A stretch of DNA of 64,000 bases from Psammoneis japonica (Eukaryota). The notes below the pieces were generated by a model. It was not told where the DNA came from, made no database searches, and worked only from the letters and a program-made list of their open reading frames with translations. How positions within the stretch are numbered: the first letter of the stretch is position 1; each line of letters starts with the position of its first letter. The stretch is from NCBI GenBank assembly GCA_008632985.1, contig QPGO01000025.1:248001-312000 (forward strand), given 5' to 3'. The position numbers and the translations under genes were made by a program. This document shows, piece after piece, positions 1-64,000 of the stretch.

Positions 1-3000
1 GGATGTAAAGACAGAAAATCCAGGCTGACAAACTGACAAATGGTGGGGAGACTCATTGGAATTGAAAATGCAGAGTGTCTGCAATTTTGCCATCCACAAC
101 AACATTGGAGGGCTGCCCATGTTAAAGACCAGATGCAATGAGCACAACAAGCTTGAACAACAGATGACAAAGAGCAAGGTCAATGCCGTGGGCATCATTG
201 AAGCAAACCTTAACTTCAAGAGGACACCAAAAAACCAACAGTGCTGGAATGATTGATGGCATGCATTGTGAACCACAAATGAACACCACTCAATGTCTGG
301 AAAGAAACAATGCAGAGGAGCAGGACACTTCATCCAACAAACACCAAGTCATCACCTCACATCAAAAGGAAAAGATGACACAAGATTCAAAGGCAAGGAT
401 GGCATCCACACAAGGATGATGACAGCCTGTTGCCCTGTGCATGACAGGACAGCTCACCCAGGTGCAGTTTGCAGCCAACACTCTGCATGCATGCTTGCTG
501 TCAAAACAAGACCAGAGAGATCCAAGAACAGCATTCCTCAAAGATCTGAACTGTCAGATGAGACAATGGCAGGAACAAGGTGATCTGACAGCACTGGGAG
601 GAGTTGACATTGACGAAAACACTCAGAACATGGACATGCTGTCCTGGATGAGATCACTGCATCTGATTGATGCACCAATCATCCTCCATCCACAACCATC
701 AACTGTGGCAACCTGTGACAAAAATGGATCCGAAATCCCAACAGACGGAATCTTCATGTCACTGGCATTGGAGGTTCGATGAGGTGGAATGACAGGTTTT
801 GGAGAGGTGGATCATGCATCGGATCACAGATTGTCATGGACAGACATCAGAAAATCCAGTGTTTTTGGATGCACACCTCTGCCTCTGGCAACTGCAAAAC
901 CAGATGGACTTGCAGGCAAACTGAACAAGCCTGAGGTGGTGAAGAAATGCAATGACATCGTGTGCAAGATGATGATTTCTTGCAACCTTTTGAGCAGAGC
1001 AACAGCGCTGGAGAACTGCAACAAGTTTGGTCTGGAGGAACAGCTTGAGCATGAAAGCACATTTGAGGAGAACAGGAAGATGCAGCAGACAGCAAAGGAA
1101 AAATGCAGGAAATTGTTCATGAACTCAGCAGAATCTTCAAACAAGATCAACAAGGCAAGGAAGGAGATGCATCTGTGGAAATTGATCCACAGATTCCGAT
1201 TCAGATGCAGAGCACCTGTGAGAAAGATTTGATGATGGATGAGACATGCAGGGCAGATGGATGCCTTTCAAATCCCAGCTGAAGGAATTGAGACACAACA
1301 GAAAGCTGCTGTGAAGGAGCACAGGAGACTCAAGAAGCAGATGGATTCAAAGCTGTGACAAGATGAGTTTCAGTCTAGATGCGCAAAGACAGTGGAGAGA
1401 AACAAAACAATGGCGGAACACAAGGAGAAGCTCGTTGGCCATTCACATCATCAACAGAAGAGTTGCAAGCAGAAAAGCCCGTCATGCAATGTGAGCTGTC
1501 GCCAGGCCAGGCAGGTGAGGAGCAGACAAAGAACATTCTTCCAAACAAGGAGTTGAGAAGACATGCACAACAGAAGGCAGAAACAGATGCAGCCAGACCT
1601 TTGCTCCCGGGAGCACAGTGCTGTTCATGAAGTCACCTTTGCTGGATGACTTTGGATGTCTGGCAGATGCACTGGCTGCCAAGCAAGTGTTGCAAGGAAT
1701 GCATGTCCCACCGCCAGGTGCGGAAGAGTGGACAGCAAAATTCATTAAACAACTCAAACGTCCGGATCTGACACTTCCACAATTGGATGCGAGATGTTCC
1801 ATGGAAGAGCACATCCACAGCTGGAAAAAGATGAAAGGACACATGTCCAGCAGCCCCTTTGGACCAGCCTTCTCCAATTGCAAGGAAGGATGTCAACACC
1901 CAATGGCAGCAAAATTTGATTCCTGCATTTGATTCCTGCATGTCCGCCATCCCATGGAAACAGGGATGTGCACCAAAGTGCAGGTCCAAGGTGGCAGATG
2001 TGATGATCCCAAAGAAAGAAGAGTCATCGCATGTCAGAAAACTCCTGATCATTTTGTTTGATGCACAATGCAACAAAATGAACAAATGTTGCAGCAGAGC
2101 AACAGTGCATCAGGCCAAGGTGCACCGGGAAATGCCGTGGGAAGCACATGACAGCAGGAGACAACATCAAGCAATTGCATGCACTCTGAACAAGGTCTTG
2201 ACAGGAGACATGTTTGGACAACTGCACAGATCAGGAGCCACATGCAGCACAGATGCCAAATTGTGCTGTGGTCAAATCCTGCACTCAGTTGCCCTGCCAT
2301 GTGTGAGGCACATGAGCAATGTGTGACAAAGAAGATGACGACAACCTCTTTGTGACAGTGGCAACATTGAGTCAAATCACACACCACACACAAACCGCCT
2401 GTGGTGACTTGGAAGAATCATGCGGTGCCCTCAAAGTGCCACTCCAAGGGACATTCCAAGGACACAGAGCAGCTCTCCAGCAATCTGGCTGCCAGTCAGC
2501 ATCCCGGCAATGAACACGCTGAAGGAGGAAGGGCAAGGAATCTTTGCTGAGACTCCAATTGCCAAGCACACCTTTCACCACGTCTGCTGCACATTCGTTG
2601 ATGACACGGACCTGCCGCACTTGCCAAGGGAGCAGGATGCAACGACCCCAATGGTCATCAAGGGAATGCAACAAATGACAGACTGCTGGGAAGGCAGCAT
2701 CAGAGCAACAGGTGGAGCACCGGTGCTGTCAAAAAGCCATTGGTGTTTGTTGGTGTCCTTCAAATGGGAAAACAATCAATGGCAGCACCAGTCGGTCACA
2801 GAAACACCAAGAGATGTGTCAATTCTGGACCATGAAGGAAGTGTTCAATCATTTGATGACCAGAGGCATGGGAAGTGGAAGAAACTCTGGGAGCATGGGT
2901 GGCTCTGGACGGCACTGCAGAACAACAAGTGGCAGCACTTGGAGCAAAAGTGGAAAAATGGGCAGACCAAGTTTGGAGCAGACACTTGAACAGGACAGAA

Positions 3001-5760
3001 TTGTGGCTGTCTCTTCAAGGAGGCGTGATGCAAAGCACAAAGTGCCCACCAGCACTGTGCTCATTGACAAAGGAGGATTGTGACTCAATGCAGAAACCAC
3101 TGTTTGAAGTGGCTCTCCCGGCATTGGGACATCCCAGATCATTCCCAAGGAAAGTGCTCTTCGTTCCAAGAAAGTGCAATGGATTGGGAGCTCCAGAGAT
3201 CCATGTGTTGCAAGGACTGCTGAAATTAGAAGTGTGTTTGCAAGAGGGTGACTCATCTTCCATGACAGGACATGAGCTGGCAGTGATTCAGGAATTGCTG
3301 CAACTCAAGCTGTGTGCGTCACACCAAGTGTGCCAATCAGACCATGAAAACTGGCTCTGCTTGCCACCAAAACGTGGGTCAAGTCACTGTGGGAATTCTG
3401 CAGGAGCTGCGACACAGAGCTGGTCTCACCAGACCCAAGTGCACCACGACAGCAGGAGTGGGATGCATTCCTGATGGCAACCTTCGTGGATCACGGGTGC
3501 AAAGGTGAGAGACTCAGGAAGATCAATGTGCATGCAGAACGTGGATCAAGACACTCCGACTCTCCGACATTGTGTCAGGAGATGGACAAGACATTCTACA
3601 AGACTGGTGAACTGGAGCAACAGAGTGTGAAAGCGAATGTGATTGGCCAAAAGCGGGGTTCCCATCAGCCAAAAGCTGGCAATTATGGCAGGAAGCCTCA
3701 ACCGCATGTTGTCTGTCACCAGGCAGGAATGCACACCTCAGACTGCATCAACCTCTGGGCAAATGGATTTCAGACACAAGCCAGCTTGCCTGGAGACACT
3801 TGGAAAGCAATGATGGGGTCTGTCAATGGATGCCTGAAGGTGAGCACAGAGTGTGCTCCATTCTTCCACAAGCACATGGGAGATGGCAACAGTGCCACCA
3901 CTTCACGAGCACTGCGCAGGCAATTCCACAAGATGCTCTCCCAACAAAACAACTGGATCTGACAGCTGCATCCAACAAACGGGGACATCTGCAGTTCTCC
4001 CAATGACAGAACCAGCCTTCTGATGGCTCCTTTGAAGATGACACAGCAACAGTGGCAATGATGCTCCTCCCGTCTTTAGGACACTCATCCCATTGATGCC
4101 AAGGAGTGAACCAGACACCAGGCAAGAAACAAGAAATGACACCTCATGAGCACTGCACAGGTGATTCCACATGATGCTCTCCCAACAAAACAGCTGGATC
4201 TGACAGCCGCATCCAACAAATGGGGACATCTGCAGCTCTCCCAATGACAGAACCAGCCTTCTGATGGCTCCTTTGAAGATGACACAGCAACAGTGGCAAT
4301 GATGCTCCTCCCGTCTTTGGGACACTCATCCCATTGATGCCAAGGAGTGAACCAGACACCAGGCAAGAAACAAGAAATGGCACCTTGTGGGGCGGAGTCA
4401 GGTGGGATCTGCGGAGTGCTGCGACATTTGGCGGACCTCTGCAAATGGCACAACATCAGGAAAGGCAAGGTGGTTGTGGGGTGTGATTGTGACAATGGCC
4501 TGCGGATGTGCTTCTACAATGACTTTGACAATCCAAAACAATGGAACCATGACTTGATGCAACCCATGTGCAGAATGATCCGGATGCTGCCAATGCTTGC
4601 AGTGCCAGAGGAGGTGGATGGCTGCAAAGACAAGGAAGTGCCACTTCAGGAACTCACTTTGATGGAACACCAAACGTGGAGATGAGCCTCCCAGCAAAGG
4701 TGCGCTGGGAAGCACTTTACACAGAACCAGAGTTCAGATGCTGTGAAATGCCGGAACAACAATGTTGGCACATGCATCTGCACGGTGAAGTGCAAACTGC
4801 CTGGGATCATGGTCGAATGGTTGAACATGTCTGCGGGCCCCCGGCTGCACAATGCTGGACACACACCTCAGCTTGCCCAAAATGTGGGGAGCCGAAATGA
4901 ATGTTGAACATGTTCTTTGTTGCCCCACCTCATCTGCATTTGCACTGTGGACAAAAACAAAGACAGACGAACCAGACAAGTGGCTTGTAGAACAGGGCAC
5001 ACGACCAGCACCATGAGATGGCATCATGACCCATCTTGCAAACTGGCACAGGCAAGCGGTGTCCAACTCTGAAGGCATTGGAGATTCACAGATGAGAAAG
5101 CTCCTCAATGAACAGGAGAAACTGGGCATGAGCTCACTGGCAAAAGAGTTTGTCTCTACGAGATGGTCTGACATGTGCAACAAGCGCGCTGCGGACATTC
5201 GGGTCGGAGAAACACAGGACTGAGGTGGTGGCTCTCAGGATTCATGCAGCAATTGTGGCAGCAATTGTGGAACACATTTGGACATCACACTCGCACATCC
5301 AAACACTCTGACTTCAGAGTCAACACTTGCAGAGAATTCGCACTTGGACGGAAGAATCGAGGGGGAATGTGCCTGTCAGCTCAACAGGCCTCCGCTGCTC
5401 ACTTCCCTCACCTGACCAGGTGGTTCACCAGATCCTTGGAAAGTGCCCAAATAGAGGATGCGAACTGCAAGAAAAAATGGCTGCACACAGCACATGTGGC
5501 CAAGATTGCATTGAATCACCAAGCAGGTTGAAAACATCAACTGTTGCCACATCGGAGCCGCTCCACAACTGACTCCGAGGAATTGTGAAAGTGTGTTTGT
5601 TTGATGCTCTGCACCCATCATGGCTGTGGATTGCTTGGACAAGCAGGCGTGACTAAGCTTACCACAGGTGGCGGCCCAAATGTGGGTGTGTAATTTTTAG
5701 GATTGAATTACTGCATGTGGAGACAAACGAGACCTTTGGGCTGAACAAAAAAAAGAAAAG
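1..5760 (+). mobile_element. Degenerate non-LTR retrotransposon (Ambal-like architecture: APE endonuclease, RT, RNase H); 5' part runs off the window
   Basis: Fragmented + strand ORFs carry APE motifs (PTDGIFMS, SDHRLSWTDI), RT motifs (PAIWLPVSIP, CTFVDDTDL near 2590) and RNase H motifs (SDGSF, AESGGICG, VGCDCDNGL). A-rich tail near 5745-5765. Many stops and frameshifts; TpA/CpG depleted. Confidence 0.85.
3900..4385 (+). repeat. 241-bp tandem duplication inside the LINE
   Basis: About 3904-4144 is repeated at about 4145-4385 (gagcactgc...ggcaagaaacaagaaatg); differences are mostly at CG/TA/CA/TG sites. Confidence 0.95.
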
Positions 5761-5978
5761 AAGGAAGAGAACAATCACACACCATAATCACTGGCCTCTG
5801 TGTCGGCTGGCGCGCGCCGGCTCGCTCTTCACCACTTTCAAAATCTTCGACAGCACCCCCTCCCTTTCTGATGTTGTTGATGTTCTGAGTTTACCGTATC
5901 GTATGGTGTATGTTCATGAGTGTCATTGCTCACTGCTCACGATCTGAGATCGCCATCCGTAGGAACGAGTGAAAGACG

Positions 5979-8438
5979 ATGTCAGCAATGGCTGAAAGCG
6001 ATCAAAAGCTCCCCGAAGAACCTAAAGGAGAGGAGAAAAAGGAGGAGGAAGACGAAGAGCTGATGGACAAAGACAGCTGGCGTGAAGCACTTTGCGATAT
6101 GCTTGACAGCGTCGATCACAAGGGCGATTTTGCCGTCACGAAGCCCGTGTCTTTTCCATCAATGCATCCCATGCTCACTGTAGAAGGTATGAACGAGCGC
6201 ATTGCTTTCCCTTTGCTGGAAGTTCAAGCAAAGGAACTCCGAGGCACAGCAGAGAAGGCGCCGTACGGCAAAGGCAGTTCCACTATTTTGGACGAATCCG
6301 TTCGAAAAGCGTGGCAGATTGATGCATCCAAGGTGACCTTTCAGGAGGAGGAGGATTGGAAGCTGGCTCTCGCTGACATCACGGCTGACACGATCGCCTC
6401 CTTGGGTCTGTCTTCGAGCCAGCAGTCTCGTGTAGAAGCCAACCTGTACAAGATGCTTCTGTACGAGACTGGCGGACACTTTCAGAAGCACCGTGACACA
6501 GAAAAAGAGACCGGCATGTTTGGAACGCTGATTATTCATTTGCCTTGCACGTACACGGGCGGATCCTTGGTTCTTCAGCATCAGGGAGAAACTAAAACGG
6601 TGGACCTGGCACCAAAGGCGGCCAAAGGATTCTTTGCTACGGCTTTTTACGCCGACTGCGAACATCAGCTGCTTCCCGTCAAAAGCGGCTGGCGTCTCTG
6701 TCTCGTGTATAACCTTGTTATGCGACAGTCAGCAGCGGAAGCATTGCCAACTGCTCAGGAACTGACGGCACAGCTTCGAACGCTTCGAAAACTAGAAAAA
6801 CAGTGGCCTCAAGTCTCTTCCGAGAACATCCAAGGTTATTTACTCGAACACAAGTACACTACGACAAACCTCAAGTTTTCCAATCTGAAGGGACGTGACA
6901 AGGAGATGGCGGAAGTACTTCGTCAGGCCACGGATGCAGCTGGTAAACCTCTTTTTGTAACTAGCCTTGCTTTGCTGGAAAAGTGGGAGACCGGCAGCGC
7001 CGAGTCGTCCTACGGATATGGAGGAAGATACTACGACGATGATGATGACTACCACAGCTCTGGCGGTGGTCATCATACCATGGAAGAGGTCCACGATAGC
7101 TCAGTCAAATTCACCCACTGGGTAGGCCCCAACGACCGAGCTATTAATAACTGCAGTCTCGCTCCGAATCCTGACGAATCTCTCTTTTTGAACCTCGAAG
7201 ACTCTATTGAAGGGGAGTTTGGAGAAGATCCCGACAAGGAAGATTACGAAGGATACATGGGAAACTACGGTCCGACTCTTGAGTATTGGTACTACAAGAG
7301 TGCTCTTATGTTTTGGCCTCGGTCGTTGAATCCTCGAGTCGCTGCTTCTGGCGGGATTTCTTTCATGTGCGCCAGTCTCCTCACGGCTCCCCAGGACGAA
7401 GCCAAAGAATATGCAATGGCTGCTGCTCAGCAGCTTGAACGCGATCATTCCAGCAAGGTAACTCCAGAGTTGTTGGAGGGCATGCTGCGAGCTGGTGATC
7501 TGGGACTCGTGGAACGAGTGCTGACTCGGACCAGTCCACTCGATGGACGTGAGTTAGGAAAGGCGCTTGTGACTGTCGTGCACGGTATGCCATTGACTGC
7601 GGGGGCAGTGATGGGTGTTGTGCAACGAACTTGCAACTCCAACAAATACTACTCGCCCATTGGCGTGAGCGAATTCCAACAGATGCTGGAGCTGTTTGAC
7701 CGGAAGGACTTGGCTGCGTCGGTTAGACGATACGCCGTGGAAGGGTCGATTGAAAAGTGGAAGATGCTTCTTTCCCGCCAGGAAGATATCTCAGCGGTCG
7801 TTGGCATGGCATATCGCTGCCCTGATCTCCTGGAATCGTTCGTCACCACTGCGTTGCAACACGCCTCTCCAAGCCAACTGCGTACGTGCGTGGCGCTTCT
7901 AATGTCCAAGGAGGGAGCAGCGCAGAACACTCAGGTACGGAGACTCTACCAAAAGCGGGCGGAACAGCTCCATGAGGCAACGCGATATGGGAAGCCCGCT
8001 TTCACGTGGCGTCAGCCCCATGCCAACTTCCCGGGGAGTCATGCCTCTGCCGTCAATTCGTTTCTGCGAGGCAATGAGCAGACCCGAACCTTCCATGACT
8101 TTAATGGAATTGGACATGCTCGTAACTGGGCCAACAAGTACTTTGGAGGCTACGGGCAAGGTTCTGGGTACAGTGCCCGAGCGATGCCTGGAGGTCGCGG
8201 ACAGAACGCTTTCGTCGAAGTAATCAAGACGAAATCGAATCACACGGCGCAGTTGCACCAGTATGATGAGGATGTGAAGGAGCTCAAGCGTCTTTCAAAC
8301 TTTTTCTCCATTCCTCTGGGCAATGTTGTGGTGTCCGATTCGAAACGTTCGGCATCCATCAATGCCGACAGTGTTGCCAGCGCACCGAAGAAAAGTCGTT
8401 CAGAGGGTGATAAGGAGAATCCTATCCAGATCGGTTGA
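5979..8438 (+). CDS. 2OG-Fe(II) oxygenase superfamily protein (prolyl-4-hydroxylase-like DSBH domain) with long C-terminal extension
   Basis: Intact 819-aa ORF; LYKMLLYETGGHFQKHRDTEK (HxD), FYADCEHQLLPVKSGWRLCLVYNL (distal H and R). Confidence 0.85.
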   Translation: MSAMAESDQKLPEEPKGEEKKEEEDEELMDKDSWREALCDMLDSVDHKGDFAVTKPVSFPSMHPMLTVEGMNERIAFPLLEVQAKELRGTAEKAPYGKGSSTILDESVRKAWQIDASKVTFQEEEDWKLALADITADTIASLGLSSSQQSRVEANLYKMLLYETGGHFQKHRDTEKETGMFGTLIIHLPCTYTGGSLVLQHQGETKTVDLAPKAAKGFFATAFYADCEHQLLPVKSGWRLCLVYNLVMRQSAAEALPTAQELTAQLRTLRKLEKQWPQVSSENIQGYLLEHKYTTTNLKFSNLKGRDKEMAEVLRQATDAAGKPLFVTSLALLEKWETGSAESSYGYGGRYYDDDDDYHSSGGGHHTMEEVHDSSVKFTHWVGPNDRAINNCSLAPNPDESLFLNLEDSIEGEFGEDPDKEDYEGYMGNYGPTLEYWYYKSALMFWPRSLNPRVAASGGISFMCASLLTAPQDEAKEYAMAAAQQLERDHSSKVTPELLEGMLRAGDLGLVERVLTRTSPLDGRELGKALVTVVHGMPLTAGAVMGVVQRTCNSNKYYSPIGVSEFQQMLELFDRKDLAASVRRYAVEGSIEKWKMLLSRQEDISAVVGMAYRCPDLLESFVTTALQHASPSQLRTCVALLMSKEGAAQNTQVRRLYQKRAEQLHEATRYGKPAFTWRQPHANFPGSHASAVNSFLRGNEQTRTFHDFNGIGHARNWANKYFGGYGQGSGYSARAMPGGRGQNAFVEVIKTKSNHTAQLHQYDEDVKELKRLSNFFSIPLGNVVVSDSKRSASINADSVASAPKKSRSEGDKENPIQIG

Positions 8439-9500
8439 GTTGTCCGTGTGGTCACCTCAGATATGCTCTCAATCTCATTAACGTATGTTGTAGCAGGACC
8501 GTCAAGAACGCGAGTAGAATAACAGTAGAACCCAGCGATCAACTAAGCTGAAAGTTTTCGGAGCACTATGGTGAGACGAGTCAAGCAATGACTTCTAACT
8601 AAAATGAAGTAGATTCGAAAGGATTCCATGGTTTGTCGACTTTTTTATACAGTAGAGGCGTACGGCACTTAGCTACAGACTTTGCCCTGGTCGTTTGTAG
8701 AAGCAAACGCTCCTCCTGCGTCAATGAAAAAGTCAACAGTTGGTCTTAGGGCTTCCCGTTCTTCACCGCCTCCCACCCCTCTCCGCCAACCATCCTACGC
8801 ATGACCCTACGGTACCTTAAACTCCTTATTTCTACTTAAACTTGCCTCGGATCATTCAAAAATCGCAAAGAGATATGGGAGTAGTCAATAAGATACAGTC
8901 CAAATCGGGAACGGCGAAATCACCAGCGGTACAAGCTATCCAAAGCTTACAAAATTCTGCAGAACAACAAACCAACCTGCTGGAACAGTCAATGGTGGGC
9001 ATGTCGGTTTATATAGAGGGTGAAGTCACATCACGGAAACAAGGAAGATCTGAGTGGTGGCTTGGGAGAGGCGTCGTTGTTTACTGGAAGGACACTTGCA
9101 CGTCTTCTTGCTACCAACGAAGCCGGAGATATCGCACCGTTGCTCTTGATGATCCTTAATGAGTTTGATCTGGATGTTCGAAGGGAAAACCTGCAATTCA
9201 TCAAGCGTCTTTACCAAAAAGTTGGGAAAACAAATGATAGTGTGGTCGTTGCAATATTACACAGAACTAAGTGGACTGTGCAGTTCTGAATGTGTGAGGG
9301 GTGCCGCTTGCAATATATCAAGGCGTGGTTGGTGTGTCCTCCTTTATTCTTCCTTCGCTTTTCCCGTTTCAAGTGATTTTGTAGACGGAATGGAGTGCGA
9401 TAATGAAACAGCGAAAAGTCAATGTCGTCTCTTCTACTTGCGACTTACTGTAATGAATGCATATCTAGAACTCTGTTTCGAAAAAGTTCGCTGTCGCCCA

Positions 9501-10080
9501 CTAACCCGTACCGCTCGTCTTGTGATGAGTCTCGGTAGCAGCCAACTCTTCGACCAATTCCCACGCCAAGCGAGCCTCCGGAGAGCTCGCTCCTTTTTCT
9601 TCTGAAATTTTCTTTGCATCCGCGAGAGCCTTGACACGCCGCATGGCTTCCTTCACGTCACCGCTGTCGTTCTCGGCACAAAACTGTTGATACACGGTAG
9701 GATCTTGCGACTTCTTTGCCTCTCCGGGCTGCTTGACATGAATGTCGTCTGCTTTGTGATGCCTGTCGAGGACATGTTGAAAATCACAAAGTGAATAAGC
9801 TCTAGTAGAATAATTGTAAGCGAAACGGGAAGCACGGCTATGCTTTTGTAACAAACCTGCTAGCTGCATCGATTTCCTCTACAATGTCCCAGGCAGCACG
9901 AGCCTCAGGGCTGGCAGATCCAAATTCCTTTGAAGCAGCTCTCGCATCCTCGATTGCCTTGGTCGCATCAATTTCTACAGCAAGCCTAGTTGAAGGCCTT
10001 GGAACAAACGCTGTCGGCGCAAACGCGCAAGCAGAAGCGAGAAAGGAGGCGCCGGTAGCAGCTAGTAATGCGATCTTCAT
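9501..10080 (-). CDS. CP12-like plastid protein, 2 exons (10080-9857, 9762-9501)
   Basis: Signal peptide plus AFAP bipartite presequence; two CP12 core motifs (AWDIVEE, AWELVEE); GT-AG intron 9856-9763 joins the ORFs in frame (AASR/HHK). Confidence 0.8.
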
Positions 10081-10706
10081 TTGGCTGCAATTGCTCAAAA
10101 TAGAAAGATTCTGAAGCCAGATTCAAGAATACAAGCGATCGTTTCTGTACTTCTGAATGAAACAAAAATTGTGAGAGAACACCCCGTGTCAAAAACGAAA
10201 TGCGTGGGAACCGAAGGTGTCGCTTTCTCAGCATTCCGATTGGTCCAAAATTCAAAATCACGAATTTCAAAAAAGGCAAAAGATCCACCAACTTGGCGCG
10301 GGAACAAAAAAGCGCGGGAAAAACGAAGAGACAACAGCACAAGAACGGGTAATGGCCAGGCGAAAAGATCCACACCGCACATCTGTTCCGTAGATCTTCG
10401 TATTGTTTTTACATACGTAATTCTCTCACTGGATGTGTCGTACATGATCGAATCCGCAGATCTCGCGCCGCCGCCGCGCCGCTCACTTTTTTCCTTTTTT
10501 GTTTACTGGGCAGAGGACGAAGGACGAAGCGCTGACTCGGAGCCGCTTTCTAGAGTAGAGGGCTATCTCAACGTCAACTGGCTCGCAACCTAGCTGCCGT
10601 ACGTTTCTCTCTCACACACACGTGATCAGCATCCATTTTTTGTGTAAAGCTGAGGCCTTGTTTTCGAAAAAGGAGGCGCGTTGAAATTTAAAGGGTGCGA
10701 AAAAAT

Positions 10707-10940
10707 ATGAGAACAGCAGCAGCAACAGCTGCAAAACGAGCGGTCCGTACCGCCACCACAAGAAACAGAACATGTGGGTCTCTCTCAGCAAGGGTGTGGA
10801 AGCAGCAGTCAAGATCCGCTAGCCGGGCGGTTGGCGTAGAAGCGTCGTTGAAAGCATTGTTGACATCGCAGTCAACAGCAGAACCATTCATGCCACGAGG
10901 TTGGGACGGTCTTGACGAAGAAGACGACGACGGAACGTGA
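10707..10940 (+). CDS. Small Arg/Ala-rich protein ending PRGWDGLDEEDDDGT (putative mitochondrial microprotein)
   Basis: Its C-terminal motif is shared with the ORF at 11601-11873; basic, presequence-like N-terminus. Confidence 0.6.
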   Translation: MRTAAATAAKRAVRTATTRNRTCGSLSARVWKQQSRSASRAVGVEASLKALLTSQSTAEPFMPRGWDGLDEEDDDGT

Positions 10941-11600
10941 GTGTGGTGAAAAAGGCTGCAATAGCTGGTCCGTTGATGCGTGTATTTTCTACTAGTGAAC
11001 TCATGTAAACATGCCATTTGGGTCTCGCCTAATTTTGCAGTTGATTTTTTGCAATCGTCTCGTTTTCCGTTCCTCTAGATAATTATTGCAAATGAGGTTG
11101 ACTTCGTTGGAAACGATTTAGTGGTTTTTTTCTACGCCAATGTGTGAGATATCATTCATAGAAGAGGTGAGAATCGTTTTACGTCGATATTCTGAAGGCA
11201 AACTGCAGCGCACTGTCACAATGAGGATAAAACCCAAAATATCTACAAACTAAATCTCGCGAACGTCTACATGTCGATAAAATGTCAGACTTCCTTCTGA
11301 GTGATACACAGCCCTCTTTCTTGTCACTGAAACTGCCCACCAGCATCTTGAGTGCACGTGCGTTCGCTCACCTCGTGTTTCTTCGCGTCGTCTTCTTTCA
11401 GTAGAGTTGCGCTGAAGAGTTCTTGATTCCTGATGTTGTTCGAGAATCTTGTTTACAAATAAAATAAACTGGCGTTGATTCATTGTACTACTCTACCAAA
11501 TCCGGCTGTACACTACTACGAACTTTTCAATGTATCAAACAGAAGTGGGAAACACTCTTCAGGTTTTCCTTGTAGCTAGAGTCCAACTATCTCCGCCGTT

Positions 11601-11873
11601 CTATCCGCCATCATCGTCCGCATCGGCACCAAAGTCCCATCCTCTGGGTAAACCTCCCTCAGCTTGTGATTGTGTAAGAAGATTTGCTGCTTGCAGTGGT
11701 ACGTGAACTCCGATTGCCATTCGACTGGTCGAACGAATTACGGTTCGGTGCTGAGTGGCATGTTCTGAAACTGCGATTCGACCTCTTTGCGCGGAATTTT
11801 GCACGGCGAAAACTCCTCGACGAATGGTAGCCCCACTCAACCCTCTTGCTCTGACAATGGCGCTTGCATACAT
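11601..11873 (-). CDS. Small Arg/Ala-rich protein ending PRGWDFGADADDDGG (paralog of 10707-10940)
   Basis: Shared LLT-x-S/Q-x-AE-x3-PRGWD-x5-DDDG tail; basic N-terminus. Confidence 0.6.
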   Translation of the reverse strand: MYASAIVRARGLSGATIRRGVFAVQNSAQRGRIAVSEHATQHRTVIRSTSRMAIGVHVPLQAANLLTQSQAEGGLPRGWDFGADADDDGG

Positions 11874-12513
11874 CTTCTTGTGAATCCTCCTGATGGATTT
11901 CCTTACAAGGGAATTCAGGTTGTTGATACAGATAGTGTCACTTTTTCCGCGTTGTGTATCAGCGGTTTCGCTACAAAAGCCAAAACAATTCCTTCAATAA
12001 AAGCTGAAGCAACAATTGCGCCTTCGACTATGCGATCACAACAACAGCTACTGACTGTACAAAAGAGCAAACACTCCCGCTTCACGTTCGCGGCTGGTGA
12101 ATAGACTGGGAGATGGGAGACGTGCGCGCGATTTGTGAGCCAGGATGCAGGATTCGTCATGACCCGTAGAATTCTAGGGCCTACGCGAGTTTCCTACGAT
12201 GATCCGATCGCCGATTTTCCCTCCACTATTTGATGGGATCAGTCTTCGATCTTGCGTTGCGATTGTAATCCGACTCATTTCATCGGATGACCTCTCCATC
12301 TCACATTGATATTATTTTTTTGTGAGACCATAGTTGTAAAAGGAGAACACTCACTGATCTAGGAAGGAAAAAATCAAGAACCAAGGCTTTTCCAACTCTT
12401 GCGAGAATCTTTTTCTTTTCTCCCGAGAAACTTGAACCTCCCGGTGTGCTGCAGCTTACCATTTCAGCGAGTGATAGAAGAGATTGATTATATAGACGAC
12501 TAACAATCAAGTC

Positions 12514-13830
12514 ATGAGTGCTCCATCGACGGACGATACACCTGCTTCAAAAGGGTGGATCCTGGATCTTCCCTCTGCAGTTGGTCAGGACATAGTCTCC
12601 TTTTTGGATCCAGGTGATCGTCTATCGCTCACTCTTGTGAGTAAAGATTTCAAGGACGAAATGGTCGAACCATTTTGTCAGCGTGTGTTGGAAGAGCTCA
12701 AGACATTACACGAAGTTGACCCTGCATTCGATGATCGCATTCGAGACATACTCGTAGAGGGGCTGGATGAAGACCGAGACGTTTTCCCTCCACGTTGCAA
12801 ACTGATCGCCGCCAGGAGAACAAGCCTGCGTAAAATTATGATTGAAGAAGTGGAAGATCCATTTGAAGAGGACGGACATGGAATCTATTACACAGCGCTC
12901 TCTCCATCTGGAAACCTCATTGTCACTGTTGAAGACTGTAATCAAGTTGATCCTCCTCGAGGCATTACCACGCGTCTATTTGATCTTGAGACGCACCGTC
13001 GATTCTTCACTCATGACGGCGATGACGCAGATGATGTTTCAAGCGTACATCATTTTGGCAACCGTATGGTCATCAGTAGAGCAGCTTTTAGGTTCGAGGT
13101 CTGGAGCCCTGGGGACACAGGAAATTGGCAGATTGAGCATGACACCCTTTTCTCTCACGAGAGGCCAACTGATCGCGGAGAATGGTTCGCGGCGGGAGAA
13201 GATTCATATGATGGACAACTTCTTTTCATTGTATCTGGTACCGAGTCCGTCCGCGTCTTTTCTCTAGACCCGGTTACAGGAGTTATCATGGAGCTCCTTG
13301 AGTTACCTTTTGGTGGAGGCGCTTGTAGACATGCGCCTTGGTGCAATGCATGTATCTGTGGAGAGAAGTGGTATGTCATATTTGTACTCTAAGGTCCCTC
13401 AGGGGTATATGTGATCGATCTCGAGACGAAAACAATGAAATCATTCATGCAGCTACCAGCGATTCGTTTGGACAGCGGACCGTTGAAACCAGTGGATGAT
13501 TCAAATGTCATGTACGTCGCATTCCAGGAAAGTGCCAGTTTGTTCAAGCTGAGCGACAGCGGCAGTATGCACAGATCCCCTGCTGCTTTGATAAATGACC
13601 CTATTGCAGTAACAAAATCTCATTTGTTTGTAAGAGAAGAGGGCAACATTGTCGCCTATGGAATCACAACAGGCAAACGTGAATTTTCCTGGTACTGCGA
13701 CTTTGTCCATCCCAGTGATAGATCTAATGGAAAGGTTGCTGCGGCGGTTTCAGTGGGTCGCAGTGAGATTTTCATTGCTCCGGATGGAGCCAACTTGACA
13801 GTATATTGTTTGGATGAACCAAAGCTCTAG
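12514..13830 (+). pseudogene. F-box-like N-terminus plus probable beta-propeller, interrupted by one in-frame TAA (13390-13392)
   Basis: LDLPSAVGQDIVSFLDPGDRLSLTLVSKDF resembles an F-box; ORFs 12514-13392 and 13411-13830 are in the same frame and read continuously across the stop. Confidence 0.55.
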
Positions 13831-13979
13831 AGAGGGAGTAGTACAGAGACAGCAAGGTGTAACTAAAAAGTTAGAGGATGCCGTGCGAGTACGGTAGAGG
13901 CACGGAGTAAAACCAGTAGGACAACAGCACTTTGAATTCTCCCTCTAGAAAGCAAGAGATGCTATCTGCTACCTGGCTG

Positions 13980-13982
<3 letters not shown>

Positions 13983-14010
<28 letters not shown>
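13983..14010. repeat. (CT)n microsatellite
   Basis: Direct reading. Confidence 0.9.
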
Positions 14011-14313
14011 AGCTAGAGAGCTGGACTCTCTCGTACCCTAATGCAGAGGAACAACTTCGAGTATCAATCATCTTGCTTGCTGGTTTGCTCGACAGGTTCG
14101 AAAAACCGAAACACGACTGAAGACAACTCTCAGTCATGTGCGATAAATTTAGATAATAGGAGTTCGCTCATTTCCGTTGGGATCGCGCGGGCTCCGATGC
14201 GAGGCGTACTGTACTTACTGTAAAGGGTGTGCGGACGGACGGCTCCGCGAAATCTCGATCAACAATGGACCGCGACCCGCAAAGCAATCAATAGCGGGTA
14301 ACACATTGCGGCA

Positions 14314-15449
14314 ATGGTACTTTTCGGTTCATGTACGGCCATATCGGTTGTTCTCTTATCGATTCTATTGTTGCTACCTCTGGATCCCAGCGTCATCGTT
14401 GGTGACTTCACCCCAACAAAATACACCGGCAAGGCCAATCCTCTCGCGGATGACAGCATTCGCGTGCAAGATTTCTATTTCGAGTCAGGAACGGCGGTGC
14501 CCAAGGACAAATGCCATGCCTGGTTGTACACCAAGAGAACCGAGGCTTCCTCGGCGCCTCTTCCAGTCATCATAATGGCAGGTGGCTTAGGAACGCAAAA
14601 GGATTTTGGGCTCGACCGATATGCGAGCAAATTTGTGGAGGACGGCGACATGGCTGTTTTCTTGTTTGACTATCGCAACTTTGGGGCTTCAACGGGTGTT
14701 CCTCGGAATTGGATTTCACCTGGTCGACACTTGGAGGACTATCGAGCTGCTATGGTATATTTGCATTCTACAGGAGGGCTCGACGGTCAGGTTGACACAA
14801 GCAAAATAGGATTATGGGGCACTTCGTTTTCCGGAGGGCATGTTCTCGAATTATTGGGATCCTCCAATCCACTAGGGGCGTTAAAGCCATCGTTTCGCAG
14901 GTACCACATTTGAGTGGCGAACGAGCATCAAAACAAGGGCTCAAGACCCGTGGCATTTTCAAAATGCTACGCATGGCACTATCAGCATTACAAGATGCGG
15001 CGAGGACCTTTGTTGGTTTGTCACCTGTATCTGTACGAATCATTGATGGAACGGGTAAAGAATTGGCACTCATGTCCGTGACACCCACAGAACACGACAA
15101 GTATATGGCCAAACAACCACCGCCGGCACAAAAACTGGGAGGTTGGCAGAATCAAGCAGTGGCGAGGTTTCTAATTGAACTACGTTGGTACAACCCCCTC
15201 AACTCTCTGCAAGAAAAGTTTGGTGCATCTCGCAGCACCTCCATGCAGCAAACCACTCCTCCTGTCTTGTTGATTGGAGCCAAGGAAGATAGGTTGTGTT
15301 CACTCGACCTCATCCAGCAAGCACATGATATTCTACCCAATTCACACTTGATGATACGAGAAGGAAGTCACTTTGATATCTATGAACCATGGAATCACCA
15401 GGAGGTTGGTGCTGCTATGACCATTTTCTTTCGATCCAACTTATCTTGA
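14314..15449 (+). CDS. Alpha/beta hydrolase with N-terminal hydrophobic segment; one frameshift near 14875
   Basis: FDYRNFGASTG, nucleophile elbow GTSFSGG, GAKEDRL, GSHFDIY; frames join in a G-run (ctaggggcgtt). Confidence 0.8.
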
Positions 15450-16093
15450 GGAAAAAGCCTACAGCAATTCGATTGACAATTCGATTCGTTTCCTAGTTGC
15501 GTCACTACCAATGTGTTGCTTGACCAGGAAGCGACTGTCGTCTCACAGAGTAGACAAGCTATCTACAATTTTAGAATACGTTCGATCAAGCGCAGCCATA
15601 TTCTCTGCTTCATGTGAGGTCATTTCCTGCAATGGCCATGTCCACACGACTATCCTTCGCAGCTTCGAACATTGGTGGCCCCGTAGTCCCTCGTCATTGA
15701 TGGCACTGCAACGGGAAAAGTCAGACAAAAGCAACACAAGTTGAATACTGTAAACTAGAGACAACTGCTCGCTGGAGAGTAGATAATATATCGAAAGGAG
15801 AGCAATCAGCACTGTCACTGTCTTAAAGACGAAGGCGCTTTTGCCTGATCCTGCCTCCCGTCGCCCAACGTGCGTCTGTCTGCAGTGTACGTACCCCCTT
15901 GCTCACGTCAGTCTACTCAGCTCGCTGACTGAGTGAGTACATACTACAATTTCAACGTGGAATTTTACGTAAAATTTGACACTTTCCCGCGCTTCTCGCA
16001 AAATGCCGACGACTACCACCACGTTTGGTCTGTTGAAGAGAGTAAAAGCTGTTTGCCTTGCTACCAAAGAACAATTGGTTCCAGGCTCTCATC

Positions 16094-17176
16094 ATGAATG
16101 TAATCATGCGTGTCACGTGCTATACTGTCCTCTTTTCGATGCTGATTTTGCGGACAACAGCTTTTGTGGCGCCGAAACCTGTTCACAGCGGCTTTCCCGC
16201 CAGTCTAATTGCTGTTCGTGTACCTAGTGAGAATGCAGTGTCGACAGCTACACAAACGTTTATGATACCACCAGCGGTAGTACCCGTGCTTGCAGGAAGC
16301 CTGGCTGGAGCTGTGGGAGTTGGAGTTGCGTTTCCACTAGATACACTGAAAACAAAATCGCAGGTGATGAGAAAAGAAGTGGGAGGAGGAAACCCTGGTC
16401 CTGAAGCATCGGTATCGGGAACCGCCGCCGCCGTTGCAGTCTCCAGCAGAGATCCTTCACAGATGAATATGTTTCAATTAATCGCTAAAATTTACAAGAA
16501 AGAAGGCATTGAAGGCTTCTTTGGGGGAGTCAAGGGCATGATGGTTGGGCAGGCATTGATCAAGGCTCTGGCGTTTTCGGCAAACGATTTTGGGCTTACA
16601 ATGTTACAGCCTTACAGTGATACTTTGTCGTCGGTGACGGTGTTGATCTTGGCGGCGTGCTTTTCTGGTTTTGTCACTTCCTTTCTTGTCACACCCGTGG
16701 AACGAATCAAAGTCATGATGCAAGCCAGTGGCACATCCTTGTACAGGAATGAAATCGATTGCCTCAAGAAAGTTTTGCGAACAGAGGGCTGGACTGGACT
16801 CATGGGACGTGGCCTGGGAACCACTTTGGCAAGAGAGATTCCCAGCTACGGTATTTACTTTGTGGTGTACGGATTCATGATGAAGACCGTCTTGGCAACT
16901 TGGTTGGGTCCCGCGGCTCCACTTGTGTTTGGTGCTGCGAGTGGAATGGCAAGTTGGATACCCGTATATCCCGTCGACTGCGTCAAAACATTGCAACAAA
17001 ATACAGCGGGAGGTGATGAGGAAAAATCTGCATGGGAAGTTACAAAGCAGCTCTACAAAGAGGAAGGTATTGGAGGATTCTTTGACGGTCTTACTCCCAA
17101 GATGCTGCGCGCGGCTGTTAACCACTCTGTCACATTTTTCATGTACGACCTAGTGGTGAAGGCGCTTTCAGCATGA
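16094..17176 (+). CDS. Mitochondrial carrier family (SLC25) protein with bipartite plastid-type presequence
   Basis: Three PxDxxKxx motifs (PLDTLKTK, PVERIKVM, PVDCVKTL); hydrophobic leader followed by TTAFVAP. Confidence 0.9.
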   Translation: MNVIMRVTCYTVLFSMLILRTTAFVAPKPVHSGFPASLIAVRVPSENAVSTATQTFMIPPAVVPVLAGSLAGAVGVGVAFPLDTLKTKSQVMRKEVGGGNPGPEASVSGTAAAVAVSSRDPSQMNMFQLIAKIYKKEGIEGFFGGVKGMMVGQALIKALAFSANDFGLTMLQPYSDTLSSVTVLILAACFSGFVTSFLVTPVERIKVMMQASGTSLYRNEIDCLKKVLRTEGWTGLMGRGLGTTLAREIPSYGIYFVVYGFMMKTVLATWLGPAAPLVFGAASGMASWIPVYPVDCVKTLQQNTAGGDEEKSAWEVTKQLYKEEGIGGFFDGLTPKMLRAAVNHSVTFFMYDLVVKALSA

Positions 17177-17283
17177 TCCCATTTTTCATAATAGACTAAA
17201 CATTGTTAGTCAGAGGGAAGTTTCGCTTGTAATACAATTCCGGTTGAGTCGGATGTACTGCTTGTAGAGGTTGTTTGAGTCTC

Positions 17284-17988
17284 CTATTGCGGTTCGTATC
17301 GATCTGATGGTACAATGGCTATTGCGTCGTGTCCCCTGGGAACTCTTCCAACACAGGGTCTGACATATCGTGGTTCACCAGATCCATACAATAAGGTTTG
17401 TTCACATGTCCCACATCCTCCGTTTGAGCACGAGTAGGCGATATCATTGACTCCAGCAGCGGAGGCAAGCTCCTTGAGCGAAGTTCCCGGCGGAGCCGCA
17501 ATAGCCACACCATTTCCAAACTTGACTGATACGTATCCATCAGGTCGACTCAAAGTGCATTGTACTGGACTTGGTGCAAGTGAGATTTTCTCCATCACGT
17601 CTTCAAAGCTCCAATCATCACAGTTTTGTCCGTTGATCGCTACGATTTCATCTCCACAACAAACATCGGCTCTTCCTATATAGGACTCTTTGGCGGCTGA
17701 ACCACCAGGATCCATCTGTAGTATAAAAACACCACCATTTCGACTTTCTTCCAAAATCAGTCCCATTGGTTTGGGGAGTTCCACGGTTCTTAGTGTTGAC
17801 GGAGAATTGTCCTCGTTTGCCGCTCCAAGAACGAAAGATTTTTTCTCACGTCTGATTGAGCAAATGTTTTTGGAATTGACAATCAGCAATGATGAAACAA
17901 AAGCAACACAAATGTGGCATATAAAAAATGCGAGTACCAAAATCCTAAATTGTCGCTGGTGCAGGGCAACGGCGGCGGACGCCGCCAT
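17284..17988 (-). CDS. PDZ domain plus 2Fe-2S ferredoxin-like domain protein, probably plastid-targeted
   Basis: PKPMGLILEE...GDEIVAINGQ (PDZ); YSCSNGGCGTC...PC (2Fe-2S); signal peptide plus AF motif. Confidence 0.8.
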   Translation of the reverse strand: MAASAAVALHQRQFRILVLAFFICHICVAFVSSLLIVNSKNICSIRREKKSFVLGAANEDNSPSTLRTVELPKPMGLILEESRNGGVFILQMDPGGSAAKESYIGRADVCCGDEIVAINGQNCDDWSFEDVMEKISLAPSPVQCTLSRPDGYVSVKFGNGVAIAAPPGTSLKELASAAGVNDIAYSCSNGGCGTCEQTLLYGSGEPRYVRPCVGRVPRGHDAIAIVPSDRYEPQ

Positions 17989-18442
17989 GGTTGGTTTCGA
18001 AAAAGGAAAAAGTGAGCGAGAAGCGAGGGGCGAGGGGGCGAAGGCTTACAAATCTTTGACTGAAGGACAGACGCAAAATCTTCGGATGCAGTTTACGTAT
18101 TTTTGTACGAGGACTTCCGTAAGTACTTTTCCAGTATAGTTCTACATACGACGTTGAGAGACAATGAGCGACGGTCACGCAAGTGTTTTTCGCTGGTACA
18201 AAACCATGTTCAACTGCCGTAGCCGTCGAAAGCCATTGCGGTGTGTTTGTTAGAACCGACGACAAGAGCGACTTTTGTTGTTTTTGTTTTGCATAATTCA
18301 TTCTGACCCCAACTCTATTGTCGTATCCACGGCCATTGATGAGGTCCATTTGTATTCAAGAAGAAATAACAAAGCGAAGAAGAGCAAGAGTGTTGCATAA
18401 TAAGAAGTGTTGCAGGTTACACGTTGAAGATCTCGTCGTACC

Positions 18443-20599
18443 ATGTCGAACTTACGAAAGCTTCAGAGTGAGTTTGAGCTATAGGTTAGAGTTTCGTTTG
18501 TGTTTATGGAGTATTCTGTGGCCTCATGCTATTTTTGTTGATTTTCAGCCGAGATTGATCGGGTTATGAAAAAGGTGGATGAGGGGGTTGAGCTGTTTGA
18601 TGAGATATGGGAGAAGGTGTATTCGGCAGAGCAGCAAAATCAAAAGGAGAAGTTTGAGATGGATCTGAAGAAGGAAATCAAAAAGCTTCAGCGACTGAGA
18701 GATCAGATAAAGACATGGATCGGGAGTAACGATGTCAAGGACAAGGACAATCTGATTGAAGCACGCAAGTTGATTGAGACCAAGATGGAGCAGTTTAAGA
18801 TTTGTGAAAAGGAAACCAAAACAAAAACTTACTCAAAGGAGGGATTGGCGCGCCAGGAGAAGCTTGATCCAGCCGAGGAAGCTAAACAGAAGACTACAAA
18901 GTGGCTTGCAGAGTACATTGAAAAGTTTAGCTCGCTTGTAGAGGACCATGAAGTAGAGATTGAAAGGTTGTCTGCTGGCAAGGGGAAGAAGACGAACAAG
19001 CACGAGATCGAGGAGTTCAACGACTACATCACCAACCATAAGTATCATATCAACAAGCTAGAGGGCATCATGCGTCTCGTGAACAATGATCGACTTGACG
19101 TTGAGCCGGTTGACAATCTTAAGGAAGATCTCGACTACTACTTGGAGGCTTACGAAGACGAGGACTATATTCAATCCTACGACGAAGAGTACTTTTACGA
19201 GAGCTTGGGCTTGGAGGAACTTGCTGTAGTAAACGTCGATCGGGTGACGCAACGGAACGCAGCAGGGCGTTCTTCCAGTTCTGCATCGATGGATGATGAG
19301 TCCATGTCTTCGTCCAAGACTGGCGGAAAGGAAAAATCGTCAAAGAAGAAGGCTTCCTCAAACGTTATTCCCTTGACGATTGGGAGAGCACGAGCTACTA
19401 GCTCCGGAGAGCCAAAGCCTTCAACACCTAGTAAGATTGGACGTGGGTCGTCGATTCCCGCTGCTCAAACCAACAACAGCAACCACAGCGGAGTTGGGCT
19501 CGGTCCGGCACCCAAACCAGCACCGCCCGTGCAAACTGGTGGGGCAAGTATGGCATCGATTCTTAAGCGTGAAAGTGATCAACAAGAAAAGGAAAGACAA
19601 AAGGCGCTTCAGCAGCAGCAGGTAAGTCGCACGGACTTTTTCTGGTTGCGTTGCAATATTGTACGTTGCCGGTTCCTTACGTGCTGTTCTCTGTGTTGAT
19701 ACCAGCTACTCCGTGAACAACAGGCACGTGCTCAGCAAGAGCAGCTTCGACAACAGCAGTTGCTTCGACAGCAACAGGAGCAGGCACAACAACAATTGCG
19801 TCAGCAGGAAGCTCTTCGCCAACAACAACAGCAGCAACAGCAAAAGGCGGCTGCTCAGCAAGAGGCGCTCAAGCGTCAGCAGATTCAGTTGCAAGAGCAG
19901 CAGGCCCAACAACAGCGTGCACAGCAAGAAGCGGCTGTAAAGCAACAGCAGCAGCTTCAGGCGCAGCAGCAAGCGGAACAAAGCAAGCTGGCCCAGCAAC
20001 GAGCGGCGAGTGGAGGAGGAAGTGGCGTCGGTCTCGACATTCTCAGTTCTGGCCTTGGTGGTCTTAGCCTCGGCGTAGAACAACGTCAATCTGATGGTCT
20101 CTCCTCCCCAATGCCATCGGTTGCAGCAGTATCCCCTCAACCTACCCAGCCGTCGTCCTCTGTGGATTCAAGTGCATACTTGTCTGCGTTGAACGAATCT
20201 TATGCTCACATTCCGTCTGGCAGCGATAGCGAGAGACAGCGGACTTACACCCCGAAAAATCCCTACCCTACCCCGAACTCATATCCTTCTGCACCTTTGC
20301 CTCTCTTTGAAAATGCGGCTGTCTTTGAAAAGCTTGGAACAGACTGTCTATTTTTCATCTTTTACTACTCCCAGGGCACCTACCAGCAGTACTTGGCCGC
20401 ACGCGAGCTCAAGAAGCAGAGCTGGAGGTACCATAAGAAGTACATGACGTGGTTCCAGAGGCATGAAGAACCCAAGGTGACAACGGATGAGTACGAGGAG
20501 GGATCCTATCTCTTTTTTGACTTTGAAGCGGGTTGGTGTCAACGTATCAAACACGACTTTAGGTTTGAGTACCGGTTCTTGGAAGATTCGTTGGCTTGA
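18443..20599 (+). CDS. NOT3: CCR4-NOT complex subunit NOT3/NOT5, 3 exons (18443-18467, 18549-19621, 19706-20599)
   Basis: MSNLRKLQTEIDRVMKKVDEG..., LKKEIKKLQRLRDQIKTW; NOT-box LFFIFYYSQGTYQQYLAARELKKQSWRYH; both GT-AG introns restore the frame. Confidence 0.95.
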
Positions 20600-20969
20600 G
20601 GGGAAAGATTAGATCATAGCAAGGCGTAACTTAAGGAATGGTAGTTCTGATACGGATCTCTTTGGTTTTCTATTGAGTACACGAGGACGTTCGATTTTAG
20701 CCCTACGAGGGCCCTAGAGGCCCTACTCGAGGTGAGACTACGACATACCGGGTACTACTAGCTAGAGGGCGAAAGAAGCGCAAAAGCCTAAGCACTATCA
20801 AAACATATCGCATTCGTTCTCAGTACAGATTTTACGTGGAAGCTACGTGGTCATTCCTAACGGTCGCGGGCTGGCGGGTCACCAAAGTTCCAACGCAGTC
20901 CAACAGCAACAGCGACGACGAGATAGTAGAGTGGGAAAAACTGTGTTTGCTGTCTAAGTAAGGCTCACC

Positions 20970-23330
20970 ATGTTTAGCGGAAACTGGCTCCCGAGTGATG
21001 CTGCAAAAGGCGTGGTATCGGCCCTGGAAAGAACCGGTGATGCAATTACAAAGAGTGCGACGAAAGCTGCTCAAGCGTCCCGATCTTCAAAGGAGGAAAC
21101 TTCAGAGGCAGAAAGCAAGCCACAAGATGAGGAAGTTTCATCCAGCAGAAAGGAAATGATGGGTAAATTAAGAGGAGGTTGGTCGTCCGTTATGGAAGTA
21201 ACAAAGAGTGCTATTGAAAATACCCGCGAGGCCGTTGAGAAGGAGCAATCGAGATTTTTTGCCCCGAAAGGACCTTATAAGCGCGACCCAAAGCTACCGC
21301 TCGATGTGGATGCCCTGAGAGACGCGGAGGTTGTCTATGTCACAGATCGACTGATAACGATGAGCCATCCTGCTATGCAATCGCCTGTAGATGGAGACAT
21401 TACTCCAGATCGAAAGCTCGCTGCGGTAGGACACTTGCTTCAGAGACGACACGGCGGTCGCTACATGGTGTGGAATTTGAGTGAAGTTGAATACGACATT
21501 TCAGTGTTAGAGGACCAGGTCTTGACATTTCAATTCCCTGGTTCACCCTCGCCTCCACTTGGTTTGCTTTTGAAGTTACTAATTAGCATGGAATCGTGGC
21601 TCAAGGCGGACGAACGCAATGTCGCTGTTGTGCATTGCTTGACGGGACGGGGGCGAACCTCCACGGTGCTTGCCGCCTTTTTATGCTGGACCGGTGAGGC
21701 GGGTTTCAAGGATGTGAACTCGGCACTGGACTATGTCGCTCGGTGCAAGCATGTTTCATTAGAGGAACTTACAATTCCTAGCCAACGGCGCTACGTGTCG
21801 TACTTTGCAAACATGCTGGATGGCGTAAGGCCGTCTCAGCCTCCCTTATTGTTGAAGCGAGTTATTATGAGCGAGGCTCCGAAGGTAGGAAGAATGATCT
21901 TGATCGAATGCAGGCACCGATTTGGTTCTTATCTGACACTTTTGCTTGCGCACGTTTTTCAGTTTGGTAAAGGCCCTACCAAACCGGGTGACTCGCAGTT
22001 GTCTCCGGATGGTGAAGGCGGCGCAGAAGAAAACGCGTTGCGAAAGGGTTGTGCTCCCTATCTTCAGATTTTCAAAGGAGGAAACCTGCTGTACACTACC
22101 GCTGCCACTGTCAAGTACGATCAAGACAAGGACGAACTCCCCTTTTGTTCGGTAGCGGACGGTGCAATTTCCTTTCACACGGAGCGTGTGTTGCAGGGAG
22201 ATATTTTGATGCGATGCCGCCATTTGACCAAATCGGGTCAACGTGTATCCATGTTTCGTGCAGCCTTTCACACGGGCTATGTCCCGCCGAGTGTGCTGAG
22301 GCTCACCAAAGCTCAGCTGGATGGTGCTTGTAACGATAAGCGGTTCCCGGATGATTTCTTTTTGGATTTGATCTTCGAAGCTTGTGACGCCGAGGTCGCC
22401 AGCAAGCACCTCCACGAAGGAAAGGAAGAAGCCGACGTGAGCGAAAACAGCGAGGATCAAGAGAAGAAAGAGGGAGATTCGACCAAGTCGGCTGAAGCGT
22501 CTGCAAAAGGGCCCAGCATTGTGACAGCCTCAGAGTATGACAGCATGTTGCATCGTGATTCGCGATTCTGGGATGTCATTGCTGAACGAAACAAGCGCAA
22601 GGCTGGAAAACCTGCGGAAGAGAAGGAAAACGAAACTTGGGGTCCCACTATTGGGCGAAGGCGCGAGTGGGATGAAAGCAAAACACCCAAGAAAGGGACA
22701 AAAGGAAATAAGGGCGAAGGGTCTCAAGAAGATGCTACGGAGCAGGAGAAACGACCATCGGCTCTGGAAACCTTTTCCATTGGCGAATTCGACTTCTTGC
22801 CCTCTGAAACGGATGGTGCAGGGGAACAAGCCAGAGAGCCCGGCGATCAGGACAAGAACGATTCGCCTCCTAAAGAACGCGATGAACTAATGGAGGCCTT
22901 GATGGCCATTGACGATGACGCTGGACTGTCGCCAGATGCTGTTCCAAAGAAGGTCGTGGAAGTAGAGACAGAAGAGATTGTCTTTGACACTGGGCCTGAC
23001 GAAGCACCGCAAGAAAATAAGCCAAATGCAACCGTGCCCGAGTCGAGCGCCAAGAAGAGTGACGAAGTATCTTCAGAAGCAGGACAAGCGAGCGTGCACG
23101 AGGAGGCGGCTGAGGTAACAGAGCCTTCCAAGCAAGATGACGCAGTACAAAATCTACTCGCAGATGCCGATTTGGACTTGGATGCAGATGTGGATGCTTT
23201 CCTCTCATCAGCGCAGGATGGTGGTGGAGACGCAGATGGAGCCACTGAAAATATGGATGACCTCCTCAACTTTGAGGATGACGAGGATCTGGAAGATCTA
23301 GAAAACTTCTTGACTCAGTCGTCGAAGTAA
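20970..23330 (+). CDS. PTEN/tensin-type phosphatase with C2 domain and acidic tail; 78-nt in-frame intron 21885-21962
   Basis: VVHCLTGRGRT P-loop, TIPSQRRYVSYF, MFRAAFHTGYV, RFPDDFFLDLIF. Confidence 0.9.
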   Translation: MFSGNWLPSDAAKGVVSALERTGDAITKSATKAAQASRSSKEETSEAESKPQDEEVSSSRKEMMGKLRGGWSSVMEVTKSAIENTREAVEKEQSRFFAPKGPYKRDPKLPLDVDALRDAEVVYVTDRLITMSHPAMQSPVDGDITPDRKLAAVGHLLQRRHGGRYMVWNLSEVEYDISVLEDQVLTFQFPGSPSPPLGLLLKLLISMESWLKADERNVAVVHCLTGRGRTSTVLAAFLCWTGEAGFKDVNSALDYVARCKHVSLEELTIPSQRRYVSYFANMLDGVRPSQPPLLLKRVIMSEAPKVGRMILIECRHRFGSYLTLLLAHVFQFGKGPTKPGDSQLSPDGEGGAEENALRKGCAPYLQIFKGGNLLYTTAATVKYDQDKDELPFCSVADGAISFHTERVLQGDILMRCRHLTKSGQRVSMFRAAFHTGYVPPSVLRLTKAQLDGACNDKRFPDDFFLDLIFEACDAEVASKHLHEGKEEADVSENSEDQEKKEGDSTKSAEASAKGPSIVTASEYDSMLHRDSRFWDVIAERNKRKAGKPAEEKENETWGPTIGRRREWDESKTPKKGTKGNKGEGSQEDATEQEKRPSALETFSIGEFDFLPSETDGAGEQAREPGDQDKNDSPPKERDELMEALMAIDDDAGLSPDAVPKKVVEVETEEIVFDTGPDEAPQENKPNATVPESSAKKSDEVSSEAGQASVHEEAAEVTEPSKQDDAVQNLLADADLDLDADVDAFLSSAQDGGGDADGATENMDDLLNFEDDEDLEDLENFLTQSSK

Positions 23331-23454
23331 AAAACTATTATGGGCGTTCTTGGTAGTTCCTGCTTCAATTCCTTTATTTTGTATAGTTCTCACTCCCTCT
23401 ACGAAAGGCTGAAACGGCGCTGCTCCACCAATACACCAAGAGTACTGTTTTTCT

Positions 23455-26400
23455 CTATCAAACGCTCTAACATCCTACTGTATGTCTCCACTCTCTAGGG
23501 CGGCGCGTGGATGTTCAGCCTACACTAGAATTTATAGATACAAGCATGATCTACTACAAAGCAGGTATTTCAAACTTTAAACTCTCTAGAGCGCCCCGAT
23601 TTGACTCATGCTAGTGCTCTCTAGTCTTGGTCTCCCCAGAGAGGTCCTCACGCTAGCTCCAGAGATTAAAACGAGAGCAGCGATAGCAGAGAGTGGGACA
23701 GAGTATAGGATGTTTCAAATGTTGTGTTTCGTTACGGATCGAGGATGATGTTCATCAAACAATGCGTTTCGTTGCGGATTCCGTAACGTTTTGCGGATGT
23801 GATGTTGCGGAGTCTGTAACGAGAATAAGGTTTCTCAAAAATTTTGTTCCGTAACGAGAACAAGGTTTCTCAAACAATTCATTTTGTTTCGGAATCCGCA
23901 ACGTTGCGGATGTTACGGAGTCCGGAACGAGAAGGTTTCTCGCTCTCTAACATCCCAACTGTGTGTCTCTACTCTCCAGGGCAGCGTGGATGTTTGGTCT
24001 ACACTAACATCTATAGATGCAAGCATGATCTAATACAAAGCAGATGTTTCAAAGTTTAAAGTCTCTAGAGCGCACGATTTGACTTGTGCCAGTGCTCTCT
24101 AGTCTTGGTCGCCCCAGAGAGGTCTTCACGCTGGCTCAAGAGATCAAAACGAGAGCAGCGATGGCAGAGAGTGGGGCAGAGTATGAGATGTCCCAAATGT
24201 TGTGTTTCCTTACGGAATCCGGATTTTACGGAGTCCGTAACGAGGATGATGTTTATCAAACAATGCGTTTCGTTACGGAATCCGTAACATTGCGGATGGG
24301 ATGTTACGGAGTCTGTAACGAGGATGAGGTTTCTCGAACATTTTGTTCCGTAAAACGAGAACGGTTTCTCAAACAATTCATTTTGTTTCGGAATCCGCAA
24401 CGTTGCCGATGTTACGGAGTCCGGGACGAGAAGGTTTCTCGCTCTCTAACTTCCCAACTGTGTGTCTCTACTCTCTGGGGCAGCGTGGATGTTTGGCCTG
24501 CACTAGAATCTATGGATACAAGCATGATCTAATACAAAGCAGACATTTCAAACTTGAAAGTATTTAGAGCGCCCGATTTGACTCATGCCAGTGCTCTCTA
24601 TGCAGTCTCTTGGCCTCCTCAGAGAGGTCCTCACACTAGCTCCAGAGATTAAAACAACAAGAGCAGCGACAGCACAGAGTGGGAAAGAGCATGGGATGTC
24701 TCAAAAAATGTTGTGTTTCGTTGCGAAATCCGGATGTCACGTAGTCCGTAACGAGGAGGATGTTCATCAAACAATGCGTTTCGCCACGGAATCCGCAACG
24801 TTGCGGATGGGATGTTGCGGAGTCTGTAACGAGAATGAGGTTTCTCAAACGTTTGTTCCGTAACGAGAACAAGGTGTCTCAAACAATTCTTTTCGTTTCA
24901 GAATCCGCAACGTTGCAGATGTTACGGAGTCCGCAACGAGAAGGTTTCTCGCTCTCTAACATCCTAACTGCACGTCTCTACTCTCCAGGGCAGCGTGGAT
25001 GTTTGGCCTACACTAAAATCTACAGATGCAAGCATGATCTAATGCAAAGCAGATGTTTCAAACTTTGAAGTCTCTAGAGCGCCCGATTTGACTTGTGCCA
25101 GTGCTCTCTAGTCTTCGTCTCCAAAGAGAGGTCCTCACGCTAGCTCCAGAGATTAAAATGAGAGCAGCGACAGCAGGAGTGGGACAGAGTGTGGGATGTC
25201 TCAAATGTTGTGTTTTGTTACGGAGTCCGGGTGTTGCGGAGTCCGTAACTAGGATGATGTTCATCAAACAATGCGCTTCGTTACGGAATCCGTGACGTTT
25301 TGCGGATGCAATGCTGCGGAGTCTGCAACGAGAACAAGGTTTCTCAAACATTTTGTTCCGTAACGAGAACAAGGTTTCTCAAACAATTCATTTTGTTTCG
25401 GAATCCGCAACGTTGCGGATGTTACGGAGTCCGGGACGAGAAGGTTTCTCGCTCTCTAACTTCCCAACTGTGTGACTCTACTCTCTGGGGGGCAGCGTGG
25501 ATGTTTGGCCTGCACTAGAACCTGTAGATGCAAGCATGATCTAATGCAAAGCAGACCTTTCAAACTTTTGAAAGCACCCAGAGCGCCCGATTTGACTCAT
25601 GCCAGCACTCTCTAGTCTTGGTCTCCCCAGAGAGGTCCTCACGCTGGCTCAATAGATTAAAACGAGAGCAGCGACAGTAGAGAGTGGGAAAGAGCATAGG
25701 ATGTCCCAAATGTTGTGTTTTATTACGGAATCCGGATGTTGTCCGTAATTTGGATGATGTTTGTCAAACAATGCGTTTCGTTACGGAATCCGCAACGTTG
25801 CGGATGGGATGTTGCGGAGTCTGTAACGAGAATGAGGTTTCTCAAACATTTTGTTCCGTAACGAGAACAAGGTTTCTCAAACAATTCATTTCGTTTCGGA
25901 ATCCGCAACGTTGCGGATGTTACGGATTCCGCAACGAGAAGGTTTCTCGCTCTCTAACATGCTAGCTGTGTGTCTCTGCCGGCACTCTCGAGGGCAGCGT
26001 GGATGTTCAGCCTTCATTAGAATCTATGGATGCAAGCATGATCTATTGCAAAGCGGGCATTTCGAACTTGAAACTCTCCAGAGCGCCCGATTTGACTGAT
26101 GCTGGCATTCTCCAGTCTTGGTCTCTCCAGAGAGGTCCTCACGCTAGCCAGAGAGCAAAACTAGAGCAGCAGATGGCAGAGAGTGGGACAGAGGAAAAGA
26201 TGTCTCAAACATTGCGTTTCGTTGCGGAGTCCGGATGTTACAGAGTCTGTGACGTGAATGATGTTCCTCAAACAATGCGTTTCGTTACAGAATCCGTAAC
26301 GTTGTGGATGGGATGTTACGGAGTCCGCAACAAGGATGAGGTTTCTCAAAAACTTCATTTCGTTACGGAATCCACAACGTCACGGAAGTCCGCAACGAGA

Positions 26401-26560
26401 ACAAGGTTTCTCAAGCATTTCATTTTGTTGCGGAACCCACAATGTTGTGGATGTTGCAGAGACCACAACGAGAAGAAGGTTTCTCGAGCATTTTGTTTCA
26501 TTGCGGACGCCTGTCACGTTGTGGACATTGTGGAAATCCGTGACATCCGTGGCGAAACAC
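23455..26560. repeat. Tandem array of about 6 diverged units of about 500 bp with internal palindromic sub-repeats
   Basis: Units start near 23463, 23941, 24440, 24950, 25450, 25948 (ctctaac...gcgtggatgt); recurring cgttacggaatccgtaacg and gagaacaaggtttctc. Confidence 0.95.
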
Positions 26561-26677
26561 TCACTCGCGCAGCAGCTTGCTCCTTTGGTGCCAGGTCTTC
26601 TCTGTCTTTTTCCGTGCCACTTGCTTGCAGACCTCCCAGTTGGGAGTGTCACTGACCACCAGGGCAAGTGATGCAAA

Positions 26678-26826
26678 AGTGAGTGAGTGAGTGAGTGAGT
26701 GAGTGAGTGAGTGAGTGAGTGAGTGAGTGAGTGAGTGAGTGAGTGAGTGAGTGAGTGAGTGAGTGAGTGAGTGAGTGAGTGAGTGAGTGAGTGAGTGAGT
26801 GAGTGAGTGAGTGAGTGAGTGAGTGA
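26678..26826. repeat. (GAGT)n microsatellite, about 37 units
   Basis: Direct reading. Confidence 0.97.
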
Positions 26827-26829
26827 GGT

Positions 26830-29800
26830 TGCAGGAATGCATCAGTTTTTCATGGAACATCTGGGTTGCAACAGGAGTTCATGCATGTGCAGCATGTGGT
26901 GAGTTCACATCAATTTACACAAGAGTTGCAACAGGAGTTTGCAGGCCCTGGGAGCAAGTGCATGTTGTGATCCTTGATGCACTTGCATCACACGTGGGGC
27001 AACAGCATTGGCACACACACTGGCCACTGCTCGTGCACATCTTCATTTCTCAACACATGCACTCAGCAATTGCCCTTGTGATGCACTTTAAAAATGTTTT
27101 GCTCAAATGACTGTCTGTCACACACAACAAGTTGTTGCCCTTTTGCATTGAGTTGAGTGGCACGCACGCATCTTGACAGTTGATGCGACCTCGTTCCATT
27201 CTGATGACATCAAGTTCTGACACCAGTGGAGCCGGCCGCACAGCACTGCCAGTGCTGGCATGAAAAGTGCGCACCATGCCGTGCGATCAAAATGACACAT
27301 GCACAAAGGCCCGCCTGCGTGTGGCCGCATGCTGACCTGCATGTTGCACAGTCTTGCCATGGCCAGTGCCCCCCTCTGAAGGGCTTGTTTAATTTGGCAC
27401 CCACTCCCCATTGCCATGACAGTTTCAGAAGCGCACACAGCAGCTGTTGGCATGTCTCTGCTTGCACGCAAATTTGTTGCAACAAACTCCTGCAAAACAA
27501 TTTCTGTTGTGACGCAACTGTGACGTTGAATTTTTCCACCTCTGCCCAAAAAAATTCAGCACGCAAAACACCAAAGCCATTTTTCTAAACCAAAAAAATC
27601 ACCATGGCCACCACCTCTGAACAAACGCCGCTGCAGTGGATGAATCATCAGCGCCCACTTGCCCCCTTCCAGAGAACACTTCCAAACAACCTGAAGTGTC
27701 TTCTGACAAAAGGGGGCAAGCAGAGCTCACAGATCTGTAGTGGAGACATGGCTCAGATGTGCACTCACTTCTCGCAGAGTTTTTCCATGGCATGTCAAGC
27801 AACAAGCCTTGCTTCTTTGCTGTCAAAGAGCCTTTTGTCAAGATGGAGAGGATCAGTGAAAATGATGATGTCAAAAAAGAGGTGTCAAAGCCAGGTGAGT
27901 CCTGCCTGTTGCTGTGCTTCTTGACAAGTGCACAAGTCCATCACTTCACTTCCGACACGATGTGGCAATGGCAGTGGTGGCAGAGAAGGTGCACATTGGG
28001 CTGCAAGAATTTGTTGATCAACCCTGTCCATCAAATCCTTTTTTCTGCTTTGACAGTGTCCCAGCTGGTGTTTTTTTTGTGAGCCACTTTTCTTCAGCTT
28101 TGGCTGCAGAGTTTTCAATGCGCTGCTTGAGCAGAGTCCAACAGAGTTGTCGCTCCTCATGAATCAAACTCAGACTTTGCCATGGCTTGTTTTCACAATC
28201 ACAACAAAGGGGTTTCTTTGTTAAACCAGACTTGGCAGAGCAACAACAGCAGAGCCAGAGACAAAAGAAGTTGCACAATGCAATGACAAAGCAAAGAACT
28301 TGACACTTTTGACAAAAACAGCCTGCTGATGGGCTCCAATGCCAAACCCATGCTCTTCTCTGTGTTGATGGTGCACCATGGTGCAACACTTGCATTGGAG
28401 GAGATTGACTGCTGCCGCTTCAAGGTCAAGGAGGGCTCCATTGGTGATCTTAATTTGTGCCCAGGTGCAAAGAAGGTGCGCCAAGCACAACTTGGGAATG
28501 GAGTGCATGCCTGGCAAATGAGCTCCAGCAAAGCAAGCCATTGAGAACATTGAGGCCCATTTGGTTTAAAAACACTCCAGGNAAGGACTTTCCTGCACAC
28601 AGGGCATCTGCCCCACTTTGGAGATTGTTGACTGAAAAACAGGTGGGAGCTCTTGGGGGGGGGGGGGGGGTGTGTTTGGTTGAGCTCAGCTGTGTTGATC
28701 TCATCACACAGAAATGTCTGAGCTGGCCTTGTTCTTGGCAATGCCAGGTGAAAGACATTTGGAGGATGTTGTGTGCCGCGCACATGAGCAGACCACCTCA
28801 AAGCACAAAGCATGCCACCAATCTGGTGTTTGTTCCAACTCATCCCTCAATTGATTGACGTCCTTTTGAGGGGATGTCAGCAAAGCAATTCCAAGCAACA
28901 TGCCAGAACCTCCGCCAGGCATGGACTTTAACTTGAAGCTCTGTGTCAACTCTGGTCATGCCAACAACAATGTTGCAGATCGTTTGTGCTCAGAATGTTT
29001 TTTTGCTTGAAGTTGGTGCTGGTCTCATGTTGCTCCAAGTGGTGGAGCACTGTTGAGATGTTTGTTTTTGGCACCAAGTTTGTGGGGCCATGGAGCAATG
29101 CATGGAGTCTTTGAAAGGCTTGCGACACAAGCCATGGATGATGGGAGAATTCAACATGTGGTGAGTTGGCACTTGGGCAGTGAACTTCAGATTTAGAAGT
29201 TGGTGATGACAGCAGATCTCTCAGAGGGAGTTCAAGATGCTGAACTTCCTGAGCTGTGGCACATTGTTGCAATGTGCTTTTTGTCTTTGCAAGCCCAGCT
29301 CATCTGACTGCAGGGTGTAAATTTTCACAACATCCAACAATGTCCAGGCTCAGCACTGATTTTTAAAAGTCAAACATGAAAGATGGCTGCTGGAGATGCT
29401 GAAAAGAGGGAAAGGGAGGGTCCAACCTCCATGAGAACTGACAGAGTTGCTTCAATGTGCCCAATTCTGTGTGCTTGACAACCTCTTTTGCAGCTCTTTT
29501 CCTCTGCCAGTGCTTGACAGTTTTGTTGAACATGACAGGCATTCAACATGTCCACCGTCTTGCTTGGCTTAGCTGGGTCACTCCCTCATCACCAAACACA
29601 CTCCTCCTGGCCATCAAGAGAGTTGACATTTGGCTGTGTCACAAAATGTGCAACATGTTCAGTCCTGAGGGGACTGAAGAATTTAAGATGTGGTGAATTG
29701 GCATCAGGGCAGTGAACTTCAGATTTAGAAGTTGGTGATGACAGCAGATCTCTTGGAGGGAGTTCAAGATGCTGAACTTCCCAAGCTGTGGCACGTTGTC

Positions 29801-30281
29801 ACAATGTGCTTTTTGTCTTTACAAGTCCAGCTCATCTGACTGCAGGGTGTAAATTTTCACGACATCCAATGTCCAGGCTCAATGCTGATTTTTGAAAGTC
29901 AAACATAAAAGATGGCCACTAGAAATGCTGAAAAGAGGGAAAGGGAGGGTCTAACCTCCATGAGAACTGACACAATGCATGATGTTCATCTGCCTAAAAG
30001 TGCATCGGAGAGCCTGTTGCAGAGTTGCTTAAATGTGCCTAATTCTGTGTGCTTGACAACCTCTTTTGTAGCTCTTTTCCTCTGCCAGTGCTTGATAGTT
30101 TCGTTGGACGCGACAGGCATTCAATATGTCCACCGTCTCGCTTGGCTTAGCTAGGTCACTCCCTGTCACTAAACACACTCCTCCCCACAATATCCGGGGC
30201 CAATGGAAGAGGGATCAACGTACGTTGTCATCAAGAGTTGACAGTTTGGCTGTATTATAAAATATACAATATATTCAGTCC
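26830..30281. mobile_element. Degenerate TpA-depleted repeat DNA, class unassigned
   Basis: Same composition as the recognisable TE relics; no intact ORF; no diagnostic motif recognised. Confidence 0.45.
29157..30281. repeat. Tandem duplication of about 530-590 bp (about 29157-29690 and 29690-30281)
   Basis: gggcagtgaacttcagatttagaagttggtgatgacagc at about 29175 and 29707; both copies run to ...ttcagtcc. Confidence 0.95.
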
Positions 30282-30458
30282 GACTTTAGTTTCAGAAACC
30301 TTTCAGCAGGAGATTACTGTACCGATCTTGCGATTTCAAGCCTCGATGAACTCCCGCGGCGATGATTGGATTCCAGAAAGTTAAGCGTCGCCTACCTCCG
30401 TTTAGGCTTGAGATGCACTGGCTTCCAATGAGTTACGCGTTGCCTTTGCCGGCGGACG

Positions 30459-31331
30459 TCATATGATAGTAGGGCTCTCGAATATCTTGATGGCCAAATT
30501 TACAGCTGGCTCGATATCGGTTGGACTCCCCACATGCACGCCGATGCACATACCTGCATTGGGTCCGTCAAGAAGGAATACCACTGCACCTGAACATCCT
30601 CGATAGCTGTTGATATCATGCACAAAGAACTTGTCAAACACATGAGTGATCATGCCAGCGTAGATACTAATTTCGTCAGCTGGACCGTAGACGATCGCCG
30701 GATTCACATCTGTTTGCTTGATACGCGCCGAATCCAATGTGGCGGCTTGTTTGGCGAAGATGGCCATGGCAATATTTGTGCCCATTGCATATTGATATCC
30801 GGGATTTATGGCTTGAAACACGTGAAAGCGTTGTTGTGTGCTCGAGAGAGGCGTCGGAGGCGGAAATGTACCAGCGGCAATGTCCACACCATATTCCCAG
30901 TAAGTGTTCGTGTTGTTGATAAGCAATTCAAATTGCTTAACCTTACGCACATGAGTGCCCATGAGTGGAAACTCTACCGCAAACGTCTCATTGTGGCGTT
31001 TGCCTGAAAACGTGCATGTTGTAACTAACGGCGAAGTGTTTGGGCGTTTAAGAATGTTGTGCAAAGCCGTGACAGCTCGAATATCATCACCGTCGTTACT
31101 CGTACCGAAGTTCACCATGCCCATTTGACCTTCCAATTTATTATTATAGCCGAGGCAGGTAGTCTCCAACTGAGCAGCTCCGCTATAAACTTGTACGAAG
31201 AGTGGCTCGTACTGTTCGTACACTTCTCGCTCTTGGATATCTGTGGAAAAAGGCTGGCCGGTTCGGCGAACTGTTTCCCTTTTCTTGATGTAGGCTTCGG
31301 CGCCGTCGTATTCTGATTCAGAGTCACTCAT
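30459..31331 (-). CDS. Trypsin-like serine peptidase domain protein
   Basis: AVTALHNI (catalytic His), HDINSYRGCSGAVV (catalytic Ser), CIGVHVG; normal Tyr/TpA content. Start assumed at MSDSESEY. Confidence 0.65.
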   Translation of the reverse strand: MSDSESEYDGAEAYIKKRETVRRTGQPFSTDIQEREVYEQYEPLFVQVYSGAAQLETTCLGYNNKLEGQMGMVNFGTSNDGDDIRAVTALHNILKRPNTSPLVTTCTFSGKRHNETFAVEFPLMGTHVRKVKQFELLINNTNTYWEYGVDIAAGTFPPPTPLSSTQQRFHVFQAINPGYQYAMGTNIAMAIFAKQAATLDSARIKQTDVNPAIVYGPADEISIYAGMITHVFDKFFVHDINSYRGCSGAVVFLLDGPNAGMCIGVHVGSPTDIEPAVNLAIKIFESPTII

Positions 31332-31849
31332 GGCGAACAGAGGCAGAGCTAAAGAGAAACATGTGATTTGATTGAAAGTGGCGAGCACACTTTAAATGCA
31401 ATGCGGGTCAGAAGAGTGTATTATTGTTGCTTTGTTCCTCGCTCGCTATGCTACCCGCTATGGATACCGGTAGACCTACCCTGCGCCACAACCCACACGA
31501 CACGACGCACTCGTCTTGAGGGATGCGCGAAAGATTTTGACCATGAACAAAAGGCACCAAAATGAATGGGGGGCGTCTGCTGGCCAAGTGCGCACGGCAG
31601 AGCTAGCTACTAGCCGCAGAGAGTCTTTGGAAGCGAGAGCTTCGAAAGAAGTCTGCTCGTCGATGCGACTGGAGAATTTGGATCGAAAATTTGAAAATTC
31701 CCGGACAGAGCCCTCTTTCGAAAGTTGAACATCGCCAGTCGCATCAGATGCCCGTTTGCGGCCCATGCATGGGCCGCAAATTTTTTCAAATCTTCAGCGA
31801 CAGAGGCGATCGATGAATGGACCCCACAGCCGAACTCTCCACACCCGTT

Positions 31850-34800
31850 TGTCCTGAACTGTCTCACTGGAATGTGCGACATGGGTGACAAGCTCTTTGT
31901 TGCTTTTGGTGGAGGGGACTCTGAATTGAAAAGGCATTTGGTTTGTTGCACACAGTCGTGTGTGCTTTCAGCTGCGCGCACAACATGTGATGCGGTTTTG
32001 CTCTCAAGCCACTCGGCTCACAAGATCGATGACAACAGCAGCCCGGTCACATCTGACACCTGTCTTGTGGTGTGTTTTCAACTCAGCTTGCAAACAGATC
32101 CTGTGGTGTGTGAGATCTGTCACAAAATCAGAAGGGAGGAACGGCACCACTGTGGCAGGCAAACCATTTGTGGTGAAGGAACAGGGTCAGACCAGACAGC
32201 ATCTGTGCTCATTGGGGCAAGGCTCTCAGCCAGTTGCTTGAGGAGAGCAATGTCTGCTGCCCAAATCTGGCCAATGGAAAGGTGGTCAACAATCCATGGC
32301 AGCATTTGAAAGATGCATGGCACTGCACAGCAAGAAACTCTTGAAGTTGCCTGTGCATCCATGAGTGAGGTCGGAACAGGGCAATCCATGGATGCACACT
32401 GAGCAAGGGTGGCAGCATGGCTGTCAATGAGCACTCAAGCTGGGAAAGCAATGAGGTCTGCAAGGCATCCAGGCAGCATGATGGGTGGCACTGCCAGCCA
32501 AGACAACAACAAGCCAGGGCCGTCAAAGGACCAGGCTGCTGAAGATGCTTTGCAGCAGTCAACCACAGGGTTGAAAAGGTTGCTGGGCACCAAAACATGG
32601 CCAGGGCCCAAGGTGGGCACAGCTGACCAACCCGCTGGGACAAAGACAGGCTCCTCTTGTGCAGAGACACTGTGAGCCCGGCAGCGGCCGTGAGGACAAC
32701 TGCTGAGAAAGAGTGCATGTTGCCACAGTGTGGGGGCAGCACGCAAGCAAGTGCACGCCTGCATGAGCACCACGCCACTGGAAAGCATGGTGGCATGTTT
32801 TGAGCAGCATGCCTCAGGGGCACGAAGGCAAACACAGTTGTTGGCAAGGAGCCAGTTGGGTTGGGAGGGCTGCTGCACAGCAGTGGTCAGATTGTTGGTG
32901 GTGGCCGAGAGGCCCAAGGCAATGATGGTGGGCATCATTGTCACAATGCAAATCCTGATGAAGACCACCTCACAGTTTTGAGAGCTGAGATGGCTGACCA
33001 CACTGGGACTCACTGGGATGGGAGACTGCCAGGATGGCCAAAACCATCCACTCCAGAACAGAGAAGTTGCCAACAAGGAGGTGAGCAGACCATTTCCAAA
33101 TTTGGCCAAGATGGCCATTGAAGCAGATGCTGGTTGGCATTGCTTCCTTCCTCTGTTGCATTGCTTGCAGGTGCCCTCATTGAGTGCCTCTTTGCGACCA
33201 CCTTCTCTGGTGCTGACCTGCTCTGCTCTGGTCAATTTGGCGTTTGGCATCCATGGTGGACTTTCTTGTCAACCCTGTCCACACCAACATTGAATGCTGT
33301 CCTCTTCCCATTCTCAACCCCTTCAGCAACTGTGCTTTGCTTCACCTGCACCAACAGCCACAAGACTCTGCTGTCTCCAAGAACCACATCAGACACACGC
33401 GTCGCCTGTGCTGCCATCACTGCACCATGACCACCATCATCATGACTGCCCCCCTCATCCCCTTGCAGGTCTCCACCACTTTCAACAGAATGTCTTGCTC
33501 AAACCCACAGCCCTGCACCCTGACCACCTCTTGAATTCCCAGCCAATGTTGGCACACAACTCGTGGTGCCCATGGCAGCATTTGAAAGATGCGCGGCAAT
33601 GCACAGCAAGAAACTCTTGAAGTTGCCTGTGCATCCATGAGTGAGGTCAGAACAGGGCAATCCATGGATGCACACTGATCATCTTGCTTCTTTTCTTCTT
33701 GATCAGAATCTGTTGAAAAATCCAACTTGCGAGTGACAGAGCTTTTGCCTTTGTCGTTCGTTTTCGATGGATTTGCAAGCATGCAAGCCAGCACCTGTGC
33801 AAATCCAAAACAGGAGGAAGAGTCAGCACCATGGATCAGCACCAACATGAGACAACAGAGACTAAAAGAAGCATGTGCACCTCAACTGTTTTCCCCAGAC
33901 ACTCATGGAATCTGCAAGAACACCTCCTGACACATGGGGGTTTGAATGCTTGGACAGATCCCAGTCAGGAAAAGCAGATTGAGTTGAGCAGGCATGGGCC
34001 TCTTGCACACTTTTCACAAGTCATCCCACAAAGGGACTGCAAAAGATGCACTCCAAGTCTTGTTGTTTGTCCCAGTCATAAAATGGTGCCACAGCATTGC
34101 CTTGTCTTTGATGCTGGCTGTCACTGTTGGTTTCTGACTGCTCTTGGACCAAGACTGCCCAAGCCATTTCCCACTCTTGTTGGACTCCCTCTTGATGTGT
34201 GCAGCTGCTGCTTTTCCTGCTTCAACATCCATTCAACTGCTTCTTTTTGGCAAGGATGCAAGGTGGGCACAAGACCAGGAATGTCTCAGAATGGTTTTTG
34301 GTCCTCATCTTGTGCCAAGAGTTGAACATTGTCCATCACATTGTACAAATCATTTTGGCTGCAACAGACTCATCAGAAGATGATGCTGACTGGTGTTTGG
34401 TCACATCAACAACCACAGATTGTGGAAAGAGCCACAACAATCAACAGCATTTTGCATCTTGTGAACTTGTGTGCAGCAGAATTGACACGCGCGAGTGCAA
34501 CAGGCTTGTTGTTGACTTGTGCGGTCGAAAAGTGATGGGCAAAAAATTGAACATTTCAGCTGTTTTTGCTGTGATCAATCAATGTCAAAGCACAGTGAGG
34601 CACACACATGTGAAATGAATTGTGCAACATTGATGTGTGTCAGTGTTGTGGTGAGTTTGTGGCTGTTGGTGGAGTGTGTTGCATTCATGGTTGCCGTTGT
34701 TGTTGCGTTTCGACAAGTCGTGGAAAATTTGAAATCCAAAACATTCGTGCATGCAGGCATGTTGTCAACCACAGGACCTTGACATCATGCATTCCTTTGC

Positions 34801-34900
34801 ATGCAAAGAATTTACATTTTTCACTTGTTGTGATTTCATGTGTGAATGAGACATTGACATTGATTGCCCAATGTGACACGTGTCAATGTTCACATGCAAA
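31850..34900. mobile_element. Degenerate TpA-depleted repeat DNA with a ~110-bp dispersed duplicate (about 32294-32402 and 33570-33678)
   Basis: Composition plus duplicated ccatggcagcatttgaaagatg...ccatggatgcacactga; class not recognisable. Confidence 0.45.
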
Positions 34901-34939
34901 CATCAGGCTTGCCGCCAGAAAAAAAGGATGTTCAGCAAA

Positions 34940-37900
34940 AAAAAACAGGTGGGGGCAAACTCACCCATGAGCGCTTCTTGCACATTCAGCGCATCATCAT
35001 TCTTCTTGGCCTTGGCAGCACAGACACAAGGGTCTTGAATGTCCAATTGTCCACTGTCACAGCAGGTCTGGATCTCAGCAAGATGAGCAAGCTGGGAAAT
35101 GTGTCCTCCAGCATCCAACAGCTTGACTGAGGCCAAGTGGACTTCATTGGCAAAACGAGTTGCAGCTTGCTTGCCTTTGTTTGATCTTTGTGAGTGACGC
35201 ACGTTCTGCTCAGTTGTGGGCAGGACTGGGACATCTGGAGCCGGGACTGAGATGTCCAATGACTCCGTGCCTGATGGAGGTGGCGGATGCACGGGAGGCA
35301 TTGAATGACCAACCTCCGACTTGCTCAGTGATGGATTGGAGTTTTGCGGTTGTTGTGAAGGTGGTTCCTGGGGTGGCACCAATGGCAAGTCATCAGAATT
35401 TGATGGTGTGGATGCAGCAGGACGTGCAAATGGCGGTGGTTTGACGACCGGAGTGACAGGTTTTGAAGATTTTGTTGCAGTGGGCTGTTGCTGACGCACA
35501 TTCCTGATGAGATGCTCATGTTCTTTGTCACCATTTCTGCTTGAGTTCTGCAGGAGTGAGCCAATCGTCTTGAAGGAACAATTGTTTGTCACTCGAATGG
35601 TGTCTGGATGACATTTCTCCAAAAGAGCTCTTCCAGGTGATCAGGTGGCTTGCTCTCCCTCTTGATCAATGCAACCATGGCAAAGAGATTGCCAAACACC
35701 ACATGATGCTGAGGAGCCATGGACTCCATGTTCAAGTTCAGGGCCAGTGGAACTTTGCCAGCGTGAACCAAACTGAGGCCAAGAAAAACACCGCGCCTTG
35801 ATCTTGGTTGGTTGCCATCATGGCAACTTCTGACCTTGCTGCAACTTGGGATCCAGGACGTAGACAGGACAGCCCCAAACATGCAAATCAAGCAAACAAT
35901 GGTGTGGGATGGTGGATCCGGCAAAGATGTTGGCAGAACAAAGACCATTTAATGCCGGAGCATTGTTGCAGATGTGGGCGGCGCAGTTGACTGCCACAGG
36001 CCACAATGAGCTGTTGACACCACCGCGCCAATGGATGGAGGCATGGAGGATCATGGCTTGTGCCACATTGGATGCAGAACAAATGGACCTCTTGATGATG
36101 CCATTCTGGTGATGGGTGTTCATTCCCCAACAGTGGATGCATTGCTGAGAGTTGTGGACATGTGCAACAAACTTGTTGGCCTTGAAAGCACCATTGTTGG
36201 CAAGGTGCTCCTGCACAATGATGCCATGACCAAGAGCCATCTGCTCACACAACCTTGTTTTGCCCACATCATCTCAACTGCAGAGAAACCAACTTGATGC
36301 TTGATGTGCATGAACCCAGAAGCATGATTGATGAAGACACAGCCACCAACGTGCTGCTGAGAGGAGGGTTTGCCACAGGAATTGCAGGTGCAACCCTTGA
36401 GATGCAACTTGAAGTGACCAATGCTCATGGACTGACCTGGATGCAAGTGACCAGCTTTGAGTGCCCCATCACATTCAGGGACAGTGGTCGTCTCAGTGGG
36501 ACAGCGGTGAGCCTTGGCACACTTGCAGGTGTCGCATTTGGGGATGTCACACTTGGAGGTGGACGTGAACTTAAGAGCGGTGAAAGGAGGCTGCCGGTGG
36601 AGAAGAGCTTTTGGGTGCATGGAAAGTTAACAGAGCATGGATGTCCACCAGTGACTTCTGTCTGGAAGACAGATTGAGGTTGTCAGGGTCAGCGACAGCA
36701 CTCAAATTGACTTGGGGAGTGCACACAGCACCATGAGATGTGGGGCCAACTGGCAAGTTTGTGCGTTTGTTGCATGCAATGTGGATCTTGGGTGTGCCAT
36801 AAAAACACAACTTGAAAACCTCGCTGTTGCCCCAAAAGTGTTCTCCAATGCTCGCAGGTTGAAAGAGACATTGTGGAGACAGCAAATGCACATCAGCCCA
36901 AGGCACGTAACAGCAACTAGTCTGGATGCTAACGTTGCCACCATCCGCCACCTGAAAGCACCAGAAGACAGCACCAATGCCTTCAACAGGCAACCCGTTG
37001 GCCATTCCACCAAGCTTGAGAGGCTTGGGCAGTGCTTGAATGTCCCCACTGAAGTCGTCTTTGTCCAGAGACAGCAAGCAAGGCACCAGCAACAAAGATG
37101 GCCTGAAGAGATGGCTGCCCAATGGACATGAGGACGGCATGGTCCCAAGCCAGTTGCAGCAGTTGGGTGGCTCCTGTGGGAGCGTAGATGACAGCTGCAG
37201 TGGGTTGTGCAACAGGGGAAGGTGAGGCACTGGCACCTGCTGAGGCTTGAGCAACAACTTCCATGACAGCAGGTTGGAACTTGGTGCAGTTGACCATGTG
37301 TTGGTCTTGACACAACTTGGAGACACCAAAGATGTCGGGACTGGAGAAGTCCGACTCACAAAAGGTGTCAGCATCAAAGAAGGACTCATGACAGATGGGA
37401 AACTCTTCACAGATGTCAAAGCAGTCATTGAGCTCACTGGCCTCAATCAACTCGTGAAGCTCAAAAGGCAAGGTTGCCATGTCGTGCGTGGCTCCCTCTG
37501 GTTCCAGCACCTCATGCTTGATCTTCAAATGATGATGCTGCAGCAGGGTGCCAGGTGTCAAGACGACTTGATCATCAAGAGCCTGAACAACCTCATGGGT
37601 CTGAGAGCATGGGTGCTGCAAGGGAATGCTCAGATGGGGTGGGGCTCATCCAAGACAGATGGAGAGCCACAGTGCAATTGCACATGAGATGATGCCCCAC
37701 CAACATGGGCAGCTGAATGGAGCAGGCTCTTGCATTTGAGATTTGTTTGGAGGAATGCAATGCACATGGCCGGACCAAGAGCACTGCAGTCCTTGTCCTT
37801 GGCAACCAGCGCTGGGTCACTCAAGCAACATTTGTGCTCCATGGCCGTCACATTGTCTAACTTTGCATGGATTGCTCGATTGAAGGCCTCACCAGAGGCA

Positions 37901-38830
37901 TTTGAACACTTCCGAAGGAGATCGGACCCAAGCTGGACCGGAAGAGCATGTCCAGTCTGCAGGATCTTGAGAAGATGGAGTGCCTTGGCAGAAAACTCGG
38001 CAACATCTTCGCCTGGGCAGGAGTCGCAAGTCAAGCATCAAAGCTTTGAAATCCTCAGAAGCTTGAGAAACATCATGAACCACAGATGCGCCACAAGTCT
38101 TGAGTGCCATCATGAAAACAACTTGGCCAGGAAAGTGTTTGAACAGGTCCTGGTGACCGAACTGTGTTTCAATTTTCTCGCGGAATTTGTGGGAGATGCA
38201 AGACTCAACAACAAGGCAAGTGAGATTGATGTCATCATGCTCACGTTAATCACACACTGCATCATTGCCAGCAATGGTTGACCGGCACATGTGCTTGGTG
38301 ATGACTTCCTCAATGGCGAAGCTGTGAAGGTGAATGAACAGATTCACGACCTTGTTGTTGAGCTTCATGATGAAGAAATTTTCCATGCCATGCTCATGAA
38401 CTGTCATTTTGATCAATTGAATGAAATGTTCCTTGTCCAGTTCATTTGCCTTTCCATCAGCAAGTTCCAGATTGCTGTCAAACTTGATCATGTTGGTTCC
38501 GTCATGAGCATCTCGGAGATTGTGCTCGACATGCAGTGGGATCTTCTCATTGCAAGATTGGTTGGCAAAGCAACAGGTGCACTTGAGTTTTGGCTTGCAG
38601 CTGTCATCCAGCGGGGATCTGCCCATGTGGCATCCACATTCAAGATGAACTCCACCGCAAAGTGGTGGTGGCTGAGATTGTGAACCTGAGGTTGCCATCA
38701 CCTGATTCTTTTGAGCTGCAGGAGGAGGCAGAGGCAGATTCGTGCCCGTCCGTGGAGTCTTGGGTGGAGGGGTGTTGGCATTTGTCATGGTGGAGACAAC
38801 TTGATGCAGCTGTGGCACCAAATGCACAAA
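34940..38830 (-). mobile_element. Degenerate Ty1/Copia (CoDi-type) gag-protease-integrase, truncated at the start of RT
   Basis: LKLGGMANGLPVEGIG, CDTCKCAKAHR, HQNGIIKRSI, LWPVAVNCAAH, LHVWGCPVYVLD, RGVFLGLS, DALNVQEALMG. Confidence 0.85.
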
Positions 38831-39649
38831 GTCAACTCAATGATGGATCAATGGAACGTTCTTGAGTCGAAAAACTTGCAGAGCCATGCCAAGCAACCAT
38901 GACAGTCAATGGCGCAATGGGAGCAACCCGCGATGTCACTTGAGGAGCTGTTCTTGAGGAACAGGGGACTCAGAGAGTCAAAGGAACTTGATCTGGGTTT
39001 GCTTTGAAATGCACAGACTTTGTCGTTTCAAATTTGGAACTCATTGGAGATTGCAGGTTGATTCCTTGAGGCAAAATGGCTGCCAGCTTGTCAGTGAACA
39101 ACGGCAGCTAGCAGCAATGCAGGGAGTGTCTGATGTTGACTGGAGGCGTCGCTCAGACGTCAAACAACATGACCATTTGGCAGAAACGAGTCAACGTTGA
39201 TGGCAGATGGAAGCTTCAATGACCCAATCGACAGTGCTTTCCCGGTGGCAGAACAAATGCAACATGACATTGGGACTCGCAACCACTGAAGACACAACAA
39301 AGCAGTTGGTGTTAGCAAGAGCAAGAGCTCAAGGTTGCGACAGAGCAGCAGAAGTTGTTGTTGTCAAAGTTCTCCATGGAGAAATCATGAGCAGAAACTG
39401 AAGAGTGATCTCAACGATCAGATTTGTGAGTGGAGAAGAGATTTGAATCTCAATGATGCAAGCGACACATGGAAATGTCTGAAATGACATTGACAAATGA
39501 CTTTGACATTTTGACTGCCAAGATCTACATGCGCAAGATTGCGCATGCAGAGCTCAGCATGAAATTTCATGCATGTAAAATTCATTGGTGTCTGAGCATT
39601 TGCTTCATCCCGAATGCTGGGGAGTGGGGGGAAACCACCTCTCCAAGAG

Positions 39650-40777
39650 AGTGGCGTGCACACATGAAGATTTCACGTGGCGGCACGGGGGGTGGGACAG
39701 ATGCGGAGCAAGGGTGGAACTGCCTGAGTCACACAGCTTTCCATCCACTCCTTCCTTTCTTTGATCTCTCATGCCAAAGCTTTGATGCCTGCTGGCATCA
39801 TCACCCCGACTCTGCTTGGGACTCTTTTGTTCAAGAAGAAGGCTTTGCTCAAGGTTGCCCCCTTGGTCCTGTCTTTGCAAGCCTTGTCCTCTTGCTTGTC
39901 CTTTGTCCAATTAACCAAGAACTCCATGAACACATCCCTGGCTGCTCCCCTGCCTCCGTTGGCTCCTGCGTTGATGACGCTCATGCCTTTCTTCTTTTTC
40001 ACTCCACTCTCCCATGGTTCCTTGAACATTTCTCCACTCTTGGTGCTCCCTGAAGCATTGCTCTCAACCTCCATAAAACTGAAGTTCTCACCTCCATCAC
40101 TGGCATTGGCTCCATTCCCACCCTTCTTCCCTCCTGGGCCAACCCTCTCTGTGCCACTCTCTCCTGCCTCAATCCTTCAAATCATGACCTTCCTGCAGCC
40201 CCGAGATCACCTCCAGTGTTCACTTCCTTGGCCAGCCCCTTGGCTTGCAAGACTTTGCCAATTCTTTCCTCTCTGCCACCTCTTGCACTCTCTCCCACAA
40301 AGTCGGCATGCTCCTCACCCGCCTCCATGACAAGCAAACTTGGGGTCAATTCTTCAAACACTGCTTCACTCCTTCCTCTGCCCACCTTCTTGGCGCTGAT
40401 TGTTGTCACAACTTTGATCCCAACAACCCTCCCAACCCCTTCCTTTGGACCTCCTCCTTTCAACACTCCCTTCTCACTGCCATTCATTGATTTCTCCCCT
40501 GTGCTGCCTCCCGTGCTGCTCCTCTTCCCAATCATTCTCTAGCCATTGCCTTCCTTCCTGTGTTGCTTGGCAGCTTTGGCCTCTGGGATCCAACTGCTGC
40601 CACTGTTCCATCATTCATGGTGTCTCAGTGTCTGTTCTCTGCTCATTCCGCTTTGCATCTCATGGTGTCCAACTGCCATCAGGTGTCACTGTTGCCCTTC
40701 TTTTGGCTTTCTTTGTCCTCTTGGCACAACCCCCGCTCGACTCTGTGGCACTGCATGATTTTCCATCATTGTGTTCC
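39650..40777 (+). mobile_element. CRE-like non-LTR retrotransposon, RT part (5' of the Copia insertion)
   Basis: QEEGFAQGCPLGPVFASLVL and GSCVDDAH (mutated YVDD); pyrimidine-rich sense strand. Confidence 0.75.
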
Positions 40778-40965
40778 TGTCAGAATGCTGATGGCAAGAG
40801 TGACAAGCTAAAGAGCTCCCTGCAAACTAGCAACAGTGGACAACACATGTGCCAGTGAGAAAGAGTGAGAGAAGATCTCAGAGAGATCATCTCGTCCATC
40901 TAAAAAGAGTCTGACAGTCATCCACGCACAGTCTGACCATGCATCCTGCACAGGGTGAGCTGACA
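40778..40965 (-). repeat. 3' LTR, with polypurine tract AGGGGAGGC (40966-40974, minus strand)
   Basis: Direct repeat of 45944-46135; TG...CA ends. Confidence 0.92.
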
Positions 40966-43900
40966 GCCTCCCCTGATCTAACATGTCTTGAATCCATGCA
41001 ATGTAAATCAAGAAACACAAAGAAAGGGAAGACAGTCTCAAAAAGAAGCAGGAACACAGAGCAAACTGGATGACTTGAGAAGGGAGTCAGACATTGCAAA
41101 AAAAATGGGGCAATTCAACAGATGCCAGCAACAAAGTGTCCCATCATCCGATGGGCATGGCGGGCATGGAGTGTTGACCCAAGAGCCTTGGCAAGGTTGT
41201 TGCTTGGGTTGATGATGCCAGGGACATGTCATGTGACAACATGACCAGCCTCCTTCCAGTCTTGCATCAAAGAATCCGAAGCAGGAAAAGGAGGCAGGGA
41301 TGAGTCCGCTTCAAGCTGTTCAAAAGGACAAGATGGCAAAATGTTGTCCTTGGAGGGCTTGCAACAGTTGATGTCCCAGTGTTTTGTGTGCCAAAGATGC
41401 TTGGCAACACCTTTCAAGGCTTGGCAATGAATGGGTGCCAGGTGCGATGCAAACTTTGAAAGGTCAAGGCGACAAATGACACAGGCATGTGACAGCTCAC
41501 TGAGGAGATTCCGACATCCAAAACCTTGGGCTTCCACCAGTTCAGCAAACTCAGGTGTGCCTTCCTCAGGACCAATGTCTGAGTGCAATTTGGAAATGGA
41601 GTCAACAGGAACAGGAGCAACCACAAAATCCAAATCAGATTCATCTGCAGCTGGGTGCAACCATCCATGGGAATGCAGCACACATTCAATGCATCCGTGG
41701 CAGGCGATTGACACTGAATCATTGCGTTGGTGTACATCCACACCACTGAGCTCCACACAAAGGCCCAAACATTTGAAAGGAACAGAGTCCTCACCAGGGA
41801 GTTGCAGGGCTTTTATCAAAAATCTTGACGGCACATGGCTCCAATGGGCAGGCAATTGCAAAATTGTCAACTTGGCACAACAGAAGGACCTGTTTTCCAT
41901 CACACGTGCCAGAGCAGATGTGCTGGTTGTGAGCAGTGCTCCAAAACAGCAATTTAGGATCTGTTGGGATGGAATTGACATGATCAGAGCAACACCAAAA
42001 CGATCCAAATGCCATGCAGTGCAGGCATCATCAATCTGAACATGTGCCAGAGCAGATGGAGGCGGGAAGTGAGCACAAGCATCCTGAGCATCGCCAGAAC
42101 ATGCCAGATGGCCCATGGCAGCCAAAAGAGCAAAAAAAGGCATTGGATGGGTTGTTCCACACATGACAAATGGATGGACTGCAAACAGTGCAACGCAGGG
42201 GTCGCTCAAAGGGATCCATCACAGCAGCAGCAGGGCCAGCATGTGCCATCTGTCTTGACATTGCATTGCCAGTGGGGGTGCAGTACAATGGCACCTTGTG
42301 GGTGGGGTGTTGGAGTGCCAAACATGCCAAGCAAATTGAAATGGTTGAGTTGTTTGAATTCACCTTCGCACCACAGGGGCCAAGTCGGAAGCTTTTGAAG
42401 ATGCCGGCAAGTGCATCCATCTAAAGCCTGTTCTTCAGGGGTGACAGTGTGAGAAGAAACAGCAAAGAGGTTGAAAGCACCCGCATCATGGTCAATCGAC
42501 AGTGCAAGAGGAGCATCCATGTCATCAATCACCAAAAAATCTATGTCAGGGAAACGCAATGCAGCAATCGAGTGTGCGTTCGCTGAGGTGAGCTCAGGGA
42601 CATGTTCTTCATCCTCTGTCAATGTCAAAAAGATCATGCTCCGCAAGGTCCTGAAACATGTTCCCGATTGAACAGTGCATCAGTGGTCACCTCCATGCCA
42701 AACATCTCATCAGACAGAGATTGTTTTGGGCAACATGTCAGAGAATTGGCAAACAGGTTGGCATGGCAAAAAATGGAACTGATTGACCTTGGACTCTTGA
42801 GTCTCTGCAGGGAGGGTTCACCATTCTGTGTGCATTGTAGATGAATTACATTCAGAGGTGTCTGGTCCTGGGGCAGATCATTCATGCCTTCATCGTGCTG
42901 CACATGCGCATCTGTCTTGACTCAAGAGGCAGCTGGATCGTGCCACGTGATGTTGTGCTTCGTGTCTGAGTTTGCATCCAAGGAAGATGCCTGGAACCAA
43001 GTTGCCGCGCACAGTGGCAGGGCAGCAGCAATTCTTGTGGGCCCAAACACGACAACCAAACACCCGGAATGAAGAGAAGTTTTCCCTTTTACCAGTGGCA
43101 AGGGTGACAGGAGCAACATCTTGATCCTTGGAGGGAACAGCATTCTTGATGCAGATGCAATGGTGGAAAGCATGTGGCCAAAATTTTGTGGGCAGGTCAG
43201 CACCAATGAGCACAGCATGGACAGCATTCTGCACCATCAAGTGACTCCTTTCAAAACAGGGCCTGCTTGGTGAGAGGCATCAGTCCCGGCAGGGCGGAGG
43301 GTGCAATGAAATTCCTGTCCAAAAAGTTGCCAGACTGCAGGGTTAGAGTGCAACTCACCATCCTGATCCATGAAGACACATTTGTCCGGACATTTTGGCA
43401 CATGATCCTTCAGAAATCGGCAAAGCCACGAGATGGGGGTGGCCTTGGATGCACGAGCAGCACCGTGGAGATGTCAGGACTCGTGATCACACACACAGCA
43501 ACCCAGCAAGTTTCGCCGTTGAGTCCAACATGATTTGCCACACATTTTTCATTCTTGGATTTGACACCGGAGAAGGCAAAATCAACAGCAAGTCCTTGGC
43601 AGGGGTGAGCAGCAGTGCAAGTTGAATTGGGGCCAGCCGGTGTCTTGGTTTGCTTTGCCTGCATGCACGTGGGGCACGCGTCCAGAGGAGAGGCACCATG
43701 GGCAAACTTGGGGACACCATCAACATGTTTGTGAGCATGACAAAGGCAGTGATCGCTGGGGGATGTCCAAGGTGTTGATGCCATGGGAGTCGCTCAGTGT
43801 CTGCCTTGAGGGCCTGCACCTGAACTTGCTTCTCAAGGCATGCATCAAGAGGAATGTCCTGGTGGCAACATGGTGTTTTCTTCATCTCCTCATCTAAAGC

Positions 43901-45931
43901 AGTCTTCTGGTTCATCTTGCACATGTCAACCACACAAGCAACAAGGGCATCACATTCCTTGGCAAAAGATGGGTCATCCACCTGGAGCTCTTGGATGGAT
44001 TCATCAAGAAGCTTGTTCAAGTCTGGGAGGATTAAAGGGTGTGCAAAGCATTTTCCATTGATCAGTCCTGACTGGAGCAGAGATGGTGTTTTGCAACAAA
44101 TTTGCAAGCAGCTCGGTGCCCGCGTCCTTGTTGGTGTCAGCAATGTCAACAGCATTGACAGCAATGTGCGGGCATTGTGTGTGTTGTCCAGATGGTGTTC
44201 TCAATTGCGGCAGCATGGGTTGCAAACTCGAGTGGACTGGTTCTCCGAGCAAGTCGGGCTGTTGGCCTGGCTCAAGAATGCACTGAGTGTCTCAACAACA
44301 TGTTGCTCAGCATGCTTGTGTGAGAGAGCTGGAGAGTCGCGCTTGTTCCCAGCAACCCCAGCAAGGAACTTGGAGCACTTTGCATTCTTGGTGAAAACAG
44401 CCATCTTGTGAGGGTCATCCAATGATGAGTCTGCATCAAAGACACAGGCACGCAGTTGCAAAAAATCCTTGAAGAGAACAAAGCAATCATTTGCCGCAAG
44501 GTTTCCTTGTTTGGAATGACAGTCCACAAGACCAGCAGCGTCTTTGCAAAATGCAGGGTGCACCTGGAACAGCATCTGTTTCAAGGCCTTGCAGCCATTG
44601 CCACAACACAATGCAACAATGCAGTGGAGGCAGCTGTTCTTGGGGAACACATCAGCATGGCACAGAAGCTTGAAGAGGGCATGCAAAGATGCCATGCAAT
44701 GGACCTGCACGTGCTGCGGGAGGTCATCCAAAGGTCCATTCCCAACAGCGAACCTCCGTTCCCCACCGTGTTGGCGCTTGAAGGTCCACAGAGGGTGCAC
44801 ATGACACCCACAATCAGTGGCATGTCAGTGAAAATTGGTGCACCACCAGCGCATGCCATGTGGGCTGTCGTCATGGCACAAAGTTGGTTCCCGGAGCAGA
44901 GTTTCGAGATCCAGATGAGTCTCCATGATGAAGAGCAATCCATTGGCAAGGATGAGGCAGTCTGCACCATCGAGATGACAAGTGTGACCAGCAGAGTGCG
45001 GTTTGAGGGAATTCTGAAGAATGACTCCTGCATCAGAGGCCTTTTGATCAAAGCAATCACACACATCCTTGGGTGGAGCATCCAGATTGAATGGATGTTT
45101 TGATGCCAAGGATGTGGTGGCAGATGCAGCTGCACCACCAGATCCTGTTTTGGGGGGTGCAACAGACATGGCACAGTTGTCATTCAGAGCATCGACCAGA
45201 TCCTCATGTCCACTGATCTGGCAGCAGTCGATGTCATGGGAGGTGGCATGGGAGCATGCGTTGGAGGGTGCACAGCATCAGAGAGATTTGCTCCAATCCT
45301 TGTGAGAATGTTGCATGACAGGGGAGAAGTCAAGGCATGTGATGCCAACACTGACAATGACATGTCATTGTCAAGCTTGAAGGGCGCCCTGAATTTTATG
45401 ACCCAACATCTGTCTTGAGAGACAGGACAATTTTGGATCATTCTGGGGAAAATCCACCTTGAGGGGAGCCTTGTTAAAAAGCAATCTGACCATTGATTCT
45501 TGAGCTGGGTCAAGAGTTTCTGGCAAGATGAGCTCCGTGAGGATGTGCTTGCAGAGCAAGTCAATGACATTTTCCGTGGATTGCGCATGGCTTGGATCAT
45601 CAAAAAATTGATCCAGATCAATGACGACACCACTGTAAAGGTTGTTGAAGAATGAAGCAACCCTGTGGTGTTGTCTCTGCATGGCAAGAACACCACGAAG
45701 ATCTCATTGATGGAGTCACAAGTCTGTTTCTTGGGGGCAGTTTTTGCCATGGTTGATGAGGTGCGCAAAAATTTTTGGTCATGCACACGTAGAAACCTGG
45801 CGCACTTCTGTGGAGACCGTGTGCTGATGAGAAAGTTGGACTCAGGATCAAAAATGGCAGCCAACTTGTTCAGCTCACAGACCAAACAAATCGAAACAGG
45901 GTTTTTGTTGCAGAGGAACACATGACCCAAC

Positions 45932-45943
45932 AAGGCCATAACC
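45932..45943 (-). promoter_or_regulatory. Primer binding site GGTTATGGCC (copia-type, half initiator tRNA-Met)
   Basis: Immediately inside the 5' LTR; resembles the Drosophila copia PBS GGTTATGGGCCC. Confidence 0.75.
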
Positions 45944-46135
45944 TGTCAGAACACCGATGGCAAGAGTGACAAGCTAAAGAGCTCCCTGCAAACCAGCAAC
46001 AGTGGACAACACATGTGCCAGTGAGAAAGAGTGAGAGAAGATCTCAGAGAGATCATCCATCTCGTCCATCTAAAAAGAGTCTGACTGTCATCCGCACACA
46101 GTCTGACCATGCATCCTGCACAGGGCGAGCTGACA
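45944..46135 (-). repeat. 5' LTR
   Basis: Direct repeat of 40778-40965. Confidence 0.92.
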
Positions 46136-46140
46136 GTTCC

Positions 46141-47395
46141 TGCACTTGCCTCCGCTGCTGCTCTTTCTGCCTCCTCCCTGGCCACTCCAGTCAAGTCAGC
46201 CACTCTTCCTGGCCTGATCCACCATCTCTGCCATGAGCATCAGCAGCAGCTTGTTGCATCCACCCTTGCTGATGCTCCCTCTGATGCACAAGTTTCCCTG
46301 CCCTTGCTGCTGTCTCCACTTGCTGGCCTCCCTCTTCATTCCTTCTCCTGATGTTTCTGGAGCTCCTGCCTTGCTTCCGATGCCTGCATCATTGCCACTC
46401 AACATGAGCTCCATCTTCCCATTTTTCCTGCCTCTCTTGTCAACATGCCCTGTTCCTGCGGCCTCGCCACCCCCGATGCCCGTGGCGATCACACCTTCTC
46501 TTGCTGCCATGCTCACAAATCCAAGCTGTCCAATGGCCTCCATGACACCCCCTCTTCATTGCAGCCCAAACCTTGGGACCCCTTGCCTGGCTCTGTCATT
46601 CTTCCAATGATGTTCACCTTGAGCCTGCAAACATGCTTCCTGCCCGTCCAGCCAATGTTGGCATTTCCATTCCTCCTCCTGCCTCCCTCTCTGCTCCTTC
46701 CTGCCAACACTGCATTGCAGCTTTGATGTCACTGCACCCCAAGCTCCCTCTTGCCCTCCTCCTGGTTTGCCTGCCCCTCTTCCCCTGTTTCAACTGAGGC
46801 ACACCATGTGAGTGTGAGACTGAAGTTTCTTGGCCCTTGCAGTTCCTCTGCTGATGGATCCCCAGTTGTTGCTTCACTCAACAACAATGGCATGTTCCTT
46901 CTCCCTTTTGCTGTCAACCACCTTGGTGGCCTTGGATTCTTTGCTCACTGCTTTCTTTTTGGCTCCACATTTTCCTCCATCTGCTCTCTCAACTCAAACC
47001 TCCCTGGTCCTCCTCTTCCAATCTTTGCCACTCTGATGCTTCCTGCTCTGCCTTTCTCTGTGCCCTGTCCTCTCCGTCTGCTCTCCTCCCATCAGCTGAC
47101 TTTGCGTGGTGCCGCCTGTCCTCTGATTGCTTTGGCAGCACTCATCACACTGCCTCTCCTTCCCAATGGGCCATTCAAGCTCTCAGCTGCAACATTGTTC
47201 TTCACCTCTCCATGCACGCCCTCCCATTCGCTTCCTCTCTCCCCACCCCTTCACCCCCCATTCCGTCAGCCAAACACCCTGCATCCAGTGTTTTCCATCC
47301 ACTCTGCTCCACCATCACTGCAGCTGCCTCTGTGCTTTCCTCTGCTGTTCCCTTCTGCTCTGCACAGGCTCTTTAACTCTGCATTTTAAAAAAGG
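46141..47395 (+). mobile_element. CRE-like non-LTR retrotransposon, 3' part (Zn knuckle, restriction-like endonuclease)
   Basis: PCSCGLATPDARGDHTFSCCHAHKSKLSNGLHD and RPANVGI (RPAD-like); same strand bias as 39650-40777; short A-run at about 47387. Confidence 0.7.
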
Positions 47396-47772
47396 GATGG
47401 GTTTCGGACTGGGGTTGGAGAGTTGGGGTTGCAGTTTGGCGGAGTGTCGGGTCAGTTGGTCAGAGAGTGATTTGGCAATTGCAAGGCTCAGGCTTTGAAG
47501 GCCCCATTGTGATGGAGCAGAAGTGTGGTGGGTCAGGCCAAAGTGTGTGGTGGATGTGTTCTGCCAAGCGGCAGCAGCAGCAGGGAGAGAGATGCTGGGT
47601 CTGGAGTGTAGCATGTAAGCCATCCTCACGCGTTGGACATGGTTGTTTTCTTGTGACCCGCCTTTTTTCCTGCGCGCGATCGATGAACACCGACCCTCTG
47701 CTGACGCACTATTATATGCTCCTTCACGTACGTAGAAATCTACACGCTCTCGTCGTTGCATTATCCGTCATA

Positions 47773-49322
47773 CTACAAATTGCTAAACACTTGGCAAAAA
47801 CGCGCGTAAACCGCCTTCGTTCGCTTCTGAAGGGAAAATTTCCATTCGTTGCGATTTTGTACCAGAGCCACGTAGAAATTTACAGCGCTACGTCTTGCTG
47901 CTTTCCGACTCCCGCCTCCGACCTCCGACGAAGACACGGTGAAGCACGAGGATGTATCCGACAATGGCGGTGCCCATTGTCATCGATTCTGCCAATTTTC
48001 ACACTCTCCCGTGTTTCATTTAACTCTAAACATTAATGAAAGAGAGCTTTGGTGCTTTGCATTTTTTCCATTGGCGGCTTCACTCACATTTGTTCTCCGT
48101 CTGCACCATTTTGATGTCCCAGCTGGCGTGACGCGGAGTTTTTGCTTCTATTCAGGAGCATTGCGGCTTAAGTTGTCGTTCATCAACCAACACTGGTGAA
48201 ATTCGTTCGATCATTGAATGCCTGGTGTTGCTGTGTGCACATTTGAGGCAATGGGAGGGCAAGAAATGGCTCGTGCAAGAGCGCATGACGCATCATGTTG
48301 CTTGACAGATGCAACAGATGGCAGAGTTGGATGTGATTAATGAAGAGGTTGAATTTATGGTGCACAAGAGGGCAAACATCAACTTCTCTCTGTTGGCGGA
48401 GGGAGTGACTCGCTTGCAGCCAATTTTAGATCAGATCCCGCGCTGCTCCAGGTTGTTTGTTCAACACTGCTCTAGATTCAATGCTGCTCTCTAGAGGTTG
48501 TTTGTTCAATGCCACTCTAGACAAGACACTGCTCTGGGTTCTTTGTTCAACACTGCTCTAGATTCGACACTTGTCCAGGTTCTTTGTTCAACACCACTCT
48601 GCCAGATTCGACGCTGCTCTGGCATCAATGCAGTCGGATCATGCAGCAGCATTGTTGATTCTAGATTGTCTGTTTTTTTTCTACATCACTGGTGTCCATC
48701 CCAATGAAGATCCACACACAATGGCACAGTGCAAATGCCGTCTCCTCTTTGGGCTTGGTCGGTCTACGAGACCAGGGCTTTCCTCCGGGTGCGCGACATG
48801 GTGCGCCATTCCTCTTGCAGTTTTCAAACTCCTGGACCGAAGCTTGCCATTTGTCAAGCTTCTCCTCATTCCTCTCTGCAATGTCTCGATTTTTGTTTGG
48901 CTCATCCACAGAAAAATGCCCACATCTAATGCATTGACGGTGCCCCTCGTCGTCCGGTGGGCATCCGCCGACCAGAAACTTCCTGTCGCGCTCTTCGGCA
49001 CACCGCACCACAACTCGGTTCCCTCAGCTCGTCGAGTGTTTTGTCCCTCGTGGGACCATCTGCATCGTCATGCTCAACAGCATCATGTGGAGTTTCGGCG
49101 TTTGATTCCCGTGCACGGACACGGTTGTGCACAGCGTTTGTTTGCCATGGTTGAAGAGTGCGAGCGGTGTCATCTGTGTTGTTTCCAAAAAATCAACGCG
49201 CGGGAAGATTGTGCACTTTTCTACGTAGGCTGGTACAATCGAGCAACGAAGAGAAATTTTCCCTTCAGAGGCGAACGAAGGAGCTTTACGCGCGTTTTTG
49301 CCAAGTGTTTAGCAATTTGTAG
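47773..49322. mobile_element. Non-autonomous DNA transposon with about 110-bp imperfect TIRs, flanked by TA
   Basis: TA|CTACAAATTGCTAAACACTTGGCAAAAACGCGCGTAAA at 47771 and its reverse complement ending at 49324; internal ~30-bp sub-repeats (ttgttcaacactgctctaga) at 48450-48620. Confidence 0.85.
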
Positions 49323-49424
49323 TATCCTCCACATTTTTTTTATTTCTCTCTTGTTGGCTTGCTGTTGGTCGTCGCTGTCTTCTTGTTCGTGTTGTCCAAG
49401 CTTGACCACTGTGCTTTTATCACC

Positions 49425-51399
49425 ATGAGAAAGCTGACGACTATAAAGACATATGCGTGGGTGTTGCTCTCGCTGACATTCCTGAAATTTTTGAATGGAT
49501 CTCTTGGCTTTCATCCAGTTTCACCGCAAAGAAGTGTGTCCCCGTACTTTCCCGTGAAAAACAGCCGTGCTCGCCGCTGTGCGTCTATTGTTTCGTCGAG
49601 GAGCAGTCATCAGTCATTACGAATTTATAGTTCTGCTTTTCCTGAAGGAGATGATTCGCCCAACAAGAAAAACTGGAAAAAGAATCCTCTTGTAGTGGTG
49701 AAGAAAGTTGTGGCGCGGTTCACTGCAACGTGGGTTTTGCTTGCCGCCAGATTTCAGGCGCTTTCCAAAAAGGCAAAGTTCCTGGTTGCCACGCAACTCT
49801 TGGCGTTGACTCTCCTCCTGGGTGCTGGCGCAAAGCAAGTAGTGACAAATGTGGCTGGACCGACTGTTTCCAATAACGCTCCGATTGAAATTCCCTTTAG
49901 TACCTTTATGGACTTGTGCGAAAACAAGGAGACCAAACCCAAGCCCAATGAGCCTGCAGTGCAAATTGGAAGTGTTGTCGTTGATGCTGAGAAAATTGGA
50001 TACCGCGTTGTAAAGCTAGAAACAGAAGAGCAACGTATCGCATTCGAAAAAGTGAAAAAGGGAGAAAGCACAGATGTTGAAATACCGCAGCGTCAGGCTT
50101 ATACGAGAAAAGTATCTGCCAGTCCTGAACTGATATCGTTTCTTCGAGAGAACGAGATACCCTTTCAAGCTGCCTCAAAGAGCGGGAGAAATGCGGCTTA
50201 TCTAGCGATTCGTAGTTTCATCTTGACATTTTACTTGCTGATTATGTTTCGCATGTACCGTACGATGAATGGAGGTGGCGGCTCTTCGGGAGCTCCCGGA
50301 AAGCTTGCAAGCAGCGAATTGCCACTGGCCAAATTTGACGATATTGAAGGAATCGACAATGCCAAGTTTGAAGTAATGGAACTGGTTGATACATTGAGAA
50401 ATCCTGGTAAATATTCCATACTTGGTGCTCGGGCACCCACAGGTCTCCTTTTAGAAGGGCCTCCCGGTACAGGTAAGTCTTTCTACTCCTCTCGAGGACT
50501 CTTTATTCTTCGTATCCCTTTTCAAAGCTCAGTAGCTGTTTCTTACCGCTTTGAATATACGGTATAGGCAAGACAATGTTGGCACGAGCTACTGCTGCTA
50601 CGGCTGGAGTTCCTTTGCTCTACTGCTCTGGCTCTGATTTCGTCGAGATGTTTGTTGGCCGGGGAGCGGCTCGTGTTCGGAAAACATTTGCTCGTGCTGC
50701 AAAGCTTTCTCCCTGTATTATTTTTATTGATGAACTCGATGCGTTGGGCAAATCGCGAGACAATGGTATGATGGGAAGCCTTCGTAGCAACGACGAAGCT
50801 GAACAAACGCTGAACCAATTGTTGGCGTGCATGGATGGATTAGACTCGTCGCGGGGAGTGTGTGTCTTGGCTGCCACCAATAGAAGAGACGTGCTTGACC
50901 CGGCTTTGATTCGTCCTGGCAGATTTGACCGAATAATTAAGGTAGAACTTCCAGATGCTAACGGCAGAGAAAGAATACTTAGAGTTCACGCAAAGAAGCT
51001 CCCGGGCTTTAAGGAAGGAAAGGGTATCGACGATAAGCGTCCAGGAAGGTAAGTTTTATCGGTTATAAGCGATGCGCATCTCAAGAAACGCCTCTTGACC
51101 CTGTTTGATTTCATACTCTGTTTTCTAGCTTGGGCAAGGGCAATGCCGTAGATTTGTCTGCAGTGGCGGCCGTCCTTCCCGGATTGAGTGGCGCTGAACT
51201 AGAATTCATTGTGAATGAAGCAGCCATTCGAGCCGTTCGTCGCGTGAGTGGCCAGTTGCGAGAAGGCAAAGACCCAAACACGATTGCTCCTTCTGTTTTG
51301 GCAGAGGACTTTGAGGATAGTGTGGCAAGCTATTACGAATCTAGACGCCCGAACGGAAAGGGAATGGGCGAGCTTCTTAGCAACGTCCTGCGAAAGTAG
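49425..51399 (+). CDS. FtsH-like membrane AAA+ ATPase lacking the M41 peptidase domain; 3 exons (49425-50472, 50568-51048, 51129-51399)
   Basis: Two TM segments, Walker A GPPGTGKT across intron 1, Walker [47 protein letters not shown]; stops without HExxH. Confidence 0.88.
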
Positions 51400-51436
51400 A
51401 GGAGTTTATAGCATTGCTCTATGCAGGTATAGACAA

Positions 51437-52114
51437 TTACTCTCTCTTCTTGCTATCGTCTTCTGCAACAGCATAGCAAGCTGAGCACAGCTGAAAGACA
51501 TTCACGATCTGTTTCACTGCGCAGCCGGGAATGCAAGCGTACAAGAGGTAGTGCACATAAGGACCCCACCATTCATCTGTCAGATGCCTCGTCATGTAGA
51601 GACAAACATACGTGTACTCGGCACCGACGCAGCAATAGCCAAAAAACAAGTACACGTCGTAGTAGAGGCGAACCAAAATATTCCTCCCAGCGTTTGTTTC
51701 TTTGGCCTTATGATGTTGCTGAAGGCTGCAGGTCGAGTACATTTGGCACCAATGACTCGCAATGTCCAAAACAGCGAGAAACAGAAAGAGCAATCGAAAG
51801 ATGGGAACGCCGCGTTCTTCGTCCACAGGCTGAAATTCTCCACCAAGAATGTATAAAAGTCCCAGCGTAGAACATCGATCTGTCACCATGTCAAGCAGAC
51901 CACCATAATTCGAGCTCTGATTAAACTTTCTAGCAGCCATTCCATCAAACAAATCGCCCACAAAGGATGCAACGTAGAGTGAAATAGCCAGGAGCCACTT
52001 TGAGGAATCGATCACCATGAGCAAAAAAGAAGAGAGTGTGCATAGCACTCGACTGTATCCAATCAAGTTGGGAATAAAAAGAAGTACGTCACCCGCAGAA
52101 CACTTGGTGACCAT
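51437..52114 (-). CDS. PIS: Phosphatidylinositol synthase (CDP-alcohol phosphatidyltransferase)
   Basis: FIPNLIGYSR, DLFDGMAARKFNQSSNYGGLLDMVTDR, LDIASHW, KQIVNVFQL. Confidence 0.93.
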   Translation of the reverse strand: MVTKCSAGDVLLFIPNLIGYSRVLCTLSSFLLMVIDSSKWLLAISLYVASFVGDLFDGMAARKFNQSSNYGGLLDMVTDRCSTLGLLYILGGEFQPVDEERGVPIFRLLFLFLAVLDIASHWCQMYSTCSLQQHHKAKETNAGRNILVRLYYDVYLFFGYCCVGAEYTYVCLYMTRHLTDEWWGPYVHYLLYACIPGCAVKQIVNVFQLCSACYAVAEDDSKKRE

Positions 52115-52656
52115 GGTGAAAGAGGGGGTCGAGGTGTTATTGTTCAGATGGCAATTCCAACGGTGGTTATTCGGATGGCAACTTCAACGGTTTTGCGGCG
52201 CTTGTGTCATGGTGAAAATGACGTCTCGACGATCGACTCCTCTCGACGAAGTTGAAAGTTGGTAACGGCTTACGGACAGACACTACATGACGTTTTGCAG
52301 CACATATGCCCAATTCACATTGTCGACAACTTCGCTCGCGAATAAATTGGACCATGAAAAGCCTTTACTGATCGGATCTTGCTTGATGCTTGATGTGTCC
52401 ACGCCACGGCTTCAAATCAGCGGCAATGACGTTCGATAGCTACTAACTGTAGGGCCCTAGCGTCTATGGTCTCTCTCACAACAAGCGGTCGCGTCTCTCT
52501 GTCTCGTCTCTCTTTACATCTCTGTCTAAAATTTAGTGCAGAACGTTGAGAATTGCACAACTTCACTGATCTCTAGAGCCCAGGTCCCTGGGATATCTTC
52601 AAGGGCCTTTCTCACCAGAGCATCTTTCTTGAGTGCCGGAGCAAGCAGTTCTCAAC

Positions 52657-53874
52657 ATGGCAGCCACAGTTACTTCTTGCATTGCCTGTTGCAGTGTGGG
52701 ATGTAGCCTATGTTGCTGTATTTGTGAGCAACTCTGTGGCTGTGGTATGAGCTTTGAAGATCTCATCAAGACACCACCGACTGCAGAAGAAGTCAAGCGT
52801 TTTCTGGAGGCTCTGATTCCTAAAACGGACCCGGACGGAGAACCCGATGTCATTTGCTGTTGCTTGCCGAAATCGATCGTTTGTTGTATACCTCGCTGCT
52901 GCTGTCCTTGCGTGTTTTCCAAGCCAGATCCGGTGGCAACCGTCAAAACCCGAGATGTGATTGAAACCTCCAAGATTTCTGCAGATAGCCCTAGCTTTTT
53001 GGGTGACGAACGGGCCATGAGGTATACGGCAAGATTGTTTGAAGGCAGAGACAAATCTGAGTGTCGACTTGAGTACATGTCGGCTGGAATGGTGCTGCTG
53101 TCTGTCGGCTCGTTGAAGGAAAAGCTGTCGTCACTGTTTGAAGCCTTTAAATTTTGCGTCGGCGGGGTCTTCAACAAGGAAGCGCTGGAACGAACCTTGC
53201 GTTCCATCATGAAGACAGTCATTGATATTTCCAAGCGTGTTGCCCAGTACATTTCTGGAGCAGTACTGCCAGGAGGAAAAGCGGTCGGCGTTATGCTCAC
53301 GACTCTAAATGGAACAATTGGCTCGTACTTTGTTCAGAATCGAGTCAACAAGATGCTTGAGCGCGATCTCGATCAAGATGGCACCATTGACTATGACGAG
53401 TTTGAGGCGTGCGCCATGCAACGGGACTCCCTCATTCGCAAATCACTGGCGTGGGTGGAACGTAAAACAGCCATTATTCGTGGAGAACGCTCGGACGTGC
53501 TGATTGGAAAGATCAAAGTTGATGAGCAGGAAGTTTGGGCTCGAGTCTGCGAGACGGAAAGTGACGCGAACGAGTGTTTGGAATACTGGGAATCCGAAGA
53601 TCAAGTTGGGCAGAAGGGAACCCGCTTGGGACGTATTTCATTGCAAGAACCTTGTGCGATTGATGATGGAGAGGATGAAAGTGACAATAAGTTTACTATT
53701 GTCGATCGCAACAAGAAGCGTTGGGAAATTGAATGCTATGATAAGGAATCATTTTTTGAATGGTACGACGCTATCGATGACAAGTGCGACGCCAGGCTCG
53801 AAGAAGACGACCTCAAAGATGATGGAGTGACAGAAGGTATCTGTCCTGCCGCCGTGATGAGTATGCTGCGGTAG
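52657..53874 (+). CDS. Cys-rich N-terminus, EF-hand (NCS/calcineurin-B-like) region and PH-like domain protein
   Basis: CC clusters; GSLKEKLSSLFEAF; EF loop DLDQDGTIDYDEF; PH-like LEYWES...LGRISL...FFEWYDAI. Confidence 0.7.
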   Translation: MAATVTSCIACCSVGCSLCCCICEQLCGCGMSFEDLIKTPPTAEEVKRFLEALIPKTDPDGEPDVICCCLPKSIVCCIPRCCCPCVFSKPDPVATVKTRDVIETSKISADSPSFLGDERAMRYTARLFEGRDKSECRLEYMSAGMVLLSVGSLKEKLSSLFEAFKFCVGGVFNKEALERTLRSIMKTVIDISKRVAQYISGAVLPGGKAVGVMLTTLNGTIGSYFVQNRVNKMLERDLDQDGTIDYDEFEACAMQRDSLIRKSLAWVERKTAIIRGERSDVLIGKIKVDEQEVWARVCETESDANECLEYWESEDQVGQKGTRLGRISLQEPCAIDDGEDESDNKFTIVDRNKKRWEIECYDKESFFEWYDAIDDKCDARLEEDDLKDDGVTEGICPAAVMSMLR

Positions 53875-54025
53875 TTTCAGTTGCCGTTCTCGCCACCATT
53901 ATCTCATTGATTAACGAACGAGAATGACTAAGGGCCTTAGAATTTCTTGCAATTTCCTTTTTTCTAAAACTCAGTACAACAAAATTTACTGCGACAGAAT
54001 GCATGATCATCGGAAGAAGAACAGC

Positions 54026-54731
54026 TTAAGCAAAGGCTTCGAGCCGGGGTAGATCCGACATTTCTACAAAGGGAGTGTCCTTCCTTTCATCCTGAGTTAC
54101 TGCATCACGACGACGACGCCTGTAGTACAAGCCAGCGATTACAATGCCCAATCCAACTGCAGACATGGAAAACATGGAGGCGCTAGATGAAGAGCCAGAC
54201 GAGACGTTGTCGACATACATTTCGCAGGTTGAGACTTCTTCTGCTTCGATGTTAACCCTTACGTCGGCTGTGATCCAGTTGAACAAATCATCATCAGGAA
54301 TAGGACTGATTCATCGAACGAATACGTGTCGGCCTCTCCGCAATTTCCTTTCGAGGCTATTAGTATATCGCAAACAGGTGCCTCTATCACTTTCTCACAA
54401 TAGAAAGAAATTGACCAAAAAGTTAGACACCCTTCAGCAACGATGGTGGCTTCGCTGTCAAAAGTGTTTTCCACGTCGACTGTGCATAAGAAATACCAAA
54501 CAGTGAGCGAGGGAGATAACTCTCACAACAATTCTGAGCAATGTTAGTTTACTCACAACTCCCTGTTACTTCAAGATTGCTACCAAAGTCACATTTTTCG
54601 TCGCCACATGTCGCTTCGAACGACGACAAAGTAATTGCGTCGCAACTTGGCGTCTGAAAGGTGAAATAGGCATCAACCGGAGACACGTTGGCATGCAGAA
54701 GAGCTGCTAGGACAAGAGAAACTGACTTCAT
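54026..54731 (-). CDS. Hypothetical type I membrane protein (signal peptide, Cys-containing ectodomain, TM, RRRRR); intron 54556-54480 and one frameshift near 54305
   Basis: Three ORF pieces joined by a GT-AG intron and a 1-nt deletion. Confidence 0.65.
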
Positions 54732-55150
54732 TGGTAAAATCAACGAACGGGGTGGTGTACATAAAATGAAAATAGGTCGCGTCGTATCGTATCGTTCGTT
54801 GTTTGTTGTCATCGCCGGCCAAGATTCACCTGCGATTGATTCCAGATTTCGGGCATTTGTAGCGGCTAGTTTTGTCGATTATTATATATATCCGAGTCTT
54901 AAGCTTGTTATGCCTTTATATCGTATCCAGGCTGTATAATAAGTACGTGTGACTCCGCCATTCGTTGTTTGCTTCATGCTTCCACGTGTCATCAAAAAGA
55001 TCCGAACTCACATCTATCACACGACACGACACATCATACACGACCATCAACAACAACATACACCGGTAGAAGTCATCGTATTGTATCTCTAAAACAGCCA
55101 ACATCAACAACAAGTAACAAGTCTTTGCTATTGAATACGTAAGCACCACC

Positions 55151-56165
55151 ATGTCATCCAAAGGATCATCTCCGCCTCTCAGTCGACAGGCAATGATATA
55201 CATGTCTTTGTTAGCCCTTCAGTTTGGAGTTCAACCGGGCTTGACACAACGATTCACACCACCACCGTGGTGCGCAGCGAGGTGGTCTTGATGCAAGAAA
55301 TTGTCAAGTTTTTCCTGGCCTTTTTCATGTTACACGCCAGCGGGGGTACAAAGGAAGCCATGGAAGGGTGGTCTGTATCGAGATGGATTGCAGTAGCTAT
55401 TGTCCCGGCTGCGTTGTATACGCTTCAAAACATGTGCGCACTTGTCGCCTATCAAACTCTCGATCCTTTGACCTTTAACGTTCTCAATCAAACCAAAACA
55501 ATGTCGGCCGCTTTATGTGTATACTTGATCATGGGACGCAAGCAAAGCAAGATGCAGATTATTTCGCTAATGATTCTGTTAATGTCGGCTCTTGTTATGG
55601 AGGGAATTGTGAGTATCGGGAAGTCAAAGTGGTTGATGACGACAAGGATAGCGGGCCATCTTGGGATGGGCACCATTTCACTCACGGTGTAGCCCCGATT
55701 CTCATGGCAAGTTTTATTTCTGGATTGGCTGGTGCACTGACTCAACGAAACTTACAGAGTGTCGGTGGGGGGATGAATGCGTACTTTTTCTCCATGGAGC
55801 TGTGCGTTGGTTCCGTTATCCTTCTAGGTCTCACTCTACTCGTATCGCCAGACGGAGAGACGATTCGACAAAATGGATTGTTTAGTGGATGGACGCCAGA
55901 AATATTTATTCCAATAGTCGTCAATAGTCTAGGGGGTATCCTAGTTGGATTGGTAACAAAGCACGCCGGGTCTGTACGAAAAGGCTTTGCACTCATTTTT
56001 GGTATTTTCATATCAGGTCTAATGCAAGAATTGATGGTCGGGGATGCTGGTGTGTCAAAAGAGCAGATAACAGGTGGCATCATGGCCGCTGTTAGTCTCT
56101 GGATGCACGCAACAAACCCACCGGCTTCGAAACCGACGGCCTCAACGCAAAAAAAGACTGAATAA
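55151..56165 (+). CDS. Nucleotide-sugar transporter (SLC35A-like) with two frameshifts (about 55265 and 55620)
   Basis: VPAALYTLQN, TFNVLNQTKTMSAALC, ASFISGLAG, GGILVGLVTKHAGSVRKGF. Confidence 0.88.
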
Positions 56166-56292
56166 GAAGATGGGCAGTTGCTGAGTTCTCGCACATCAAT
56201 TTTAAGTCTAGAGTAGACGATAAGAAGCAGCCTCACACTGAAACCGAAGTATTACAAGTATATACTATGACGTTGTTCGTTCTTATTGGTAT

Positions 56293-57680
56293 TTACTTTC
56301 GTGATCGAAGCAGCATTACAGATACTGTGGCTATACCAGCAACAGCAGCAGTGAGTATCAATGCCTCTTTATGCTCGTCATACCAGGGTAGCTCTTCCTC
56401 CTCGAATTCATCATCCTTGTCAAATTCGGTGATTTGGTCCACCTCGGAAAACGATACTCTCTTGCTCATTTGAGTGGAGTTGCTCGGTGCACCGTTCTTC
56501 TCCTCGCTGACTTGACCGACACTGCGACTAGTAGTCACAGTTTCATCTTTGATATCCGCAACACTTGAGGGACTGGCATCTGAAGTAGTCGGTGTGCTCA
56601 CCTTCGTTGCCTCCGCGGTTGCTTTCTTTGTATTGTTCCCAAACATTGCCTTCGCCTGCTCCTTTTCCTTTTCTTTGCTGGCTTTCTTTTGTTGAATCAC
56701 AGTAGCATGCAGTTTCTTCAACTGTTTTTGTTGTGATAAAAGGTTCTTACCCGATGGGCAGATCTCCTCCTTGTCTTTTGTGTACTCCGCCACTAGAGTG
56801 TGTGCACTCTTGAGACATGACAAGGCCTCATTGTACTCACCCTTCTCCGTCAGGGCGCGGCCCATGATCAGGTAGCTCTTGACACGCCACTCACCAAAAA
56901 TCTTGGCATCCGAGTATCCGTCTTTGTTAAGCACGGAATGAATTTTGAGACCACGCTTCTGGTGCAGAGCGTCCAACAATACAAGTGCGTTCTTGGCAAA
57001 CTTGATTGCGTCATCCCATTTTTCCAATTGCACCGAGCACGTGGCGGCGTTGTTGCAGCAGGTAATCATTACCACCAACAAGTCGGCACGTAACTCATTG
57101 GTCGAGTGAGCATCATGCTGGACGTAACGAATCGCATCCACCGCCAAGGCATAGGCTACAAGTGCCCTGTCGTATTTTTTCTCTCCAAAGAGTGTTGACG
57201 CTTCTGCCTTTTTCGTCTGAGCAAAATCCACACGTTCATAAGCATTCATTTCTTGCAGAGTCTTTTTTCGAACCACACCGACAGAGTCCAAGCTCAAGTG
57301 ACACGTCACAGAGATCGTCCTGCAAGTCGCCATGACGTTAGTTGAACGACACAGGTACTGTTGTCCCATATCGAAACAACCCGACCTCGTCCATAGAGAC
57401 AAATCACATCGTCTCCCACCTGGGGATGGACGCTCTTGTAGTCTACAACCGAGTAGAGAGATGGCTTTCTCTGTAACTCTTTTTGAGTTGAGGATGATGG
57501 TGGTGGTGTCAAGGTATCCCAGTCCAGCAAATGAATTTCACGCATGGTTTGATTCGGCTCATGGTCTAGTTTCTTGCTTTTGACAGCGAGACCTCGTCCA
57601 TAAGGAGTCTTCACAATTCGCTGGTCCTTATCTTCTGGATGCCTATGCCAGGAATGCAAAGGCGTTGCTATAGAAGACAT
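56293..57680 (-). CDS. TPR-containing tail-anchored protein; frameshift near 57315
   Basis: TPR helices (KAEASTLFGEKKYDRALVAY, NNAATCSVQLEKWDDAIKFA, GRALTEKGEYNEA); C-terminal TM plus RSRK; N-terminal TPYGRG/LYGRG motifs. Confidence 0.75.
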
Positions 57681-57962
57681 GGCAGCGCTCTAAAAATAGA
57701 TTGAATACCAACGATGTTCTTCTCATCAAAGCATGAGATTTGGTTTTGGAAATGAGACAGGAAACTTGATGTGAGGCTTCGCACACACGCTTGTCAACGC
57801 GTTCGCGTCGTGTCAAAAAGCGCTCCTCGACGTGTCTCATAACCGGATGTGCGAGCAATTGTTGCGATCTGCTGTTGGCAATAGCAAGCACTATGTTTTC
57901 AATAGAATCAACCTAAAACTATGTAGTAGTCTACCTTGTTCTACATAGTATCCCCAAAGCCC

Positions 57963-58693
57963 TTACTCTTCTTCTTCGAAATCTTCGTTGTAAATACCGC
58001 GTCGTAAATGCTTCTTTTTCGAAATACTGATTGCATTGACATTGAAATTCTCTTTGAGTTCACCGGCGGCTCCCTCCTCTTCTTCATGTGTCGCCGTAAG
58101 TGCCCCGTGTGACGCCAATACAAGCGCCAAGGCATGTGTAGAAAACTCAAGAGTACCGCCCATTTCATCAAAGCCGCGAATGTGATGCACCACCTTGTTG
58201 TTTTGAATCAGCACCATGGTCGGCATGACGCAAATGCCCAGTTTTTCCACTAAAAAGGTCGCTTGCTCCACATTGACCTTGAGGAAACGCGTTTCTAAAT
58301 GCTTGGGTGCCAATTTTTCCAAATGACTATGAAGAATGTCGCATACATGCGCCGAGGTGGGTCGGTAGAAACAAACCACGAGCCGCTTCCGACGCCTTGG
58401 TGGCGCTGAAAAAAGCACGAGCCACGTCACGAGTATCCTGACCTTGTTCCAGTTCACTGTATACACCATGACCCGCTTGACGCCATTTTGGTTTCCTGCG
58501 CTTGCTTGGCCTTGAGCTGCTTCAAACGCTTCTCTCGCAGTTGCTCTAGCGTTTCATCGTTGGATTCGAGCAGCGCGTCGTACCGAGCCATTTCTCCAGA
58601 GATTGCATCTTCCTGAGCCTTTGTTGACGCCAACAGCGCCTTGGCTGTTGCTTCGCCAAGCACTTGATTGGCATTACCGAAACCTAAATCCAT
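57963..58693 (-). CDS. Phosducin-like / TXNDC9-type thioredoxin-fold protein; two frameshifts (about 58487 and 58387)
   Basis: LEQLREKRLKQLK, WRQAGHGVYSEL in an alternate frame, HLEKLAPKHLETRFLKVNVEQATFLVEKL, IRGFDEMGG. Confidence 0.88.
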
Positions 58694-58933
58694 TCTGATG
58701 TTATCTCTTTGGAGCACAACAGCGACAGCAACAGCGACACAAAACAATGCGACGACCTCGGAGCGGACCTACGGTATCAGTGCAATGCCGCGCAGACGGA
58801 AAACAAACCTTTCCGTTGAATCCCATCTTCTACCTTTAATAATATATGTAAATAGATACGTATGTGTCGGATGTCAATTCAGTGTACTGTACAGTACTGG
58901 CAGTATTCGTACAAAGTATGAACGTTTACAGTA

Positions 58934-61030
58934 CTACGAATTCGGAAACAATTGCGCGTTTTCCAGCGCGAAGGTCGAATATCGCGCCTGAAGCGACGAT
59001 CGGCGCTTCGCGCAAAACTCATGTAGAAATACGTAGAAAACATACTAGAGCTAGAACTCCAGAACGGAGAAAAAACATCTGAATGGTGCGCGTATCATCA
59101 CAATGATGTTGTTGTGTCCCTTCTCCCTTCGTGAGCGTTTCTCACTACCATGCCACCCACAAAGAGATGAAATCGTTGTATTCCTGCTCAAGCACCTGGA
59201 GATACAGAGACTCATCCGTCTAGTGGTGGCACTAGAGGCTATTCCCAGGCTCAACTTTTTTCCGGAGAGGTTTCTGGAGATGACGCCCGCGCCGACCCAT
59301 ACTCGGCCTTGTTTGAGCTATTCTTGATCGTTTTCGTTCATTGAAGACATGGCTATTACTTTTAGGAGGTATAATTGATAGGTGAGGCCCTTGCTTTGGT
59401 GAGAAACGGAGTTGTCGTTGTATAGAAATCAAAAAATGGGTCTTTTCCATTTTTGGGCGGCAAAACCCATACTTTGATGTTATTTCGTTCAATACACTTC
59501 CTCTGTTGCCTCCCATTGCTGTTATCTCTTTATCACAGATACGAAAAGTATCTCCTGTCTTGGGTATGCTGTGTGTATGATCTGTGGCGAGAAATATTGC
59601 TCACATTCGTGTGGTCTCGCATCGGCATTTTGAGACTACCACCGACCCATACTTTGATGTTTATTCGTTGATTTCGTCGCTTTACTCACACTTCTTTTAT
59701 CGAATCTTTACTTTATAGTTGTGGGAGCATCGCTCTGTCTTGATTTTGCTGTGGGTGCGAGCTGTGGCAAGAAATATTCATCGATAAAACCAACTGCGAC
59801 ATGTGCCGACGCCTTCTCCTCGCTTTCCGAGAATGCGCTTTTCCCGTTAGTCTAGTCTGTTGGATACTACTGCTAATAGAATCATAAAATAGAATGGTGA
59901 CACTAAACAAATTCTTCTATTATCTGAAGCTAGTATTCCCCCATTTTCATTGGTAGCATCAAGCTCCTCGGCTGTTCGTGTATCCGAGAGTCGAGTGCTG
60001 ACTCGAATCCTCATGTTTTACAATGTCAGCGCGTTCACTAGAAATTCATGAGTGGAGGAATTACAGGACGAATCGTTTGATGTGTTGCCAGTACTTTCGA
60101 CTTCGATATTGTCGATAGGAATTCGATTATCTTCGTCAGCATTTGTCGGTGCGACATCAGTGCTTTTCCGTCTGTGGACGCGTCAACCATACTGTAACCT
60201 CTGCCTGGCATTTCTTGTTGGATTTATTGTGCTCCCAAGACAGAAGGATGCCCCCACAACTATAAAGTAAAGATTCGATAAAAGAAGTGTGAGTAAAGAG
60301 ACGAAATGAACGAATAAACATCAAAGTATGGGTCGGTGTTAGTCTCAAAACGCCGGTGCGAGACCACACGTGTGCGACCGATATTACTCGCCACAGATCA
60401 TACACACAGCATACCCAAGACAGGAGATGCTTTTCGTATCTGTGATAAAGAGATAACAGCAATGGGAGGCAACAGAGGAAGTGTATTGAACGAAATAACA
60501 TCAAAGCATGGGTCGTGACCATTCCTGATTATCCGGTCAATCCAGTCAATGTGACAGTGCCTTGTTTCTCACCACAGATCGAATACACAGCATGCCCAAG
60601 ACAGTGAGTACCTTTCGTATCTATAATAGAGAGACACCAGCAATGGCAGGCAACAGAGGAGGTGTCTTTAACGAATAAAGATCAAAGCATGGGTTTTGCC
60701 GCTCAAAATTGGAAAACACCCATTTTTTGATTTCAACACAACGACAACTCCATTTTTCGCCAAACCAAGGGCTTACCTAACAATCAGACCTCCTAAAAGT
60801 AATATCCATGTCTTCAATGAACGAAAACGATCAAGAATAGCTCAAACAAGGCCGAGTGTGGATCGGCGCTGCGCCATGTCAAAAAAAAATCCACGCCCCA
60901 GGAAAAAGTCTCTCTCTGGTATGTTTTCTACGCAATTCTACACCAATCTTGCGCGAAGCTCCGATCGTTGCTTCGGGATGAAAATTTGAGCTTCGCGCAA
61001 GAAAACGCGCAATTGTTTCCGAATTCGTAG
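58934..61030. mobile_element. Non-autonomous foldback-like DNA transposon with TIRs, TA flanks and long internal inverted arms
   Basis: TA|CTACGAATTCGGAAACAATTGCGCGTTTTC at 58932 and its reverse complement ending at 61032; about 59300-59730 is inverted at about 60250-60860. Confidence 0.88.
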
Positions 61031-61128
61031 TACCTACAATTAATACAAAGACACTTAGACGCCTACCGTGATATCTAATAATCGCGCACGTATCATATAA
61101 TCAATCCAGGCCGGCGTGACGCCCATAA

Positions 61129-61185
61129 TATAGGCGCCGGCGCCTATAATAATATAGGCTCCAGCGCCTATATTATAGGCGCTGG
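61129..61185. repeat. Two adjacent palindromes
   Basis: TATAGGCGCCGGCGCCTATA (61129-61148) and CCAGCGCCTATA-T-TATAGGCGCTGG (61161-61185). Confidence 0.9.
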
Positions 61186-61814
61186 CTGGCTCGATAGTGC
61201 GAGTGCGGTACGGCCGTCATACACGTAAACATTCGGGCACGACACTGTGCTGTATGAGGCTACGACTAGCACAATGTGCAATATAGAACATTCAGAAACA
61301 TATATTTTGTATGTGAATATATATTTTATGTCTGGATGATCTGTATGTAAAATGACTGCACATGACTCCTGGTGTAGAATTTGTACCAGTCTACGTACTT
61401 AAAAGCTCTACGAACTGCAGTATAATAAAAACGTCCGACTTTAAGTAAAATAAAATGTCGGTCCGCCCAAATCGACCGAAACGCCGGCCATGTCTTTTAA
61501 CAAAACATTTGAACTTGAATATTTTATATGAAGCAGTCGGAGTTGAAAAAGTAATATCAAAATTTTTGTAGTGATTTGAATAGGAAACATTGTCAAAATC
61601 TTTTAATTATTTTTGAAAGTATCGATTTTTGAGAAGAAAATTGTATGGGTTACATCTGTAAAGATGCCCTAATTATTTGCCATAAACCGTTATCGTTAAA
61701 TAGCCATGTACAAAAATTGCAATACCGGTGTTCGGGACGTTTTTTACAGTTCACATTGTGCTAGTCGTCACTCCATAACATCTTCCGGAATCTTGCGGAA
61801 TGCGAAAATAAGGT

Positions 61815-64000
61815 GGATCCTCGCCGCTTCCCAGCCTTTCTCTGACCCTGCTCATCTCACTCCTCAGTGGCAGCGTGATTCCACACCCTTTTGGAAGATG
61901 CTGCCACTCTTCAAGGCTCTCATTCTTTTGCTCCTGTGTTCCTCTGCCCGTGCTCTAAATTTGGCCCTCCTGCAACAGCCTCTCGTCTGGCTCTCTCGTT
62001 CTCCGCCGGCGTTGATGCATCTGTCAACTTTGCAAATGTGCCTGCTCTCTCACGCCACACTCCTCTTCTTCTGGCTCCTCTCCAAACTTCTCTGCTTCCA
62101 CCTGTTGTTGCTCTGCCCAAGTCTGTGCTGATGAGGACAACTTCCGCTCAGCCTGCTCCAAACTCCAAACTGGCCTCCACACTCCCAGCTGCCGCTGTCA
62201 CTCCCAAGTGCCTCCCTGAGACATCCTCAAGCTCTGCCCTCCCCGCTCACACCCTTCCGACACACCCGATGCTCCCTCAACTTGCTCAGCCTCTTCTCTT
62301 GACAATGAGCCCATTGAGCTCTCTGCTGGTGCTCTTCTCTCTGCCCTTTCCAACAAGTGCAAACCCGCGCTGATGCTGTCGGAGAGTGTTTGCCAGTTCT
62401 CCACCAATCTTTTCAAGTCCTGCACTTTCTGCTCCACCAAAACTCCCACTGGTCATTCTCAACACCCCTGCTTGCCTTTTTTCTGGGAGCTCATCCTTCT
62501 TCTCCTTCGCTGCTCTCTGTCCCTCCCTCCCCATCCACTGCGCCAAAATCCATTGAATCGGCAAGCTTTTTGTGACAAACGGCAGTTGACATTTTTGATG
62601 GCATGCACATCAAAACCTCCTCTGCTGTAAAATGGCAGAAGCTTCCATTGTGATTCTGGCTGTTTTGAGGAACCCAGACGTCCTTGTCCAACTCAAAAAT
62701 TTGCAGCAAAGCCCAAAGTTCGTCCTTTGTTGGCCTTGTCTCCTGTTCCGCTCTGTCGTCGCATTGCAATGCATCAATTGTTGTGTCATGGTTTTTTGGA
62801 ATTAGACAACCAGACATTGCTCCTTCTTCATCTAAGTCCAGCAAGGCTGAATCCAGCTCAGCACACATGATTGCCAGACCAAAGCAACGACATGCTTTTG
62901 CAAGGTGCTGGATGCCAAGCAAAAGCAGGAATGTGACAGACCACGTTGACAATGAGTCTTCATTGTTTTGCACTGCATTCAGCACACTCTTGCCCATGCC
63001 AAGCTGCATCTGATGACTTTGAAGATGCAAATCCAGACCCTTCCACACCTGCTTTGCACGCATGCACTCTTTGACCGCAGAGATGACATGGCGGCCCTTT
63101 TCTTTCGTGGCAAGCTCCGCCCAGAAACTTTGTGCCTCCTCCCTGTGATGGGATTGCGCTGAACCATGCTTGTTTCAATGCATGTGGCGCACCAAGGCAA
63201 TGACACATGCAATGTCTGCAATGCAGCAGACGTCATCCATCATGCACGCTTCGCTCCTTTGGTGGTTGCAAGCAACTCGATTGTTTCTTTGCCATTGCTG
63301 TGTCTTCAAGCCTCTGCACTCCACTTCTTGTTTGCAGAAAGGCTGGCACAAAACCTGCAGAAAAAATCTGGCGTGGGCTCCTTTTCACAAAATGATGGAC
63401 ATGACTGAATGTGAATGACCTTGATGGAATTCCCAGCTCATCTGACAATCGTGTTGTCATCATGGCTGTCATGCTTCTCCGCTCCTGAACAACAGTGGTG
63501 TTGCGTCCTGTGTCACTCATTGCCGCACATTGGAAACCATCTGCCTCAACATGTCATCATCAGAAAGAACACAAATGATGTCATCAGTGTGACATCAGGG
63601 TTCTCACGCCATCAAATGCCACTCCATTGGAGATTTGACACCCAGACCTGTTTTGGTGCATGCCTTCATGTCTGTAGAATGCACTGAAATGTCAATGGTC
63701 CAAATCAAATCATGTTTGACATCTCAAAAGTGTTCCCCCATTTTGGTTCCTTGCCAATCAGAGAAACGAGGTGCGACATGTGTCATTTTAACAAACAAAC
63801 ATGCTTCAATGATCACACCCAAAACTTGCACCTCATCTTCCAAACAAACCATTGGTGCTCACCCCCCCCATGGAACAAGCAGACTCTCTCTGCTTTCCAT
63901 TGATGCATCACATGTGGGGCTGTTGTTTGCACAAAATTTCAAGTTGTCATCAATGTTCAACATCGCGGCAGATGCACATGTGTTGGATGTCAATTCACTG
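61815..64000. mobile_element. Degenerate TpA-depleted TE DNA (pyrimidine-rich LINE-like piece followed by an unassigned coding relic)
   Basis: Abrupt loss of TpA; Tyr-free broken ORFs; no diagnostic motif recognised. Confidence 0.5.

Follow-up and report, generated by a model that had tools for sequence, protein, structure and literature searches.

Directional loss of TpA from mobile DNA in the diatom Psammoneis japonica: a candidate in-place hypermutation

Within a 64,000-nt stretch of the genome of the diatom Psammoneis japonica (GCA_008632985.1, contig QPGO01000025.1, 248,001 to 312,000 of the forward strand; hereafter, the window), several blocks are nearly free of the dinucleotide TpA. 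The locus raises the question of whether the mobile DNA in these blocks lacks TpA by nature or has been rewritten where it lies, and which process could have done so. A first-pass annotation, made from the letters of the window, had proposed a repeat-restricted hypermutation of TpA to TpG and CpA; here, we followed up that proposal computationally.

Results

Composition of the TpA-erased blocks

Segmentation of the window yielded four TpA-erased blocks, 26.7 kb in all (Table 1), with boundaries within a few hundred bases of those first annotated. Together they hold 81 TpA, versus about 1,070 expected at the rate of the remaining window. When the blocks (26,702 bp) were pooled and compared with the rest of the window (37,298 bp), the observed/expected ratio (o/e) was 0.05 versus 0.59 for TA and 0.28 versus 0.97 for CG, while CA stood at 1.72 versus 1.15 and TG at 1.79 versus 1.15. 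The ratios for AA, AT, TT, AC, and AG shifted little, and ApT was not depleted (0.93 versus 0.89), in agreement with the annotation. The losses of TA (989) and CG (990) sum to 1,979 and the gains of CA (1,131) and TG (877) to 2,008, so that the mass balance closes within 2%. A:T>G:C changes are concentrated at TpA, with CpG decay and background overlaid; the strong CpG depletion in the same blocks had been missed in the first pass, as had the flank preference described below.

A 1-kb profile gave TpA o/e values of 0.00 to 0.11 in the transposable element (TE) stretches and mostly 0.45 to 0.75 elsewhere, with 0.16 to 0.21 in three bins straddling a block edge; for TG and CA, the ranges were 1.5 to 2.2 and about 1.0 to 1.3, respectively. 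Block edges are 100 to 300 bp wide: TA returns from about position 5600 at the right edge of block 1, and the edge of block 4 is sharp at about 61.8 kb. The adjoining host genes, described as normal in the first pass, indeed have a TA o/e of about 0.6 and lack the signature.

The effect on translation is equally clear. Across six frames, Tyr makes up 0.07% of residues in the blocks versus 2.25% in the rest, with Cys at 5.9% versus 3.7% and His at 5.2% versus 3.2%, which bears out the reported scarcity of Tyr and excess of Cys and His. There are 80 TAA and 44 TAG in the blocks versus 613 and 700 in the rest. Because they are nearly free of these stops, the blocks are full of long false open reading frames (ORFs), with 133 that reach 90 aa or more across 26.7 kb versus 110 in the other 37.3 kb.

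Table 1. Features of the window
Feature	Position	Strand	Observation
TpA-erased block 1	1–5541		TA 14 vs 335 expected (base composition); CG 87 vs 338
Satellite, ~500-bp unit	23740–26679		TRF period 499, 5.2 copies; enters block 2
TpA-erased block 2	26437–29670		TA 13 vs 213 expected; CG 47 vs 191
Tandem pair, ~530-bp unit	29146–30184		Straddles right edge of block 2
Unaffected island separating blocks 2 and 3, 310-aa ORF	30459–31391	-	TA o/e 0.74 and 0.51, CG ~1.0
TpA-erased block 3	31628–47466		TA 48 vs 968 expected; CG 294 vs 1012
Reverse transcriptase-like ORF	39457–40050	+	Pfam RVT_1 E = 0.23; possibly non-LTR element, class putative
Ty1/Copia LTR retrotransposon remnant	40776–46136	-	Within block 3; homologue search
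Element with 96-nt inverted repeats	47770–49325		Inverted pair I5, 91% complementary; partial TpA loss
TpA-erased block 4	61913–64000		TA 6 vs 132 expected; CG 47 vs 120

Contents of the blocks and spared repeats

Block 1 extends past the left end of the window and has many long ORFs, in every frame. It includes a tandem duplication of 241 bp at 3899 to 4380, and none of its ORFs matched a Pfam family at E ≤ 0.01. Block 2 includes an (AGTG)37 microsatellite at 26678 to 26827 and a single N at 28582, block 3 is a nest of several degraded elements, and block 4 runs past the right end of the window. The 310-aa ORF of the island has no Pfam family and no PDB relative, and the island is covered by contigs from two public runs (X1 and X2). 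The first pass had listed unrelated element classes. One Ty1/Copia element stands firmly; the labels Ambal-like and CRE-like were not confirmed, the reverse transcriptase-like ORF reaching RVT_1 at the E value in Table 1 and giving no match in PDB or in the word-index homologue search. A second integrase-like remnant is hinted at by SH3_retrovirus at E = 0.019, a weak Pfam hit.

As for restriction to repeats, the erased blocks are mobile DNA, but an inverted-repeat structure at 58.9 to 61.0 kb has normal TpA, and the 500-bp satellite at 23.7 to 26.2 kb is only mildly affected. Some repeats of the window are thus spared, so that repetition is no more than a possible trigger. The element with inverted repeats is intermediate (TA o/e of 0.25 to 0.39 at 47 to 49 kb), and positions 47276 to 48599 are highly repeated (summed word depth above 1000).

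Direction of change in a Ty1/Copia remnant

The ORF at 41232 to 42218 on the reverse strand gave 298 phmmer matches at E ≤ 1e-3; among eight long matches tested, SH3_retrovirus and RVT_2 were present in all and gag_pre-integrs in six. Using tblastn, 150 listed homologues (of the 298) covered the polyprotein remnants at 41124 to 44065, and candidate LTRs lie at 40776 to 40966 and 45942 to 46136. One element in the blocks is therefore firmly identified, by its sequence relatives, as Ty1/Copia.

Residue conservation was scored over 389 conserved columns, in comparison with at most 150 homologues. Not one of 19 conserved Tyr was kept: eight read Cys (TGY), six read His (CAY), and five were others. 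Conserved Arg was kept in 9 of 34 columns and replaced by nine Cys, four His, two Gln, one Trp, and one stop, among others (17 of the 25 replacements fall in these five outcomes), while Cys (10/10) and His (18/20) were retained. Of 79 replaced columns one base change away, 24 fit TA>TG/CA and 25 fit CG>TG/CA. On the sense strand, replacements by Cys and by His are interspersed at distances of tens of bases. These results indicated that TA has changed to TG and CA, both of which had been read from the sequence earlier, and that both strands are hit in an interleaved manner.

The LTR pair comprises 195 aligned columns, with 183 identities, 4 gaps, and 8 mismatches, the last including one TG-versus-CA double difference, one TA-versus-CA difference, and four of CG type. 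As the LTRs agree at most TG/CA sites, part of the TpA loss could predate insertion, or the LTRs could have been homogenized.

Change of state within tandem repeats at block 2

Successive units of the satellite toward block 2 contain 19, 21, 16, 17, 13, and then 4 TA, and 30, 29, 30, 27, 32, and 25 CG. Relative to the unit consensus, transitions affect 12 to 13% of site-copies at TpA, whereas A>G and T>C changes outside it affect 3.4%, the enrichment of A>G in TpA context that the proposal required.

The tandem pair has one copy inside block 2 (29146 to 29607) and one at its right edge (29678 to 30184). TA in the edge copy faces TG or CA in the block copy 11 times (7 TA>CA and 4 TA>TG), and the reverse occurs once; CG is kept in the edge copy and changed in the block copy six times, and never the other way. 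Five double differences have TG in one copy and CA in the other. Because a tandem array and a tandem pair switch state across block edges, the action is in place and dependent on position, not a property of one element's polymerase, as had been argued from the range of elements affected. It is positional on a domain, the sharp edges of which cut through tandem repeats.

A flank rule for TpA and its recurrence in metagenome loci

Survival of TA in the blocks depends on its neighbors, being 0.009 for RTAY, 0.057 for mixed flanks, and 0.242 for YTAR, whereas CG survival in the same flank classes is 0.34, 0.32, and 0.31, that is, without flank dependence. Two of the edges include sequence that has lost TpA but kept CpG. 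Since the flank rule affects TpA only, the two losses represent separate processes. Loss of CpG with gain of TpG and CpA in silenced blocks is the pattern of methylation-driven CpG decay, and methylation would be its cause. The pattern of repeat-induced point mutation (RIP), C>T at CpA with enrichment of TpA, is absent: TpA is 20-fold scarcer and CpA is in excess. The first-pass view that the change runs opposite to RIP, and that CpG decay is insufficient for the TpA loss, thus stands.

Metagenome contigs contain Copia copies with partial TpA loss. In such partly depleted loci, TA survival is 0.07 for RTAY, 0.36 for mixed flanks, and 0.69 for YTAR. The base preceding a conserved Tyr codon is a purine in 77 of 92 His-converted, 72 of 102 Cys-converted, and 469 of 984 retained codons, an excess over retained codons with Fisher P values of 1e-11 (His) and 1e-5 (Cys). 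The same flank rule therefore recurs in independent DNA. Most of 80 related metagenome loci have a TA o/e of 0.55 to 0.9 and keep Tyr, although recruitment with Tyr-poor queries biases the share of mutated copies upward. The TpA-free state is consequently not intrinsic to the Copia lineage, which supports directional TA>TG/CA change over a composition inherent to the elements.

Support from reads

Seven X1 contigs of 730 to 2880 nt match block 3 without a differing letter at a word depth of 33 to 40. The pattern is hence present in reads, these coming from one sample of one study, on a platform off record, which may be the assembly's own and thus nonindependent. Exact contigs of this length and depth need accurate reads, which argues against a base-calling artifact. 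Paralogous contigs show balanced transitions relative to the window (444 A>G, 428 G>A, 456 C>T, and 470 T>C), and no less-mutated master copy was clearly seen among them.

Discussion

Our data are probably best explained by a DNA-level hypermutation of dead mobile DNA in place, TpA to TpG/CpA with a preference for RTAY, accompanied by a separate loss of CpG. Under this reading, A:T>G:C transitions at either position of TpA, equivalent to A>G on either strand, would have reached nearly every TpA, with alternating purine-pyrimidine sites (RTAY) preferred over YTAR. A second process would have removed some 70% of CpG in the same blocks, leaving products as from 5-methylcytosine (5mC) deamination. 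Both would drive self-complementary YpR steps into TG/CA, and composition would stay at about 50% GC. By analogy with the alga Bigelowiella natans, the process may be host directed and aimed at silenced mobile DNA, and its chemistry could lie in an enzyme of the deaminase fold, TadA/ADAT-like or other, that deaminates adenine to hypoxanthine. The first-pass annotation knew of no established pathway, a statement overtaken by a 2026 preprint that describes the same signature in B. natans (Mettrop et al., bioRxiv 10.64898/2026.01.13.699255).

A passive bias of mutation or repair in heterochromatin, e.g., error-prone replication or biased mismatch repair at flexible TpA acting for long on old silenced DNA, would fit the CpG depletion of the blocks, which resembles that of old methylated DNA, and the graded TpA loss (0.03 to 0.1 in old remnants, 0.25 to 0.39 in the element at 47.8 to 49.3 kb, and mild in the satellite). 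We consider it unlikely: TpA is 95% gone, yet the Copia LTRs differ at 8 of 191 aligned positions, only one of them off a YpR step, the flank rule is strict, and the edges are sharp within 100 to 300 bp even inside a tandem array. In B. natans, moreover, the same signature arises about 1000 times faster than background mutation and is confined to some of the lines (10.64898/2026.01.13.699255).

A second alternative leaves the targeting as it is but places the lesion on the other base of the pair, a TET/JBP-type dioxygenase oxidizing T at TpA to 5-hydroxymethyluracil (5hmU) or 5fU, which would mispair with G and yield T>C. Because TpA reads the same on both strands, a T>C change on one cannot be distinguished from A>G on the other, and the window, Copia, tandem-pair, and flank counts fit both alike; the preferred RTAY sites are, moreover, symmetric on both strands. 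T before A is the favored site of base J and 5hmU in the telomere repeats of kinetoplastids and of 5hmU in dinoflagellates. Nevertheless, thymine oxidation seems quite improbable, as 5hmU:A pairs are mostly nonmutagenic and no TET/JBP gene was seen in the window, where the sole 2-oxoglutarate oxygenase (5979 to 8438) has 2OG-FeII_Oxy_3 as its single Pfam match at E ≤ 0.001. The authors of the B. natans preprint favor a deaminase (10.64898/2026.01.13.699255).

ADAR-like A-to-I editing of double-stranded TE transcripts, followed by reverse transcription into new copies, would suit at least one affected element, the Copia retrotransposon. ADARs prefer U before the edited A. The satellite and the tandem pair, however, change by position at a block edge, which retro-copying cannot yield, Cys and His outcomes interleave on the sense strand, the favored 3′ neighbor is a pyrimidine and not G, and ADARs are, to our knowledge, known only from animals; RNA editing is accordingly very improbable. 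Least probable of all is an assembly or base-calling artifact at modified bases, or elements TpA-free by nature: although the run platform is off record and the runs derive from one sample, the X1 contigs are exact, a column-wise consensus of strand-specific miscalls would give TA/CG as often as TG/CA, conserved Tyr codons read Cys or His, and related elements elsewhere have normal TpA.

If hypermutation in place holds, a broader and more tentative possibility is an enzymatic defense, shared by diatoms and chlorarachniophytes and with them perhaps by much of the SAR supergroup, that recognizes silenced mobile or viral DNA and rewrites duplex TpA, preferring RTAY. Such a defense would erase Tyr codons, TAA and TAG stops, and TATA-like signals; it would be a second, independently evolved "RIP" of opposite polarity, acting through a candidate DNA adenine deaminase or thymine oxidase, and the enzyme could be of use as a natural TA-context base editor. 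The RTAY>YTAR rule is a constraint on any candidate enzyme, and the diatom case as a whole makes a search for that enzyme practical. Because block proteins escape Pfam, TE content in such genomes will be under-called, and TE ages based on divergence will be wrong.

Several known systems bear comparison. Very-short-patch repair and the scarcity of CTAG in Escherichia coli illustrate how biased repair can, over evolutionary time, replace words containing TA with their TG/CA equivalents; this slow bias depends on a single methylase site, operates across the whole genome, and does not single out mobile DNA. Decay of 5mC at CpG explains the half of the pattern in which CpG becomes TpG or CpA (CG o/e of 0.28; Arg to Cys, His, Gln, or Trp) but cannot remove TpA, and the CpG loss seen here follows no flank rule and has edges not exactly coincident with those of TpA loss. 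ADAR hyperediting and APOBEC editing of retroelements in animals likewise leave deaminase-type transition clusters that disable mobile elements, but act on RNA or preintegration reverse-transcription intermediates, one strand per event, whereas here nonretroelement repeats are hit in place with both strands interleaved. Fungal RIP resembles our case in that hypermutation by transitions ruins mobile DNA where it lies, within sharply bounded domains and in a dinucleotide context. Its direction is the opposite, as RIP makes TpA from CpA and the process here removes TpA. RIP is set off by duplication, acts before meiosis, and depends on an enzyme of the RID/DIM-2 type; in the window, some repeats are spared.

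The B. natans preprint, the only prior report of TpA-targeted hypermutation that we found, concerns a single rhizarian alga, whereas Psammoneis is a stramenopile. It describes hypermutation specific to TpA in the integrated DNA of NCLDVs and virophages; of 231 mutations that mutation-accumulation lines gained in two such viral regions, 230 were A>G or T>C changes, each located at TpA, and RT and DDE genes were enriched among TpA-depleted genes (10.64898/2026.01.13.699255). The rate was measured directly there, whereas the diatom process is read from the state of the sequence. The targets in B. natans are viral, while here they are transposon remnants, with no viral gene identified in the blocks. 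TpA o/e is 0.05 here, near saturation, versus 0.45 in its NCLDV region. The restriction to TpA is absolute in those lines and overlaid by CpG decay and background in the diatom; strong colocated CpG loss is absent from the preprint's main text, which gives the dinucleotide context where we find RTAY>YTAR. Both cases share A:T>G:C change at TpA yielding TpG as well as CpA, TpA depletion coupled to CpA and TpG gain, and confinement to foreign or mobile DNA with normal flanks, and together with the metagenome Copia copies, the diatom locus places the signature outside one species and extends it to retrotransposons.

Depletion of TpA and CpG in four blocks

The window (64 kb, GC about 49%) was profiled in 1-kb bins, and this revealed observed/expected (o/e) ratios for TpA of 0.00 to 0.11 in four stretches and mostly of 0.45 to 0.75 elsewhere, with three bins astride the edges of these stretches at 0.16 to 0.21. 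The limits of the stretches, hereafter blocks 1 to 4, were set by segmentation on TpA density, with expected counts taken from base composition (see the table). When the pooled blocks (26,702 bp) were compared with the remaining 37,298 bp of the window, the o/e values were 0.05 versus 0.59 for TA, 0.28 versus 0.97 for CG, 1.72 versus 1.15 for CA, and 1.79 versus 1.15 for TG, and the remaining twelve dinucleotides were little altered (ApT, 0.93 versus 0.89). With the rest of the window as the per-base baseline, the blocks showed a deficit of 989 TA and 990 CG and a surplus of 1131 CA and 877 TG, a loss of 1979 against a gain of 2008. The first-pass annotation had described stretches poor in TpA and Tyr and rich in TG and CA, and had read them as repeat-restricted mutation of TpA to TpG or CpA. 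The observation was correct and its size is beyond chance; the account underplayed the CpG loss, which is equally large. A division of the TpA loss into TA>TG and TA>CA by trinucleotide mass balance was dropped, since it leans too heavily on an assumed ancestral composition.

Translated in six frames, the blocks contained 0.07% Tyr, 5.9% Cys, and 5.2% His, versus 2.25%, 3.7%, and 3.2% in the rest of the window. TAA and TAG occurred 80 and 44 times in the blocks versus 613 and 700 times in the rest, and because of this scarcity the blocks are crowded with long ORFs in every frame (133 ORFs, counted from stop to stop, reach 90 aa or more within 26.7 kb, versus 110 in 37.3 kb elsewhere). False genes are to be expected there from gene finders, and Pfam-based masking of transposable elements will miss the blocks.

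Coordinates of the features discussed (in the window, unless a metagenome locus is named)
Feature	Position (strand)	Description
Block 1	1-5541	TpA 14 vs 335 expected
Block 2	26437-29670	TpA 13 vs 213 expected
Block 3	31628-47466	TpA 48 vs 968 expected
Block 4	61913-64000	TpA 6 vs 132 expected
Microsatellite	26678-26827	Perfect (AGTG)37, at the start of block 2
Undetermined base	28582	Sole N of the window, inside block 2
Satellite	23740-26350 and onward	500-bp unit, runs into block 2
Tandem pair, inner copy	29146-29607	In block 2
Tandem pair, edge copy	29678-30184	At the edge of block 2
Copia ORF	41232-42218 (-)	Query of the phmmer search
Copia remnant	41124-44065 (-)	Covered by tblastn with Copia homologues
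LTR-like direct repeats	40776-40966, 45942-46136	Bracket the Copia remnant
RT-like ORF	39457-40050 (+)	
Not3/Not5 gene	18542-20599 (+)	Not3 N-terminal ORF (to 19699) and NOT2/3/5 C-terminal ORF (from 19700), in frame, one stop between
Oxygenase-domain protein	5979-8438 (+)	819 aa, adjoins block 1; one 2OG-Fe(II) oxygenase domain (PF13640, residues 161-246)
310-aa ORF	30459-31391 (-)	Within 2 kb of unmutated sequence that separates two erased blocks
Nested inverted repeats	58931-61033	Large; arms 108-278 nt, 83-94% complementary; TpA o/e 0.58-0.97, CpG normal
Palindromic tandem	61125-61186	GC-rich, 24-bp unit, beside the inverted repeats
Metagenome locus L053	1-3500	Copia-like, TpA o/e 0.17-0.39 beside TpA-normal DNA (0.5-0.95), mild CpG loss
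Metagenome locus L063	3500-10500	As for L053; L066 is this locus in another data set

Changes in place at the block edges

The block edges are 100 to 300 bp wide, and two repeats lie across or beside them. In the tandem pair at the edge of block 2, TA in the edge copy stood opposite CA in the inner copy seven times and opposite TG four times, with one case of the reverse; CG was kept in the edge copy and changed inside six times and never the reverse. At five sites one copy had TG and the other CA, so that the same ancestral step had been mutated independently in both. The 500-bp satellite that runs into block 2 carried 19, 21, 16, 17, 13, and then 4 TpA per unit toward the block, and its CpG count stayed at 30, 29, 30, 27, 32, and 25. 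In the outer satellite units, compared with the unit consensus, transitions affected 12 to 13% of site-copies at TpA versus 3.4% at other A/T positions. The first-pass annotation had argued that no single element's polymerase is responsible, and the differing states of neighbouring copies within a single tandem repeat bear this out: neither an element's own polymerase nor imported composition can produce such a difference.

A flank rule separates TpA loss from CpG loss

Survival of TpA in the blocks depended on the flanking bases: it was 0.009 with a purine 5′ and a pyrimidine 3′ (RTAY), 0.057 for mixed, one-sided flanks, and 0.242 with a pyrimidine 5′ and a purine 3′ (YTAR), TTAA surviving best (0.54). 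CpG survival in the same flank classes was 0.34, 0.32, and 0.31, with no such dependence. The two losses were also separated in space, as CpG persists where TpA is gone at 26.4 to 26.6 kb and 31.7 to 31.9 kb, and the reverse pattern was found at 29.7 to 30.1 kb. These results showed that the TpA loss is a process distinct from the CpG loss. From sequence, we infer that the latter would be the ordinary decay of DNA that we read as methylated.

The Copia element and the direction of change

The Copia ORF was searched against 1.84 billion representative proteins with phmmer (E ≤ 1e-3), yielding 298 matches. SH3_retrovirus and RVT_2 were detected in all eight long matches tested, and gag_pre-integrs also in six of them; therefore, the matches are Ty1/Copia polyproteins. 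When 150 listed matches of the 298 were used in tblastn (E ≤ 0.01), the window yielded no second Copia outside 41 to 46.2 kb, and the second Copia element of the first-pass annotation comes down to one weak Pfam hint. Pfam returned one chance match for 21 long block ORFs at E ≤ 0.01, and for 130 block ORFs at E ≤ 1 the only plausible hits were SH3_retrovirus (2.5e-4 and 0.019) and RVT_1 (0.23). Word-index homologue searches found none for the Copia ORF with 'longer' lengths and none for the RT-like ORF, and no meaningful PDB match came from sequence searches with three block ORFs and two host ORFs. Firm element identity in the blocks is thus limited to one Copia.

Conserved columns (n = 389) were defined as those with at least 8 homologues aligned and at least 60% sharing one residue. 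The window keeps Leu in 40/49 of them, Gly in 32/44, Pro in 31/37, Asp in 20/23, His in 18/20, and Cys in 10/10. Conserved Tyr was kept in none of 19 columns, being replaced by Cys (TGY) in 8, His (CAY) in 6, and Trp, Gln, Ser, Val, and Phe in one each; Arg was kept in 9 of 34, the others holding 9 Cys, 4 His, 2 Gln, 1 Trp, 1 stop, and 8 other outcomes. Among 119 replaced columns, 79 were reachable by one base change, comprising 24 that fit TA>TG/CA, 25 that fit CG>TG/CA, 11 other transitions, and 19 transversions, with the TA and CG classes given priority if several paths were possible. Therefore, the ancestor had TA or CG at sites that are now TG or CA. Along the remnant, Cys alternates with His as the outcome (9 runs by hand count, versus about 7.9 expected by a standard runs test), which shows that the changes on the two strands are not clustered but interleaved. 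Of 191 aligned positions in the two LTRs, 8 are mismatched, and all but one of these fall on YpR steps. The TG/CA states of the LTRs mostly agree; part of the loss in this element may therefore predate its insertion, or the LTRs may have been homogenised.

Relatives outside the window

Tyr made up less than 0.5% of 11 of the 150 listed Copia homologues, the median of the others being 4.3%. At conserved Tyr columns these eleven proteins carried Cys 40 times, His 18 times, and Tyr once in 74 residues, and the outcomes vary between proteins. Four of the eleven were aligned and used to scan metagenomes, which returned 80 loci; among these the share of mutated copies is biased upward by scan patterns that included mutated forms. 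An earlier scan with another alignment found no relatives, and one further alignment was discarded as too diverse. Most loci had TpA o/e of 0.55 to 0.9 and kept Tyr at 0.5 to 0.74 of query-Tyr positions, with Cys plus His at 0.03 to 0.1; therefore, this lineage is not TpA-free by nature. A subset (L060, L054, L076, L050, L063/L066, L053, L070, L027, L041, and L077) showed Cys plus His at 0.3 to 0.58, locally low TpA (0.13 to 0.4), and only mild CpG loss.

The flank rule was found again in five low-TpA stretches (RTAY 0.07, one-sided 0.36, YTAR 0.69). Across the loci, a purine preceded the conserved Tyr codon in 77/92 His-converted and 72/102 Cys-converted cases versus 469/984 retained ones (Fisher p of 1e-11 and 1e-5, respectively); the values in the window were 6/7 for His and 3/8 for Cys. 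By their composition, the elements at L053 and L063 resemble copies partway through the same process.

One public sample, comprising three coded runs of one study (X1 to X3), contains the stretch, and its contigs were compared over 28600-48599. Seven X1 contigs of 730 to 2880 nt lay on block 3 with zero differing letters at a word depth of 33 to 40, a match that is not independent confirmation, as the sample is perhaps the assembly's own and its platform is unrecorded. Exact 31-letter words at such depth need accurate reads, which makes base-calling errors at modified bases unlikely. Coverage of the stretch by X2 and X3 was slight or absent. The 1352 X1 contigs placed at 80% likeness or more differed from the window chiefly by transitions (A>G 444, G>A 428, C>T 456, and T>C 470, with every transversion type at 53 to 69), and the block families therefore have independently mutated paralogues. 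Transitions were balanced in both directions, and this balance does not point to a master copy with fewer mutations among the X1 contigs. A 6.4-kb X2 contig (record 11) is about 85% like 33678-34361 in block 3, and both of its loose ends are unlike the window and contain several TA, which suggests a related segment elsewhere in the sample in TpA-normal surroundings.

Host genes and spared repeats

Ordinary host genes lie outside the blocks, including those for Not3/Not5, a mitochondrial carrier, a PTEN-like phosphatase, and an AAA ATPase. The closest relatives of the Not3 domain are of diatom type, the best match being 82% identical and those from Cylindrotheca and Conticribra 63 to 65%. Both Not domains occur together in relatives of 606 to 659 aa, and the stop between the two ORFs is probably within a short intron. 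The 819-aa oxygenase-domain protein, mentioned solely because oxidases are one candidate chemistry, had no PDB relative at E ≤ 0.01 and no further Pfam family at E ≤ 0.001. The 310-aa ORF had no relative in Pfam or PDB; X1 and X2 contigs over it showed 4 to 5 differences, which may be allelic.

The inverted-repeat structure at 58.9 to 61.0 kb escaped the process, and most of the satellite was likewise spared. Therefore, the trigger is not simply repetition within the window.

DISCUSSION

The data showed that the A:T>G:C change at TpA is directional, affects both strands, is positional and sharp-edged, and depends on flanking bases. We consider that it probably reflects a host process that would target silenced mobile DNA, the chemistry being most likely adenine deamination. 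A passive bias of heterochromatin that needs no dedicated enzyme is conceivable but unlikely and a poor fit, since the Copia LTRs differ at so few positions yet every conserved Tyr codon is lost. Oxidation of thymine at TpA followed by mispairing would yield the same sequence outcome, as TpA is self-complementary, and we regard this chemistry as rather improbable. RNA editing before integration is largely excluded, for it cannot explain why adjacent tandem copies differ across a block edge, and an artefact or intrinsic composition is still harder to credit, given the exact X1 contigs on block 3 and the TpA content of most related metagenome loci.

Literature searches for TpA loss or RIP-like mutation in diatoms and other algae found no report for diatom transposons and one relevant paper, a preprint on the chlorarachniophyte Bigelowiella natans (bioRxiv, April 2026; 10.64898/2026.01.13.699255). 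According to its main text, 231 of 302 nuclear point mutations in 15 mutation-accumulation lines fell in two integrated viral regions, where 230 of the 231 were A>G or T>C, every one at TpA; these regions mutated at about 6e-7 per site and generation, about 1000 times the background, in only some lines. In that genome a subgroup of 324 TpA-depleted genes is enriched in RT and DDE domains, and the authors proposed an ADAT2-like adenine deaminase without proof (10.64898/2026.01.13.699255). In a term search of Maumus et al. 2009 on diatom retrotransposons (PMC2806351), the terms 'RIP', 'dinucleotide', 'point mutation', 'C to T', and 'deamination' are absent, and 'transitions' occurs once, meaning nutrient regimes.

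The observation is real, and it is striking: only one earlier instance of this kind, itself described very recently, is known, and none was found for diatoms or for retrotransposons at saturation. The main text on B. natans gives the dinucleotide context only and leaves diatoms unmentioned (10.64898/2026.01.13.699255), whereas the diatom blocks add the flank rule, which is new here, together with evidence that relatives in environmental DNA are partly mutated.

What the first reader, a model, noticed from the sequence alone, without database searches (positions are those of the whole stretch)
23455..26560. Satellite array records a positional gradient of TpA loss
In the homologous ~50-bp segment (tacactagaa...gcaggtattt) the six units, ordered from the PTEN gene towards the TE block, hold 8, 6, 5, 4, 3 and 3 TpA (at about 23521, 24000, 24499, 25009, 25511, 26013; hand count). 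Lost sites mostly read TG or CA. CpG stays abundant in the array, so TpA conversion seems not to depend on prior CpG decay. Inference: mutation intensity depends on position in a spreading chromatin domain, not only on being duplicated.
Basis: partly seen in the sequence, partly recalled or inferred. Interest (0 to 1): 0.8.

Follow-up and report, generated by a model that had tools for sequence, protein, structure and literature searches.

The report
TpA-loss gradient beside purged transposon DNA
A six-copy DNA repeat in a diatom has lost its TA steps progressively towards a neighbouring stretch of dead transposon DNA in which nearly every TA and most CG have been rewritten to TG or CA, pointing to a kind of targeted mutation that I could not find described.

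Summary
At 23 strictly defined TA sites over whole units, retention is 20,15,13,12,12,8.

TA loss, not gain, is supported. Seven TA sites carry TA, TG and CA together, against 0-2 for every other dinucleotide. CpG retention is flat at 21,20,19,21,21,17 of 28.

Caveats: the four middle units show no significant trend (p=0.14), and U6 is about 1.3-1.4 times more diverged overall.

The important context is new. The window is from a diatom. Four blocks totalling about 26 kb have TpA o/e 0.05 and CpG o/e 0.27. The missing 77 sites per kb reappear as 79 extra TG/CA per kb. One block is a dead Copia element whose conserved Tyr codons now read His or Cys.

The array abuts such a block and shows the same sequence-context preference. 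I read the gradient as graded spill-over of a region-targeted, strand-symmetric transition process. The chromatin link was not tested. Ten literature searches found no description.

The parts
20958..23330 (+). PTEN-like gene (790-codon open frame, stop at 23328-23330), the gene-side neighbour of the array
   Evidence: Pfam PTEN_C2 E=4e-21 plus weak dual-specificity phosphatase matches. Best relatives are diatom proteins at 50-58% identity.
23454..23932 (.). Unit 1 of the array (479 bp; lacks about 23 columns present in the others). Retains 20 of 23 strict TA sites.
23933..24431 (.). Unit 2 (499 bp). 15 of 23 TA sites retained.
24432..24941 (.). Unit 3 (510 bp). 13 of 23 TA sites retained.
24942..25443 (.). 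Unit 4 (502 bp). 12 of 23 TA sites retained.
25444..25945 (.). Unit 5 (502 bp). 12 of 23 TA sites retained.
25946..26560 (.). Unit 6 (615 bp, with extra degenerate sub-repeats). 8 of 23 TA sites retained. Its last ~300 bp also lose CpG. No TA at all in 26501-26750.
26678..26827 (.). (AGTG)n microsatellite, 37.5 copies, just inside the depleted block
26560..29900 (.). Depleted block adjoining the array: 0-3 TA and 0-9 CG per 250 bp, with 48-66 TG+CA
29146..29607 (+). Copy A of a tandem duplicate, deeper in the block: 4 TA, 1 CG
   Evidence: 82% identical to copy B in ACGT, 98.3-98.8% in purine/pyrimidine coding
29678..30184 (+). Copy B of the same duplicate, at the block edge: 16 TA, 8 CG
31600..47500 (.). 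Largest depleted block in the window
40776..46136 (-). Degenerate Copia-type LTR retrotransposon inside the block. LTR-like direct repeats lie at 40776-40966 and 45942-46136 (93.8% identical). An integrase C-terminal remnant lies at 42893-43279 (-).
   Evidence: PF25597, E=2.5e-4, below the curated cut-off; 698 relatives, best E=1.5e-23; the relatives carry SH3_retrovirus, gag_pre-integrs and RVT_2.
1..5750 (.). Depleted block at the left end of the window
61900..64000 (.). Depleted block at the right end of the window

Best explanation
The array is an old six-unit tandem repeat. Units differ by about 10-18%. It lies between a PTEN-like gene and a block of dead transposon DNA in a diatom genome.

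In this genome, certain regions have had almost every TpA and most CpG converted by transitions to TpG or CpA, with nothing else changed. The array has been hit by the TpA arm of that process in a graded way. It is least affected next to the gene (13% of TA sites lost in U1). It is intermediate in the middle (35-48%). It is most affected next to the block (65% in U6). The CpG arm reaches only the last ~300 bp.

Shown here:
- the counts and the direction of change;
- independence from CpG;
- the composition of the blocks and the bookkeeping of lost and gained sites;
- strand symmetry;
- a sequence-context preference shared by the array and the blocks.

Inferred:
- the process is aimed at a chromosomal region, most plausibly silenced chromatin over transposons, and not at duplicated sequence as such;
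- its TpA arm extends further past the border than its CpG arm;
- the CpG arm is ordinary 5-methylcytosine deamination.

The chemistry of the TpA arm (A:T to G:C at TpA) is unknown.
For: Direction and TA-specific mutability:
- Of 23 strict TA sites only 3 are invariant and 7 are three-state, against 0-2 three-state sites for the other 15 dinucleotides. CG has 28 sites, 10 invariant and none three-state.

Gradient:
- Retention is 20,15,13,12,12,8, slope p=5e-5. U1-U5 gives p=0.0014 and U2-U6 p=0.0115.
- By distance from 26560 in 500-bp bins, retention is 0.27, 0.45, 0.45, 0.40, 0.60, 0.75 and 1.0.

Blocks:
- TA is 3.1 per kb against 41.7 in normal DNA. CG is 16.8 against 55.4. TG+CA is 220 against 141.
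- The other 12 dinucleotides keep their o/e values.

Change happened in place:
- In the duplicate pair, copy A reads CA or TG where copy B reads TA at 11 sites (the reverse once), and where B reads CG at 6 sites. There are 5 TG-versus-CA double differences.
- The pair shows 36 transitions and 3 transversions.
- Normal-DNA repeats give ts/tv 63/60, and the other two block pairs give 7/1 and 11/1.

Protein-level direction:
- At 2 columns where 69 of 90 and 101 of 123 normal Copia relatives have Tyr, the window's ORF and 12 Tyr-free database fragments have His 10 and Cys 8 of 21 cells, and never Tyr.
- At 5 conserved Arg columns, 17 of 59 cells are Gln, Cys, His or Trp.
- His against Cys (10:8) and Cys+Trp against Gln+His (8:9) are balanced, so both strands are hit equally.

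Same process in array and blocks:
- TA retention per site in the array correlates with the survival ratio of the same tetranucleotide context in the blocks (rho 0.49, p=0.019). TTAA and CTAA survive best, ATAT and ATAC not at all.

TA depletion ahead of CG depletion at other edges:
- 31501-32000 has TA 3 and 0 with CG 19 and 13. 48751-49250 has TA 2 and 3 with CG 17 and 20.

The sequence is real:
- Contigs of an accurate-read run at depth about 60 match the array with 0-1 differences per piece and run on to 26670.
- That run holds 0.79 of the sampled words of 22500-30500, 42% of which is block.
Against: - There are only six units. The four middle units show no significant trend (p=0.14).
- The permutation test treats units as independent at each site.
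- U6 is about 1.3-1.4 times more diverged from the others in transversions (24.4 against 16-21) as well as transitions (57 against 38-43). Its low TpA may therefore be largely general divergence of a terminal or older unit.
- U1 begins 124 bp after the PTEN stop codon and may be partly 3' UTR under constraint.
- Three of the six block edges (about 29.9, 31.6 for CG, and 61.9 kb) are sharp within 250-500 bp. DNA with 22-29 TA per 250 bp lies directly beside the block at 61.9 kb. Spill-over is therefore not obligatory.
- The LTR-like pair differs at only 8 sites, with one TG/CA double difference. Most depletion of that element therefore happened before the pair was formed, or happened concordantly, which the simple in-place model does not predict.
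- No methylation, chromatin or population data were available.
- The read run may be the sample the assembly was made from, so it is not independent.
Confidence: 0.55

Rival explanations
1. This is ordinary repeat history. U6 is an older or unhomogenised terminal unit. U1 is constrained as part of the PTEN 3' end. TpA is simply the most transition-prone dinucleotide everywhere. The trend then reflects the age and constraint of the units, not distance from the block.
For: - U6 has the largest transversion distance as well (24.4 against 16-21) and 12 transversion singletons against 3-10 for the others.
- U2-U5 are flat (p=0.14).
- TA-involving changes are also common in the normal inverted repeat, 16 of 123 substitutions.
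Against: - In a clock-like tree every unit has the same root-to-tip time, so unit order cannot produce unequal loss.
- U1 is not slower in general. Its transversion distance is 18.4 and it has 5 transversion singletons, like U3-U5. Yet it has lost 3 of 23 TA sites against 8-11 in U2-U5.
- Only 5 of 20 variable sites are nested as serial copying would predict, and 4 further sites show both TG and CA among the units that lost TA.
- This rival does not explain the shared context preference or the second duplicate pair.
Confidence: 0.2
2. The targeting is triggered by repetition, as in RIP. The array is hit because it is repeated, and its end units are protected or exposed only because they have one homologous neighbour or lie next to a transcribed gene.
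For: - The array has an intermediate spectrum. Transitions over transversions against the consensus run from 13/9 to 43/17 per unit, between normal DNA at about 1 and the blocks at 7-12.
- Diatoms encode DNMT4 enzymes related to the fungal RIP factor RID, with unknown function (PMC9998398, passages read).
Against: - The blocks are almost entirely single-copy within the window, even in purine/pyrimidine coding that ignores transitions.
- A 500-bp inverted repeat at 59.3-60.9 kb (78-94% identical) is unaffected.
- Six copies at about 83% identity are only mildly affected.
- An end-unit effect should be symmetric, but U1 and U6 deviate in opposite directions.
Confidence: 0.15
3. The trend arises from chance and from the reader choosing the segment after seeing it.
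For: - The strictly monotone series is confined to about 150 alignment columns around the chosen segment.
- Simple counts outside it give rho -0.70, p=0.125.
Against: - Strict TA sites outside the segment still give p=0.0015.
- U1 exceeds U6 in 8 of 10 non-overlapping 54-column windows, with one reverse and one tie.
- None of 488 sliding windows is monotone the other way.
Confidence: 0.05
4. The TA/CG-free blocks are a sequencing or assembly artefact, for example miscalled modified bases, or they are foreign DNA with its own composition. In that case the gradient has no mutational meaning.
For: - The block interior could not be checked against reads.
- The listed runs come from a single sample.
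Against: - Exact 31-letter words of an accurate-read run cover 0.79 of 22500-30500. That is impossible if the 42% that is block were wrong every ~12 bp.
- One contig bridges 25931-26670.
- The duplicate pair and the Tyr-to-His/Cys changes at conserved Copia positions show decay of once-normal sequence.
- Twelve of the 150 listed database relatives (698 in all reached E<=0.001) carry the same Tyr-free signature.
Confidence: 0.04

Closest known systems
Repeat-induced point mutation (RIP) of ascomycete fungi, including its leakage into flanking single-copy DNA
   Same: Both produce dense transition-only mutation of transposon DNA with a dinucleotide preference. Both destroy coding capacity and can affect neighbouring sequence. 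Diatoms have RID-related DNMT4 genes of unknown function (PMC9998398, passages read).
   Different: RIP makes only C:G to T:A changes, mostly CpA to TpA, so it raises TpA and lowers GC (RIPCAL abstract PMC2621366 in the listing, plus recalled knowledge). Here TpA is destroyed, half of the changes are A:T to G:C, and GC stays near 50%. Duplication does not appear to be the trigger.
CpG decay by deamination of 5-methylcytosine in methylated transposons (vertebrates, plants, fungi; TE methylation is reported in diatoms)
   Same: The CpG arm here, CG to TG/CA in TE-derived blocks with o/e 0.27, looks the same. CG in A/T-rich flanks is lost most.
   Different: It offers no account of the stronger TpA arm (o/e 0.05), which also reaches beyond the CpG arm. 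Methylation was not measured here.
Spreading of silent chromatin from transposons into neighbouring DNA (position effects)
   Same: There is a graded effect over about 3 kb from a TE border and a protected gene side.
   Different: Known spreading alters expression or methylation. A graded, TpA-specific mutation record has, to my knowledge, not been described. Three of six edges here are sharp.
A-to-I deamination with a 5'-U preference (ADAR hyperediting; ADAT-type mRNA editing in fungi). Recalled, not tested.
   Same: It gives A to G changes preferentially after T/U.
   Different: Those enzymes act on RNA. Here the changes are in DNA, equal on both strands (His:Cys 10:8), nearly complete, confined to TpA with AA unchanged, and they extend into non-transposon flanks.
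6mA (N6-methyladenine) systems of eukaryotes
   Same: An adenine modification might in principle be mutagenic.
   Different: 6mA sits at ApT, in transcribed genes and not in TEs. It shows little sign of being mutagenic, and the diatom P. tricornutum had only 5mC (preprint 10.1101/2024.10.28.620566, passages read). ApT o/e is unchanged in the blocks, 0.94 against 0.89.

Membership tests
Tandem repeat (satellite/minisatellite) array | Head-to-tail copies of one unit | tested here: met
   TRF finds period 499, 5.2 copies, 84% matches. Six alignable units. Read contigs agree.
Fungal-type RIP | Only C:G to T:A transitions | tested here: not met
   TA to TG/CA changes (A:T to G:C) are as frequent per kb as CG losses, 38.6 each. 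GC is unchanged. Tyr codons become His or Cys codons.
Fungal-type RIP | CpA to TpA bias, so TpA rises | tested here: not met
   TpA o/e is 0.05 in the blocks against 0.61 in normal DNA.
Fungal-type RIP | Triggered by sequence duplication | tested here: inconclusive
   Within the window the blocks are nearly single-copy, and an inverted repeat in normal DNA is spared. Genome-wide copy number could not be examined because no genome is held.
Fungal-type RIP | Dependence on a RID/DNMT4-type enzyme and premeiotic timing | not testable with these tools
   No genome is held. The literature only says that diatom DNMT4 function is unknown.
5mC-deamination CpG decay | CpG to TpG/CpA in the affected region | tested here: met
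   CG is 16.8 per kb against 55.4. CG-versus-TG/CA differences occur in the duplicate pairs. Arg codons become Cys, His, Gln or Trp.
5mC-deamination CpG decay | Cytosine methylation of the region | not testable with these tools
   No methylation data could be reached.
Ty1/Copia LTR retrotransposon (the element at 40776-46136) | Integrase and RT domains of the Copia type between LTRs | tested here: inconclusive
   Only the integrase C-terminal part is recognisable. PF25597 scores E=2.5e-4, below the cut-off. There are 698 relatives, and the long ones carry gag_pre-integrs, SH3_retrovirus and RVT_2. No RT match was found in the window copy. The LTR-like repeats are 93.8% identical.
Heterochromatin spreading | A graded silent-chromatin mark across the border | not testable with these tools
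   Only the sequence footprint is available.

The most novel reading that the evidence does not exclude
Diatoms, or at least this lineage, have an undescribed DNA-level genome-defence mutator that rewrites both self-complementary pyrimidine-purine steps in silenced DNA. CpG goes to TpG/CpA, and TpA goes to TpG/CpA even more efficiently. The A:T to G:C arm would come from an unknown chemistry, such as a modified thymine or adenine at TpA, or a DNA adenine deaminase. It acts on both strands and prefers RTAY contexts. It reaches a few kilobases beyond transposon borders, so it can also mutate the flanks of neighbouring genes. The satellite array would be a natural dosimeter of that reach.
Probability: 0.45. 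Interest if true: 0.92.

Novelty: new variant of a known kind. Interest (0 to 1): 0.8.

Why it matters
Targeted point mutation of transposons is known in detail only from fungi (RIP) and, passively, from 5mC deamination. Both remove G:C pairs.

A process that removes TpA by A:T to G:C transitions while keeping base composition balanced would be a new mutational signature and probably new enzymology.

It would explain how some diatom transposons become unrecognisable. Here 116 open frames from the blocks gave a single weak Pfam hint.

It would bias repeat annotation, because purine/pyrimidine coding restores 98% identity where ACGT shows 82%.

It would also mean that genes beside transposon blocks sit in a local mutation gradient.

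The array gives a rare internal control: the same sequence six times at increasing distance from the border.

Tried and rejected
- No whole genome is held for the window, so no genome-wide test and no outgroup copy of the repeat could be obtained.
- Earlier findings of the scan held nothing for this place, this sequence or the key words. The only word matches were unrelated phage notes.
- BLAST of the units against the window, and a purine/pyrimidine-coded self-comparison, found no hidden copies of the array in the blocks.
- Pfam was run on 28 + 88 open frames of the blocks and on three read-through frames. The only results were PF25597 below its cut-off and two evidently spurious weak hits. 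ORFs in the intermediate zone at 47.4-50.6 kb and the island ORF 30459-31391 gave nothing.
- The word-indexed protein search found nothing for the Copia remnant. The full HMMER search did find relatives.
- The metagenome scan with an alignment of Tyr-free fragments returned 4 distant Copia loci with normal composition (TA o/e 0.58-0.81, CG 0.92-1.05). That is no evidence on how widespread the signature is.
- A single-strand 'TAY' target rule was tested. It fits G-flanked sites (GTAA to GCAA gain 7.7 against GTGA 1.7 per kb) but not A-flanked ones (ATAA to ACAA 2.1 against ATGA 4.2). It is inconclusive and was dropped.
- Serial-copy (duplication order) model: only 5 of 20 variable TA sites are cleanly nested. 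Rejected.
- Rfam found no family in 23300-26900.
- Sequencing runs: no RNA holder is listed.
None returned a paper describing joint TpA and CpG loss in diatom or other eukaryotic transposons. Only listings and abstracts were seen, except for passages of PMC9998398, 10.1101/2024.10.28.620566 and PMC6313786. Subscription journals are outside the library.
- My recollection that dinoflagellate 5-hydroxymethyluracil favours TpA was not confirmed by the passages read.
Full report
**1. What is at the coordinates**

Tandem Repeats Finder reports a 499-bp period, 5.2 copies and 84% matches at 23740-26350. A perfect (AGTG)37.5 microsatellite lies at 26678-26827.

Anchoring on a 12-mer present once per unit gives six units. 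They are U1 23454-23932, U2 23933-24431, U3 24432-24941, U4 24942-25443, U5 25444-25945 and U6 25946-26560, of 479-615 bp. Each unit has a unique half and a half built of ~40-bp sub-repeats around a palindromic TTACGGAATCCGTAA core. No Rfam family and no Pfam domain was found in the array.

Upstream lies a 790-codon PTEN-like open frame, 20958-23330 (PTEN_C2, E=4e-21). Before it come Not3/5 and a mitochondrial carrier gene. The PTEN-like protein's best relatives are diatom proteins at 50-58% identity (Cyclotella, Thalassiosira, Asterionellopsis, Amphora and others), so the window is from a diatom with no close relative in the protein collection.

Contigs of an accurate-read public run (word depth about 60) match the array with 0-1 differences per piece. 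That run may be the sample the assembly came from.

**2. The observation**

In that segment 17 of 19 non-TA cells are TG or CA. Over all 39 TA-bearing columns, 82 of 117 non-TA, non-gap cells are. CpG is abundant, with o/e 0.96-1.22 per unit.

Over whole units the raw TpA counts are 28,22,17,17,17,12. In the 465 shared columns they are 24,18,14,14,15,9.

I then defined strict candidate sites. These are adjacent ungapped columns where every unit reads XY or one of its two single-transition neighbours, and at least one unit reads XY. Results:
- TA has 23 such sites, retained 20,15,13,12,12,8.
- CG has 28 sites, retained 21,20,19,21,21,17.
- Shuffling states among units within each site (100,000 times) gives a one-sided p of 5e-5 for the TA slope.
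- For CG, p is 0.17.

The limits are real:
- U2-U5 alone give p=0.14.
- There are only six units.

**3. Direction of change**

Only 3 of the 23 TA sites are invariant. Seven carry TA, TG and CA together. No other dinucleotide has more than 2 such three-state sites, and CG has none.

All five TA sites private to U1 show both TG and CA among the other units. That pattern needs a TA ancestor with independent losses, or an improbable two-step path from CG.

**4.

A dinucleotide profile shows that four parts of the window are almost free of TpA and poor in CpG: about 1-5750, 26560-29900, 31600-47500 and 61900-64000. They hold 0-3 TA and 0-10 CG per 250 bp, against typically 5-18 and 9-22 in the rest.

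Pooled over 26 kb of block and 29 kb of normal DNA:

| Measure | Blocks | Normal DNA |
|---|---|---|
| TA per kb | 3.1 | 41.7 |
| CG per kb | 16.8 | 55.4 |
| TG+CA per kb | 220 | 141 |
| TA o/e | 0.05 | 0.61 |
| CG o/e | 0.27 | 0.98 |

The 77 missing TA+CG per kb reappear as 79 extra TG+CA per kb. TG o/e in the blocks is 1.80 and CA o/e 1.73. The other twelve dinucleotides and the base composition are unchanged.

**5. The blocks are decayed normal sequence, changed in place**

(a) A tandem duplicate has copy A (29146-29607) inside the block and copy B (29678-30184) at its edge.
- The copies are 82% identical in ACGT but 98.3-98.8% identical in purine/pyrimidine coding.
- The differences are 36 transitions and 3 transversions.
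- A reads CA or TG where B reads TA 11 times (the reverse once), and where B reads CG 6 times.
- Five sites read TG in one copy and CA in the other.
- A has 4 TA and 1 CG; B has 16 and 8.

(b) Repeats in normal DNA (59.3-60.9 kb) have ts/tv of 63/60. Two other block pairs have 7/1 and 11/1.

(c) An ORF at 42893-43279 (-), lying between LTR-like repeats at 40776-40966 and 45942-46136, has 698 relatives in a full HMMER search (best E=1.5e-23).
- The long relatives carry gag_pre-integrs, SH3_retrovirus and RVT_2, so they are Copia-type polyproteins.
- The window's copy has no Tyr (relatives 2.5%) and 9.3% Cys (relatives 2.0%).

(d) Twelve of the 150 listed relatives are also Tyr-free.
- At the two columns where normal relatives have Tyr (69 of 90 and 101 of 123), this Tyr-free group plus the window ORF reads His 10, Cys 8 and other 3, never Tyr.
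- At five conserved Arg columns, 17 of 59 cells are Gln, Cys, His or Trp.
- That is TAY to CAY/TGY and CGN to CAN/TGN, in equal numbers on the two strands. This argues against editing of a sense RNA followed by reverse transcription.

**6. Link between array and block**

- The array ends exactly where the block begins.
- TA retention by distance from 26560, in 500-bp bins, is 0.27, 0.45, 0.45, 0.40, 0.60, 0.75 and 1.0. CG falls only in the sub-repeat half of U6, 10 of 19 against 16-17 of 19.
- The contexts that survive in the blocks are the ones that survive in the array. Survival ratios run TTAA 0.65, CTAA 0.25, down to ATAT and ATAC at 0. The correlation with array retention is rho 0.49, p=0.019.
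- The array's spectrum is intermediate. Transitions over transversions against the consensus run from 13/9 to 43/17 per unit.
- TA depletion also runs ahead of CG depletion at two other edges. 31501-32000 has TA 3 and 0 with CG 19 and 13. 48751-49250 has TA 2 and 3 with CG 17 and 20.

**7. What weakens the reading**

- U6 is further from the other units in transversions (mean 24.4 against 16-21.2) as well as transitions (57 against 38-43). Part of its TA deficit is therefore general divergence.
- U1 starts 124 bp after the PTEN stop and may be constrained. However, its transversion load equals that of U3-U5, while its TA loss is 3 of 23 against 8-11 in U2-U5.
- Three of six block edges are sharp, and TA-rich DNA abuts the block at 61.9 kb.
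- The LTR-like pair differs at only 8 sites with one TG/CA double difference. That element was therefore mostly depleted before the pair arose, or the conversion was concordant. I cannot explain this.
- The interior of the block was not checked against reads. The indirect argument is that the run holds 0.79 of the sampled 31-letter words of 22500-30500, of which 42% is block, and that one contig bridges 25931-26670.

**8. Mechanism**

The data support a regional, DNA-level, strand-symmetric process. It converts both self-complementary YpR steps to TG/CA. Its TpA arm is more complete than its CpG arm and reaches further.

The CpG arm is most simply 5mC deamination. TE methylation is known in diatoms (PMC9998398, passages read).

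The TpA arm has no known counterpart.
- Fungal RIP does the opposite to TpA.
- 6mA sits at ApT in active genes and was absent from the one diatom tested (10.1101/2024.10.28.620566, passages read). ApT is unchanged in the blocks.
- RNA-editing deaminases do not fit the strand symmetry or the spill-over into flanks.
- A modified thymine or adenine at TpA, or a DNA adenine deaminase, are guesses.

The targeting by chromatin is also an inference.

**9. Novelty**

Ten full-text searches returned no description of joint TpA and CpG loss in transposons of diatoms or other eukaryotes. The library lacks most subscription journals, and I saw mostly listings.

I file the finding as a new variant of targeted transposon mutation. 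The array gradient is a small but real record of how far that mutation reaches.

**10. Verdict**

- The wider phenomenon deserves a genome-wide follow-up.

Noticed in passing
window 1-5750, 26560-29900, 31600-47500, 61900-64000: Four blocks, about 26 kb in all, have TpA o/e 0.05 and CpG o/e 0.27, with an exactly compensating TG/CA excess. All other dinucleotides are normal. This is the main context of the finding, but it is far larger than the finding itself.
   Followed up: yes
database proteins P0219, P0183, P0134, P0184, P0243, P0190, P0193, P0153, P0186, P0257, P0214, P0167: Twelve of the 150 listed Copia relatives in the public protein collection contain no tyrosine and read His or Cys at conserved Tyr positions. 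The same TA-loss signature therefore exists in other public (meta)genome data. Their sources and taxa could not be looked up.
   Followed up: partly
window 40776-40966 and 45942-46136: The LTR-like repeats are already TA- and CG-poor yet differ at only 8 sites, with one TG/CA double difference. Most of the depletion predates the pair or was concordant in both copies. This is unexplained.
   Followed up: partly
window 47500-50000: This is an intermediate zone with low TA (2-10 per 250 bp) but patchy, often normal, CG (5-24). No Pfam domain was found in its ORFs. It may be a partly converted sequence.
   Followed up: partly
window 58930-61034: Nested inverted repeats (59271-59777 against 60886-60381 at 78%, with an inner part at 94%) lie in very TA-rich DNA (up to 29 TA per 250 bp) directly beside a depleted block. 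They have a normal ts/tv near 1. This may be a young foldback or MITE-like element not yet affected.
   Followed up: partly
window 25336-25835 (run X2) and loose ends at 23784, 24270, 26203, 26233, 26501 (run X1): A low-depth contig joins 25336 to 25835, skipping 498 bases. That is a form of the array with one unit fewer. Loose ends show related sub-repeat sequence elsewhere in the genome.
   Followed up: no
window 5973-8438 (+): An 821-codon open frame with a 2OG-Fe(II) oxygenase domain (PF13640, E=1.8e-6) starts about 200 bp from a block edge. Its first ~1 kb has low TA (4-6 per 250 bp) with normal CG (13-16).
   Followed up: no
window 29900-31600: An island of normal composition lies between two depleted blocks. 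It holds a 310-codon frame (30459-31391, minus strand) with no Pfam match.
   Followed up: partly
window 19751-20000: There are 48 CA dinucleotides in 250 bp inside the Not3/5 gene, probably a CAG/CAA (poly-Gln) tract.
   Followed up: no
window 28582: A single N lies inside the depleted block.
   Followed up: no

What the first reader, a model, noticed from the sequence alone, without database searches (positions are those of the whole stretch)
29632..30281. Duplicate pair showing before and after states: 7 of 7 differences in 34 bp are at TpA
The copy at 30248-30281 reads ggctgTATTATAaaaTATAcaaTATAttcagtcc; the copy at 29632-29665 reads ggctgTGTCACAaaaTGTGcaaCATGttcagtcc. All seven TpA are converted (4 to TG, 3 to CA) with no other change. 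The same holds along the duplicate (tttAcaag/tttGcaag, gtcTaacc/gtcCaacc, ttgTagct/ttgCagct, gctAggtc/gctGggtc, caaTatg/caaCatg). The TA-rich copy also keeps CpGs (ttcgttggacgcgac versus tttgttgaacatgac), so it is the ancestral-like copy, and it is the one abutting the unmutated gene island.
Basis: seen in the sequence. Interest (0 to 1): 0.88.

Follow-up and report, generated by a model that had tools for sequence, protein, structure and literature searches.

The report
TpA-erasing hypermutation in diatom repeats
A diatom chromosome carries transposon-rich blocks in which almost every TA step has been rewritten to TG or CA, a mirror image of fungal RIP so far reported only once, in an unrelated alga, and the flagged duplicate catches the change at the edge of one block.

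Summary
The 34-bp pair differs at 7 positions. All 7 are TpA in copy B, and read 4 TG and 3 CA in copy A. Over the whole duplicate, 18 of copy B's 22 aligned TpA are TG/CA in copy A, and 6 of its 7 CpG (Fisher p=2e-10).

The pair sits at the edge of one of four blocks (25.9 kb of the 64 kb) that hold 78 TpA where about 1,071 are expected. The TG+CA excess (2,031) matches the lost TpA plus lost CpG (1,982).

Polarity was settled independently:
- In a dead copia-like retrotransposon, 0 of 22 conserved Tyr codons survive; 15 are now Cys or His.
- Single sites read TG in one copy and CA in another.
- Related environmental copies show 87 TA-to-TG/CA changes against 5 reverse.

The host is a diatom. 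The same TpA-only A:T>G:C hypermutation was reported in 2026 for integrated viruses of the chlorarachniophyte Bigelowiella natans. My library searches found no diatom report.

Most likely a deaminase aimed at silent chromatin converts adenine in 5'-TA-3' DNA, with separate CpG decay on top. The enzyme is inferred, not shown.

The parts
29632..29665 (.). 34-bp end of copy A, the converted state: no TpA; TG at 4 and CA at 3 of the positions that are TpA in copy B
30248..30281 (.). 34-bp end of copy B, the unconverted state: 7 TpA
   Evidence: the run X1 contig reads one further TA here (30252, window TG)
29139..29688 (.). Tandem duplicate copy A, inside the converted block: 4 TpA and 1 CpG in the aligned part
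29666..30281 (.). Tandem duplicate copy B, straddling the block edge: TpA density rises from about 2% (29700-30000) to normal (30000-30281), and it keeps 7 aligned CpG
1..5650 (.). Converted block 1 (runs off the window): TpA O/E 0.00-0.21, CpG O/E 0.13-0.56 per kb
26365..29900 (.). Converted block 2: last TpA before it at 26364, then one TpA in the next 550 bp. The right edge is a gradient through copy B
31612..47373 (.). Converted block 3 (15.8 kb): TpA O/E 0.00-0.11 per kb, CpG O/E 0.17-0.43
61810..64000 (.). Converted block 4 (runs off the window)
40776..46136 (-). Dead copia-like LTR retrotransposon. LTRs at 40776-40966 and 45942-46136. Integrase, RT and RNase H homology lies at 44065-41133 in several frames. 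Every conserved Tyr is lost
23465..26486 (.). Six-copy ~500-bp tandem array beside block 2: graded partial TpA loss towards the block, CpG intact
30459..31388 (-). Spared single-gene island: a conserved gene of unknown function with normal TpA and CpG, flanked by blocks 2 and 3

Best explanation
The window is nuclear DNA of a diatom. Gene-poor, transposon-derived blocks have undergone a DNA-level hypermutation confined to those regions. It changes the A:T pairs of TpA steps to G:C. Each TpA becomes TpG if the adenine of the top strand was changed, and CpA if the adenine of the bottom strand was changed. The process ran almost to completion: 78 TpA are left in 25.9 kb.

A second, separable process lies on top of it. 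This is the ordinary decay of (presumably methylated) CpG to TpG/CpA.

The flagged duplicate lies across the right edge of block 2. Copy A is inside the targeted domain and is fully converted. The distal part of copy B is outside it and keeps its TpA and CpG.

Shown here:
- the direction (TA is ancestral);
- the restriction to TpA;
- near-equal use of both strands;
- a flanking-base hierarchy (RTAY > RTAR/YTAY > YTAR, so the changed A is preferably followed by a pyrimidine, and TTAA is the most refractory);
- edges only a few hundred bp wide that spare a 1.4-kb gene island;
- independence from CpG loss;
- recurrence in related elements from other public sequences.

Inferred, not shown:
- The chemistry is enzymatic deamination of adenine to inosine in 5'-TA-3' DNA by a TadA/ADAT2-type deaminase. 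This is what was proposed for Bigelowiella natans.
- Targeting is by silent chromatin rather than by pairwise homology.
- The biological role is defence against mobile DNA.
For: Composition.
- Blocks, 25,853 bp: TA 78, CG 450, TG+CA 5,700.
- Gene islands, 31,503 bp: TA 1,305, CG 1,753, TG+CA 4,471.
- At island frequencies the blocks should hold about 1,071 TA, 1,439 CG and 3,669 TG+CA. The TG+CA excess (2,031) equals the TA deficit (993) plus the CG deficit (989) to within 3%.
- ApT O/E is unchanged.

Polarity.
- Conserved Tyr: 0 of 22 kept, 8 Cys and 7 His. Conserved Arg: 10 of 35 kept, 9 Cys and 4 His. Leu is kept at 37/46, Pro at 31/37 and His at 14/15.
- 5 TG<->CA double differences in the duplicate, and 0 in three control repeat pairs from the gene islands.
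- 7 three-state {TA,TG,CA} columns in the tandem array.

Both strands are used. The Tyr codons split 8 Cys to 7 His. The TG:CA ratio is 0.81-1.25 in all blocks.

The change happened in place and is bounded by domain.
- TpA falls along the array towards block 2: 27, 22, 17, 17, 17, 12, while CpG stays at 28-31.
- There is a gradient inside copy B.
- The gene at 30459-31388 is spared between two blocks (61 TA in 1,201 bp). It is a real conserved gene: 16 homologues at 37-83% identity.

Context.
- Residual TpA in the blocks: TTAA 19 and CTAA/TTAG 20 of 78, but ATAC 0, ATAT 0 and ATAG 1.
- Polarised pairs, mostly from metagenome loci, give RTAY 61/81 converted, RTAR/YTAY 115/179 and YTAR 31/73. 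The changed A is followed by T 73, C 64, G 43 or A 27 times.

Occurrence elsewhere.
- 15 of the 150 listed homologues of the element's polyprotein have 1.5% Tyr or less. At their conserved-Tyr columns 93 of 126 are Cys/His.
- 9 of 80 related metagenome loci have TpA O/E below 0.40, with CpG O/E 0.63-0.80.

The sequence is not an assembly quirk. Contigs of run X1, at word depth about 50, reproduce the TpA-poor block with 0-9 differences per contig.

Precedent. In B. natans mutation-accumulation lines, 230 of 231 mutations in two integrated viral regions were A>G or T>C, and all of these fell on TpA (bioRxiv 10.64898/2026.01.13.699255; Results and Discussion read).
Against: - No outgroup of the duplicated unit itself could be found. 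Its polarity rests on the TG<->CA double sites and on analogy with the rest of the window.
- No genome is held. Genome-wide extent, the copy number of the blocks' families and the presence of a candidate deaminase could not be checked.
- The two LTRs of the copia-like element are about 94% identical and share most of their TG/CA. They show only 1 double difference. This is not expected if a TA-rich element was converted after insertion. Either it inserted already converted, or the LTRs were homogenised.
- One island control pair (59271-59777 / 60381-60886) also shows 15 TA<->TG/CA among 84 events. Such differences are therefore not exclusive to the blocks.
- Adenine has not been distinguished from thymine as the base attacked. 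No modified base, enzyme or chromatin mark has been observed.
- The metagenome loci were found with a query built from Tyr-poor homologues, so their share (9 of 80) is not a frequency. Their hosts are unknown.
Confidence: 0.8

Rival explanations
1. Same directional TpA>TpG/CpA hypermutation, but by way of thymine. A TET/JBP-type dioxygenase oxidises T in TpA to 5-hydroxymethyl- or 5-formyluracil. This mispairs with G and gives T>C, read as A>G on the other strand.
For: The outcome in sequence is identical, so none of my tests separates the two routes. In thymine terms, the context found is a preference for RTA. 5hmU made by a dedicated enzyme marks and silences transposable elements in dinoflagellates, another SAR lineage (PMC11572971; search listing and abstract start only). 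Early work reported 5hmU preferentially in TA and TC contexts in Crypthecodinium (passage in PMC11071213).
Against: The same paper found no sequence preference for 5hmU in Breviolum. Heavy 5hmU loads in dinoflagellates are not known to me to erase TpA (recalled, not tested). The preference for U before the target A is native to TadA/ADAT and ADAR enzymes (the ADAR part is stated in the preprint's Discussion; the TadA part is recalled).
Confidence: 0.15
2. Classical RIP-like C>T mutation (CpA>TpA, TpG>TpA) acted on copy B. On this view TG/CA is ancestral and the TA-rich copy is the mutated one.
For: RIP produces exactly TA<->CA/TG differences between duplicated copies, and the pair is a tandem duplicate.
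Against: - Copy B also keeps 6 CpG that copy A has lost. RIP does not make CpG.
- 5 sites are TG in one copy and CA in the other.
- The blocks hold about 7% of the expected TpA, whereas RIP enriches TpA.
- Conserved Tyr codons are all lost to TGY/CAY.
- The organism is a diatom, not a fungus.
Confidence: 0.02
3. RNA-level A-to-I hyper-editing of retrotransposon transcripts (ADAR- or TAD-like), fixed by reverse transcription and reinsertion.
For: U is the favoured base before the edited A in ADAR-type editing (preprint Discussion). One block holds an LTR retrotransposon whose LTRs look as if they were converted before insertion.
Against: Editing of the sense RNA would give only TA>TG on the coding strand (Tyr>Cys). 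Conserved Tyr gives 8 Cys and 7 His, so both strands were hit. Non-coding tandem repeats and a graded block edge are converted in place. The TpA-free zones run past the element into flanking DNA.
Confidence: 0.03
4. Sequencing or base-calling artefact: dense base modification at TpA and CpG in silent DNA is misread as TG/CA by the platform used for the assembly.
For: A palindromic modified site misread on each strand would give a mix of TG and CA, as seen. The platform used for the assembly is unknown to me.
Against: - Word-exact contigs of run X1 at depth about 50 carry the same TpA-poor sequence.
- The same signature is present in proteins and contigs from many other public data sets.
- The retrotransposon also has frame shifts between homology segments, as a long-dead element should.
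- In B. natans the mutations were called from Illumina reads.
Confidence: 0.02
5. No mutation process at all: the blocks are foreign or compositionally odd DNA that avoids TpA under selection, for example nuclease or restriction avoidance, or gBGC.
For: TpA is mildly under-represented in the gene islands too (O/E 0.3-0.97 per kb).
Against: - The before and after states exist within one duplicate and along one array.
- The loss destroys conserved Tyr in a dead element, where selection on the protein is absent.
- ApT, the other A/T step, is not depleted, so this is not a general AT>GC drive such as gBGC.
Confidence: 0.01

Closest known systems
TpA-targeted hypermutation of integrated NCLDV and virophage DNA in Bigelowiella natans (Mettrop et al., bioRxiv 10.64898/2026.01.13.699255; outline, Results and Discussion read)
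   Same: A:T>G:C transitions that fall only on TpA and give TpG or CpA depending on the strand. They are confined to regions of invading DNA beside normal genes. The long-term footprint is low TpA with high CpA+TpG. TpA-poor coding sequences there are enriched for reverse transcriptase and DDE transposase domains.
   Different: - Host: a chlorarachniophyte (Rhizaria) there, a diatom (Stramenopiles) here.
- There the active targets still hold much TpA (Rho 0.45 for the NCLDV region). Here the blocks are saturated (O/E about 0.03-0.1 over 15 kb).
- The preprint text has no occurrence of 'CpG', 'flanking', 'trinucleotide' or 'context', so CpG loss and flanking-base preference are not treated there. 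Both are seen here.
- De novo events were observed there and only inferred here. I could not see its supplements, so its site list could not be compared with the RTAY/YTAR hierarchy.
Repeat-induced point mutation (RIP) of Neurospora and other fungi
   Same: A genome-defence-like process that riddles mobile or repeated DNA with transitions in one dinucleotide context, leaving dead elements in discrete blocks beside intact genes.
   Different: - The chemistry and direction are opposite: RIP is C>T at CpA and makes TpA, whereas here TpA is destroyed.
- RIP makes AT-rich isochores. Here GC content is unchanged (0.44-0.55 per kb in the blocks and 0.42-0.54 in the islands), because the GC gained at TpA is offset by the GC lost at CpG.
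- RIP needs sequence duplication. Here a young 94%-identical inverted pair in a gene island is untouched, and conversion went on to saturation in DNA that is now about single-copy by word depth.
CpG decay of methylated transposable elements (TEs are the major targets of CG methylation in the diatom Phaeodactylum tricornutum; PMC9998398, passages read)
   Same: CpG O/E of 0.13-0.43 per kb inside the blocks, with a gain of TpG/CpA. Arg CGN codons of the dead element have become TGY/CAY.
   Different: This explains only half of the TG/CA gain (989 of about 2,031). It cannot touch TpA. TpA loss occurs without CpG loss in the tandem array and in metagenome loci such as L076.
Deaminase hypermutation of retroelements in animals (APOBEC3 on cDNA, ADAR on dsRNA), and TadA/ADAT2 tRNA adenosine deaminases with their engineered DNA base-editor derivatives
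   Same: Mutational inactivation of mobile or viral nucleic acid by base deamination. The target A is preceded by U/T. TadA's native UAC target and the YAC preference of early adenine base editors are recalled, not tested here.
   Different: Those systems act on RNA or on single-stranded replication intermediates and leave strand-asymmetric footprints. Here chromosomal DNA is hit on both strands within bounded domains. No natural chromatin-directed DNA adenine deaminase is known to me.

Membership tests
TpA>TpG/CpA hypermutation of invading DNA (Bigelowiella natans type) | Changes are A:T>G:C transitions at TpA, not at other A/T steps | tested here: met
   18 of 22 TpA are converted in the duplicate, against 30 of 479 other bases changed. 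ApT O/E is unchanged in the blocks. Tyr becomes Cys/His at 15 of 22 columns.
TpA>TpG/CpA hypermutation of invading DNA (Bigelowiella natans type) | Both products (TpG and CpA) occur, meaning either strand can be hit | tested here: met
   10 CA and 8 TG in the duplicate. 8 Cys and 7 His. TG:CA ratio 0.81-1.25 in the blocks.
TpA>TpG/CpA hypermutation of invading DNA (Bigelowiella natans type) | Confined to regions of foreign or mobile DNA, with neighbouring host genes spared | tested here: met
   There are four blocks with edges only a few hundred bp wide. A copia-like element lies in block 3. The conserved gene at 30459-31388 is spared. The origin of blocks 1, 2 and 4 could not be annotated.
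TpA>TpG/CpA hypermutation of invading DNA (Bigelowiella natans type) | De novo occurrence at a rate orders of magnitude above background in living lines | not testable with these tools
   Only contigs of one sample were available. One TG/TA difference at 30252 between the window and the X1 contig is the only hint.
Repeat-induced point mutation (RIP) | C>T at CpA (or another CpN), which enriches TpA in the mutated copies | tested here: not met
   The blocks hold 78 TpA where about 1,071 are expected. Polarity is TA>TG/CA.
Repeat-induced point mutation (RIP) | Triggered by sequence duplication, so both copies are hit over the duplicated length | tested here: inconclusive
   The distal third of copy B is barely converted although it is duplicated. 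An island inverted pair of 94% identity is not converted. The tandem array is partly converted. Copy numbers in the whole genome are unknown.
Methylation-driven CpG decay | CpG depletion with a matching TpG/CpA gain in silenced DNA | tested here: met
   450 CpG against about 1,439 expected in the blocks. Arg becomes Cys/His/Trp/Gln/stop at 16 of 35 conserved columns. Methylation itself was not observable.
ADAR/TAD-type RNA hyper-editing fixed by retrotransposition | A>G on the transcribed (sense) strand only | tested here: not met
   7 of the 15 single-step Tyr changes are T>C on the coding strand (His). Non-coding repeats and flanks are converted in place.

The most novel reading that the evidence does not exclude
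Diatoms carry a chromatin-guided DNA adenine deaminase system, a natural TpA-specific editor of double-stranded chromosomal DNA. It permanently scrambles transposons and other silenced DNA, and it is the mirror image of fungal RIP. Its presence in both a diatom and a chlorarachniophyte would make it an old defence of the SAR supergroup or wider. It would also be a hidden shaper of the composition and decay of repeats in major marine phytoplankton. Combined with CpG decay it is GC-neutral, which would explain why it has escaped isochore-based scans.
Probability: 0.45. Interest if true: 0.92.

Novelty: new member of a known kind. Interest (0 to 1): 0.8.

Why it matters
A TpA-directed A:T>G:C hypermutation of invading DNA has so far been described once, in a 2026 preprint on a chlorarachniophyte, and its enzyme is unknown. 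Finding the saturated end state of the same signature in a diatom would show that the process is not a curiosity of one alga. The same signature also appears in related retrotransposons of other public data sets.

This window adds features that an enzyme hunt can use:
- strand symmetry;
- a TAY/RTAY preference, with TTAA refractory;
- edges a few hundred bp wide;
- separability from CpG methylation decay.

There are practical consequences too.
- Such blocks defeat homology-based transposon annotation. Pfam found almost nothing in 26 kb here.
- They bias dinucleotide-based and codon-based inferences.
- If the agent is a deaminase that works on chromosomal DNA, it would be of interest as a natural adenine editor.

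Tried and rejected
- The whole genome of the window is not held. No genome-wide scan and no search for deaminase genes was possible.
- Earlier findings of this scan held nothing on this genome or sequence. The word search returned only unrelated phage and bacterial items.
- A Pfam scan of 138 stop-to-stop ORFs of 90 aa or more from the four blocks gave only four weak hits below the curated cut-offs. Only one of them, SH3_retrovirus at 42893-43279(-), proved meaningful. Blocks 1, 2 and 4 remain unannotated.
- Sequencing runs: 3 rows, all one sample and one study, probably the source of the assembly. No RNA holder was listed.
The part beside it was laid instead.
  - The contigs confirm the sequence. 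They mix alleles or paralogues, and copy B is laid on copy A at several places.
  - Of the 40 listed differences, 21 are TA/CG<->TG/CA. I do not use these as polarity evidence.
- The search for related loci with a 16-sequence alignment had no conserved stretch. It was repeated with 6 sequences.
- The half-density crossing method for the block edges is noisy. Read together with the position lists, it gives three outcomes:
  - the TpA-poor zone reaches 0.2-0.9 kb beyond the CpG-poor zone at 4 of 6 edges;
  - the two coincide at one edge (about 47.5 kb);
  - the order is reversed at the duplicate's own edge.
- Literature: five searches found no report of TpA-directed hypermutation in diatoms. The B. 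natans preprint has no occurrence of 'diatom' or 'stramenopile'. Subscription journals and bioRxiv supplements are outside what I could see.
- Rejected readings: RIP, RNA editing, artefact and selection (see the rival explanations).
Full report
**The observation**

They differ at 7 positions. Each of these lies in one of the 7 TpA of the 30248-30281 copy. The 29632-29665 copy has TG at 4 of them and CA at 3, and nothing else differs.

The strings are the ends of a tandem duplicate, A = 29139-29688 and B = 29666-30281. Over 523 ungapped columns there are 49 mismatches.
- B's 22 aligned TpA read 10 CA, 8 TG, 3 TA and 1 TC in A.
- A's 4 TpA read 3 TA and 1 TG in B.
- B's 7 aligned CpG read 3 CA, 3 TG and 1 CG in A.
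- Bases inside B's TpA are changed in 19 of 44 cases, against 30 of 479 for all other bases (Fisher p = 2.3e-10).

Grouped as events, the 41 events are 19 TA<->TG/CA, 5 adjacent doubles with TG in one copy and CA in the other, 6 CG<->TG/CA, 8 other transitions and 3 transversions.

Three repeat pairs from the gene islands served as controls. They have 0 such doubles and are dominated by transversions (7 of 16, 47 of 84 and 8 of 11 events). One of them does carry 15 TA<->TG/CA differences among its 84 events.

**The setting**

The window is eukaryotic. Long ORFs encode a mitochondrial carrier, Not3, a PTEN-like phosphatase and an F-box protein. The named relatives of the Not3 ORF are diatoms (Cylindrotheca, Conticribra) at 63-65% identity. 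The best hits, at up to 82%, are unnamed.

Per-kb dinucleotide statistics split the window sharply. In four blocks (about 1-5650, 26365-29900, 31612-47373 and 61810-64000) TpA O/E is about 0.0-0.2 per kb, CpG O/E mostly 0.1-0.4 and TpG/CpA O/E mostly 1.5-2.2. Between them, gene islands have TpA O/E mostly 0.45-0.9 and CpG O/E about 1.

| Counts | Length | TA | CG | TG+CA |
|---|---|---|---|---|
| Blocks | 25,853 bp | 78 | 450 | 5,700 |
| Gene islands | 31,503 bp | 1,305 | 1,753 | 4,471 |
| Blocks, expected at island frequencies | | ~1,071 | ~1,439 | ~3,669 |

The TG+CA surplus (2,031) equals the missing TA (993) plus the missing CG (989) to within 3%. ApT is not depleted, and GC content does not differ between blocks and islands.

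The flagged duplicate lies on the right edge of block 2. TpA per 250 bp runs 2, 3, 6, 10, 18 from 29250 to 30250. Copy A is therefore inside the block and the far end of copy B is outside it.

**Direction of change**

There is no third copy in the window and no genome is held. Four other polarisations agree.

1. The TG-versus-CA double differences need an ancestor that was TA or CG. C>T mutation of the RIP type cannot make them.
2. Block 3 holds a copia-like LTR retrotransposon on the minus strand.
   - It has 191-195-bp LTRs at 40776-40966 and 45942-46136.
   - A 329-aa ORF from it found 298 relatives among 1.84 billion representatives, including polyproteins of 1,280 to about 2,460 aa.
   - Twenty long, Tyr-normal homologues align to 44065-41133 in several frames.
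   - I took the 368 columns where at least 6 homologues align and at least 60% agree. The 22 Tyr columns keep Tyr 0 times. They read TGY (Cys) 8 times, CAY (His) 7 times, and Trp 2, Ser, Gln, Val, Phe and Lys once each.
   - Arg is kept at 10 of 35 columns, with 9 Cys, 4 His, 1 Trp, 1 Gln and 1 stop. This is the CpG signature.
   - Leu (37/46), Gly (31/42), Pro (31/37), Asp (15/18), His (14/15) and Cys (9/10) are largely kept.
3. A six-copy, ~500-bp tandem array at 23465-26486 abuts block 2.
   - Its TpA count falls towards the block (27, 22, 17, 17, 17, 12), while CpG stays at 28-31 and TG+CA rises from 54 to 84.
   - Seven columns hold TA, TG and CA in different copies, against 0-2 for each of the other 15 parent dinucleotides.
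4. Related elements from elsewhere give the same direction (see "Beyond this genome").

**Properties of the process**

- Both strands are hit about equally: 10 CA to 8 TG in the duplicate, 8 Cys to 7 His, and TG:CA of 0.81-1.25 in every block. This excludes editing of a sense RNA followed by reverse transcription.
- The process acted in place and stops at edges a few hundred bp wide. A single conserved gene at 30459-31388(-) sits between blocks 2 and 3 with normal composition, 61 TA and 77 CG in 1,201 bp. It has 16 homologues at 37-83% identity, among them MMETSP transcripts. Synonymous TpA would not have been protected by selection, so the gene was not exposed.
- TpA loss is separable from CpG loss.
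  - The array and the stretch 31612-32044 have lost TpA but not CpG.
  - At 4 of 6 block edges the TpA-poor zone reaches 0.2-0.9 kb further out than the CpG-poor zone. At one edge they coincide. At the duplicate's own edge CpG recovers about 270 bp later than TpA.
- There is a flanking-base hierarchy.
  - The 78 surviving TpA are mostly TTAA (19) and CTAA/TTAG (20). ATAC/GTAT (0), ATAT (0) and ATAG/CTAT (1) are essentially gone, although they make up 35% of island TpA.
  - In five polarised pairs (four from metagenome loci plus the duplicate), RTAY sites are converted in 61 of 81 cases, RTAR/YTAY in 115 of 179 and YTAR in 31 of 73.
  - Read as a change of A, the base after it is T 73, C 64, G 43 or A 27 times. 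At asymmetric sites 76 of 115 changes hit the A that is followed by a pyrimidine.
- The block DNA is now about single-copy by word depth: 56 in the block against 50 in the gene. Conversion nevertheless went to near-saturation. A 94%-identical inverted pair in a gene island keeps 18 and 17 TpA. I read this as targeting by domain (silent chromatin) rather than by pairwise homology. That is an inference.

**Beyond this genome**

- Of the 150 listed homologues of the element's polyprotein, 15 have 1.5% Tyr or less, with raised Cys and His. At their conserved-Tyr columns 93 of 126 are Cys or His and 6 are Tyr, while Arg is often kept.
- A scan of metagenome contigs with an alignment of six such proteins returned 80 loci. 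Nine have TpA O/E below 0.40: L076 0.11, L040 0.15, L039 0.23, L061 0.28, and L041, L070, L022, L045 and L057 at 0.35-0.37. L041 and L045 are the same sequence. Their CpG O/E is 0.63-0.80.
- L076 has 1-4 TpA but mostly 19-33 CpG per 500 bp. In L032 the element part has 6-11 TpA per 500 bp and most of the flank has 16-36.
- Pairwise counts of TA>TG/CA against the reverse: L022 vs L006 87 to 5; L076 vs L032 45 to 4, with 38 TG<->CA doubles; L032 vs L050 89 to 14.
- The query was biased towards converted copies and the hosts are unknown. This shows recurrence, not frequency.

**Is the sequence real?**

Contigs of run X1, from the same sample as the probable source, reproduce 27103-31900 at word depth about 50. 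They carry 0-9 differences per contig and do not restore TpA in bulk. Of the 40 listed differences, 21 are TA/CG<->TG/CA, and some come from copy B being laid on copy A. One difference, at 30252, is TG in the window and TA in the contig, just beside the 34-bp string. Together with the independent public data sets above, a base-calling artefact is unlikely.

**Comparison with what is known**

A 2026 preprint on Bigelowiella natans (10.64898/2026.01.13.699255; outline, Results and Discussion read) reports mutation-accumulation lines. In these, 231 of 302 nuclear mutations fall in an integrated NCLDV and a virophage region. Of the 231, 230 are A>G or T>C, and all of those lie on TpA. The rate is about 1,000-fold above background. 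[quoted passage not shown] The authors propose an ADAT2-like DNA adenine deaminase.

The window shows the same kind of process in a different supergroup branch. Here it is at saturation, on an LTR retrotransposon and on tandem repeats, and it is superimposed on CpG decay. The preprint text has no occurrence of 'diatom', 'stramenopile', 'CpG', 'flanking', 'trinucleotide' or 'context'.

Five library searches found no report of this in diatoms.

CpG methylation of transposable elements in the diatom Phaeodactylum is documented (PMC9998398, passages). It accounts for the CpG half of the signal.

RIP is the functional analogue but fails its defining test, because TpA is destroyed rather than made.

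**Mechanism**

I think the most likely mechanism is enzymatic A>I deamination in 5'-TA-3' (best TAY) of chromosomal DNA in silenced domains, on either strand, fixed as G at replication. Ordinary 5mC deamination acts independently at CpG. The U/T before the target A fits TadA/ADAT and ADAR enzymes; the ADAR part is in the preprint's Discussion and the TadA UAC target is recalled.

A thymine route cannot be told apart from this by sequence. It would run by TET/JBP-type oxidation to 5hmU/5fU, which then mispairs with G. 5hmU is linked to transposon silencing in dinoflagellates (PMC11572971, listing and abstract start only). Old reports gave it a TA/TC preference (PMC11071213, passage).

**What remains unexplained**

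- The two LTRs are about 94% alike and share most of their TG/CA, with only 1 double difference. Conversion of a TA-rich element after insertion should have made about half of the converted sites differ.
- The element may have inserted already converted, or the LTRs may have been homogenised.
- The content of blocks 1, 2 and 4 is unknown.

**Verdict**

The finding is real and correctly interpreted. It is a new, saturated instance in diatoms of a hypermutation type described only once before. Its enzyme and its targeting remain to be found.

Noticed in passing
window 23465-26486: Six-copy ~500-bp tandem array directly after the PTEN-like gene. It is rich in CGTAACG/CGGA-type short internal repeats, has intact CpG, and loses TpA in steps towards block 2. 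It may be a useful natural dosimeter of the process.
   Followed up: partly
window 26678-26827: Perfect (AGTG)37.5 microsatellite at the left edge of block 2. It is 100% pure, so it expanded after any TpA conversion, or was never (AGTA)n.
   Followed up: no
window 40776-40966 and 45942-46136: The LTRs of the dead copia-like element are about 94% identical and share their TG/CA pattern as well as two refractory CTAA sites. This suggests insertion of an already converted element, or LTR homogenisation.
   Followed up: partly
window 5979-8438 (+): An 819-aa ORF with a 2OG-Fe(II) oxygenase domain (PF13640, E 1.7e-6) begins about 300 bp from the edge of block 1. It is of the prolyl-hydroxylase type, not the TET/JBP family, so it is probably unrelated to the hypermutation.
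   Followed up: no
window 59271-59777 and 60381-60886: Inverted repeat pair (78% identity overall, with a 94%-identical core of 278 bp) inside a gene island, with normal TpA content. It may be the ends of a small mobile element that has not been converted.
   Followed up: partly
window 31612-32044: A stretch of about 430 bp that is TpA-free but still CpG-rich (about 30 CpG), between the spared gene and block 3. It looks like an unmethylated flank reached by the TpA process.
   Followed up: partly
window 28582: A single N in the assembly inside block 2. The X1 contig lacks one letter there.
   Followed up: no
L032 1-3500 versus 3500-11500; L076 whole: Metagenome contigs of unknown host in which a related retrotransposon is TpA-poor and its flank is normal (L032), or the whole 4.1-kb contig has 1-4 TpA per 500 bp with mostly normal CpG (L076).
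   Followed up: partly
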